In this document: positions 1-32,126 of the stretch, in pieces
How the letters are laid out: each line of letters opens with the position of its first letter
Position numbering within the stretch: position 1 is the first letter of the stretch
From: Candidatus Hydrothermarchaeota archaeon
GTDB taxonomy: Archaea; Hydrothermarchaeota; Hydrothermarchaeia; Hydrothermarchaeales; WAQR01
Length of the DNA stretch: 32,126 nt
Assembly: GCA_015520145.1 (NCBI GenBank)
Contig: WAQR01000125.1
Span: forward strand, 1-32,126
Direction of reading: 5' to 3'
Notes under the pieces: generated by a model
The model's database searches: none
What the model saw: the letters and a program-made list of their open reading frames with translations, nothing else
What the model was told of the DNA's origin: nothing
Made by a program: the position numbers and the translations under genes

Positions 1-238
1 CAATCATCCTGGTTTTTATAAAAAAAGAGATGATTTTACGCATCCCTGCAGGTACCATTGCTCCTGAAAGCCCCATGAAGATTGTCATGTCTTCTTCTTC
101 CAGCATACTTGCCCAGATGTCCACTGCTTCACCGAGTTTCCTGCCCTGGAAGCCTGTCTCTTTCATTGCGTCAGTCAGGCTTTTGATAGACCTGTCCTTT
201 ACTTCAATCGGCGTTGTGGGTCTGTCTAAATACTTCAT
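1..238 (-). CDS. dys: deoxyhypusine synthase, N-terminal part (gene runs off the window start)
   Basis: Reverse-strand translation from the ATG at complement 236-238 gives MKYLDRPTTPIEVKDRSIKSLTDAMKETGFQGRKLGEAVDIWASMLEEEDMTIFMGLSGAMVPAGMRKIISFFIKTRMI. The GFQ..LG.A..I...M and GLSGA.V.AG.R patterns match deoxyhypusine synthases. It is absent from the ORF track because it is truncated. Confidence 0.7.
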   Translation of the reverse strand, partial: MKYLDRPTTPIEVKDRSIKSLTDAMKETGFQGRKLGEAVDIWASMLEEEDMTIFMGLSGAMVPAGMRKIISFFIKTRMI

Positions 239-296
239 AGTAAATCCCTCATACTAGAATCCTGTCCTCTGAGGTGAAGTTCATATCGAACAGGTG

Positions 297-1151
297 CTAG
301 CATATTTCGAGCACGTCCCATGAAGAGTATATCCTGCCAGGCTTCCCGTTCTCATAAAGCCAGGTTACTGCCCTTATCGCACCGTTTACAAATGCCTGTC
401 TGCTGTGTGCCCTGTGCGTGATCTCTACCCGCTCCCCTTCACCTGCGAAAAGGACTGTATGGTCTCCTACGATATCACCTGCCCTTATAGAATGGAAACC
501 TATCTCTTCCCCTCTCTCACCGATAACCCCTCTCGAGCGTCCGAACATCCCGATTTCCTCTATATCTCTGCCAGCAGCCTCTGCTATCAGCTCGCCTGCT
601 TTCAGGGCTGTCCCTGATGGTGCGTCTTTTTTGAATCTGTGATGGGCCTCTATTATCTCGATATCGTAATCGTTTCCAAGGGTCTTGGCGATATCTCTTA
701 TAACCTTAAAGAATACATTTACTCCTGTTGCCATGTTTGGAGATATTACTGCACATATCCCGCTTTCTTTGATAATATCTTCGATTTCTCTTCTCTGTTC
801 ACCTGTAAACCCTGTTGTCCCTACAACAAGATTTATCCCTGCCCCTGCTGCCGTCTTTATGGTCTTAAAGGCAGCATCAGGGGATGTAAAATCGATTAGG
901 ATATCAGGCCTGGTATCTTCCAGAGCGTTCTCCAGTTCGTCGCTGCCTGTCAACATTATGCCTGTTTCACCTGTTCTATCCGTTTTGCCTATTTTACCAA
1001 GGCCCAGGAGTTCGCAGATGTCTTTCCCAATCTCTACCTTTGTGGATACCTCGACAGCAAGTACGAGTTCGATATCCTCTCTGCCAGATATCGTTTTTAT
1101 TATCATGCTGCCCATCCTTCCAAGTGCCCCGGTAACTGCAACTCGAATCAT
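297..1151 (-). CDS. dapB: 4-hydroxy-tetrahydrodipicolinate reductase
   Basis: 284-aa ORF. N-terminal Rossmann motif MIRVAVTGALGRMG and the diagnostic EAHHRFKKDAPSGTA motif of DapB. Confidence 0.9.
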   Translation of the reverse strand: MIRVAVTGALGRMGSMIIKTISGREDIELVLAVEVSTKVEIGKDICELLGLGKIGKTDRTGETGIMLTGSDELENALEDTRPDILIDFTSPDAAFKTIKTAAGAGINLVVGTTGFTGEQRREIEDIIKESGICAVISPNMATGVNVFFKVIRDIAKTLGNDYDIEIIEAHHRFKKDAPSGTALKAGELIAEAAGRDIEEIGMFGRSRGVIGERGEEIGFHSIRAGDIVGDHTVLFAGEGERVEITHRAHSRQAFVNGAIRAVTWLYENGKPGRIYSSWDVLEIC

Positions 1152-1227
1152 ATTACCACAATAATTACTTCAGATATATAACCATGTCGCTTTGTGTCTG
1201 ACTAACCCAATAACTCTACAAAATCCT

Positions 1228-1764
1228 CTACAATATTTTTACCCTCAATTTCGAGTAATCCTCTTTGATATCAACATTAAACCCCATATTTTTGAGAGAT
1301 TCTTCTAAAAATGTCTTTATGAACTCTTTGCCGGCTTTTGAGCCCAGAATAAGTGTGAACTCCTTTTCATCAGCCTTTCTCAGTTTATAGAAGTTGCATA
1401 CCTCAAGCCTTGTGAGCAGGTCTTCGACAGATTTTATCTTTCCTTTGAGCTGTTCTGCATGGGATTTGGCAATCTTGCGGTGTGCGTCCCAGAACTCGTC
1501 AGCCCTGGGGCTGTCCTCAATAAGCTTTAAAAACAATATCCAGTGGTCAAGGTCGATTATCACATGTTCTCCTTCAGCGAGCATATCCACATAGGTGTTT
1601 ATCTTCTCATCCCCTGATTCCAGGAGTTCTTTGTAGTCTGAATAGAATCTTAATGCACGCCTGATAAGCCCGCTTTTCGATGAACGTGTTTCACTTTTTA
1701 GCCTGTCAAATAGTGTGGAGGTCTTGTCATCCAGGGCGATTGTGATCCTGATTGGTGGTTTCAT
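1228..1764 (-). CDS. ribbon-helix-helix (CopG/Arc/MetJ-type) DNA-binding protein with a C-terminal domain of unknown function
   Basis: 178-aa ORF. The N-terminus IRITIALDDKTSTLFDRLKSETRSSKSGLIRRALRFY has the strand-helix-helix pattern of RHH regulators. No NikR-type metal-binding motif is seen. Confidence 0.6.
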   Translation of the reverse strand: MKPPIRITIALDDKTSTLFDRLKSETRSSKSGLIRRALRFYSDYKELLESGDEKINTYVDMLAEGEHVIIDLDHWILFLKLIEDSPRADEFWDAHRKIAKSHAEQLKGKIKSVEDLLTRLEVCNFYKLRKADEKEFTLILGSKAGKEFIKTFLEESLKNMGFNVDIKEDYSKLRVKIL

Positions 1765-1820
1765 GAAAATGAATTCTTTTACCTTATGATTTATATGTCT
1801 TTCTTTTATTCCTTTCTTTC

Positions 1821-1870
1821 ATTCAGGTTTTTATTCAGGTAAAAAGCGTAAAAAGCAACACAAGCAACAC
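1821..1870. repeat. chain of three short tandem duplications
   Basis: ATTCAGGT occurs at 1821-1828 and 1833-1840. GTAAAAAGC x2 is perfect at 1839-1856. AAGCAACAC x2 is perfect at 1853-1870. The chain lies 57-106 bp upstream of the RHH gene start (1764) and just upstream of a TATA-like box at 1872-1880. Confidence 0.9.
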
Positions 1871-1871
1871 A

Positions 1872-1880
1872 TTTTTATAC
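1872..1880 (+). promoter_or_regulatory. TATA-box-like element
   Basis: TTTTTATAC lies about 100 bp upstream of the ATG at 1980, implying a leader of about 75 nt that contains the TGGATAA motifs. It was called by eye only. Confidence 0.35.
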
Positions 1881-1885
1881 ACAGG

Positions 1886-1948
1886 AAATGGATAAATGAG
1901 TTGGTAAATGGATAAGAGGTAATTGGATAAGATAAAAGGACTGGATAG
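1886..1948. repeat. four spaced copies of a TGGATA(A/G) motif
   Basis: AAATGGATAA occurs at 1886-1895 and 1906-1915, AATTGGATAA at 1921-1930, and CTGGATAG at 1941-1948. All lie between the TATA-like box and the ATG at 1980. Confidence 0.8.
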
Positions 1949-1979
1949 ACGAGGTACACCGAGATTGAAAGGTGACGAC

Positions 1980-2834
1980 ATGGCAATTAAAATCGATACA
2001 GATTTGAAGATCATTCTGGGGCTGACTGCGGTATCTGTGTTTTCTGTCATTGCCCCACCACTTGATGGTTCTGTTCTTCGAATCCTGATGGGAATAATTA
2101 TCATACTTTTTCTTCCTGGATATTCTGTTACTGCTGCAATTTTCACAAAAAAAGGAGATATCGACGGCATTGAACGTGTCGCCCTGTCTATCGGGCTTTC
2201 TGTCGCAGTCGCGCCTTTACTCGGGCTCATATTGAACTACACATCGTTTGGGATACGTCTCGTTCCTGTTGTCGCTGCACTGGCGATTTTCATCTTCCTG
2301 ATGTCTGCGCTTGCACTCTACCGCAGGGGTATGCTTGATGAGAGCGAACGGTTTCAGTTTGAGATGGGATGGAAGGATTTTAAGGAAGATACCGGATGGA
2401 AGGAGTTTCCATGTTCTGGCAGGATACTCATGCTGGTGTTGATTGTTGCAATAGTCTCCAGTATAGGGACGCTGGTGTATGTGACATCCAAGTCAGGGCA
2501 GAGGGAGAGATTCACCGAGTTTTATATCCTGGGGGAAGATATGAGAGCGGAGGGATATCCTGCTGTCCTTGGTGTTGGTGAGGAGGGGAGGGTGAATGTA
2601 GGGATTAGGAATAACGAGTATGGGAGAGTGAATTATACTGTGTTGGTGAAAACAGGTGATACCGTGCTTGGGAAGCGGAGTGTGGTGCTTGAACACGGGC
2701 AGAATGTGACATACCTTCAGACATTCTCTATCCCTGAAAAAGGGGAGAGGAAAAAGGTGGAATTTCTATTGTATAAAAACGGGTCAGCAGATATCCCGTA
2801 TCGCGCTCTGCATTTATGGATAACGGTCCGATAG
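1980..2834 (+). CDS. membrane protein, DUF1616-like (several N-terminal TM helices plus a C-terminal soluble domain)
   Basis: The track ORF 1923-2834 starts at a TTG. An internal ATG at 1980 is preceded by AGGTGA (1969-1974) at 5-nt spacing, so it is the preferred start. Four or five hydrophobic helices are followed by a beta-rich domain, as in archaeal DUF1616 proteins. Confidence 0.6.
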   Translation: MAIKIDTDLKIILGLTAVSVFSVIAPPLDGSVLRILMGIIIILFLPGYSVTAAIFTKKGDIDGIERVALSIGLSVAVAPLLGLILNYTSFGIRLVPVVAALAIFIFLMSALALYRRGMLDESERFQFEMGWKDFKEDTGWKEFPCSGRILMLVLIVAIVSSIGTLVYVTSKSGQRERFTEFYILGEDMRAEGYPAVLGVGEEGRVNVGIRNNEYGRVNYTVLVKTGDTVLGKRSVVLEHGQNVTYLQTFSIPEKGERKKVEFLLYKNGSADIPYRALHLWITVR

Positions 2835-2847
2835 CCGTTATGGCAGT

Positions 2848-2885
2848 CAGCCATTAGCCATTACCATCAGCCATTAACAGCATTA
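2848..2885. repeat. (CA)GCCATTA motif x4
   Basis: CAGCCATTA 2848-2856, GCCATTA 2857-2863, CAGCCATTA 2868-2876 and CAGCATTA 2878-2885, in the spacer between the DUF1616-like gene and the M24 peptidase gene. Confidence 0.8.
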
Positions 2886-2920
2886 TATTTATTAATCTGA
2901 CCGCCTCTTTAAAGGTTACT

Positions 2921-3922
2921 ATGAGAATAAAAAAGGCACTCCAAGCCCTTGAGGAAAAAGGGCTTAAATGCGGGATAGTGTTGAAACCCGAAAATATATA
3001 TTACCTGGCAGGATTCTTTCCGTCTGCATTTTGCGCACTTGTCCTGGAGGAAGACCCGCGGCTTTTCGTATCAGACATGGATAAAAAGCTTGCATCAGAT
3101 ATCGATTTGGATGTGAAGCCAATTGAAAACTTTAAAAAAGGGTTTAGACCCGGGTATAAGAAAATCGGTATTGAGAAGGGATATGCCACTGTCAGGTTCT
3201 ATGAGAAGTATCTCAGGGACAGGGAGATATTTGACCTGGATTTTATAAATGATATGCGGAAGGTGAAGGATAAATTCGAAATCAGGCAGATAAAAGATGC
3301 ACTGAAGCTGACAGCCAGAGGGATGGAGATTGCAAAGGAGATGATTGATGCAAAAAGATATACTGAAAAGGAGATAGCAGCAGGGGTGGAGCATTTCTTT
3401 AAATCCAGGGCAGGTTCGGCATTCGAGCCGATTATTGCCTGTGGAGGAAATTCGGCAATACCGCATCACAGACCTTCAAATAAAATCGCTGATAGAGATC
3501 CTGTAATCGTTGATATGGGTGCAAGGGTGAATCATTACAGCTCTGATATCACAAGGACATTTGGATTTTCAGATTCTTCTGATATATTCCTGGCAGTCAG
3601 GGATGCACAGGAGGCAGGTATAAGAGAATGCCGTGCTGGCAATGAGGTAAAGAATGTCGATGCCGCTGTAAGGGGGGTCTTGAAGGAGTATGGTTTTGAA
3701 TGCGATTTTCTTCATTCTGCCGGACACGGTCTCGGGCTTGATGTCCATGACCCACCTGCATTGAAAAAGGATGCAGAAGGTATATTTGAGAAGGGTATGG
3801 TTGTGTCGGTTGAACCTGGGGTTTACAGGGATGTCGGGGTGAGGATAGAGGATATGGTCATTGTCGGCAGGCGTCCGGAGGTAATATCAAAGAACATCGC
3901 AGCAGGCATCGGGGCAGATTGA
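2921..3922 (+). CDS. M24-family Xaa-Pro aminopeptidase/dipeptidase
   Basis: 333-aa ORF with the pita-bread-fold metal-ligand pattern: VIVDMGA, HYSSDITRT, HSAGHGLGLDVHD, VSVEPGVY and RIEDMV. Confidence 0.85.
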   Translation: MRIKKALQALEEKGLKCGIVLKPENIYYLAGFFPSAFCALVLEEDPRLFVSDMDKKLASDIDLDVKPIENFKKGFRPGYKKIGIEKGYATVRFYEKYLRDREIFDLDFINDMRKVKDKFEIRQIKDALKLTARGMEIAKEMIDAKRYTEKEIAAGVEHFFKSRAGSAFEPIIACGGNSAIPHHRPSNKIADRDPVIVDMGARVNHYSSDITRTFGFSDSSDIFLAVRDAQEAGIRECRAGNEVKNVDAAVRGVLKEYGFECDFLHSAGHGLGLDVHDPPALKKDAEGIFEKGMVVSVEPGVYRDVGVRIEDMVIVGRRPEVISKNIAAGIGAD

Positions 3923-3924
3923 GG

Positions 3925-3984
3925 TTGAGCGAGAGATGCGTGAGAGTTGAGTGAATTGAGCGAGAGATGCGTGAGTTGAGTGAG
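3925..3984. repeat. about 31-bp tandem duplication x2
   Basis: TTGAGCGAGAGATGCGTGAG occurs at 3925-3944 and again at 3956-3975. Each copy is followed by (G)TTGAGTGA, with one 1-nt indel. The repeat begins 3 nt after the peptidase stop and ends 16 nt before the larC ATG at 4000. Confidence 0.9.
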
Positions 3985-3999
3985 ATGGAGTTTTGTGAG

Positions 4000-5268
4000 A
4001 TGAAAAGGATTTTGATAATAAACCCGTATCTATCCGGTATTAGCGGGAATATGGTGCTCGGCGCGCTACTTGATATTGGGGCTGATGAGAAACGGCTTGA
4101 GCGGGTTGCAGAGGCAGTCTCTGCCAGGATGGATTGCAGGGTGGAGTGGAGAATGGAGCGGAGGGCGGATATCCGTGCGCTGTGGATTGATACTTCGATT
4201 GAGGGCAGGTTCAGGAGATATGATACCAGGGACGTAGAGGCGCTAGTTTCTTCCCTGGGGTTAAAAAAGGATGCGTCACGATTTGTAAAGGATGTCTTTA
4301 GGACAATAATTGCAGCAGAGAGGGAGGTGCATAAAATATCTGATGCCGCAGAGTTCGGCCCGGATACAGACGGCACGGCCGGCAGCGTTCACCTGCATGA
4401 ACTGGGTTCGCCTGATACGCTCTTTGATATCCTGGGTGCGGCAGCACTTTTAGATGATCTCGGGCTTTTTGGAGATGATGTGGATGTGTTTTCTCTGCCT
4501 GTTGAGGTGGGGTCAGGGAATGTCAGGACGTCTCATGGATTGATACCAGTCCCTGCACCGGTTACCGCTTTGATGTTGAAAAATTTCGGCATACCGTTCC
4601 ATTCTTCAGGAGTTGAGGGGGAGCTGGCAACGCCTACAGGGATCGCGATATTGGCGAATCTTGCTGACGAATACGGGCTTGAGTTTCCTGTGGTAGAGAT
4701 TGAGAATACCGGTATGGGCGCTGGCACATTCAAGCTCGGGGACAGGCCGAATTTTCTCACATTTACACTGGCAAGGGTGCTGGGTGCCAGAGATGAGGGT
4801 GGGGAGTATGTGAGGGTTATGGAAACAAATGTCGACGATGTTTCTGGCGAGGTTCTGGGCTACACGCTGGAACGGCTTTATGAAAATGGTGCGCTGGATG
4901 TCCAGATAGTCCCTTCTGTAACAAAGAAGAACAGGCCGGGGTTTATAATAACTGTTATCGCAAAGGGTGGGGACGAAGCAAGGTTATCAAAGATACTGAT
5001 AGAGGAGACGGGTACGCTTGGAATAAGGACACGAAAGTCTTATAAGAGGTTTCTCCTTAAGCGTGAGGTCGTCAAGGTGGATGTTGAGATACCGGGTTTC
5101 AGGGGCAGGGCGAGGGTCAAGATTGCAAGAGATGATGACGGAAGGGTAGTGAATATCAAACCGGAGTATGATGATGCAAAAGAGATTGCAAAAAAAACTG
5201 GTCTGCCTATCAGGGAGGTGATGAGGGAGATTTATGTTCAATCACTTGAATGCAGGGGGCGATGGTAG
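4000..5268 (+). CDS. larC: LarC-family nickel insertion protein (nickel-pincer cofactor biosynthesis, DUF111/UPF0272)
   Basis: The family-typical N-terminus MKRILIINPYLSGISGNMVLGALLDIGAD starts at the third in-frame ATG (4000) of track ORF 3967-5268. An HLHELGSPDTLFDILG motif is also present. No larB or larE lies nearby. Confidence 0.8.
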   Translation: MKRILIINPYLSGISGNMVLGALLDIGADEKRLERVAEAVSARMDCRVEWRMERRADIRALWIDTSIEGRFRRYDTRDVEALVSSLGLKKDASRFVKDVFRTIIAAEREVHKISDAAEFGPDTDGTAGSVHLHELGSPDTLFDILGAAALLDDLGLFGDDVDVFSLPVEVGSGNVRTSHGLIPVPAPVTALMLKNFGIPFHSSGVEGELATPTGIAILANLADEYGLEFPVVEIENTGMGAGTFKLGDRPNFLTFTLARVLGARDEGGEYVRVMETNVDDVSGEVLGYTLERLYENGALDVQIVPSVTKKNRPGFIITVIAKGGDEARLSKILIEETGTLGIRTRKSYKRFLLKREVVKVDVEIPGFRGRARVKIARDDDGRVVNIKPEYDDAKEIAKKTGLPIREVMREIYVQSLECRGRW

Positions 5269-5510
5269 GATAGTTGGATGGAGATAATTTAGGAATTATT
5301 GGAGCATAAAGGCAACAAAACAGCAGAAAGAACTGATAACTGGCCTGGACACAGGTGAGGCTAGGGTGGATATGATTTTGTGATAAAATGGAAGTGGCGT
5401 TTTAATGCCTGATATAGAAGGAGCTGTTTTGATGGGAAAAAGATATAAAATAGAAGCACCTGTAAACGAAACAATCATTGATATCGTGAAAATGTTGGAG
5501 AATAGATAGA

Positions 5511-5810
5511 ATGACTGACTGGAGGCCGTTTTACAAACTATTTCCACCTGTGGCAGGGCAAACTCTACTTATAGAACTGGAGAAAAGAGGGATAATAAAA
5601 ACTGAAGGAAAAACCATCAAAATAGATATGGATGCAGATTTCCCTGAGTTCTGCATATTCTGTAAACATCTACAACCGTCATCAAGTGCATATATCTATG
5701 TCTGCGGAAAATATGGTATGACACCTGCAGAAACAAAACAGGCTCAAAAAGAGGGCTGTATTCACCCGGAAGGTATTGATTTTGAGATGAGAGAGTTTTG
5801 GGATAAATAA
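5511..5810 (+). CDS. hypothetical small protein (wHTH-like segment plus CxxC..C..C)
   Basis: 99-aa ORF. VAGQTLLIELEKRGIIK looks like a recognition helix plus wing. Cys residues occur at FCIFC, VCG and GCIH. No family was recognised. Confidence 0.4.
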   Translation: MTDWRPFYKLFPPVAGQTLLIELEKRGIIKTEGKTIKIDMDADFPEFCIFCKHLQPSSSAYIYVCGKYGMTPAETKQAQKEGCIHPEGIDFEMREFWDK

Positions 5811-5821
5811 AGATTATGAAA

Positions 5822-5896
5822 TGCAGCCGCCGGGATTCGAACCCGGGTAACGAGCTTGGAAGGCTAGTGTCCTAGACCAGACTAGACCACGGCTGC
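5822..5896 (-). tRNA. tRNA-Gly (anticodon UCC)
   Basis: The reverse strand reads GCAGCCG UG GUCU AGUCUGGUCUA GGAC A CUAGC CUUCCAA GCUCG UUAC CCGGG UUCGAAU CCCGG CGGCUGC A. This is a full cloverleaf with a 7-bp acceptor stem and a canonical T-arm. The anticodon loop is CU-UCC-AA, with one U.C mismatch in the anticodon stem. No CCA is encoded. Confidence 0.9.
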
Positions 5897-5900
5897 TCTT

Positions 5901-5932
5901 GCTCTACTACTTTAATGCTCTACTACTTTAAT
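5901..5932. repeat. perfect 16-bp tandem duplication x2
   Basis: GCTCTACTACTTTAAT occurs at 5901-5916 and 5917-5932, followed by a partial third copy (CTACT). It lies between the stop codon at 5933-5935 and the 5' end of tRNA-Gly. Confidence 0.95.
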
Positions 5933-7150
5933 CTACTGAACTATTAGTTCCTCTGCTAACATCGGAAGAAATATCCCAACATCTGTGACAATTCCAAGCG
6001 CCTGTGCAGTCCCTCTATCACTCAGTTTTGTAACGGTTGCAGGATTTATATCGATACAGATTGTCTTCACGCTGGATGCGAGGAGGTTGCCCACTGCAAT
6101 AGAATGGAGCATTGTAGAGAGCATTAGAACCAGTTCCACATCCTCCAGATTCTTTCTCATCTCTTTTTGGGCGTCTATGACATCTGTTATAACCTCTGGA
6201 AGCGGTCCGTCATCTCTTATCGAACCTGCAAGAACGAAAGGAATCCTTTTTTTGATACACTCATACATTATACCTCCACTGACCTTCCCTTCCCTGACCA
6301 GGTTTTCTATTGAACCTGCACGTTTCACCTCGTTAATTGAATAGAGGTGGTTCCTGTGACCCCCTTCAGTCGACCTCCCTGATCTCAGATCCAGGCCAAG
6401 CGATGTCCCGTACAGCTGGTATTCGATATCATGGACGGCAATCGCATTCCCTGCAAATAATACGTCCACGAACCCTTCTCTGATAAGTGCGGCAAGCGAT
6501 TCAGCAGACCCTGTATGAACCACAGCAGGCCCTGCTACAGCAAGAACCTTTTTCCCTCTTTTTTTCACCTCCCTTATCTCTCCTGCGACCTGACTTACTA
6601 TTGACCTGGTAGGTTTCTCAGAGGATACCCGGCTCTTCATGAAATCGAATATAGTATAACTGCGCGGTCTCTCAGGGGGCTCGACCCTGATCCCGGTATT
6701 ACCCACAACCACCAGGTCGCCCTTTTTGATATCTGAAAACGTCTTCCCGAACGCCTGTTTATTTTCCCTGTCCACAACAATCGCCACGTCCATCTCGGTA
6801 TTCTTTACTTCAATCCATTCGCCGTCCAGAAGCACATAGGTACGGTGGTTAGTGGTCGAGTAAAAACCTTCAGGGAGGGTCATATCCTTTGGTGCCTTCT
6901 CAAGCCTCAGTTCCTCGATATCAGGGATCTTTGCACCTATCTTTAAAAGCTCACCTAAAATCACATCAAGATCTTTTCTATTCCCGGCCTTGACGAGCAG
7001 CCTCGCATAGGATGGGTCTTTTTTATGTTTGCCTATATCAAACTGAATGACCTCGAATTCTCCACCGTGGTCCATTATAGTATCAAACACCTCAGGGAGG
7101 ATAAATGAATCGATTATATGACCTTTGAGTTCGATTTCCTTTACTTCCAA
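5933..7150 (-). CDS. TIGR00300-type protein (LOR/SDH N-terminal-like domain; archaeal ornithine cyclodeaminase/arginine dihydrolase-related family)
   Basis: 405-aa ORF. The N-terminus IELKGHIIDSFILPEVFDTIMDHGGEFEVIQFDIG matches my memory of this conserved archaeal/cyanobacterial family. The exact activity is not assignable. Confidence 0.65.
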   Translation of the reverse strand: MEVKEIELKGHIIDSFILPEVFDTIMDHGGEFEVIQFDIGKHKKDPSYARLLVKAGNRKDLDVILGELLKIGAKIPDIEELRLEKAPKDMTLPEGFYSTTNHRTYVLLDGEWIEVKNTEMDVAIVVDRENKQAFGKTFSDIKKGDLVVVGNTGIRVEPPERPRSYTIFDFMKSRVSSEKPTRSIVSQVAGEIREVKKRGKKVLAVAGPAVVHTGSAESLAALIREGFVDVLFAGNAIAVHDIEYQLYGTSLGLDLRSGRSTEGGHRNHLYSINEVKRAGSIENLVREGKVSGGIMYECIKKRIPFVLAGSIRDDGPLPEVITDVIDAQKEMRKNLEDVELVLMLSTMLHSIAVGNLLASSVKTICIDINPATVTKLSDRGTAQALGIVTDVGIFLPMLAEELIVQ

Positions 7151-7184
7151 GATTATTCACCCATACCTCGTTTTCGTTTCAAAA

Positions 7185-8201
7185 TTAAATAGTTTTTGTC
7201 TTGCCCGCCTGGTAATCTGCAAAATCCGCAAAGTCCACGAACTCAGGTACCGCATATCTGAGCGGGTCGAATCTTTCAAGGTCTTCTACAACCATGCACT
7301 TCATACTCACCTTTGAATGGAGTGAGGACGGCAGGCGGAGTATCCTTTTTATATCAACTGTCACTTTTGCATCCAGGAACTTTGATATCTGGACAGTCAC
7401 CCGCTCTTCAAACCTCTTATATGCCCTCGGGTCTTTGATTATCTTTCTAATCGCCCTATCACGTCCCTTTCTAAGGTCTTCCACCACGGCGTCCCTGTTT
7501 CTTATTATCTCACCTGCCTTTACTGTACCAAGGCCGAACTCTTTAAAATCTTCTGGTTCTGCATACTCGATGATGTCTGCAAACCTGCTCCTGAAAATCC
7601 CTGTATAGCCCGCACTGTAGAGGGTTGGATCCCTGCCCTTTTTTGTCTTTGATTCGTCCCTCACCGGCACGCTCGCCCTGATATAGTCCAGGATGAACCC
7701 GCGCTCGGCCTCCCCGATTTCCATGATATCGGTATCGAGTATCCTTATATGGTACCCCCTGCCTGAATAGACATAGTAGACGTTTTCGAGTTTCAGCTGT
7801 TTTAGGTTCGTATCTATCTCCATAACCATATTCTTTGCCCGGTTAAGGCAGACCTCACAGACCATCCCCTCACCACAGCAGTTCTTGACCGGCAGGTCCT
7901 TTGCATCTATATCGAAAACAAGCTCGGCCCTTTCCCAGTTCTCCCTCTTTTTTGGGTATTCATATAAAGAAACACTGCAATAGGCTGCAAACGGGCTTCT
8001 GTTTTTTAAAAAATCTGCAAGCTCATCGATTGAATTGAAGGTATTATATCGGTCTCTTGGCCCAAGGCCGTCGTGATCGAATCCGAATTCCCTCTTTTTT
8101 ATGGAGTCCACTATGAAGTCCGGGACGTCTTCTCTATCCCATTCCTCGCTATAATATCTCTTCCTCTCTTCTGGTGTTGCCTGGCGAAACACAGTAATCA
8201 C
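7185..8201 (-). CDS. priS: DNA primase small (catalytic) subunit PriS
   Basis: 338-aa ORF. It has the catalytic acidic motif ELVFDIDAKD, a Zn-knuckle CCGEGMVCEVC, and the SGRGYHIRI and RLPSSLH motifs typical of archaeo-eukaryotic primases. Confidence 0.85.
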   Translation of the reverse strand: MITVFRQATPEERKRYYSEEWDREDVPDFIVDSIKKREFGFDHDGLGPRDRYNTFNSIDELADFLKNRSPFAAYCSVSLYEYPKKRENWERAELVFDIDAKDLPVKNCCGEGMVCEVCLNRAKNMVMEIDTNLKQLKLENVYYVYSGRGYHIRILDTDIMEIGEAERGFILDYIRASVPVRDESKTKKGRDPTLYSAGYTGIFRSRFADIIEYAEPEDFKEFGLGTVKAGEIIRNRDAVVEDLRKGRDRAIRKIIKDPRAYKRFEERVTVQISKFLDAKVTVDIKRILRLPSSLHSKVSMKCMVVEDLERFDPLRYAVPEFVDFADFADYQAGKTKTI

Positions 8202-8226
8202 AAATCAAAACTTTTCTAAACCGATT

Positions 8227-9246
8227 TCATAGACGGGCTGCATATCCCAGTGCCAGCTCGAAATACCGTTTAGTAAGGGCTACCGCCTCCTCTTTTTCTT
8301 TCTCGGTTATATCTGGATCATCTAATCTGAAGCTTGAGACCTTCGACCTCACATACGCCCTGTAGCACTTATAAAATAAGAGAGGTGCTATATCATCACC
8401 TGCATATTCGCTGTACCTCTTTTCAAGATGTTCTGACAGGTCGTCCCTGCCATGGAAATCCATGTCCATGGACAGAAATGCAATTTCAGACGCGATATCC
8501 CCGCACCGAAACGCCTCGTTAAATTCGATGGCATCGAAGATATAAATCCCTTCACTGTACAGCCTGCCGCCCTCTCTCACTACGAAGATGTTGCCAGAAT
8601 GCACATCCCCATGACATGCCCGAATCTTTTTTTCAGCAACTCTCCTCTCAAAGAGTTCTCTGTTATCTTCGATGAAACTTAGGACATTCATTTTTACAGT
8701 ATCAAACGACGATTCCTCCAGCAGGTTACCTCTAAGATCCTGGGTCTGGTCAAAATTCTGGACCCAGTTGGCCTTGATCTGTTCTACCGATCCGTATTCA
8801 TCAACACCCTCACCGGTCTCAGCTTTACTATGAAAATCTGCAAGCAGTTCCGCGATTTTATCAATGTCATTTTTATATATCTCTCCTTTTTTCAGGAGTT
8901 CTGTCATTATAGACTCCTGCGGCAGCTGGACCATCTTTACAGCATATTCAACAGTTTCAAACTCGCTGTTTATCCTGATATCTCCAGAGGGGGACCTGCC
9001 TATCGGTACAACGTCCAGATAGATACCAGGACAGAGCATCCTGTTTATCTCAAGTTCTCTATCGCAGAAATGTTTTCTCTTAGCTAACGTTGTAAAGTCG
9101 AGAAATCCGAAGTCCACGGGTTTTTTTATCTTGTATACGTACTCACCTGTGAGGAAGACATGGGATATATGGGTCTGTAGATGTACTATCTTCAAGACCT
9201 TCTCATCATATACCTCCGGGTTCATCAATGCATCAACGACCGACAT
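8227..9246 (-). CDS. aminoglycoside-phosphotransferase-fold kinase (COG2187-like), substrate unknown
   Basis: The Brenner/catalytic-loop motif HGDVHSGNIF is followed by FDAIEF (DFG-like). The track ORF starts at a GTG (9264). The ATG at 9246 is preceded by GGAGGAG at about 5 nt, so it is the preferred start (MSVVDALMNPEVY). Confidence 0.7.
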   Translation of the reverse strand: MSVVDALMNPEVYDEKVLKIVHLQTHISHVFLTGEYVYKIKKPVDFGFLDFTTLAKRKHFCDRELEINRMLCPGIYLDVVPIGRSPSGDIRINSEFETVEYAVKMVQLPQESIMTELLKKGEIYKNDIDKIAELLADFHSKAETGEGVDEYGSVEQIKANWVQNFDQTQDLRGNLLEESSFDTVKMNVLSFIEDNRELFERRVAEKKIRACHGDVHSGNIFVVREGGRLYSEGIYIFDAIEFNEAFRCGDIASEIAFLSMDMDFHGRDDLSEHLEKRYSEYAGDDIAPLLFYKCYRAYVRSKVSSFRLDDPDITEKEKEEAVALTKRYFELALGYAARL

Positions 9247-9260
9247 GATATCTCCTCCAG

Positions 9261-9322
9261 TCACCTCTCGTTACCTCTCGTCATCTCTCGTCACCTCTAT
9301 GCCACTTCCCGTCACTTCTCTC
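9261..9322. repeat. 10-bp tandem array, 4 good plus 2 degenerate copies
   Basis: The units are TCACCTCTCG, TTACCTCTCG, TCATCTCTCG, TCACCTCTAT, GCCACTTCCC and GTCACTTCTC. On the coding (minus) strand they read CGAGAGGTGA-like, each containing an SD-like GAGGTGA. The array fills the leuA-kinase spacer. Confidence 0.9.
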
Positions 9323-10871
9323 TAATCAGAAATATCCTGTTAATCCCCTGGATCATCGCCTCGACAGACGCTGTTACTATGTCCTCTCTTGCAGCCCTTG
9401 CGGTAACTAAATTACCCCTGCTGTCCTCGAGCTTTATTATCACATCTGCCAGGGCGTCAGAACCACCTGTTATTGCCTCGAGATGGTACTCGGTCACCCT
9501 GATATCTTCAATGCCTTTTACCACACTCCTTATAGCATTTAGTGCAGCGTCCACAGGTCCTACTCCTGTCTCAGCTCCCATTATCTCTCTGTCCTTATCT
9601 GTGTCCAGGTCCTTGAATCTCAGCCTGACTGAGGCAGTTGGCACCATATTATTTCCTGTCATAACCGCATATTCCTTTAGATCGATGACCGTTTTATCTT
9701 CAGACACCTGGCCTACAACAGTCTCTGCGATCGCCTTCAAGTCCATCTCTGTTACCACCTTGCCTTTATCTCCCAGATCTTTCACTCTCCGGGTTACTTC
9801 CATTAACTGGTCTTTTTTTATCTCAAATCCCATCTCTTCAAGCATTGCACGTATCCCGTGTGTACCTGCATGTTTTCCAGATACAATCCGCCTCTTGTGC
9901 CCGACCATTTCCGGCGTCATAACCCCGGGTTCAAATGTGTTCGCATCTTCCAGTACGCCGTGTGTATGTATCCCGGATTCGTGAGAGAATGCGTTTTCAC
10001 CTACTATCGGGAAATTCGGCATGACCCTGATCCCTGTAAGCCTTTCTACAAGTTTCGATGTCTCGTAGAGGTATCTGGTATTGATATCTGTCTCAACACC
10101 ATAAATTGACGTCAGGCTCATCACTACCTCTTCGAGGTCAGCATTACCAGCCCGCTCACCCAGGCCGTTTATCGTGCACTGGACCTCTCTTGCCCCTGCC
10201 TCGACTGCTGCAAGGCTGTTTGCCACTGCAAGCCCGAAATCGTTATGGCAGTGGACGTCTATCGGTATTCTGACACTGTCAAACACCTCTGATGTCAGGT
10301 CCCGCATCGCCTGGGGCATCATGACACCTACCGTATCAGGGATATTTATTATATCTGCCCCGGCATCCTCAACTGCCCTGAATATCTCAAGAAGATACCC
10401 TGTCTCGGTTCTGGTGGCGTCCATCGCCGAGAACAGGCATTTTATACCGTGGTCTTTGATGTAAGTGACCGCGTCTACTGCCATGTTTTTGACTTCTTCC
10501 TTTCCCTTCTTTATCGTGTGTTTGATCTGGATATCAGAAGTCGAGACAAACGTATGTACTAAATCGACACCGCAGTCCAGACACGCGTCTATATCAGGGG
10601 TTAAGACCCGTGACAGACCGCAGACATGCGATTCCAGTCCTTCACCTGCTATCTTCGATACGGCATCTCTCTCACCTTTCGATGAGATTGGAAAGCCCGC
10701 TTCAATAATATCAACACCAAGTTTGTCAAGCTGACGTGCAATAGCAATCTTATTCTCAACGGTCAGTGCCACACCTGGCGTCTGTTCCCCATCCCTCAAC
10801 GTGGTATCAAAAATTGCCACTTTATCTGGTAGATTCATATTTTTCTTCGCTTCATTAATGACAGAGAACAT
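9312..10871 (-). CDS. leuA: 2-isopropylmalate synthase / (R)-citramalate synthase family enzyme with a C-terminal LeuA-dimer regulatory domain
   Basis: 519-aa ORF with FDTTLRDGEQTPGV, HCHNDFGLAVANSLAAVEAGA, HESGIH and a C-terminal GVGPVDAALNAI...GGSDALA domain. LeuA cannot be separated from methanogen-type CimA by eye. The true start may be the internal MNLPDKVAIFDTT. Confidence 0.8.
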   Translation of the reverse strand: MFSVINEAKKNMNLPDKVAIFDTTLRDGEQTPGVALTVENKIAIARQLDKLGVDIIEAGFPISSKGERDAVSKIAGEGLESHVCGLSRVLTPDIDACLDCGVDLVHTFVSTSDIQIKHTIKKGKEEVKNMAVDAVTYIKDHGIKCLFSAMDATRTETGYLLEIFRAVEDAGADIINIPDTVGVMMPQAMRDLTSEVFDSVRIPIDVHCHNDFGLAVANSLAAVEAGAREVQCTINGLGERAGNADLEEVVMSLTSIYGVETDINTRYLYETSKLVERLTGIRVMPNFPIVGENAFSHESGIHTHGVLEDANTFEPGVMTPEMVGHKRRIVSGKHAGTHGIRAMLEEMGFEIKKDQLMEVTRRVKDLGDKGKVVTEMDLKAIAETVVGQVSEDKTVIDLKEYAVMTGNNMVPTASVRLRFKDLDTDKDREIMGAETGVGPVDAALNAIRSVVKGIEDIRVTEYHLEAITGGSDALADVIIKLEDSRGNLVTARAAREDIVTASVEAMIQGINRIFLIREK

Positions 10872-11131
10872 AATCCCGCCTTTTCATTTTACAGACCTCC
10901 TTTTTAGGATAGCAAAAGAGATTGTATGGTTTAGAATATAAATATTTCGTATGGTGAGGTGTGGTTGTATAATGCCGTTATGTGTTAGGGCGAACAGTTC
11001 CGCGGCAACCGATATCTTTATATCCTCGTTGAATATAATCCATACTCGCCAAAGATACAGTTTAATGTTAATTATATCAGTATATTATACCGGTATATCT
11101 GTGGCCTCACTACTGACTTGCATGTCTAATA

Positions 11132-11150
11132 TTCCTGAAATTTCCTGAAA
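11132..11150. repeat. TTCCTGAAA x2, 10-bp period
   Basis: Copies lie at 11132-11140 and 11142-11150, in the leuA / HprK-like divergent spacer. Confidence 0.85.
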
Positions 11151-11190
11151 GTGATTTCCAAATCGATGAGATAATTGTGGGATAATGGAA

Positions 11191-11214
11191 CAATATTGAT
11201 ACCAATATTGATAC
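11191..11214. repeat. perfect 12-bp tandem duplication x2
   Basis: CAATATTGATAC occurs at 11191-11202 and 11203-11214, 33 bp upstream of the ATG at 11247. Confidence 0.95.
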
Positions 11215-11246
11215 CTTACACGATTTTCAAGGAGTTTTGAAAAAAG

Positions 11247-12416
11247 ATGGAAAACATAACCAACACGAAATTCGATCCAACAACACTCAACAATGTCATA
11301 ACAGAACCAAAAATGCGGGTTGATTCAGACAAAGATATACCCACAAGTAAAAGGGACAGGCTTGTAAAAAAAGCAGAAGCCAATCTGCCATACAATCAGC
11401 TACACTCATGGAATGCCAATATTGACGGGATAATCATCCAGCTAAAAACAAATGACCCGCACCTGATTGATTTCTGGATAGAGAACTGGTTTCCAGCACC
11501 TCTCGATGCAATGCCCCACGGAACGATATATGCTGTTACAGGGGTAGAAAAAGAGAACCCTTATGCATACTACAACACAGAAACAAAAACCGCAGTATTT
11601 TTCAATACCAACTACTATGGCCAGTGCAAATCCTGGGCACTTGGGATTGCCGCAGATATCATGGAAATGCAGCACGAGATCCACTCAATCCACGGCTCTG
11701 TAGTGGATGTCGGCGGGACAGGGGTAGTTATCATAGCACCGACAGGTACCGGGAAGTCCACACATTCGTATGGACTCACACTCAACATAAAAAATGCAAG
11801 GATGCATTCCGATGACTGGTGTTATGTAGAATATATTGGCGGTGAAAAGGGCAGGGCATCCGCTTACATCTCTGAGAGAAAATTCTACCTGCGCACAGAC
11901 ATCGCAAAGACCTATCCTATCATGGGAGAGCTTTTTAAGAAATGCAAGCTCGAAAATGTCAAGGACGGCGACTTTGCAGCCTTCGGGAATTCCAGGGCGA
12001 TCCTTGACCCTTACTGGATTGGCGGACCTGAGAAATTTATCGACACCACCCGTCTTAGAGCAGTCATACTTTTAAGACGTGACGACGAACATGGTCCAGA
12101 GGTGAAACTCACAGAAGACGATGCCATCGAGATACTGAGGAAAGGCGAATATATGGTAATGCCAGGTGCCGGCCCGGAAAAGGACTGGGGAAAGATAAAA
12201 AAAGAGCCTTTCTACAATCCCTATCTCCTGGTCAGAGGCAAACACAGAGAAGAGCTGCAGGTGAATTTTTTTACCAAACTCCTCAATTTTGCCCCATGCT
12301 ATATCCTGAATACCGGGGTTCAAACAGTAGAGCAGACCCAGGCCAGAATCAGGAAAATTGTCAAAGATGTCTCAAAGCATGTCATAGATAAAAGGATAAA
12401 AGATTTCAATCACTAA
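11247..12416 (+). CDS. HPr-kinase/PEP-carboxykinase-like P-loop protein, function unknown
   Basis: 389-aa ORF. IHGSVVDVGGTGVVIIAPTGTGKSTHSYGL...ARMHSDDWCYV parallels the HprK C-domain (hG.lv...g.GvLi.G.SG.GKS ... ADD) and the PEPCK kinase-1a/2 motifs. About 150 aa of N-terminal region was not recognised. Confidence 0.5.
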   Translation: MENITNTKFDPTTLNNVITEPKMRVDSDKDIPTSKRDRLVKKAEANLPYNQLHSWNANIDGIIIQLKTNDPHLIDFWIENWFPAPLDAMPHGTIYAVTGVEKENPYAYYNTETKTAVFFNTNYYGQCKSWALGIAADIMEMQHEIHSIHGSVVDVGGTGVVIIAPTGTGKSTHSYGLTLNIKNARMHSDDWCYVEYIGGEKGRASAYISERKFYLRTDIAKTYPIMGELFKKCKLENVKDGDFAAFGNSRAILDPYWIGGPEKFIDTTRLRAVILLRRDDEHGPEVKLTEDDAIEILRKGEYMVMPGAGPEKDWGKIKKEPFYNPYLLVRGKHREELQVNFFTKLLNFAPCYILNTGVQTVEQTQARIRKIVKDVSKHVIDKRIKDFNH

Positions 12417-12467
12417 CCCAATCCTCTCCAGGATGAAGGCGAGAAAGGACATCAGGAGATATCGACA

Positions 12468-12493
12468 CAAACTATAACTTCAAACTATAACTT
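12468..12493. repeat. perfect 13-bp tandem duplication x2
   Basis: CAAACTATAACTT occurs at 12468-12480 and 12481-12493, about 50 bp downstream of the HprK-like stop and 30 bp upstream of the small Cys-rich ORF. Confidence 0.95.
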
Positions 12494-12522
12494 TTATGAG
12501 GTTAAGATAATATCTGACTACG

Positions 12523-12645
12523 ATGGAAGACTTTGAAAAGTGTGAAAACTGTAATATGCCGGTAAGCTATTGCGATGGAGCTACAAGGTTTAAGTGCGGG
12601 ACTAAAAAAAAGGATGTAGGGAAGTATTGTATTTTAAATAAATAA
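12523..12645 (+). CDS. possible 40-aa Cys-rich small protein (zinc-ribbon-like)
   Basis: ATG..TAA ORF giving MEDFEKCENCNMPVSYCDGATRFKCGTKKKDVGKYCILNK. It has CxxC plus three more Cys. It is too short for the ORF track, has no clear SD, and is supported only by its position in a 330-bp spacer. Confidence 0.2.
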   Translation: MEDFEKCENCNMPVSYCDGATRFKCGTKKKDVGKYCILNK

Positions 12646-12711
12646 CGATTAACATCACATAAAATATATTAAGAACCTATGCCTTCCATTAATTAACTCG
12701 TTTAGATTCCT

Positions 12712-12733
12712 TTAAAGGGATATTAAAGGGATA
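12712..12733. repeat. perfect 11-bp tandem duplication x2
   Basis: TTAAAGGGATA occurs at 12712-12722 and 12723-12733. It runs into ATATAAATG (TATA-like), about 30 bp upstream of the KaiC-like start. Confidence 0.95.
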
Positions 12734-12764
12734 TAAATGTTGTAAATGAATGGAGGACGAAAAC

Positions 12765-13475
12765 ATGGAATTTGTAAAAACAGGTATTTCGAGTTTTGAC
12801 CGTCTATTTGCACATGGCGGATATCCTGCTGGGAACACCATACTGATACTCGGGGGACCTGGAAGTGGGAAATCGATTTACGGGGTGCAATTCCTGTATA
12901 GGGGAGCCGTGGACGAGAATGAACCGGGGGTCCTGGTAACATTGCACGAGACCCCGCAGAATATCAAGCGGAACATGAGGTCTTTTGGCTGGGACATGGA
13001 AAAACTTGAAGCTGAGAATAAGCTTGTGATTATCGATGCTGCAAGCGGGAGGATTGAGGAGCGTGGGATGGAGTCCGATGTGATGGCCAGGGCACTTGAC
13101 GTGAAAAACATGCTCGCGGCAGCCCAGGATGCGGCCGATGAAATAGGCGCAAAGAGGCTGGTCATTGACTCTCTCTCAGTTATGGGAATCTTAAGCAAGA
13201 ATGATTTCGAACTGAGGACAAAGTTACTCCAGCTTTCAGGGAGACTCTCTGCAATGGGGATTACGTCTCTGGTTATAAGTGAGGCCAGGACGATGGATAT
13301 CGGAACAAACGAATTTCCTGTCGAGACCTTTATGGTCGATGGTGTGATAATAATGAGGCTCAACACGGAAACCCAGGAACGGAAGATAAATATCAGGAAG
13401 ATGAGAGGAACAAAACATGCTATGGGGTCGTTTAAATTTGAGATAAGTGATACCGGGATTGATCTGACAAATTAA
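12765..13475 (+). CDS. single-domain KaiC-like/RecA-superfamily ATPase (COG0467)
   Basis: TGISSFDRLFAHGGYPAGNTILILGGPGSGKS carries a canonical Walker A. Walker B is KRLVIDSLS, and RKMRGTKH lies near the C-terminus. The ATG at 12765 is preceded by GGAGG (12752-12756). The track ORF starts 15 nt earlier, at 12750. Confidence 0.85.
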   Translation: MEFVKTGISSFDRLFAHGGYPAGNTILILGGPGSGKSIYGVQFLYRGAVDENEPGVLVTLHETPQNIKRNMRSFGWDMEKLEAENKLVIIDAASGRIEERGMESDVMARALDVKNMLAAAQDAADEIGAKRLVIDSLSVMGILSKNDFELRTKLLQLSGRLSAMGITSLVISEARTMDIGTNEFPVETFMVDGVIIMRLNTETQERKINIRKMRGTKHAMGSFKFEISDTGIDLTN

Positions 13476-13627
13476 ATAACAAATAATGATAATCAAACGA
13501 TAACCAAATACACGCCTTAGGCAATAACCCTGCTTCCCAGTCTACTTACTCTTTGGAGGGATGTGCCTCGATGGGTTTTCTCCCCCTTTAAACTCGGTAA
13601 AACTCTTCTCTGATATTTTTGAGAAAT

Positions 13628-13650
13628 GTTGAGAGAGTACCTCTCTCAAC
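13628..13650. other. perfect 10-bp stem / 3-nt loop hairpin
   Basis: GTTGAGAGAG TAC CTCTCTCAAC lies in the 320-bp spacer upstream of trpA, preceded by TATTTTT (13612-13618). It may be a terminator for the KaiC-like gene or a leader element. Function is unknown. Confidence 0.4.
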
Positions 13651-13795
13651 ACATCAAAGCCAGGATGAAACATTCGCAGAGCAATGGCAATGTGGAAAGA
13701 ATGTTCCAGACTATAGAAGGGTTGAAAAGACACTCAAGGGGGTGCTGGGATAGTGATAGTATTGGAGAAAAGATATTAATACAATAACTGTAGAA

Positions 13796-14620
13796 ATGAT
13801 ATCCATGCCAGGAAGACGTATCAAGGAGAAATTTGAAGAACTCGAGGAGAAAAAAGAGGGAGCGCTGATAGGATATCTCACCATGGGCGACCCGGACATC
13901 AAGACGTCTGAAAAACTTATCAGGTGCATTGTCAAAAATGTGGATATCCTCGAGCTCGGTGTCCCGTTCTCTGACCCGATAGCAGACGGGCCGACAATCC
14001 AGGCAGCGATTGACCGCTCGCTTAAAAAAGGCATGAATACCGACATCGCATTTGATATGATAAAAAGGCTTAGAAAAGACGGAATAAAAACACCATTTGT
14101 ATTCATGACATATTATAATATTGTCCTCCAGTATGGGGAAGAGAGGTTTATAAAAAAATGCCGCGATGTCGGTGTTGACGGGATACTCGTATCTGATCTG
14201 CCTCTGGAAGAAGCGGAAAACGTACTGGACTGCTGCGATAGATATGGTGTGGACTTCATCTTCCTGATAGCCCCGACAACCACAGAAGAGCGGATAAAAA
14301 AGATTGCAAAAAAGGCAAAGGGGTTCATCTATCTCGTCTCGCTTCTGGGGGTCACAGGGGCAAGAGACAAACTGCAGGATATCACGATTGAAAAGACGAA
14401 GTGGGCACTGGAACATATAAACGGCACCCTCCCGCTTGCGGTAGGGTTTGGTATCTCAAAAAAGGAGCACGTCAAGTCAATCGTCAATGCGGGAGCAAGA
14501 GGGGTAGTAGTTGGAAGTGCATTTGTAGATATAGTATCCAAAAAGAAAGGAGATGCCTGTACAGACCTGATAAGGCTATCGAAGGAGTTAAAGGAAGGTA
14601 CTAAACAAAAATGTTTTTGA
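13796..14620 (+). CDS. trpA: tryptophan synthase alpha chain (stand-alone; no trpB in the window)
   Basis: 274-aa ORF with ILELGVPFSDPIADGPTIQAA (catalytic Glu and Asp present), YLVSLLGVTG and AVGFGIS phosphate-binding motifs. Confidence 0.9.
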   Translation: MISMPGRRIKEKFEELEEKKEGALIGYLTMGDPDIKTSEKLIRCIVKNVDILELGVPFSDPIADGPTIQAAIDRSLKKGMNTDIAFDMIKRLRKDGIKTPFVFMTYYNIVLQYGEERFIKKCRDVGVDGILVSDLPLEEAENVLDCCDRYGVDFIFLIAPTTTEERIKKIAKKAKGFIYLVSLLGVTGARDKLQDITIEKTKWALEHINGTLPLAVGFGISKKEHVKSIVNAGARGVVVGSAFVDIVSKKKGDACTDLIRLSKELKEGTKQKCF

Positions 14621-14689
14621 ATCCTTATACAATCAAAACTTATATATGTCCAGTAGTTCTTATTTATGGATTACGGATGGTGATCTCAC

Positions 14690-15409
14690 GTGGGCGATAT
14701 TGATAGAATAAAAACATACGTCCAAGGATTAGATAAGCATATATCTGGCGGTATACCCAGAGGAAGCGTTTCTATTGTATGCGGGACTCCCGGTACCATG
14801 AAATCCTCCCTTTGCTACAGTATTCTATACAACAATGCTTTAAAGGAAGATATAAAGGGGCTGTATCTCACCCTGGAACAGGATATCCAGAGTTTAAAGC
14901 AGCAGATGAAGATGCTGAAAATGAACGGCCACAAAAATCTTTCGATTGTGGATTTTGACAACGTGCAGAACAAGATTAATAAACAGAAATCTGAAGAGAA
15001 CTGGATACATAGAATAAAGGTGTATATAGACGATATCAAAGACAAGGGATATGACTTAATAGTTGTGGATTCTCTGGATGCCCTCTATTCTCTTACAAGT
15101 ATCAAAGATCCACGAAGAGAGATATTTTATTTTTTCACAGCACTTCGGGACACCAGGCTGACAAGTCTCCTGATATCGGAGATGTCTTTAAACTCTCCAA
15201 ACTACAGTCATTATGGAGTAGAGGCATTTTTGGCAGATGCGATTATCCATATGGACTTTCAGAAACGAGGAGACATACTAAGCTCTCTTGAGAGATATAT
15301 CGGTATTGTAAAGATGAGAAACACATATCATGACACGCATTATTTCCCGATACTTTACACAGATAACAGGTTCACGGTATATGCGAGGGAGGATCTGGAA
15401 CTTGAATGA
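14690..15409 (+). CDS. KaiC-like/RecA-superfamily paralogue with a degenerate Walker A
   Basis: 239-aa ORF with a GTG start. It has the same architecture as 12765-13475 (GLDKHISGGIPRGSVSIVCGTPGTMKSS, Walker B LIVVDSLD, VKMRNTYH). The glycine before the P-loop lysine is replaced by Met. The gene is visibly AT-richer than its neighbours. Confidence 0.7.
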   Translation: MGDIDRIKTYVQGLDKHISGGIPRGSVSIVCGTPGTMKSSLCYSILYNNALKEDIKGLYLTLEQDIQSLKQQMKMLKMNGHKNLSIVDFDNVQNKINKQKSEENWIHRIKVYIDDIKDKGYDLIVVDSLDALYSLTSIKDPRREIFYFFTALRDTRLTSLLISEMSLNSPNYSHYGVEAFLADAIIHMDFQKRGDILSSLERYIGIVKMRNTYHDTHYFPILYTDNRFTVYAREDLELE

Positions 15410-15421
15410 TTGGAATACTGG

Positions 15422-15460
15422 GATGATTGTGATGATTCAAGTAAAAAGTAAAAGAAGTAA
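15422..15460. repeat. two adjacent tandem duplications in a convergent spacer
   Basis: GATGATT occurs at 15422-15428 and 15431-15437. AGTAAAA occurs at 15440-15446 and 15447-15453, with a degenerate third copy to 15460. Confidence 0.85.
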
Positions 15461-15464
15461 GTGA

Positions 15465-16127
15465 CTATTTTTTTCTAGAAGACAGGGATGGAAACCGTTT
15501 TTTAAATTCGGCTGGCAGTTCAAGTTCCTTATCTTCTTTAAATGAGCCTTTCATGAAATTTATATAATCCTTATCAATAAAAAAGTCATGTACACCCTTC
15601 CCTTTAATAAGTAGAAAGGTGATCTTTGTGTCTGTGAACTTGTCAGATACATAGTACTGCGAATAGATGATTGCATCGTGCTCCGAGGTTGCGTGTCCTA
15701 CTATGATTGTCATGGGCCTCTCGCCAAAACATGTCATAATATTGCTTATAATTGCCCTCCCGTTCCCGCTTGGAAGTATGAATATATCTCCATTCTTCTT
15801 TTCGTAGTCTTCAAGTGATGCAATAATCTCCTTTTCGACATTAAAGTTTGCATCCATATCCTCCCCTTCAATCAGTACCAGGAATTCCGTTGGATAACCC
15901 AGCTTTTTCCAGTCTATAATCGCGGTGTATCCTTTGATTATACCCTGTGACTCCAGGTCCTTACGGTAATAGGACGCCGAATTTGCACTTTTTAGTTTCA
16001 GCGGCACCATCAGCTCTGAGTCAGATATCCTCCCATTTTTCAGGATGCTTGCAAGTACAATTGATTTCCTTTCATTCAATTCAGGCGATATTTTTCTGGC
16101 ATTTTTTATTTCTTCATCAGTTAACAT
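15465..16127 (-). CDS. Lrp/AsnC-family transcriptional regulator with an extended C-terminal region
   Basis: 220-aa ORF. ILKNGRISDSELMVPLKLKSANSASYYRKDLESQGIIKGYTAIIDWKKLGYPTEFLVLIEGE is the classic HTH_AsnC signature running into the ligand domain. About 45 extra C-terminal residues follow. The gene is AT-rich. Confidence 0.7.
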   Translation of the reverse strand: MLTDEEIKNARKISPELNERKSIVLASILKNGRISDSELMVPLKLKSANSASYYRKDLESQGIIKGYTAIIDWKKLGYPTEFLVLIEGEDMDANFNVEKEIIASLEDYEKKNGDIFILPSGNGRAIISNIMTCFGERPMTIIVGHATSEHDAIIYSQYYVSDKFTDTKITFLLIKGKGVHDFFIDKDYINFMKGSFKEDKELELPAEFKKRFPSLSSRKK

Positions 16128-16248
16128 TTTATCTGCCTAGTAATTATAATTATATCATCTATCATATAAATATTTTTTTATATTTTACTATAAAATATTC
16201 ACTTCTTTAAAAAAAATATACGTTATTCTACAAAAAAAGTTATCGAAA

Positions 16249-17862
16249 TTATAATTTCTTCCTCATGTATGGTCCAAATGCATGGTAGCCATGTTTCCTG
16301 TAGTACTCCCTTGTACCGATCGCGCTTGTTATTAGAATATTGTCTCTTCCATTTATTGCAGATACATTTTCAGCCTCTTTTAATAACAGCGCGCCAAGCC
16401 CCCTGTGCTGCCTGGCCTTTTTTATCTCTTTTCCGATAGGTACCATCTGCCCCACCACACGGAGCTCCCTGATAATTGCTGTCTTTCCATCAATCTCTTT
16501 ACGTCTGGCATCCTCTGAAGGAAATCTGAGGCGGAGATATGCGATAAGTGCATCATTTTCCACGTCTTCTGCTGAGATGAAATGCTCTTCTCCTCCAGAG
16601 GCCTGGTAGACCTCTTTTAGAACCTCGATTCCACCAATCTTTATGCCCTTTTTATATACGAGATGGCCGGCATCCCGGCATCTGATACATCGGCACCTGA
16701 AACCGTTCTCTTCAAGCTGTCTGTAAACCACATCGCCCAGATCGCCTTTTTTTACCCCTGCTTCAATAAGCTTAGCCGGGATATCTCGTTGTATGCGCAT
16801 GGTTCTCGTCCATTTAGGCATCTTTTTCTTTATCTCGGTTAAAAGGGCGGCTGCCTCCTCGTCAGAATATGGTGAATACTCTCCATCTTTCCACATATCA
16901 AAGAGTTCCGTCCCCCTGATGACAAGTGCCGGATAGATCTTGATAAAGTCAGGCTTGAAGTTCTCGTCAGTAAAGATGGTATCGAAGATTTTAATGTCGG
17001 TCTTAAAATTCGAGAAAAGCCCCGGCATGATATGGTAGCCGACTTTGAGCCCGGAATCCTTGAGCCTGCGGGTGGCGTCGATTACGTCTTTTATGGTATG
17101 TCCCCGTTTTACCTTCCTGTATATCGGATCGTATATTGTCTGGACGCCAAGTTCCACCCTGGTAACTCCGAGTTCGAGCATTTTATCTATCTGTCCCTGC
17201 CCTGCAAAATCAGGGCGGGTTTCAAGGGTTATGCCGACATTCCTTACACGTGCATTCTCGTTTTCGTTCTGTACGTCAATCAAGTCCGATTTCAGGCGGG
17301 ATGTTCTATTCGGCTCAAGGGCAGATTTAGCTGTTTTAGATAGCTTACCAGCTCCACCAAAATCATTCATTGCTTTAAGACTTTGGGTGATGAACCATTC
17401 CTGATAATCTGCCGGCTGGGCGTTGAATGTGCCTCCCATTACAATAAGCTCAACTTTATCGACAGGATGCCCGATTGATTCAAGCTGTTTTAACCTGTCG
17501 CTGACCTGTTTGTACGGGTCGTAACCAGTCCTCTTTGCACGAAGTGCGGCAGGTTCAAGACCCGTATAGCTCCTGGGAGAGTCCTCTCCTCCAGGACAGT
17601 AGATGCATTCTCCAGGACAGGGATATGGCCGTGCCATCACAGCAACAACTGCTATCCCTGACATCGTCCTTATTGGCTTTTTTACAAGGACTGGCAGTAG
17701 ACGTTCCAGGTCAGATCCATCCACATGGCTTAAGATTTCAGAGTTCGTTGGGATCCTGTCAAGTCTGTATTTTTTTGCAAATCGTGTTTTTATCCTTGTG
17801 ACGTCCTCTCTTGTGACGGTTTTGGTCTTCAATTCCTCGATGATGTCCTGGTAGATGTCCAT
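16249..17862 (-). CDS. elp3: Elp3-type tRNA uridine(34) modification radical SAM/GNAT acetyltransferase
   Basis: It has the radical-SAM cluster motif CPGECIYCPGG and a C-terminal GNAT motif HRGLGALLLKEAE. The conserved protein starts at MDIYQDIIEELK (ATG at complement 17860-17862, about 537 aa). The track ORF extends to 18321 across the spacer and into the pfkB gene, which I consider spurious. Confidence 0.9.
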   Translation of the reverse strand: MDIYQDIIEELKTKTVTREDVTRIKTRFAKKYRLDRIPTNSEILSHVDGSDLERLLPVLVKKPIRTMSGIAVVAVMARPYPCPGECIYCPGGEDSPRSYTGLEPAALRAKRTGYDPYKQVSDRLKQLESIGHPVDKVELIVMGGTFNAQPADYQEWFITQSLKAMNDFGGAGKLSKTAKSALEPNRTSRLKSDLIDVQNENENARVRNVGITLETRPDFAGQGQIDKMLELGVTRVELGVQTIYDPIYRKVKRGHTIKDVIDATRRLKDSGLKVGYHIMPGLFSNFKTDIKIFDTIFTDENFKPDFIKIYPALVIRGTELFDMWKDGEYSPYSDEEAAALLTEIKKKMPKWTRTMRIQRDIPAKLIEAGVKKGDLGDVVYRQLEENGFRCRCIRCRDAGHLVYKKGIKIGGIEVLKEVYQASGGEEHFISAEDVENDALIAYLRLRFPSEDARRKEIDGKTAIIRELRVVGQMVPIGKEIKKARQHRGLGALLLKEAENVSAINGRDNILITSAIGTREYYRKHGYHAFGPYMRKKL

Positions 17863-18190
17863 CTTGTGCACCTTAAAGAGCATCATTACATATATATGCA
17901 CCGTCTGCATAACTTTTATAAATAATCCTGGTGGCAATCCTGTTTTGTGACGGCAAAAGTCCTGGACCGAAAATGGGGGCTGAGGGCACCTGCAATGGCC
18001 CACGGGATTACAGACCACATATGGAGCTGGGAAGAACTCCTCTCGTTCGTAGTTCCGCCAAGGTAAGGGAAAATCGGCATGTAGTGACTGATACCTGTAG
18101 ACTGAGTAAATATTGGAGGAAGAAAAAAATGTATAAATAGGGGACATTACCCAAAAAATATTTACCTCAAGTATATTTACTCCTATACCC

Positions 18191-19135
18191 ATGGATGCAG
18201 TAACAGACGTAGTGACAATAGGCCACACAAGCATTGACAGGGTCAGGATAAAAGGCAGGGATAAGGTCCAGCTCGGCGGGGCGGCGGTATATTCTGCGAT
18301 GGCGGCGAAGATATTCAGCACTGTTGGAATCGTTTCGAGGGTGGGTGATGACTTTCCAGGACGCTTCTACTCGGTACTCAGGAAGCCCGGCATCAATACA
18401 GATGGGCTAAAAAAGGTCAGGGGCAAAAGCACCACCTTTTCAATAGACTATGATAAAGACGGTATGGCGGTCTATAAAGACTATGCGCTAAACGTCGGGG
18501 TCTATATCAGACCTGAGGACATCCCGAAGACCTACCTGGGCTCAAAGGGTTTCCATATAGCACCGATGGCTGCCACAAAACAGGAAATCTTCCTGGACTA
18601 TCTTAGAGAAAAGACACAAGGCGCTGACTGCACCATCTCGCTGAATACTCACATAGGCTATTTCTCCAGGTACAAGAAGAAGATATTTGAACTGATACCA
18701 AAAGTCGATATATTCACAATAAACGATGAAGAGGCGATTTGCCTGACTGACACAAGGAGGCTGGAATATGCGTTAAACGCATTGAAAAAGACAGAACACA
18801 ACATGATAGCTGTGACAATCGGGGTAATCGGCAGCATGGTAATTGATGATGAGATGACATTCTTCCCGTCGGTCTACCAGCCGAAGATAGTTGACCTTAC
18901 AGGTTGCGGGGACGCATTTGCAGGCTCGTTTATCTCAAGTTTTGTAAAGACAAAAGACCCACTAAAATCTGCAAATATTGCAAACAGTGTTGCGAGTATT
19001 GTGGCGACAGGCTGGAATTTCAAAACAATAAAAAATCTGAGATTCGAGTCAATGGAGAATTTTCAGAAATTTGTCGTCTCCAGACAGAAAAAGGCAGGGA
19101 GAACGCAGCGATCTATTGTCGATTACTCCTACTAA
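18191..19135 (+). CDS. PfkB-family carbohydrate/nucleoside kinase
   Basis: 314-aa ORF. The N-terminus reads VVTIGHTSIDRV...GGAAVYSA and the C-terminal anion-hole motif is DLTGCGDAFAGSF. Confidence 0.85.
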   Translation: MDAVTDVVTIGHTSIDRVRIKGRDKVQLGGAAVYSAMAAKIFSTVGIVSRVGDDFPGRFYSVLRKPGINTDGLKKVRGKSTTFSIDYDKDGMAVYKDYALNVGVYIRPEDIPKTYLGSKGFHIAPMAATKQEIFLDYLREKTQGADCTISLNTHIGYFSRYKKKIFELIPKVDIFTINDEEAICLTDTRRLEYALNALKKTEHNMIAVTIGVIGSMVIDDEMTFFPSVYQPKIVDLTGCGDAFAGSFISSFVKTKDPLKSANIANSVASIVATGWNFKTIKNLRFESMENFQKFVVSRQKKAGRTQRSIVDYSY

Positions 19136-19169
19136 CTTCACAAGAGTTATATCACAAGAGGTATATCAC

Positions 19170-20156
19170 GTGTACAACTTCAAAACAGATAGAATCGCAG
19201 AGATAATAAAAAAGAACGGCTACAGGACAGTCGGCCTCCAGATGCCAGAAGGGCTGAAAGATTATGCAACAGGCATCGCCGACGAGGTCTTAGAAAAAAC
19301 AGGATGCCAGATCATCATATCGTCTGACCCGTGCTACGGCGCATGCGACCTGGCAGATGTGGGTCTGAGCATATTTGGGGCAGACGCATTGTTTCATTTC
19401 GGACACGCCCCTGTCCTCGAGGCCGCGGATATCCCAACGTACTACATCGAGGTGCATATCGATACAGATCCCATCCCGCTGCTTGAAAAGAACCTCTCGA
19501 TGCTCGAAAAGAGGGTCGGACTTGTAACGACAGTACAGCACATAGGTTCTCTGGAGAAGGCCAAGCGATTCCTTGAAAAGAACGGGTTTGATGTCCATAT
19601 CGGGAAGGCCCGGGGCAGGACGAAACACGACGGGCAGGTGCTGGGATGCTCGTTTTCAGCCGCAAGAACTATTGCTGAGAATGTCGATAATTTCGTCTAT
19701 ATCGGGAGCGGTGATTTCCATCCGCTTGGCGTTGCACTGTCAACCGGAAAAAGGACTTATGCCTTTGATATCCTGCAAAACGAGGTAAGGGACATTGAGC
19801 CTTTAAAAGACAGGATAATCAAAAAACGGTTTGCAGAGATTGGAAGGGCAAAGGATGCCAGGACGTTCGGGATAATTGTCGGGAAGAAGAAGGGGCAGAT
19901 GCGAAAGGGTCTGGCAATCAGGATAAAAGAGAGCCTGGAGAAGCGAGGTAAAAAGGCATATCTCATATACCTTGATGAGATCACGCCAGAGAATCTGATT
20001 TCATTTAGAAAGCTCGATGCACTCGTCAATACTGCCTGCCCGAGGGTCACGATAGACGATGCAAAAAGATATAAACAGGTGCTTTTGACCCCGGTAGAAC
20101 TGGAGATTGCCATCGGGGAGAGGGGCTGGGAGGAATATAAGATGGACGAGTTCTAG
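19170..20156 (+). CDS. dph2: 2-(3-amino-3-carboxypropyl)histidine synthase (diphthamide biosynthesis radical-SAM enzyme)
   Basis: It is collinear with archaeal Dph2 (LQMPEGL, YGACD, GQVLGC, GSGDFHP, TACPRV). The GTG at 19170 is in frame and preceded by AGAGGT at about 7 nt. The track ORF start at 19071 overlaps the pfkB gene. Confidence 0.85.
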   Translation: MYNFKTDRIAEIIKKNGYRTVGLQMPEGLKDYATGIADEVLEKTGCQIIISSDPCYGACDLADVGLSIFGADALFHFGHAPVLEAADIPTYYIEVHIDTDPIPLLEKNLSMLEKRVGLVTTVQHIGSLEKAKRFLEKNGFDVHIGKARGRTKHDGQVLGCSFSAARTIAENVDNFVYIGSGDFHPLGVALSTGKRTYAFDILQNEVRDIEPLKDRIIKKRFAEIGRAKDARTFGIIVGKKKGQMRKGLAIRIKESLEKRGKKAYLIYLDEITPENLISFRKLDALVNTACPRVTIDDAKRYKQVLLTPVELEIAIGERGWEEYKMDEF

Positions 20157-20190
20157 GTCTGCCCGGGTTTTGGTCTCAAATACAGGTGGG

Positions 20191-20232
20191 CTGGAAGAGT
20201 ACTGGAAGAGGTCTGGAAGGGTGCAGGAAAAG
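20191..20232. repeat. 11-bp phased CTGGAAGAG-like motif x3-4
   Basis: CTGGAAGAG occurs at 20191-20199 and 20202-20210, CTGGAAGGG at 20213-20221, and the degenerate GCAGGAAAAG at 20223-20232. The array directly abuts TTATAAAA at 20233-20240. Confidence 0.85.
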
Positions 20233-20240
20233 TTATAAAA
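20233..20240 (+). promoter_or_regulatory. TATA-box-like element for nnr (near-leaderless transcript expected)
   Basis: TTATAAAA is centred about 29 bp upstream of the ATG at 20265. Archaeal TATA boxes sit about 26 bp upstream of the TSS. Confidence 0.4.
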
Positions 20241-20264
20241 CTTAAGACAACTACAAAAGATTCT

Positions 20265-21710
20265 ATGTCCCATGTCGAGGATACCTGGAAGGATTTAATC
20301 ACACACAGGCAGATGCAGATAGTCGATATAAACTCGGGCTACTTTGGCGTGCCTGGAGAAACACTTATGGAAAATGCCGGGAGAGAGGCGTTTTTGGAGA
20401 TCAAAGGCAGGTTCAAATTCAATACTGCTGTAATCTTCTGCGGTACCGGCAACAATGGGGGTGATGGTTTTGTCATTGCAAGATACCTCCATCACGACGG
20501 CAGAGACGTCAGGGTGGTCATTGTTGGTGACATGCCGAAAACCCCTGAGGCGGAAAAGAATTTTTTGAAGATAAAAGACCTGGTTGAAATATCTCAGTTT
20601 AAAAAAACGCCAATTACAGCAGACCTGATTATCGATGCGATTCTCGGCACGGGTATTAAAGGGGAATTGAGAGAACCTGTAAAATCTGCCGTTGAGCTGA
20701 TAAACAGATCAGATGCCCCAAAAGTGAGCATAGACGTGCCGACTGGTCTTGACTTTGATACTGGTAAAGGGGACTGTGTCAGGGCAGATATGGTCATAAC
20801 ATTTCATAAGATGAAAAAAGGGCTTGAAAGATTCAATACCGTTGTAAAGGATATAGGGATCCCAGAAGAGGCGGAGACCCACGTCGGTCCTGGAGATATC
20901 ATATTCAATTTGAAAAAGAGAAAAAGAGATTCGCACAAAGGAGACCACGGCAGGGTCGTAATCGTTGGAGGAAGCGACCTCTTCTATGGAGCGCCGATAC
21001 TAAGCGGGACTGGTGCATTGAATTCTGGAGCGGACCTCGTGTATCTTGTCGTTCCTGAGATAAATTTTGATATCACAAGGTGCTGCCGGCCGGATTTTAT
21101 TGTCAGGAAATATGATGGAGAATTTCTAAACAAAAATGCCGTTGATACCGTTTTGAATCTTTCAAAAGACTGTGATTCGATGGTCATTGGCCCTGGCCTT
21201 GGAGTAAAGGAGGAGACCCTGGATGCGGTTACCGCTATACTGGAGAGGACTGATATCCCGGCCGTTGTGGATGCTGATGCGATAAAAGCTGTTAAACCGC
21301 CAATTAAAAATGCGGTGATAACCCCGCATGCAGGTGAGTTCAGGTCAATGACAGGGAAATCCCCTGACCTTGAAACCGTCCTTGATTATGCTAAAAGGTT
21401 CAATTCTGTAATCGTTTTGAAATCCGCAGTCGATATAATTGCGGCACAAAACGGGCAGTACAGATACAATTCTACAGGGAACCCGGGTATGACTGTCGGC
21501 GGGACGGGCGATGTCCTGGCAGGTGTCACAGCAGGGTTTATCGCCCAGGGAGTCGGACTTTTCGAGTCTGCACTGTGTTCTTCTTTTATAACAGGATTTT
21601 GCGGAGACGAACTTGAGAAACGCAAGGGATACCGCTATACTGCAACTGATGTGGCAGAGGAGATCCCATTTTCTATAAGGAAGATCCAGCACATGGCAGA
21701 GAGGTTGTGA
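20265..21710 (+). CDS. nnr: bifunctional NAD(P)H-hydrate repair enzyme (epimerase plus ADP-dependent dehydratase, YjeF N+C)
   Basis: 481-aa ORF. The N-domain has FCGTGNNGGDGFVIARYL. The C-domain has HKGDHGRVVIVGGS, ITPHAGEF and GGTGDVLAGV. Confidence 0.9.
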   Translation: MSHVEDTWKDLITHRQMQIVDINSGYFGVPGETLMENAGREAFLEIKGRFKFNTAVIFCGTGNNGGDGFVIARYLHHDGRDVRVVIVGDMPKTPEAEKNFLKIKDLVEISQFKKTPITADLIIDAILGTGIKGELREPVKSAVELINRSDAPKVSIDVPTGLDFDTGKGDCVRADMVITFHKMKKGLERFNTVVKDIGIPEEAETHVGPGDIIFNLKKRKRDSHKGDHGRVVIVGGSDLFYGAPILSGTGALNSGADLVYLVVPEINFDITRCCRPDFIVRKYDGEFLNKNAVDTVLNLSKDCDSMVIGPGLGVKEETLDAVTAILERTDIPAVVDADAIKAVKPPIKNAVITPHAGEFRSMTGKSPDLETVLDYAKRFNSVIVLKSAVDIIAAQNGQYRYNSTGNPGMTVGGTGDVLAGVTAGFIAQGVGLFESALCSSFITGFCGDELEKRKGYRYTATDVAEEIPFSIRKIQHMAERL

Positions 21711-21794
21711 AATAAAATCCGTCCGGTATAATGCTCAAGAACCCATCTTGACAGTTACTTTAGTTGGCTTAGGGAGCAGAGTATCAAATTCTAT

Positions 21795-22892
21795 CTAGAG
21801 TTTAAATAGGCTGACAGCAAGCCCTATAAACGCAAGCCCTGCTGCAAAATACATGACGGCATGAAACCCGCCTCCAATTTGCGCAATCGCACCGCCCAGC
21901 AACGGCCCGACTGCCATAGAAATGCTTGTCACAGAATTTAATATACCGACTGATGTCGACTTCTCCCTGTTGTTATCTGTTAGATACTTCAAATTGCCGA
22001 CATAGAGATATGAAAACGAAATTGCAAGTAATATCTGGATCGGTATGACCTGGTAGAAATTATCAGGGAAGACATAAGATAAAAACACCAGGGCAGATAC
22101 CACAAGCCCGATATTTATGAGCCTGACATCATTTTTCCAGTCAAGCTGCCTCATTATAAAAAACTGCGTGCCGGCATTGATAAAATACATCGCCCCTATC
22201 CAGAATCTGGTTGCTCCAAGTTCTGCCAGATAGAGCGGGAATATAATCCAGATAGAGAATGCCGCAGTATGCCTCAAAAAGACCGGAAGATACACTACCC
22301 AGTTCTTCTTTATCACATCTTTTGGAAATAGCGGGACACTCACCCGAACCATCATCACCTCTGGCAGTCTCAGGGCTATAAGAAGTGAGATTAGAAAGAA
22401 GACAGAACTGAGTAAAAAGACCGCCCAGTACGGGAGGAGTGTATTTATATATATAAATGCCTCGCCCTGCTGGGCTATCACACCTGCAAGCAGCCCCCCG
22501 AATGCCCAGCCCAGTGACCCATACGAAGCGAAATTCCCAAGCTTTCGCCCTGACTCGTAGGTATAGGCTATCAGAGGTGCTGTAAAAATGCCAAGTGAAA
22601 AACCTGCAAGCCCCCTTATTATTATCAATGACCGGACGTCGTATGCAAATATCTGCAAAAAGAAAAAGACCGTTGCAGAGAAGAGTCCCAGCTTTAAAAA
22701 ACTCCTTCTATCCCTCATATCCGATGCCCTGCCAAAGATGAATGATGAAAGGAATATAGTAAGACCATACGAAGCACCGATTAGACCTATCTCTGTATTA
22801 GTTGCACCGAGTTCCATGGCAAGGTTCGGGATAAATACCGATGACATCATCGCTGATGTGTATGACAGAAAGAGGATTATATTTGACTTCAT
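21795..22892 (-). CDS. MFS-type transporter
   Basis: 365-aa ORF with about 10-12 hydrophobic helices and the GRASDMRDRR loop (MFS motif A-like) after TM2. Confidence 0.8.
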   Translation of the reverse strand: MKSNIILFLSYTSAMMSSVFIPNLAMELGATNTEIGLIGASYGLTIFLSSFIFGRASDMRDRRSFLKLGLFSATVFFFLQIFAYDVRSLIIIRGLAGFSLGIFTAPLIAYTYESGRKLGNFASYGSLGWAFGGLLAGVIAQQGEAFIYINTLLPYWAVFLLSSVFFLISLLIALRLPEVMMVRVSVPLFPKDVIKKNWVVYLPVFLRHTAAFSIWIIFPLYLAELGATRFWIGAMYFINAGTQFFIMRQLDWKNDVRLINIGLVVSALVFLSYVFPDNFYQVIPIQILLAISFSYLYVGNLKYLTDNNREKSTSVGILNSVTSISMAVGPLLGGAIAQIGGGFHAVMYFAAGLAFIGLAVSLFKL

Positions 22893-23127
22893 TATTTCAC
22901 CATCAAAGTTTCAATTTCAAAGCTCTTTTGATGCAGGAGTTAATAATTTTAACTGAAATGAACAGTTAATCGTGTTTTTGTTCAGTCTAATTAATATTTA
23001 ATCTTTTTAATCTGTTTACGGTTAATATAATACCACCGCAAGTAATATATATGCACGATAACCATTAAAACATTAACGGATGGTTAGTATTTCTTTCTAT
23101 TTTTCTAACCTCCGCTCTTACCCCCTT

Positions 23128-23148
23128 TTTTATGTAATTTACATAAAA
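23128..23148. promoter_or_regulatory. perfect 21-bp AT-rich palindrome (candidate operator)
   Basis: TTTTATGTAA T TTACATAAAA has 10-bp perfect arms around a single central base. It lies in the roughly 390-bp divergent MFS/HAD spacer. Confidence 0.5.
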
Positions 23149-23180
23149 TTAATATATGAGTTGTGTATGAAAATTATTCA

Positions 23181-23240
23181 GCCATGGGGGAGTTTGTAGC
23201 CCACCTACCACGTCCAAATTTTTTCTACCTCTCCCATGGC
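23181..23240. other. strong imperfect hairpin (candidate small structured RNA or regulatory element)
   Basis: GCCATGGGGGAG-TTT-GTAG ... CTAC-CTCTCCCATGGC gives about 16 bp of stem with one mismatch and a 3-nt bulge. The loop is about 25 nt and contains a T6 run. Confidence 0.4.
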
Positions 23241-23257
23241 GCATTTATATTCAGATT

Positions 23258-23282
23258 TTAGGATGGTATCTTAGGATGGTAT
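23258..23282. repeat. 12-nt unit x2, 13-bp period
   Basis: TTAGGATGGTAT occurs at 23258-23269 and 23271-23282, ending 3 nt before the HAD hydrolase ATG (23286). Confidence 0.9.
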
Positions 23283-23285
23283 TTT

Positions 23286-23963
23286 ATGGCAATTAAAGCG
23301 ATATTCTTCGATATCGATGACACGCTCTACGACAGCACGAAACTATCCACTTTTGCAAGGAAAAATTCTGTCGATGCCATGATAGATGCAGGGCTCCCTG
23401 GTAGCAGTGAAGAGATATACAGGGCCCTGGAAGAGATAATAGACAGATTTGGAGCGAACTACGGGCGGCATTATGATGAGCTGTTAAATATGCTTGGCCT
23501 CACCTGGAATCCGAAGATCGTTGCGGCAGGTGTGGTGGCATACGAACGCACAAAGGTGGGGTATCTAAAACCCTATCCAGGTGTAGTCCCGCTGTTATTA
23601 AAACTGAAACAGAGATACAGGCTTGGCATCATAAGCAACGGTCTTCCAGTCAAGCAGTGGGAGAAGTTGATAGGTCTTGGGATTCACCACCTGTTCGATA
23701 CTGTTGCAACATCTGGGGAACATGGATTCAAGAAACCCGAAAAAGAGATATTCGATTTTGCAATGGAAAACCTGGGGGTCAGGCCAGGCGAATCAATAAT
23801 GGTCGGTGACAGGCTGGACACAGACATCCTCGGCGGCAACCGGGCAGGCATGACGACAGTAAGGCTGAGGCGGGGGAAATATGCCGACAGAGAACCGGCG
23901 GGTGAAGAACAGAGACCTGACCACGAGATATCTGCGCTCTCGGAGATCCTGGAAATTATATAA
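23286..23963 (+). CDS. HAD-superfamily (subfamily IA) phosphatase/hydrolase
   Basis: 225-aa ORF with motif I FFDIDDTLY, motif II ISNG, and motif III/IV K...GDRLDTDI. Confidence 0.85.
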   Translation: MAIKAIFFDIDDTLYDSTKLSTFARKNSVDAMIDAGLPGSSEEIYRALEEIIDRFGANYGRHYDELLNMLGLTWNPKIVAAGVVAYERTKVGYLKPYPGVVPLLLKLKQRYRLGIISNGLPVKQWEKLIGLGIHHLFDTVATSGEHGFKKPEKEIFDFAMENLGVRPGESIMVGDRLDTDILGGNRAGMTTVRLRRGKYADREPAGEEQRPDHEISALSEILEII

Positions 23964-23977
23964 GTCAGATCTTTCCC

Positions 23978-24017
23978 TCAATCCCTCTCAATCTTCTTCA
24001 ATCCTCTTCAATCCCCA
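23978..24017. repeat. 10-bp tandem array x4 (TCAATCCYCT-like)
   Basis: The units start at 23978, 23988, 23998 and 24008. The array straddles the stop codon (23998-24000) of the minus-strand wHTH gene and encodes its last residues (GIEED). Confidence 0.9.
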
Positions 24018-24405
24018 TCTTCCTCACACAATAGACCCCAAGCGGCCCGATTTCCATATCCTGGAGTATTATATAATAACACGATTTAAGCTGCCTCCCG
24101 CAGCGCCTGCACCTGTCATCGCACTCGACCTTTTTTATACCAGGATAATCATACTTCTCTTCGACAGCGTCCTGTTCCACTATGATTATTTTCCCATCCT
24201 CCCGCCTAATCAGCCCTTCTCGTTCTGCCACTTCAAGTATCCTTTTCACAAGCTCTGGAACTTTCGTCACAAGTTCGATTATGTCAACCGCCTCACTGAC
24301 AGTAAACTCACCCTTTAAAAGTCTCAAAAGCTGGATGCCGTGTCTGACCTTCCTCTCACTGTCCATAGTCTTGAGTTGGCGGGCAGGATTTAAATTTGTT
24401 TGCAA
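23998..24405 (-). CDS. hypothetical winged-helix plus Cys-rich (zinc-ribbon-like) protein
   Basis: 135-aa ORF. VAEREGLIRREDGKIIIVE is wing-like. The C-terminus carries CDDRCRRCG...C...C. The start is ambiguous: ATG at 24405, or the internal ATG at complement 24364-24366 giving MDSERK. The last codons are encoded by a decamer repeat. Confidence 0.5.
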   Translation of the reverse strand: MQTNLNPARQLKTMDSERKVRHGIQLLRLLKGEFTVSEAVDIIELVTKVPELVKRILEVAEREGLIRREDGKIIIVEQDAVEEKYDYPGIKKVECDDRCRRCGRQLKSCYYIILQDMEIGPLGVYCVRKMGIEED

Positions 24406-24503
24406 TGAAAAGTTTTTTAAATAGGTGAGGATAGTGTTATCTTATATGAGTATTATAAAATGAGGGGATATGATAGAGACAGAGATTTTGAGGGTATTTA
24501 AAA

Positions 24504-24752
24504 ATGAAAGTAAAAATTTATTCTACACCAATGTGTCCTTTCTGTAAGAAGGCAAAGGAATTTTTTAAAGAGAACGGAATCGAATTTGATGAGGTAAACG
24601 TTGCAGAAAATGAAAAAGAAAGAGAAGAGATGATCAAGAAAAGCGGACAGATGGGTGTTCCTGTCATTGAAATAACGAGACCTGGCGGTGACACTGAAAT
24701 AATAATCGGATTTGATAAAAAGAGGTTGAAACAAGTAATCGGAATCCCGTGA
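24504..24752 (+). CDS. glutaredoxin/NrdH-like small redoxin
   Basis: 82-aa ORF. MKVKIYSTPMCPFCKKAKEFF has the CPFC active site. GVPVIEI has the cis-Pro region of the thioredoxin fold. Confidence 0.85.
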   Translation: MKVKIYSTPMCPFCKKAKEFFKENGIEFDEVNVAENEKEREEMIKKSGQMGVPVIEITRPGGDTEIIIGFDKKRLKQVIGIP

Positions 24753-24762
24753 AAGTAAAGAA

Positions 24763-24778
24763 TAAGAGTGTAAGAGTA
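24763..24778. repeat. 8-bp tandem duplication x2
   Basis: TAAGAGTG at 24763-24770 and TAAGAGTA at 24771-24778, in the glutaredoxin/deoA spacer. Confidence 0.8.
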
Positions 24779-24788
24779 TAAACGTGGG

Positions 24789-26330
24789 ATGAAAATGGAG
24801 AAAAAATTAAGTGTACGTTCATGGGACATCAAGGTTGGAAGGCTTGAAGTGATGCTGGATGATGAAGATGCAAGGGACATGGGACTGCATCCAAAAGACA
24901 GGGTCAAGATGTTCGCCAACGGGAAGCCCGTAGTCGCTATTGTCAGCATATCTAAAAATCTTGTCAGGAAAGGAGAGATAGGGGTTACTGGCGACGTATC
25001 AGAAGTCTGCAAACTAAATGACGGCGATGTGGTCTCAGTCATCCCAGCAGAAAAGCCAAAATCTGTCGAATATATAAGGAAAAAGATGAACGGCGAGGCG
25101 CTGGAAGAACGAGAATATGAGGCAATCGTAAGGGACGTGATTACAAACCATCTAAGCGAGATAGAGCTTACAGCCTTTGTTTCAGCCCTGTATATTAACG
25201 AGATGACAATGGACGAAACAGCATCTCTCACAAGACAGATAGCCAGAACCGGGGAGATGCTCGAACTCAAAAAGAAACCCGTATTCGATAAGCACAGTAT
25301 CGGCGGAGTCCCGGGTAATAAGATCACCCTGCTAATCGTCCCGATTGTAGCAGCAGCAGGCCTGACCATTCCAAAGACATCGTCTCGCGCGATAACATCT
25401 GCATCCGGAACAGCAGACACCATGGAGGTACTGGCACCTGTCAATTTCAATGCAGGTGAGATCGAGAACATCGTAAATAAAACCGACGGGATAATCTGCT
25501 GGGGTGGAGGGGTGAATCTCGCTCCGGCAGATGACATATTCATCCAGGTGGAATACCCGCTGGCAATAGACCCTCACAATCTTGCAATCTGCAGTGTGAT
25601 GGCAAAAAAGTTTGCTGTGGGAGCGGATTTTGTTGCAATCGACCTTCCAATGGGAAGCGAGACCAAGGTAAGGAACATGGGCGAGGCGAAACGATTTGCA
25701 AGGGATTTTATCGAACTCGGTGAGAGGATAGGGATAAACGTCGAATGTGCAGTGACATACGGCGATAAACCGATTGGCAGGGCGGTAGGGCCTGCCCTGG
25801 AGGCAAGGGAGGGACTCATCGCACTTGAGGGCAGAGGGCCAGGCAGCCTTATCGAGAAATCCACCGATATCGCCGGGATGATACTGGAAGCGGGTGGTGT
25901 TGCCAGGAAAGGTGCCGGGAAGAGCGTTGCAATGGAGTACCTTGAATCTGGAAAGGCTGTTCAAAAGATGAGAGAGATAATCGAAGCACAGGGCGGTGAC
26001 CCGAATGTCGGTGCAAAGGATATTGCGGTTGGAGAGTTTAGTGAGAAGATATATTCCTCTGACAGGGGTTATGTGACGCACATCTCCAACAAGGCCATCG
26101 TCAAGGTCGCAAGGGCGGCAGGTTCTCCTAAAGACAAAGGTGCAGGCATTCTCCTCCATGTAAGCAAAGGGGCGAAAGTGAAAAGGGGAGATGTACTGTA
26201 TGAGATATATTCTGAATCTGAATATAAACTTGACCAGGCAATAAAACTGGCAAAACAGCTCTCTCCTGTCGTACTTGAGGGAATGCTATTAAAAAGGATA
26301 CCTGATTTTACAGTCTTTGAAAACGAATGA
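24789..26330 (+). CDS. deoA: AMP phosphorylase (archaeal DeoA-type, thymidine phosphorylase family with an N-terminal extension)
   Basis: 513-aa ORF. About 85 aa of N-terminal extra domain precedes the glycosyltransferase family 3 core (DKHSIGGVPGNK, TSSRAITSASGTAD). This architecture is typical of archaeal AMP phosphorylase. Confidence 0.8.
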   Translation: MKMEKKLSVRSWDIKVGRLEVMLDDEDARDMGLHPKDRVKMFANGKPVVAIVSISKNLVRKGEIGVTGDVSEVCKLNDGDVVSVIPAEKPKSVEYIRKKMNGEALEEREYEAIVRDVITNHLSEIELTAFVSALYINEMTMDETASLTRQIARTGEMLELKKKPVFDKHSIGGVPGNKITLLIVPIVAAAGLTIPKTSSRAITSASGTADTMEVLAPVNFNAGEIENIVNKTDGIICWGGGVNLAPADDIFIQVEYPLAIDPHNLAICSVMAKKFAVGADFVAIDLPMGSETKVRNMGEAKRFARDFIELGERIGINVECAVTYGDKPIGRAVGPALEAREGLIALEGRGPGSLIEKSTDIAGMILEAGGVARKGAGKSVAMEYLESGKAVQKMREIIEAQGGDPNVGAKDIAVGEFSEKIYSSDRGYVTHISNKAIVKVARAAGSPKDKGAGILLHVSKGAKVKRGDVLYEIYSESEYKLDQAIKLAKQLSPVVLEGMLLKRIPDFTVFENE

Positions 26331-26365
26331 ATCAGGGGGCGGGTGGTGGGCGGCAGGTTATATCT

Positions 26366-26746
26366 TCATATCTTCCCATACTTCTCCAGTACCCTATTGA
26401 CCCGTTTAACCAGGTCCTCCCTGATAAACGGCTTGGTAATATAATCATCTGCTTTAAGTACCTGTATCCCCAGCATTTTATCTATATTCTGCGCCCTTAT
26501 GGTGAGGAGGATTATTGGAACATCTTTATTCTTCTCTCTTATCTTTCTAAAGACATCCCATCCGTCAATCTCGGGCATCATGATATCCAGGATGATTAAG
26601 TCCGGTACATAGGTATCCAGTTTTTCCAGGCACTCTGCTCCACTAAGCGCTTCAGTAACCTCATGACCCTTCTTCTCCAAAACAAGTTTTACAAGATCCA
26701 CGGTATCCTGTTCGTCGTCGACAACCATTATTTTACTCATCTTCAC
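26366..26746 (-). CDS. CheY-like response regulator, receiver domain only
   Basis: 126-aa ORF. IMVVDDE, DLIILDIMMPEIDG (phospho-acceptor Asp), LLT and a conserved Lys (ITKPF). Confidence 0.9.
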   Translation of the reverse strand: MKMSKIMVVDDEQDTVDLVKLVLEKKGHEVTEALSGAECLEKLDTYVPDLIILDIMMPEIDGWDVFRKIREKNKDVPIILLTIRAQNIDKMLGIQVLKADDYITKPFIREDLVKRVNRVLEKYGKI

Positions 26747-26768
26747 TCACACCATATTTTTAATAATA

Positions 26769-28232
26769 TTAAATCCCTGGCAGCTTTGGCAGTACCACAT
26801 TAAATATGCTCCCGCCGTCGGGATTGTCCTCAACCCATACATCCCCACGGTGCAGCAGCACACATTTTTTCACGATTGCAAGTCCAAGCCCTGTACCCTT
26901 TACACCGGTATTTTTCACACGTTCAAATCTATCAAATATCTTCTCTTTATCTTCATCCATGATTCCTATACCGTTATCTGCTATAGAGATTTTATATCTG
27001 TCTTTCTCGTCCTTAACATCAATTATTATCTTTGAATTTTCCGGGCTATATTTTATTGCGTTTGAGATAAGATTTACAAACACGGTCTCAATAGACGGAT
27101 TCAAATCCGTTAACTGTTTCCCTTTGGGTTTGAAGATCACTTCGATATCCTTTTCCTTTTGCATGTTCTCGTTGCTAAGAATTGCGTCCTGTATATATTT
27201 GTTTATATCCTCCCTCTCGAACTCGAGTTTATCAATGGTCTGGAGTTTTGCATACATTGATGCGTTTTCAATCATTTCGATTATCCTTTCAGCCTGTCTC
27301 AGGATAAGTTTCAGCCCGTCTGTCACGTCTTCTGGGTCATTGTCCTCTAACATTGTCTCTGTTTTCAGGAAGATAATGCTGGCAGGGTTTAACATATCAT
27401 GGTGCATGATGTCTGTAAAGAGGTCTTTTAACCTGTTTGACTCCTCGAGTTTTTTTGAGTAATTCATTAACGTATCTTCTGCGGTCTTCCTCTTCGTCAC
27501 ATCTTTCACAAAGACAGATATCCCGTCAGTTGTGGGATACACCTCTATATCAAAAAAACCTTTTACATTCTCATTTTCAAATTTGATTTCTGTCAGTGTT
27601 GTCTGTTTTCCTGTCTCAATCGCTTCTTTATATATCTTCCCGATTACCGTCTCCCTGGCATCAGGGAAGACCTCGAATAGATTTTTGCCGATTGCATCCT
27701 CTGCCCTGATCCCTGTTAATTTTTCTGATGCCCTGTTCCAGTAGGTGTAATTCAAATCTCTGTCAAGTGCGAAGAATACGTCTGAAATACTCTCTGTCAG
27801 CTTCCTGTACTTCTCTTCCTCCTCCTGGATGGACTTCTCTGATTTTATCATCTGTGTAATGTCTCTCGATATATGGATGAACCTCTGGATATCTCCATTT
27901 TCGTCTTTTAGAGGGTATACAGAAACTTCAACATAACGTCTATTGCCGTTCTTATCAAGATGTGTATGCAGTCTTGCGCATGGGCTACCGGTCTTCATGA
28001 CCTCTGTTAGAGGACATGGATGGTGCGGCGGGCTGCAGGGTTCATCCAGATGATGGGTGATTCTGTAACATGGGCTGCCTATAACTTCTTTTAACGGCAT
28101 TTTGACAGACTTTATAAGGCTTGTATTTGAATAAATTATTGTGAACTCCTTTGATAGAAGCATTATACTTTCGCTTATCCCTTCTAATATGACACCTGCA
28201 AAGTCTTTAAGAACATCCTTTTTTCCCTGCAT
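26769..28232 (-). CDS. cytoplasmic PAS-PAS sensor histidine kinase
   Basis: 487-aa ORF with two PAS-like segments, an H-box FTDIMHHDMLNP, N-box NLISNAIKY, G1 DNGIGI and G2 GTGLGL. It ends 22 nt upstream of the receiver gene, so a likely HK-RR operon. No TM helices are evident. Confidence 0.9.
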   Translation of the reverse strand: MQGKKDVLKDFAGVILEGISESIMLLSKEFTIIYSNTSLIKSVKMPLKEVIGSPCYRITHHLDEPCSPPHHPCPLTEVMKTGSPCARLHTHLDKNGNRRYVEVSVYPLKDENGDIQRFIHISRDITQMIKSEKSIQEEEEKYRKLTESISDVFFALDRDLNYTYWNRASEKLTGIRAEDAIGKNLFEVFPDARETVIGKIYKEAIETGKQTTLTEIKFENENVKGFFDIEVYPTTDGISVFVKDVTKRKTAEDTLMNYSKKLEESNRLKDLFTDIMHHDMLNPASIIFLKTETMLEDNDPEDVTDGLKLILRQAERIIEMIENASMYAKLQTIDKLEFEREDINKYIQDAILSNENMQKEKDIEVIFKPKGKQLTDLNPSIETVFVNLISNAIKYSPENSKIIIDVKDEKDRYKISIADNGIGIMDEDKEKIFDRFERVKNTGVKGTGLGLAIVKKCVLLHRGDVWVEDNPDGGSIFNVVLPKLPGI

Positions 28233-28346
28233 TTTCCCGTCCCGTAAGTTTAATACAAACTCAAGTTCTAAAGTGATTTTTATTGTATATTTAGTTTATG
28301 GTAAAACTAGTATCTCTAAATGAAATCTGGTAATTCCCACAAGAGG

Positions 28347-28391
28347 CTAAAAGCCGGGAAGACTTCTGGTTAGGCTACACCTGGCTTTTAG
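28347..28391. promoter_or_regulatory. 9-bp perfect inverted repeat separated by 27 bp
   Basis: CTAAAAGCC (28347-28355) and GGCTTTTAG (28383-28391) lie between the divergent HK and acylphosphatase-like promoters. Confidence 0.35.
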
Positions 28392-28433
28392 ACGAACTTA
28401 TGGCCATTTGGAGGATACTGGCAGATGCATAAG

Positions 28434-28442
28434 TTTTAAATA
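28434..28442 (+). promoter_or_regulatory. TATA-box-like element for the acylphosphatase-like gene (leaderless transcript expected)
   Basis: TTTTAAATA is centred about 28 bp upstream of the ATG at 28466. No usable SD spacing is present. Confidence 0.4.
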
Positions 28443-28465
28443 TCACGAATTATGAATCATAGGAT

Positions 28466-29176
28466 ATGCCCAAGTACAGAGTAACCATAACCGGCAGCAG
28501 GGTCCACAACGTTGCATATCGCCCGTTTCTCCTGTCGGTTGCCGAAGGATTTGAAATTGACCGATTCTTTGCTAAAAATATCCGGAAAGGAAATACAGGG
28601 ATCGTGGAGGCGTTAATAGATGGAGATGAAGATAAAATTGAGAGATTTAAAGAGTATATCATGGAAAATTTCCCTGAAAACGCCTCTGTCGATGATATAG
28701 CCTTTTCAGATTATGATGGTCATGTAATGAGCGTGGAATCCTTTTACAGATACCTGACTGCAAGTCAGCTCTCGAAAATTGCAGGCACAGGGGTATCTCT
28801 GCTAAAGATAACTGAAGGGATATCAAAAAAGCAGGACATGATGCTCGAGAAACAGGACATGATGCTCGAGAAGCAGGACAGCATGTTAGAGAAGCAGGAC
28901 ATGATGCTCGAGAAACAAGACATGATGTTAGAGAAACAGGACAAGATGCTCGAGAAACAGGACAAGATGTTAGAGAAGCAGGACAGCATGTTAGAGAAGC
29001 AGGATTCCCTTAAAGATGTTGTGGAGCGCGGTTTCAGGGAGCTAAAGGAGGAGCACATCAAGACGAGGGAGATGTCAATGGAGATATTCCGGTCAGAAGT
29101 TCAGGTGCTAAGGGAGGAGATCGATTCCCTGCGTTCGAGCGTTGAAGAGATAAGGAAGAAGGTCGGGATAGCTTAA
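28466..29176 (+). CDS. acylphosphatase-like domain protein with a heptad (KQDxMLE) tandem-repeat region and a C-terminal helical tail
   Basis: 236-aa ORF. The N-terminus YRVTITGSRVHNVAYRPF...AKN...G.VEALIDGDEDKIERFKEYI parallels the acylphosphatase/HypF-N pattern V.G.VQGV.FR...N...G.V. Residues from about 122 to 180 are eight to nine 7-aa repeats. Confidence 0.6.
   Translation: MPKYRVTITGSRVHNVAYRPFLLSVAEGFEIDRFFAKNIRKGNTGIVEALIDGDEDKIERFKEYIMENFPENASVDDIAFSDYDGHVMSVESFYRYLTASQLSKIAGTGVSLLKITEGISKKQDMMLEKQDMMLEKQDSMLEKQDMMLEKQDMMLEKQDKMLEKQDKMLEKQDSMLEKQDSLKDVVERGFRELKEEHIKTREMSMEIFRSEVQVLREEIDSLRSSVEEIRKKVGIA
28829..29005 (+). repeat. in-frame 21-nt tandem repeat, 8 full copies plus a partial ninth
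   Basis: Unit boundaries start at 28829, 28850, 28871, 28892, 28913, 28934, 28955 and 28976 (AAR CAR GAC NNN ATG YTN GAG). The encoded array is KQD(M/S/K)MLE x8, then KQDSL. Confidence 0.95.
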
Positions 29177-29287
29177 TTGTAATTGAGCTGGAGGTGGAGG
29201 CATGTCTGCCGGACATGTCCGAGAAAGTTATTTAAGCATAAATGGATACAATGAAGGCATTAGATAAAATCTGACCAGGTAGATTAG

Positions 29288-30010
29288 ATGCCTACAACCG
29301 AGCCTCCAGATGACGAAAAACGGTCCCTGGAAGAACACCTAGAAGAGTTACTCAAACGCCTTTTGATAGTTGTTATCCAGCTTGTTATACTCACTCTACT
29401 ATTCTTCCCGGTAAGTGGAGAAGTAATAAAATTTATAAAATACGACCTCCTTCCACAGGATATTGATTTGATTGTACTAAATCCGCTCGAGTTTATATAT
29501 ATGAGATTCCAGATATCGATAGTATTTGCCCTGATATTCACGACACCAACGATAATCTTCGAATCATATCGTTTCATGAAACCCGGACTGTTCCCAAGTG
29601 AGAGGAACCTCTTTTTAAAGGTCGTTCCAGCATCATTTTTACTTTTTGTTGTTGGAGGGATCTTTTCTTACAAAATCCTAGTCCCTATCTCACTCGAATC
29701 CCTTATAGAATACTCAAAAAATGCTGTTGTCCCTGTACTTACATTGACCAGGTTTATATCCTTTGTATCATTCATGCTCTTGAGTCTTGGTCTCATTTTC
29801 CAGTTCCCCCTGGTAATCTCATTTCTCGTAAAGAGCGGGCTTATAAAGGTCAGCGACCTTAAAGAAAAGAGAAAGTTAGTATATCTTACAATGGTGGCTT
29901 TTAGTATGGTAATATCTCCTGAGAGTACATTTGTAACCCCGTTTCTAATAGCCTTGAGTATGATCGCTGTCTATGAAATGAGCCTCGTTTTTGCTAAACA
30001 TTTCTTATAA
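29288..30010 (+). CDS. tatC: twin-arginine translocase subunit TatC
   Basis: 240-aa ORF. LEEHLEELLKRL at the N-terminus is followed by six TM segments and F..PGL..(S/K)ER (FMKPGLFPSERN). No tatA is evident next to it. Confidence 0.85.
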   Translation: MPTTEPPDDEKRSLEEHLEELLKRLLIVVIQLVILTLLFFPVSGEVIKFIKYDLLPQDIDLIVLNPLEFIYMRFQISIVFALIFTTPTIIFESYRFMKPGLFPSERNLFLKVVPASFLLFVVGGIFSYKILVPISLESLIEYSKNAVVPVLTLTRFISFVSFMLLSLGLIFQFPLVISFLVKSGLIKVSDLKEKRKLVYLTMVAFSMVISPESTFVTPFLIALSMIAVYEMSLVFAKHFL

Positions 30011-30031
30011 CTTATAATTAACTCTTAACTC
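30004..30031. repeat. two adjacent 7-bp tandem duplications
   Basis: CTTATAA occurs at 30004-30010 and 30011-30017. TTAACTC occurs at 30018-30024 and 30025-30031. The first pair overlaps the tatC stop codon; the spacer is convergent with the dehydratase gene. Confidence 0.9.
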
Positions 30032-30059
30032 TTTCACAACTCCTCTATCACAGCCTCCT

Positions 30060-31769
30060 TTACTCCATATACCCGCCTTCTTCGGCAGAAGATGCATGTC
30101 TGGTATAAAGTCCTAAAAGCCCGCTCTCATATTTTCTTGGAGGTGGCTTAAAGATAGATAACCGTTCATTTATTATCCCTGATACCTCCTCCTTTGAGAG
30201 TCTCTCTCCACCAGCCCCTATCATATCAAGCCTCTTTTTAGTCAGGTCGATGTGGATAATGTCGTCATCCTCTATCACCGCCAGCACGCCACCTGCCATT
30301 GCCTCAGGCGATATATGACCTATGCACGGCCCGCGGGTTGCACCTGAAAATCTCCCATCGGTTAAAATGGCAACGCTGGTATTGAACCTTTCATCAGACG
30401 ATATCGCTTCAGTAACATAGTACTGCTCTGGCATCCCGTTTGCCTTTGGACCTTCATAACGGATGATTATACACTCCCCACCCCGGATTCTTCCTTCAAA
30501 TATCGCATCTAGCGCATCCTTCTGGGAATCGAATACCCTTGCATGACCTGTGAAGCTGAACATCATTTTATCCACAGCAGAACATTTAACGATACCAGTA
30601 CCTATATTGCCCATTAGAACGACAATTGCACCTGACTCTGCTATCGGGGCATCTGCGGTCTTTATCACGTCTTTGACCGCCAATCCGTAATTTTCCAAAA
30701 ACACCTGCCTCTTTTTGAAAAACCCTGTCCTTTCAAGTTCCTCCAGATTTTCGCCTGTCGTTTTCCCGGTTACGGTCAGACAATCCAGGTTCAGATACTC
30801 TCGAAGCTCCAGCATGACCCTCTGGACACCGCCTGCAAACCACAGACGGGTGGCAGGATGTTCCCCTGACGGGCGCACATTGACAATAAACGGCACCTCG
30901 TCGTTTATCCTCGATACGGTCTTTAGGGAAAACTTCAACCCACACTCCCTCATTATTGCAGGCAGGTGAAGCAGCGCATTGGTAGAGCCGCCTATTGCAG
31001 CATGGACTATCATCGCGTTTTCAAACGCTTCTTTTGTCAGTATCCTGTCTGCGGTCAGTTTTTCATCGATTAGCTCGACAACCCTGCACCCGGCATCCTG
31101 TGCCAGCCTCCGTATCTCGAAACTTGTGGCAGGACACACAGCCGATGTCGGGAGAGCCAGGCCCAGTACCTCTGCCAGACTCTGCATTGTAAGTGCAGTA
31201 CCTAAAAAAGCACAGGTACCGCAGGTCGGGCAGGCATGCTCCCTGAGGAAATTGTACTCCTCCTCACCGATCTCTCTGCGCCTCAGTTTCGAGTATATTG
31301 TCCCGACCTGTTCGAGGGTTATTGTCCACTGGTCCATCACCCCTCCTGGCACGAAAACTGTCGGCATCTTCAGCCTGGCAGCCGCGACCAGATGTGCAGG
31401 TACAGACTTGTCGCACCCGGAAATCAGAACCATACCGTCAAAGTGCCCTGCCATGGCATGGAACTCAACCGCGCCTGCTATTATCTCCCTGCTCAAAAGC
31501 GAATAGTTCATTCCACTGCTCCCCTGGGCGATCCCGTCGCAGATGTCTGTGCAGAAATACTTCAGCGGAGCACCGCCGCTTTCATATATCCCGCGTTTTG
31601 CAGATTTTATCAGTGTGTCAAGGTGTATACTGCCGGGATGGGATTCCCCGTAAACGCTTTCAACCAGTATGCTGGGCTTGGTGAGGTCACGCGTGGAGCG
31701 GCCGCATGCAAGTCTTAGCGGATCGATTTCCGGCCATATTTCACGCATGACCTGACTTTGTAATTCCAT
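30060..31769 (-). CDS. IlvD/Edd-family dehydratase (dihydroxy-acid dehydratase-like, divergent)
   Basis: 569-aa ORF with GCDKSVPAHL, CPTCGTCAFLGTALTM (Fe-S ligand region) and TDGRFSGATRG. It has CDGIAQGSSGMNYSL where canonical IlvD has DGIAMG. Confidence 0.8.
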   Translation of the reverse strand: MELQSQVMREIWPEIDPLRLACGRSTRDLTKPSILVESVYGESHPGSIHLDTLIKSAKRGIYESGGAPLKYFCTDICDGIAQGSSGMNYSLLSREIIAGAVEFHAMAGHFDGMVLISGCDKSVPAHLVAAARLKMPTVFVPGGVMDQWTITLEQVGTIYSKLRRREIGEEEYNFLREHACPTCGTCAFLGTALTMQSLAEVLGLALPTSAVCPATSFEIRRLAQDAGCRVVELIDEKLTADRILTKEAFENAMIVHAAIGGSTNALLHLPAIMRECGLKFSLKTVSRINDEVPFIVNVRPSGEHPATRLWFAGGVQRVMLELREYLNLDCLTVTGKTTGENLEELERTGFFKKRQVFLENYGLAVKDVIKTADAPIAESGAIVVLMGNIGTGIVKCSAVDKMMFSFTGHARVFDSQKDALDAIFEGRIRGGECIIIRYEGPKANGMPEQYYVTEAISSDERFNTSVAILTDGRFSGATRGPCIGHISPEAMAGGVLAVIEDDDIIHIDLTKKRLDMIGAGGERLSKEEVSGIINERLSIFKPPPRKYESGLLGLYTRHASSAEEGGYME

Positions 31770-32126
31770 TATACTTTTTCCTTCATAACCTTCATAAGTT
31801 TGTATTCATAGCTGTCTGCAAGTGCCAGCCAGCTTGCTTCGATAATGTTCTCTGAGACCCCGACAGTACCCCAGGAGGATCTGTCATCACTGGACTGGAT
31901 AAGAACCCTGACCCTGGCGGCAGTACCCTCTTTCTCGTCAAGTACCCTGACCTTATAATCGGTTAAATATGTGTCCTTTATCTCGGGATAAAACTTTTCC
32001 AGCGCCTTTCGAAATGCGTTGTCAAGTGCATTTACCGGACCGTTACCTTCTGCTGCGGTATGCTCCTTTTTACCATCGACAACGACCTTGACCGTGGCTT
32101 CTGAAATCAGTTTGTTTTCCCTGGTA
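31769..32126 (-). CDS. cimA: citramalate synthase/alpha-IPM synthase family, C-terminal regulatory (LeuA-dimer) domain only (gene continues beyond the window end)
   Basis: The reverse strand translates to ...[107 protein letters not shown]. The [11 protein letters not shown]...DYKVR.L...GT.A.VRVLI...W.TVGVS.NIIEASW pattern matches bacterial-type (R)-citramalate synthases. Its stop codon TAA (31769-31771) overlaps the next ATG. Confidence 0.7.

Follow-up and report, generated by a model that had tools for sequence, protein, structure and literature searches.

Borg repeats are defined as perfect arrays of at least three units and at least 50 nt, and such repeats were described as virtually absent from host chromosomes (PMC9879509). 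Tandem duplications also recur among the spontaneous mutations of Sulfolobus pyrE spectra (PMC7785828, PMC3139894), and a preprint reports them as de novo events of universal occurrence (10.64898/2026.02.28.708716). The window analyzed here, which is the whole stretch of 32,126 nt, has a GC content of 45% and carries housekeeping genes on both strands. The presence of dapB, priS, leuA/cimA, trpA, elp3, dph2, ilvD, tatC, and tRNA-Gly bears out the original prediction that it is chromosomal, and it is most closely related to Hydrothermarchaeales-like archaea and not to Methanoperedens.

A refined gene map gave 31 spacers with a total length of 3605 bp, and 19 of them carried a tandem repeat (TR), which confirmed the earlier observation that most spacers contain tandem duplications. 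TRF detected 22 TR regions in the spacers, far above the 2.4 ± 1.4 (maximum 6) of 200 dinucleotide shuffles made segment by segment, and the spacer bases inside TRs amounted to 650 bp (18%) compared with 63 ± 38 bp (1.8%) after shuffling. Perfect duplications with a period of at least 9 nt numbered six in spacers against 0.12 expected (shuffle maximum 2); two further ones touch genes (31780-31797 and 23995-24014). Coding DNA held 11 TR regions compared with 5.2 ± 2.4 in shuffles. In the control groups, which were small (5-6 kb of spacer each), no TR was found across 6.1 kb of spacer in 50 kb of E. coli K-12, and Chloroflexi and Thaumarchaeota loci showed 0-1.3 per kb with one exception (L006, 2.6 per kb), compared with 5.4 per kb for the window on the same ORF-based gene map. 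Seven loci of related archaea were approximately threefold enriched (10 TR regions vs. 2.9 ± 1.9 shuffled). Nearly all loci listed in the original prediction were recovered by TRF and the exact-period scan, except that 1214-1233, an 8-mer whose copies are separated by 4 nt, fell short of the TRF threshold, and GATAGT x2 at 13749-13760 is no larger than chance would produce. Arrays at 226-262, 11071-11098, 13488-13508, 16170-16192, 19138-19169, 26360-26375, and 31780-31797 were absent from that list. As had been stated, the units of different loci are unrelated.

The spacer arrays described below were detected by TRF, and those with perfect copies were also detected by the exact-period scan. 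A 14-nt unit in 2.6 copies (78% matches) lies between the DapB stop and the deoxyhypusine-synthase start (226-262). The divergent RHH|DUF1616 spacer contains a chain of four staggered duplications at 1799-1871 (13 nt x2, 92%; 12 nt x2, 91%; and two perfect 9 nt x2). A 15-nt x2 array at 1903-1932 (93%) belongs to four TGGATAR-containing units, and L028 has a run of N at this site. The DUF1616|M24 spacer holds 13 nt x2 (92%), which can also be read as 7 nt x4 (2849-2876). The entire M24|LarC spacer is occupied by a 31/29-nt x2 array (93%) followed by 15 nt x2 (86%) at 3925-4002, with duplication of the GAGATG start region. A perfect 16-nt x2 array (5900-5932) lies between the LOR/SDH stop and the 5' end of tRNA-Gly. 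Between the LeuA stop and the APH-like start, an SD-like decamer, GAGAGGTGAC, is present on the minus strand in six to seven degenerate copies (9247-9311); the TRF core at 9260-9298 comprises 10 nt x3.9 (86%), and degenerate copies extend to about 9320.

Two further arrays consist of 13 nt x2.2 (86%; 11071-11098) and 10 nt x1.9, the latter common to all strains (11132-11150). The HprK-like gene is preceded by a perfect 12-nt x2 array 31 nt upstream (11191-11215) and followed by a perfect 13-nt x2 array (12468-12493). KaiC-like gene 1 has a perfect 11-nt x2 array, TTAAAGGGATA, upstream (12712-12734) and an 11-nt x1.9 array (90%) directly after its stop (13488-13508). The convergent KaiC2|hyp220 spacer contains a perfect 7-nt x2.1 array (15439-15453), the hyp220|Elp3 spacer contains 10 nt x2.3 (84%; 16170-16192), and the PfkB|Dph2 spacer is occupied by 14 nt x2.3 (94%; 19138-19169), which duplicates the SD region ahead of the GTG start at 19170. 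An 11-nt x2.6 array (88%) was located upstream of Nnr (20191-20219), a 9-nt x2.4 array (92%) in the divergent MFS|HAD spacer (22997-23018), and a 13-nt x2.2 array (93%) adjoining the HAD start codon (23258-23286). In the convergent HAD|DUF5830 spacer, a 10-nt unit occurs in 3.7 copies (85%), the final two being perfect (23978-24014). The AMP-phosphorylase-like gene has an 8-nt x2.5 array (83%) 7 nt ahead of it (24762-24781), and a perfect 8-nt x2 array lies over the response-regulator stop in a convergent spacer (26360-26375). The convergent TatC|IlvD spacer carries adjacent perfect 7-nt duplications, CTTATAA x2, with the TatC stop inside it (30004-30017), and TTAACTC x2.3 (30018-30033).

Beyond the spacers, repeats were restricted to gene termini and in-frame positions. 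TRF detected an in-frame 9-nt x2.6 array in the final codons of PriS (7214-7236, minus strand), an 11/12-nt x2 and a perfect 8-nt x2 repeat within the final 18 codons of the HprK-like gene (12361-12402, plus strand), and an in-frame 9-nt x3 array (77%) inside a 39-aa Cys-rich small ORF (12526-12552, plus strand). The in-frame 21-nt array previously noted in the gene at 28466-29176 was recovered by TRF as 8.2 copies (85%) at 28829-29004 on the plus strand, where it encodes KQDMMLE heptads of a protein with an acylphosphatase domain. The exact-period scan also found a perfect in-frame 9-nt duplication (LMKVMKE; 31780-31797, minus strand) eight codons before the stop, at the C-terminus of a CimA/LeuA-like gene. 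The array at 23978-24014 crosses the DUF5830 stop and rewrites the terminal residues, and its perfect duplication (23995-24014) spans the stop codon. The genic periods are 9, 9, 9, 21, and 6 nt, and the other genic arrays fall in the final few codons or across stops; frame-shifting repeats were found at stop codons and C-terminal tails.

The repeats span a continuous range of ages. Most arrays are two-copy and many are decayed, with identities from perfect down to 77%; in or next to spacers, approximately 10 arrays are at 100%, nine at 90-94%, seven at 83-88%, and one at 78%. This spread indicates steady birth and decay of repeats without homogenization. Duplications also cluster in staggered chains (1799-1871, 3925-4002, and 30004-30033), which may reflect local hotspots beyond a uniform neutral model.

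Near-identical strains differed in copy number by whole units. The window was compared with L029, L030, and L028, the last at 98.7% identity over 11.5 kb, and five of the six indels between near-identical strains were exactly one repeat unit gained or lost at TR loci. The window alone carried four of these units: the 9-nt copy at 1839-1847 in the first chain, which L028 lacks, the 29-nt copy at 3944-3972 (the M24|LarC spacer measures 77 nt with it and 48 nt without it, as in L028), the 16-nt unit of 5900-5932, which is single in L028, and the 13-nt first copy of 11071-11098, which is missing in L028 and L029. The fifth, TGTGGTTGTAT, was found by strain comparison as a single copy in the window (10960-10970) and as an 11-nt tandem duplication in L028 and L029. 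Every one of the five falls in a spacer, with none in the 10.2 kb of coding sequence. Unit indels occurred at 3.9 per kb of spacer vs. 8.5 SNPs per kb of spacer, or about one per two spacer SNPs; a genome-wide rate would be an extrapolation from one 32-kb contig and approximately 18 kb of strain overlap. In the window, the copies at 1839 and 5900 match perfectly. Those at 3944 and 11071 have already diverged there, and L028 therefore most simply lost a copy; changes appear to run in both directions, although telling gain from loss requires an outgroup. Other arrays are common to L028, L029, and L030 (11191-11215 and 12468-12493) or to L029 and L030 (12712-12734), and Logan assembly L021 reproduces 30004-30033 and 31780-31797.

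Several explanations of these arrays were weighed. Chance in AT-rich low-complexity spacers could account for small items such as GATAGT x2 at 13749 and the 8-nt coding repeats at 16667 and 20912, but no shuffle matched the TR count or the number of long perfect duplications. Assembly or sequencing artefacts would neither avoid coding DNA nor show graded divergence, and shared arrays are base-for-base identical in four independent assemblies of near-identical strains from different samples (L021, L028, L029, and L030). Similar counts in shuffled spacers and assembly artefacts were two of the outcomes that the original prediction had set against itself; neither was observed, and chance and artefact were rejected as having next to no probability. 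Footprints of mobile elements, either target-site duplications that remain once an IS, MITE, or casposon-type element has inserted and excised, or other filled-in site-specific staggered cuts, would leave perfect direct repeats independent of microhomology, in keeping with the 0-2 nt of junction homology. The Elp3|PfkB spacer also contains what we take to be a possible C-terminal remnant of a transposase (17953-18066), for which a Pfam search returned no match. However, unit lengths vary continuously from 7 to 31 nt, whereas a given transposase produces a fixed target-site duplication length, and none of the arrays is flanked by an intact IS, a MITE, or terminal inverted repeats. Arrays of three to seven copies, staggered chains, and alleles that differ by exactly one unit with zero residual element sequence do not fit either, making such footprints very unlikely.

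Another reading is a Borg phenomenon, in which Borg-type or element-encoded repeat-propagating machinery acts on the host chromosome. As in Borg repeats, the units in the window are locus-specific, occur in spacers as well as genes, mostly have lengths divisible by three when genic, and turn over fast between relatives (PMC9879509). However, the window contained no perfect array of at least three units, even with at least 30 nt in place of 50 nt, most arrays being two-copy and many decayed. The A content is barely raised (38.6% in TRs vs. 35.6% in spacers), flanking partial repeats are absent at the perfect arrays, and the gene content, GC, and Hydrothermarchaeales-like relatives also count against it, as does the reported near-absence of such repeats from host chromosomes. 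The suggested Borg connection was accordingly rejected as highly improbable. Less remote, though still unlikely, is that the arrays are selected regulatory devices, serving as repeated TF, TBP/TFB, or ribosome (stand-by SD) sites or as spacing tuners, and are kept since copy number sets expression, as in contingency loci. SD-like or start-codon units lie directly upstream of genes (9247-9311, 3925-4002, and 19138-19169), TTAAAG opens two units, upstream of tRNA-Gly and KaiC1, and copy number varies between strains at five loci, as expression tuning would predict. Nevertheless, the unit differs at every locus, which makes a common reader impossible, arrays mostly have just two copies and decay to 77% without homogenization, and the same process left frame-shifting repeats over stops and in C-terminal tails. 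TRs are as dense in convergent spacers (21%), where promoters and start sites are missing, as in co-directional (21%) and divergent (14%) ones, and the proposed repeat-reading logic thus found no support. Placement at functional boundaries lost its force as well, because short spacers hold little besides SD, stop, and TATA, so that any tolerated duplication touches one. Duplicates of SD, start, or TATA-like elements (9247-9311, 3925-4002, 19138-19169, 5900-5932, and 12712-12734) could be selected in some cases.

We consider the arrays to be the accumulated outcome of rapid and continuing tandem duplication and contraction of short segments, subject to a selective filter (probability approximately 0.8). 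Segments of about 7-31 nt would be copied in tandem at more or less any position, and the two-copy repeats would afterward expand, contract, or decay through point mutation. Selection would purge nearly all events from coding DNA, leaving survivors in spacers, at extreme gene ends, and as in-frame insertions at tolerant places; spacers would consequently be largely built and resized by duplication. The arrays are presumably mostly neutral by-products, although individual ones may alter promoter, SD, or start spacing, or protein termini. Of the original interpretation, which is partly supported overall, the duplication or slippage-type process received direct support from the copy-number polymorphism between near-identical strains, a test proposed beforehand. 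The duplications probably originate during DNA replication or repair, by nascent-strand mis-realignment or template switching with at most 0-1 nt of terminal homology; staggered breaks that are filled in and joined would fit the sequence equally. Unlike typical microhomology-mediated duplications, which show junction microhomology, the 12 perfect duplications have 0-2 nt (mean, 0.67 vs. 0.88 under the null), which is at chance level. Classical slippage and microhomology-mediated duplication predict more homology, and any assignment of the molecular step is therefore tentative. The window most probably displays a known mutation process at unusually high activity rather than a Borg-like or regulatory repeat system.

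Tandem repeats in the window were searched for with TRF and with an exact-period scan, and the counts were compared with a null of 200 segment-wise dinucleotide-preserving shuffles. TRF returned 42 rows at a score of at least 30, and the exact-period scan detected 8 perfect two-copy duplications with units of at least 9 nt. Several gene boundaries were redrawn from the sequence and from the gene calls of strain contigs, giving 31 spacers with a total length of 3,605 bp. Arrays were present in 19 of these 31 spacers. The spacers held 22 tandem repeat regions (2.4 ± 1.4 in the shuffles; maximum, 6), which covered 650 bp or 18% of spacer DNA (63 ± 38 bp in the shuffles), and six perfect duplications of at least 9 nt (0.12 in the shuffles; maximum, 2). 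The original prediction that most spacers carry tandem duplications was thus confirmed and strengthened, the enrichment stood against the shuffle control that it had called for, and a chance origin of the arrays was rejected. Nearly all loci listed in that prediction were recovered in place by the two scans, those at 1214–1233 and 13749–13760 being weak, and seven array loci were additional to its list. In the 28.5 kb of coding DNA, 11 tandem repeat regions were observed versus 5.2 ± 2.4 in the shuffles.

The tandem repeat density of the window was approximately 10-fold that of the shuffles and well over that of the control loci. No tandem repeat was found by the same pipeline across 6.1 kb of annotated spacer in a 50-kb segment of Escherichia coli K-12. 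With an ORF-based gene map, the window had 5.4 tandem repeats per kb, and 11 bacterial and thaumarchaeal loci had 0–1.3 per kb, except for one locus (L006) with 2.6 per kb. Seven loci of related archaea, when pooled, contained 10 tandem repeat regions versus 2.9 ± 1.9 in the shuffles with a coverage of 4.5%, an enrichment that is weaker than that of the window, yet real. Spacers made up 11% of the window, 15% of a contig from one relative (L022), and 0.3–6% of contigs from four relatives found through IlvD (L023–L026), which had many gene overlaps and were too compact to add much power to the repeat counts. The extreme compactness of these four contigs raises the question of whether spacer growth by duplication may be confined to the sub-lineage of the window.

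The window, which spans a whole 32,126-bp NCBI contig, encodes, on both strands, DapB, an RHH protein, DUF1616, an M24 peptidase, LarC, tRNA-Gly, an LOR/SDH-type enzyme, the primase PriS, LeuA/CimA, two KaiC-like ATPases, TrpA, Elp3, PfkB, Dph2, Nnr, an MFS transporter, HAD, glutaredoxin, a histidine kinase, a response regulator, TatC, and IlvD, and its G + C content is approximately 45%. These ordinary archaeal chromosomal genes bear out the earlier impression that the window is chromosomal. The nearest Elp3 proteins were 60–65% identical, among them those of “Candidatus Hydrothermarchaeales archaeon” contigs, and Hydrothermarchaeales-like IlvD relatives were found at 66–87% identity. Based on these relatives, the source organism is probably a poorly sampled archaeon that is kin to Hydrothermarchaeota and not to Methanoperedens. 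Judging from the sample labels and the accession series, its origin is probably a hydrothermal sample. An exact look-up of Dph2 (with the ORF-derived start) and Elp3 gave no match, and a scan of JGI metagenomes with Dph2 gave only one relative, 42% identical. Alignment of orthologous spacers through the Elp3 relatives failed at 60–65% protein identity, where synteny was gone and spacers could not be aligned; a comparison of two relatives (L018 and L020) revealed pseudogene decay and no tandem-repeat polymorphism.

The units of the arrays were 7–31 nt long, mostly 9–16 nt, and differed at every locus. Most arrays had two copies and measured 14–60 nt, and a few had three to seven copies (9247–9311 and 23978–24014). 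Copy identity ranged continuously from 100% to 77%, with approximately 10 of approximately 33 arrays being perfect and the others 77–94% identical; this range fits steady birth and decay rather than homogenisation. Staggered chains, in which each unit starts within the end of the previous one, were found at 1799–1871, 3925–4002, 12361–12402, and 30004–30033. No common motif was found at duplication junctions or unit starts, and Rfam searches at the gathering threshold and with a cut-off of E ≤ 0.5 matched only tRNA-Gly in the window, so none of the arrays corresponds to a known RNA. Inverted repeats were mildly enriched (10 versus 2.9), half of them coming from one low-complexity spacer. The KaiC1–TrpA spacer, 320 nt long and upstream of trpA, contains, at 13628–13650, a hairpin with a perfect stem of 10 bp and a loop of 3 nt (GTTGAGAGAG TAC CTCTCTCAAC) that has no Rfam match. 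The divergent Elp3–PfkB spacer (280 nt) is free of tandem repeats and holds an open frame at 17953–18066 on the forward strand (AKVLDRKWGLRAPAMAHGITDHIWSWEELLSFVVPPR, then a stop). This frame may be similar to the C-terminal end of IS transposases and would then be a mobile-element remnant; a Pfam search of it gave no match. The GC-rich part of the same spacer folded no better than its shuffles.

Tandem repeats occupied 21% of convergent, 21% of co-directional, and 14% of divergent spacer DNA. A scan for sigma-70 promoters and terminators was uninformative, the host being an archaeon. The equal fractions across spacer types indicate that the arrays are not tied to promoters or start sites, and the proposal of a repeat-reading regulatory logic with arrays sited at functional boundaries found no support. 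In operon-type spacers, arrays necessarily duplicate the Shine-Dalgarno and start region (9247–9311, 3925–4002, 19138–19169, and 24762–24781), and in convergent spacers stop codons were duplicated (30004–30017 and 26360–26375). Within genes, the periods were 21, 9, 9, 9, and 6 nt; the exceptions were located in the final codons, ran across stop codons, or were of chance size. In-frame 9-nt repeats were located in PriS, a small Cys-rich ORF, and the C-terminus of the CimA-like protein, and other genic arrays at the last codons rewrite the tail of the protein (DUF5830 and the HprK-like protein). Such a distribution would be expected from a process acting on all DNA alike, once filtered by purifying selection.

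Several of these coding features merit separate description. The protein encoded at 28466–29176 (forward strand) has an acylphosphatase domain and a C-terminal half with eight KQDMMLE heptads, encoded in frame by a 21-nt array of eight units (85% identity) and followed by more coiled-coil-like sequence, an unusual domain combination. The small ORF at 12523–12642 (forward strand), in the spacer between the HprK-like and KaiC1 genes, is unannotated and would encode a 39-aa Cys-rich peptide (CxxC...C...C); its in-frame repeat is degenerate (three 9-nt units), and Pfam gave faint hints (IBR_1; E value, 0.05). At 23998–24014 (reverse strand), frame-shifting 10-nt repeats cross the stop codon of DUF5830, which ends in GIEED, and the downstream copy would read GIEGKI before a stop in another frame. 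Duplication appears, from the sequence, to have rewritten the C-terminal tail of DUF5830.

Three other contigs, which come from near-identical strains, encode an HprK-like protein identical to that of the window: L028 (GCA_026997335.1), matching window 1193–12687 with 98.7% identity; L029 (GCA_027054095.1), matching 9677–13551 with 99.3% identity; and L030 (ENA), matching 11112–13474 with 99.9% identity. All indels in these alignments were listed. Extra units were present in the window at 1839–1847 (9 nt), 3944–3972 (29 nt), 5900–5915 (16 nt), and 11071–11083 (13 nt), and an 11-nt tandem duplication after 10959 was carried by L028 and L029 and not by the window. A single base at 9299 was the sole indel that was not unit-sized. 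Every indel fell in a spacer, and the 10.2 kb of coding DNA had none. Over 1,295 bp of spacer, the window and L028 differed by 11 SNPs (8.5 per kb) and five unit-sized changes (3.9 per kb). The copy-number polymorphism that the original prediction had proposed as a check was thus found, and these unit-sized differences support the duplication or slippage process that it had suggested.

One-copy and two-copy alleles at 1839, 5900, and 10959 indicate tandem duplication of a formerly single-copy segment, and the window copies at 1839 and 5900 are identical. Meanwhile, the window copies at 3944–3972 (single-copy in L028) and 11071–11083 (single-copy in L028 and L029) have already diverged, so contraction in the other strains is the simpler reading of these sequences. 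Both gain and loss of units seem to occur. The perfect duplications at 1853, 11191, 12468, and 12712 were common to every strain covering them. As a consequence of such changes, the M24–LarC spacer is 77 nt in the window versus 48 nt in L028, and the spacing upstream of tRNA-Gly is 36 nt versus 20 nt. At the latter locus (5897–5932, reverse strand), only 20 nt separate the LOR/SDH stop codon from the 5′ end of tRNA-Gly in L028, and the 16-nt duplication of the window places another TTAAAG around −35 to −30; whether a TATA-like element was created or moved in this way is speculative. L028 also has a run of 10 N at approximately 700–710 (window approximately 1900–1910), exactly at a TGGATAA repeat region, which suggests an assembly broken by copy-number heterogeneity.

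Artefacts would be expected to hit coding DNA as well and to show no graded divergence between copies, and here coding DNA was spared and divergence was graded. In addition, a Logan assembly contig (L021; run SRR10312498) matched window 29147–32126 with 5 mismatches and no gaps and reproduced the arrays at 30004–30033 and 31780–31797, and L028, L029, and L030 reproduced the arrays they share with the window. With four independent assemblies carrying arrays, an artefact was rejected. Target-site duplications made by transposons have a fixed length for each element, with remnants or inverted repeats nearby. The lengths in the window were continuous from 7 to 31 nt, and alleles differed by exactly one unit with nothing between the copies; the arrays were therefore rejected as transposon footprints.

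Junctions were analyzed in 12 perfect duplications of at least 7 nt in or beside spacers. The repeat extended beyond the unit by 0, 1, 1, 1, 1, 0, 1, 1, 0, 0, 0, and 2 nt (mean, 0.67), compared to a mean of 0.88 for duplicated random spacer segments of the same lengths, 8.8% of which extended by at least 3 nt. Because 0–2 nt is the level expected by chance, the young duplications are without junction microhomology; finding no arms of at least 3 nt in 12 duplications has P ≈ 0.0002 if half had arms. Partial third copies of 3–8 nt were present in approximately 7 of 17 imperfect arrays, a proportion favored by the way TRF detects short imperfect arrays, and a share of the older arrays may be microhomology-mediated. 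Two adjacent double differences between the window and L028 were also noted. The one at 1826–1827 (GG versus AT) further perfects a 12-nt direct repeat, and the one at 11092–11093 (GG versus CC) further perfects the palindrome ATACCGGTAT; as sequence patterns, they hint at template-switch mutagenesis.

We infer that the duplications arise by re-priming or template switching associated with replication or repair, requiring little or no terminal homology. Alternatively, staggered breaks could be filled in and then joined, and the sequence fits either route. A more far-reaching reading, which is tentative and to which we assign a probability of about 0.3, is that short tandem duplication independent of microhomology proceeds at an exceptional rate on the chromosome of this vent-type lineage, with approximately one event for every two point substitutions in spacers. 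If so, spacers would continually be made and remodeled by duplication, as would the regions of translation start, the spacing of promoters, and the termini of proteins. Something unusual in replication or repair would also be implied, such as re-priming by a polymerase or primase-polymerase without terminal homology or altered processing of Okazaki flaps.

Old arrays with many copies are the usual evidence from which the birth of tandem repeats is inferred. In the strains compared here, a natural population displays the birth stage directly: 3.6 kb of spacer contain dozens of two-copy duplications of every age, and alleles with one copy and with two copies segregate among strains approximately 1% or less apart. 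If this density held genome-wide, the spacers of this organism would owe their length to duplication rather than to deletion bias, and strains would come to vary in start-region spacing and in protein termini. In annotation, such spacers should be expected to have ambiguous start codons, gaps in scaffolds, and heterogeneous copy numbers, and L028 has an N-run at one of them.

Contingency loci of bacterial phase variation are kept by selection and consist of units of 1–9 nt, repeated many times at particular genes that are turned on or off by the copy number. As in these loci, repeat copy number near gene starts varied by strain and could alter expression. However, the arrays of the window have 7–31-nt units, mostly in two copies, that are locus-unique, decaying, and spread over all spacer types including convergent ones, and their membership in this group was rejected.

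Borg tandem repeats are perfect, A-enriched, at least 50 nt long with at least three units, and flanked by partial repeats; they lie on giant linear extrachromosomal elements of Methanoperedens, whose host chromosomes are virtually without them (Schoelmerich et al., PLoS Biol 2023; PMC9879509). The window arrays resemble them in having locus-unique units that arise from local sequence, in occurring both in spacers and in frame within genes with units divisible by three, in turning over fast with copy numbers that vary between related genomes, and in that some arrays begin inside the end of an ORF. They differ in being mostly two-copy, 14–60 nt long, and perfect to decayed, and no perfect array with at least three units was found in the window, even at a length of at least 30 nt. 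The A content of tandem repeats was 38.6% versus 35.6% for all co-directional spacers, which is no enrichment. As to flanking partial repeats, the picture was mixed, with periodicity extending 0–2 nt beyond perfect arrays, the chance level, and partial third copies in approximately 7 of 17 imperfect arrays. The suggested link to Borgs was therefore rejected, because no array has the required size and perfection, A is not enriched, and the window is the chromosome of an unrelated archaeon with housekeeping genes on both strands and Hydrothermarchaeales-like relatives. If the more far-reaching reading is true, the duplication dynamics of the window would be, on a chromosome, a “two-copy-stage” equivalent of those of Borg repeats. 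The lack of junction microhomology also gives something to compare with Borg repeats, whose origin is unexplained.

Slipped-strand mispairing is reported to give rise to indels in non-coding organelle DNA (Levinson and Gutman, 1987). In chloroplast spacers, short tandem duplications of adjacent sequence dominate the indels between close relatives, a likeness to the window; organelle cases differ in genome type and in that microhomology is often involved. To our knowledge, a comparable density of such duplications has not been described for a prokaryotic chromosome. In plant mitochondria, 7-bp microhomology has been reported (PMC7643612). Spontaneous mutations in pyrE of Sulfolobus acidocaldarius regularly include tandem duplications of more than 3 bp, and large indels (deletions and tandem duplications) account for approximately 10–15% of scored mutants (PMC7785828, PMC3139894), but this is a laboratory spectrum of a selected gene in an unrelated crenarchaeon, and accumulation in spacers was not reported there. 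The closest likeness is to the general class that includes microhomology-mediated tandem duplications (MTDs), in which a single-copy segment of approximately 8–30 nt becomes two head-to-tail copies that are reversible, polymorphic between isolates, and able to seed longer arrays (PMC8639346; preprint 10.64898/2026.02.28.708716). De novo events of this class have been reported for bacteria, archaea, fungi, and viruses, and approximately half of the strain-variable ones have microhomology arms of more than 3 bp (preprint 10.64898/2026.02.28.708716). MTDs are defined by arms of at least 3–4 bp flanking the unit, whereas the 12 perfect duplications of the window had 0–2 nt, a chance distribution, and the tandem repeat density of the window is approximately 10-fold that of shuffles. 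The arrays of the window fall within short tandem duplications as a general class, being unusually dense and unlike its typical microhomology-mediated form, and their lack of junction microhomology, in contrast to the reported predominance of MTDs, provides a concrete handle on the enzymology.

Follow-up and report, generated by a model that had tools for sequence, protein, structure and literature searches.

Archaeal acylphosphatase-like proteins on heptad-repeat helices, probably coiled-coil stalks of evolvable length

Within the 32,126-nt window (the whole stretch of Hydrothermarchaeota DNA analysed here), one gene encodes a protein, P0001, that combines an acylphosphatase-fold head with what is probably a self-associating coiled-coil stalk, the length of which evolves through a 21-nt DNA repeat; this is the reading we favour, if with some reserve. 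Judged from sequence, the heptad encoded by that repeat, KQDxMLE, marks out a large and so far unstudied archaeal protein family. Searches with P0001 returned 1,238 homologues at E <= 1e-3, mostly archaeal and spread over many lineages. No description of a stalked acylphosphatase was found in the literature searched, in agreement with the earlier note on this DNA, which had not recognised the architecture as a described one; it is nevertheless abundant in public databases, where these roughly 1,238 clusters, often with several paralogues per genome, are hidden under the bare label "acylphosphatase".

The gene, its repeat array and its surroundings

The features of the locus are as follows.

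28434-28443, + strand: TATA-like box TTTTAAATAT, about 27 nt 5' of the ATG (sequence inspection)
28466-29176, + strand: P0001 gene with its stop codon, encoding the stalked acylphosphatase-like protein of 236 aa (ORF list, translation)
28475-28723, + strand: residues 4-86, acylphosphatase-like head, beta-alpha-beta-beta-alpha-beta, lacking the fifth strand (Pfam, AF2, Foldseek)
28733-28828, + strand: neck, residues 90-121, start of the long helix, conserved motif YRYLTAxQLSKIA (AF2 pLDDT >= 91)
28829-29005, + strand: heptad array, residues 122-180, eight full KQDxMLE units and the first residues of a degenerate ninth, spanning about 8.8 nm as a helix
29006-29173, + strand: C-terminal tail, residues 181-236, canonical a/d heptads at about 198-233, end K-K-V-G-I-A

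The ATG of P0001 is the first possible start past an in-frame stop, and the N-termini of its homologues begin in the same way (MPKxKVTITG). From the usual archaeal TATA-to-start spacing, we infer that the upstream box serves as the promoter, and the transcript is probably leaderless or near-leaderless.

Tandem Repeats Finder places the repeat at 28829-29004, with a period of 21, 8.2 copies, 85% matches, 0 indels and a score of 213, while the periods of 42 and 63 score 247. Read in frame, the units are KQDMMLE, KQDMMLE, KQDSMLE, KQDMMLE, KQDMMLE, KQDKMLE, KQDKMLE and KQDSMLE, followed by a degenerate ninth, KQDSLKD; program and translation together confirm the earlier description of eight in-frame 21-nt units of the form KQD(M/S/K)MLE plus a partial ninth. 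At a lag of 21 nt, the array matches itself at 132 of 155 positions, against a maximum of 66 both in 400 shuffles and elsewhere in the window. Pairwise comparison of the eight full units yields 39 synonymous codon differences (codons 1, 2 and 6) and 20 non-synonymous ones, all of the latter at codon 4, just as the earlier note had it when describing the differences as mostly synonymous with only the fourth residue varying. Its further argument, that selection on the peptide has acted beyond recent slippage, gains support from this confinement of non-synonymous changes to residue 4 and from the retention of the heptad across archaeal phyla.

The longest exact repeat inside the array is 32 nt, and assembly at k >= 33 therefore resolves it. 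Synteny and array length are both unchanged in a contig of a second MAG (GCA_026997335.1), which is 99.2% identical over 4.8 kb. An antisense ORF (28765-29061, - strand) was rejected as the mirror image of the repeat, and there were no Rfam matches within 28200-29400. Among profile matches, phrog_30105 hits the array at E 2.6e-8.

In the window, the P0001 gene is neighboured by a PAS histidine kinase and a receiver domain, both divergent, and, downstream, by TatC. The earlier note had described these neighbours correctly, but their arrangement is not conserved among relatives: when ORFs within 5 kb were clustered at 44 loci, a histidine kinase/receiver neighbour recurred in only 3 of them, and even the best neighbour cluster was found in only 4, leaving the family with no conserved gene partner at these loci. 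The recurring clusters are TnpB, PIN, nucleotidyltransferase, AAA ATPases, CBS, Fae-Hps and GatE, none of which recurs often enough to be an operon partner. Three stretches of viral contigs matched the search pattern, none of which encodes a relative; a tblastn search against 50,697 phage records gave no match, and the PADLOC defence search returned only noise.

The acylphosphatase-like head

The Pfam acylphosphatase profile PF00708 recognises P0001 significantly, scoring 36.1 bits on the whole protein, 37.8 bits on residues 1-120 and 37.7 bits in a genome-wide profile search (cut-off 22.5). The match covers profile positions 1-76 of 85 (ending at 76-77), and no other Pfam domain was found in the protein. 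AF2 models the head with a pLDDT of about 97-98, with strands at residues 3-10, 33-41, 44-52 and 77-82 and helices at 18-28 and 55-67, and Foldseek aligns it with the acylphosphatases 3br8, 1w2i and 3tnv at target-normalised TM-scores of 0.77-0.79 and an rmsd of 1.8-2.0 A. Profile, model and structural search thus agree on the acylphosphatase/HypF-N-like fold that had been proposed for the N-terminus from the sequence. When ten array-bearing matches were tested, PF00708 was the best Pfam match in all ten and above its cut-off in nine; PF28019 is listed for two homologues. A word-index homologue search with the head alone retrieved just two other proteins.

Four residues, G10, R19, N38 and P70, are invariant in 50 homologues. 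R19 and N38 correspond to the catalytic pair of acylphosphatases, R23 and N41 in P0031 (a member with a canonical head) and in the conventional numbering, and in 4g9i their counterparts in the alignment are the Arg and Asn of the HypF N-terminal domain. The phosphate loop, I-T-G-S-R-V-H-N-V-A-Y-R, departs from the signature V-x-G-x-V-Q-G-V-x-F-R by one extra residue and by H-N in place of Q-G (VHNVAYR versus VQGVxFR), and such departures are common: among 164 array-bearing proteins, Q-G is kept in only 12, the others having mostly H-D, Q-D, H-E or H-N. The fifth strand is absent from the AF2 model of P0001, in which strand 77-82 passes straight to the helix at residue 90, whereas the predicted structure of P0031 does have it (residues 88-94). 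NCBIfam acylphosphatase equivalog models all score far below their cut-offs (about 15-26 versus 89-110 bits). Acylphosphatases are among the best-studied small folds, and their physiological role is still unclear. With the catalytic Arg and Asn kept, the head probably still binds an acyl phosphate and may hydrolyse one, although catalysis is not assured, because the loop departs from the signature and the fifth strand is missing.

The helical stalk and its variation across the family

The single-chain AF2 model of the full protein (mean pLDDT 94.8) consists of the head (residues 3-82) and one continuous helix (90-233) of about 144 residues and about 21 nm; P0031, the most divergent array-bearing member, is likewise predicted as a head followed by a single helix (110-303). 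In the neck, Q101 and K104 are at least 90% conserved. On a helical wheel, the residues of the heptad follow one another in the order K1, M5, Q2, L6, D3, E7, x4, and wheel and model together bear out the amphipathic helix of seven-residue period suggested in the earlier note. In the tail, hydrophobic residues lie at residue numbers of 2 and 5 modulo 7, with a regular 3-4 spacing in the register table, and residues 198-233 fit the canonical a/d pattern; the array does not, its seam being M5-Q2-L6 with Gln at one core position. Because the seam of the array (0, 4 and 1 modulo 7) is out of register with that of the tail, the helix would have to stutter or kink at about residues 181-197, in the vicinity of G189. 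The protein end follows the pattern [KR]x0-3-G-[AVILM]-x0-3 in 101 of 120 homologues. By sequence, no relative of the stalk was found among solved structures.

The family, as defined here and uncurated, comprises proteins of about 190-300 aa with head, neck, stalk and tail; P0001 has an acylphosphatase head, the conserved neck, a heptad-repeat helix and a coiled-coil tail ending in K..G-hydrophobic. Far from being absent from homologues, the repeat varies in copy number, with 1-19 KQDxMLE copies per protein among about 1,200 family members. KQDxMLE is much the commonest stalk unit in P0001-seeded searches, a sample that is ascertainment-biased. Pooled over 866 units, position 1 is K in 97%, position 2 Q in 86% or M in 13%, position 3 D in 98%, position 5 M in 92%, position 6 L in 90% and position 7 E in 67% or G in 15%. 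Position 4 is variable; the other six are conserved from Nitrososphaeria to Archaeoglobales. The sole free position, residue 4, faces the solvent and varies less within a gene than from gene to gene (probability of identity 0.35 versus 0.15; entropy 1.49 versus 3.08 bits). Of 79 pairs of proteins whose heads share at least 93% identity, 51 show a length difference of 7-35 residues that is an exact multiple of 7.

In paralogues and relatives, other stalk units replace or extend the array (KEDTSRI, GEKVDxV, GVREDVK, ETIxxIKEExxKTRE), running to 7, 11, 14 or 21 residues. The source genome has about seven stalked paralogues, some with other heptads, and one ordinary acylphosphatase, a canonical protein encoded by a separate gene on contig C6. 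At least 12 of 31 genomes of the same order have matches at about E <= 1e-20, and in these relatives most intact stalks open with at least one MLxKQD unit, amplified or not. Family members also occur in MAGs of the Archaeoglobus/Geoglobus and Methanothrix lineages. With the stalk alone as query, phmmer found 336 matches among 1.84 billion representatives. True arrays were seen only behind acylphosphatase heads. Long matches (500-2,800 aa) that might have placed the stalk on other heads were discarded as unrelated low-complexity heptads.

Readings of the stalk and comparison with known systems

In the array, M5, Q2 and L6 form one continuous seam of the g-a-d type, which makes a coiled coil more likely than a single alpha-helix on sequence grounds and undercuts the contention of the earlier note that adjacent Met and Leu speak against a coiled coil. 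These three residues share one face of the helix, flanked by K1 on one side and by D3 and E7 on the other, with residue 4 pointing away. The seam would drive parallel self-association of the helices. Three or four strands seem probable for the resulting coiled-coil bundle, with K1 of one helix paired to D3 or E7 of the next, while the C-terminal tail, through its canonical a/d heptads, would nucleate the assembly or lock it. The product would resemble a lollipop or a bouquet, with several heads at one end and the conserved K..G-hydrophobic C-terminus, perhaps docked, at the other. Each heptad contributes about 1.05 nm and two helical turns, so that only whole-unit changes would keep the seam in register; slippage or unequal recombination in the 21-nt DNA repeat would yield exactly such changes and thus turn stalk length into an evolvable variable. 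Position 2 is Q or M in the family, as expected for a seam, and interchangeable units of 7, 11, 14 or 21 residues look typical of coiled-coil rods. A coiled coil would be weakened by the Gln that each heptad places in mid-seam and by the Gly that 15% of units have at position 7, and the conservation of six of seven residues across phyla, which seems to exceed what a plain structural rod needs, hints at a specific partner or chemistry.

That conservation is one point in favour of an alternative that we consider unlikely, namely that the Met/Gln/Leu stripe, recurring every 1.05 nm, is a binding surface for a periodic partner, which could be a filament, a membrane, a lipid or polymer surface, or metal ions held via Met, or else a redox-sensitive Met-rich element. 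It would also suit a Met content of 20% in the array, the presence of at least one MLxKQD unit, even where unamplified, at the start of most intact stalks in same-order relatives, and weak apolipoprotein-like Pfam matches in the tails of some members. However, the 44 loci offer no conserved partner gene, the P0001 translation shows no evident signal peptide or membrane segment, and the acidic D3 flanks the hydrophobic stripe, which is unfavourable for anionic membranes. Moreover, other paralogues fill this place with heptads of quite another sequence, a sign that the role is structural and generic.

In another reading, the array is a single alpha-helix (SAH), the option favoured in the earlier note, or some other monomeric rigid spacer that sets the head-tail distance with no helix-helix contacts. 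AF2 does show one straight, isolated helix, and the array is 47% charged. SAH domains, however, consist mostly of E, K and R, with dense i/i+4 salt bridges and no hydrophobic seam, whereas the array is only 32% E/K/R and 34% hydrophobic, has just 4 opposite-charge i/i+3 or i/i+4 pairs in 59 residues (0.07 per residue), and carries its M and L, 90-92% conserved, on one face. Composition and charge pairing thus do not support the SAH option, and we regard a monomeric spacer as highly improbable. A neutral low-complexity slippage expansion, or in part an assembly artefact, in an ordinary acylphosphatase paralogue would account for copy number that varies between near-identical alleles, for units homogenised within genes and for contigs of the source MAG that break inside paralogous arrays, but we can give it hardly any credence against a heptad that persists across many archaeal lineages with 90-98% conservation of K, D, M and L, unit differences that are synonymous except at residue 4, length differences only in whole heptads, an identical array length in the second MAG and a longest exact internal repeat of just 32 nt.

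If the coiled-coil reading of the stalk is taken further, stalked acylphosphatases might constitute an unrecognised archaeal system, a proposal that we make only tentatively: competent acyl-phosphate-binding heads on length-tunable, C-terminally anchored coiled-coil stalks, acting as tethered phosphatases or sensors, with KQDxMLE as a new type of coiled coil. The targets of the heads would be acyl phosphates, for example acetyl or carbamoyl phosphate, or phospho-aspartyl proteins such as response regulators. The stalk would have a Gln ladder in its core, and its near-invariance would reflect a specific assembly or ligand. More generally, the family is an example of in-frame DNA tandem repeats acting as a length dial, with stalk length evolving in 1-nm steps while the peptide stays under purifying selection. 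As a coiled-coil sequence, KQDxMLE would be out of the ordinary and simple to test, being six-sevenths invariant with a Gln in its seam. Should the heads be active, they would provide a natural case of an enzyme held at a set distance from its anchor, and the family might show the cellular targets of acylphosphatases.

Among known systems, P0001 has its ferredoxin-like core and catalytic Arg and Asn in common with the stand-alone acylphosphatases (PF00708, EC 3.6.1.7; Bacillus subtilis 3br8, Pyrococcus horikoshii 1w2i, Sulfolobus solfataricus 2bjd). These are, however, five-stranded monomers of about 90 aa with the loop VQGVxFR, whereas P0001 lacks the fifth strand, continues into a 144-residue helix, and has the loop VHNVAYR with one inserted residue. 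The HypF N-terminal domain (3vti, 3vth, 4g9i) includes the best Foldseek match (3vti, E 1.2e-5) and, in 4g9i, a sequence match to P0001 with Arg and Asn aligned, and HypF shows that an acylphosphatase domain can work within a larger protein. HypF itself, at about 750-775 aa, also carries zinc-finger, YrdC-like and Kae1-like domains, all of them absent from P0001, and its model TIGR00143 gives P0001 15.2 bits against a cut-off of 466, which places the protein outside HypF.

For the stalk, SAH domains such as the lever extensions of myosin-10 and myosin-6 offer a long isolated helix and a possible spacer of defined length, yet they differ in composition, in charge pattern and in the M/L stripe. 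We take the closer likeness to be with coiled coils that have widened, g-a-d type or polar-core seams, such as three- and four-helix bundles and engineered Gln-layer trimers of the GCN4-pIQI type. The array departs from these in placing a Gln in the seam of every heptad and in having nearly all positions fixed across phyla, but it resembles them in its heptad period, in a seam made of a hydrophobic pair and the residue four further on, in a free solvent position, and in charged flanks that could pair between parallel neighbours.

The heptad array and its gene

The repeat under study lies within a single gene:

28466-29176, + strand: gene of the stalked acylphosphatase-like protein, 236 aa (from the ORF list and translation)

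The 21-nt in-frame repeat is a real feature and was correctly described, in every particular, by the earlier note. Tandem Repeats Finder places it at 28829-29004 (period 21, 8.2 copies, 85% matches, no indels), and the array matches itself at a lag of 21 in 132 of 155 positions, as against at most 66 elsewhere in the window or in shuffled sequence. In translation, the units read KQDMMLE, KQDMMLE, KQDSMLE, KQDMMLE, KQDMMLE, KQDKMLE, KQDKMLE and KQDSMLE, followed by a degenerate ninth, KQDSLKD. That differences between units are mostly synonymous, with residue 4 alone variable, had also been noted from the sequence; indeed, pairwise comparison of the eight units gives 39 synonymous codon differences (AAG/AAA, CAG/CAA, CTC/TTA) against 20 non-synonymous ones, all of them at codon 4. 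The ORF at 28765-29061 (- strand, 98 aa) was rejected as a gene, since its MSCFSSI-type repeats merely mirror the array on the opposite strand. The array-gene region has no match in Rfam.

Support for the copy number is indirect. A second MAG (GCA_026997335.1) contains a contig that is 99.2% identical over 4.8 kb and collinear in its genes, among them one for a counterpart of 236 aa whose array equals that of the window in length. The two genes differ at nine bases, five of which fall in units 1-3, where they exchange codons already present in other units. Because the longest exact repeat within the array is 32 nt, its unit order is resolved by any assembler with k≥33 or any 100-nt read. Some caution is due, since assemblies can break at such arrays: in the source genome (1.9 Mb in 284 contigs, 88.9% complete), other stalked paralogues are located at contig ends, and one contig ends within an array. 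Contig C149 (2,166 bp; loci L002, L003 and L007) carries two stalked paralogues in tandem, one leaving the contig end inside its KQDxMLE array, and contigs C92 and C135 likewise start or stop inside stalked paralogues.

As proposed previously, the gene is flanked by divergent genes for a PAS histidine kinase and a receiver protein, with TatC encoded downstream. Starting 25 nt past the stop codon is a short inverted repeat (29201-29217) with arms of 6 bp and a loop of 5 nt, and an AT-rich, TATA-like stretch separates it from tatC, which together suggest that the two genes are separate transcription units. Across the family, no neighbour of the stalked genes is conserved, the best neighbour cluster recurring in 4 of 44 loci. 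Viral contigs encode no relative, annotated phage records gave no tblastn match, and a defence-system search returned no match. The array region (28795-29011, residues 110-182) matches phrog_30105, a PHROG family of unknown function with 307 positions (E 2.6e-8), a match that probably reflects heptad composition.

An archaeal family with stalks of variable length

The array belongs to a widespread, unstudied archaeal family, for which the best name is 'stalked acylphosphatase-like proteins'. A word-indexed search with the window protein at E≤1e-3 returned 1,238 homologues, nearly all of 180-310 aa among the matches listed, and those that carry a name are called only 'acylphosphatase'. The best 120 of the 1,238 share one plan, in which a head and a conserved neck (YRYLTAxQLSKIATYGG) are joined to consecutive xMLEKQD units, in many cases to ETIxxIKEExxKTRE-type modules, and to a probable coiled-coil tail at the C-terminus, with 101 of the 120 terminating in [KR]x0-3-G-[AVILM]-x0-3. 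Loci with organism names derive from Nitrososphaeria (including Caldarchaeum), Brockarchaeota, Methanomethylicia, Methanodesulfokora, Hydrothermarchaeota, Archaeoglobales, Methanotrichaceae, Methanoperedens, Syntrophoarchaeum, ANME-1, Methanospirillum and Micrarchaeota. Runs comprise 1-19 units (median 7.5), and 866 pooled units yield the consensus K (97%), Q (86%) or M (13%), D (98%), a free residue, M (92%), L (90%) or I (8%), and E (67%) or G (15%), percentages that are somewhat inflated, as units were picked by at least four consensus matches.

Searching 1.84 billion representatives with the stalk alone (phmmer) gave 336 matches. True KQDxML-unit matches have acylphosphatase heads: PF00708 was the best Pfam match in all ten tested, two of which are N-terminally truncated, and exceeded its cut-off in nine. 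Long stalk-only matches were rejected as instances of the same stalk behind other heads, since they are unrelated low-complexity repeats.

In the source genome, six genes of the stalked acylphosphatase type exceed the Pfam cut-off, and fragments of others are present; McrA was not found in it. Its divergent stalked paralogues score 31-40 bits, compared to 94 bits for a stand-alone enzyme:

C6:6586-6834, - strand: canonical stand-alone acylphosphatase (94 bits, profile positions 2-84 of 85)

Paralogues on contigs C16, C93 and C135 (loci L004, L006 and L005) combine the same head and neck with other stalk heptads (GVREDVK, GEKVDxV and KEDTSRI); the stalk is modular within this one genome. At about E≤1e-20, stalked-type matches occur in at least 12 of 31 same-order genomes, frequently more than one per genome and frequently side by side in tandem; what remains is mostly HypF N-domains or acylphosphatase ORFs of ~95 aa.

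The earlier note had proposed surveying homologues for repeat copy-number variation, and such variation was found. In 79 pairs of proteins with a head identity of 93% or more, the length difference is 7, 14, 21, 28 or 35 residues in 51 and zero in 24; just four show another difference, some through visible truncation. Units of one gene resemble each other at residue 4 more than units of different genes do (identity probability 0.35 versus 0.15, entropy 1.49 versus 3.08 bits), and some arrays have only S there, only Q, almost exclusively A, or K and V in alternation. These whole-heptad steps and this uniformity show that units are amplified and homogenised locally, while selection across the family maintains the other six positions. 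In same-order relatives, most intact stalks open with one MLxKQD unit or more, the count ranging from one or two to at least 11 in a gene of Ca. Hydrothermarchaeum profundi JdFR-18, so the window array looks like a conserved seed heptad that has been amplified. The two heads closest to that of the window (73% and 67% identity) are followed by just two or three KQD units and then different modules; turnover is faster in stalks than in heads. In one relative (L080, G026:C10:27100-29000), a 21-residue super-repeat occurs four times in the stalk and combines a single MLxKQD unit with a subsequent ETIxAIKSVKEDTxA, making a higher-order repeat that contains the seed heptad.

A predicted seam along the stalk

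The residues of the unit follow one another around the helical wheel as K1, M5, Q2, L6, D3, E7 and x4. On this wheel, M, Q (or M) and L line up as a single seam bordered by K to one side and by D/E to the other, and the free residue 4 faces away from it. Such a seam would form a widened g-a-d type interface, of the kind that favours three- or four-helix bundles. If helices of a homomer run parallel, the K side of each faces the D/E side of its neighbour, whereas an antiparallel arrangement would bring like charges together, and a parallel bundle is thus favoured. The alternative of a single alpha-helix, raised in the earlier note, is very unlikely from composition: E, K and R make up just 32% of the array and hydrophobic residues 34%, and its 59 residues hold four opposite-charge pairs at i/i+3 or i/i+4 spacing. 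Per unit, the helix grows by ~1.05 nm and two turns, which accounts for whole units alone being gained or lost. The tail has regular a/d heptads (~198-233) in a register differing from that of the array, which requires a stutter or kink near G189. No relative of the stalk was found among solved structures.

The head compared with known acylphosphatases

The acylphosphatase/HypF-N-like fold proposed earlier for the N-terminus is borne out by Pfam, AlphaFold2 and Foldseek. Residues 4-85 match positions 1-76 of the 85 in PF00708 (36.1 bits, cut-off 22.5), and the protein scores far below the cut-offs of the NCBIfam acylphosphatase equivalogs and HypF model. In the AlphaFold2 model, built from a 50-sequence alignment (mean pLDDT 94.8), residues 3-10, 33-41, 44-52 and 77-82 form strands, 18-28 and 55-67 form helices, and one unbroken helix spans residues 90-233. 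The best Foldseek matches to the head are a HypF N-domain (3vti) and acylphosphatases (3br8, 1w2i, 3tnv), with target-normalised TM-scores of 0.77-0.79 and an rmsd of ~2 Å.

G10, R19, N38 and P70 are invariant in the family alignment. R19 and N38 correspond to the catalytic residues Arg23 and Asn41: they are numbered exactly 23 and 41 in P0031, a member with a canonical head and the most divergent one to bear an array, and alignment to HypF-N pairs them with its Arg and Asn. P0031 is modelled as a five-stranded head, a low-confidence linker and a 194-residue helix; a head plus one long helix is thus the general plan of the family, and absence of the fifth strand is specific to the head type of the window.

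Compared to the canonical acylphosphatase, the window head has a helix start in place of the fifth strand, and the sequence of its phosphate loop is VHNVAYR, one residue longer through an insertion, rather than VQGVxFR. The heads of 164 array-bearing proteins run from the fully canonical (VQGV, 12 of them) to derived H-D, Q-D, H-E and H-N types. Asn or Asp is the usual replacement of Gly where the backbone conformation is left-handed, and the loop of the window head may thus retain its shape. The family is large and its heptad unusual, and the literature searched describes neither the KQDxMLE motif nor the stalked architecture. The protein joins a known enzyme fold to an undescribed, length-variable and probably coiled-coil architecture that is already visible in databases.
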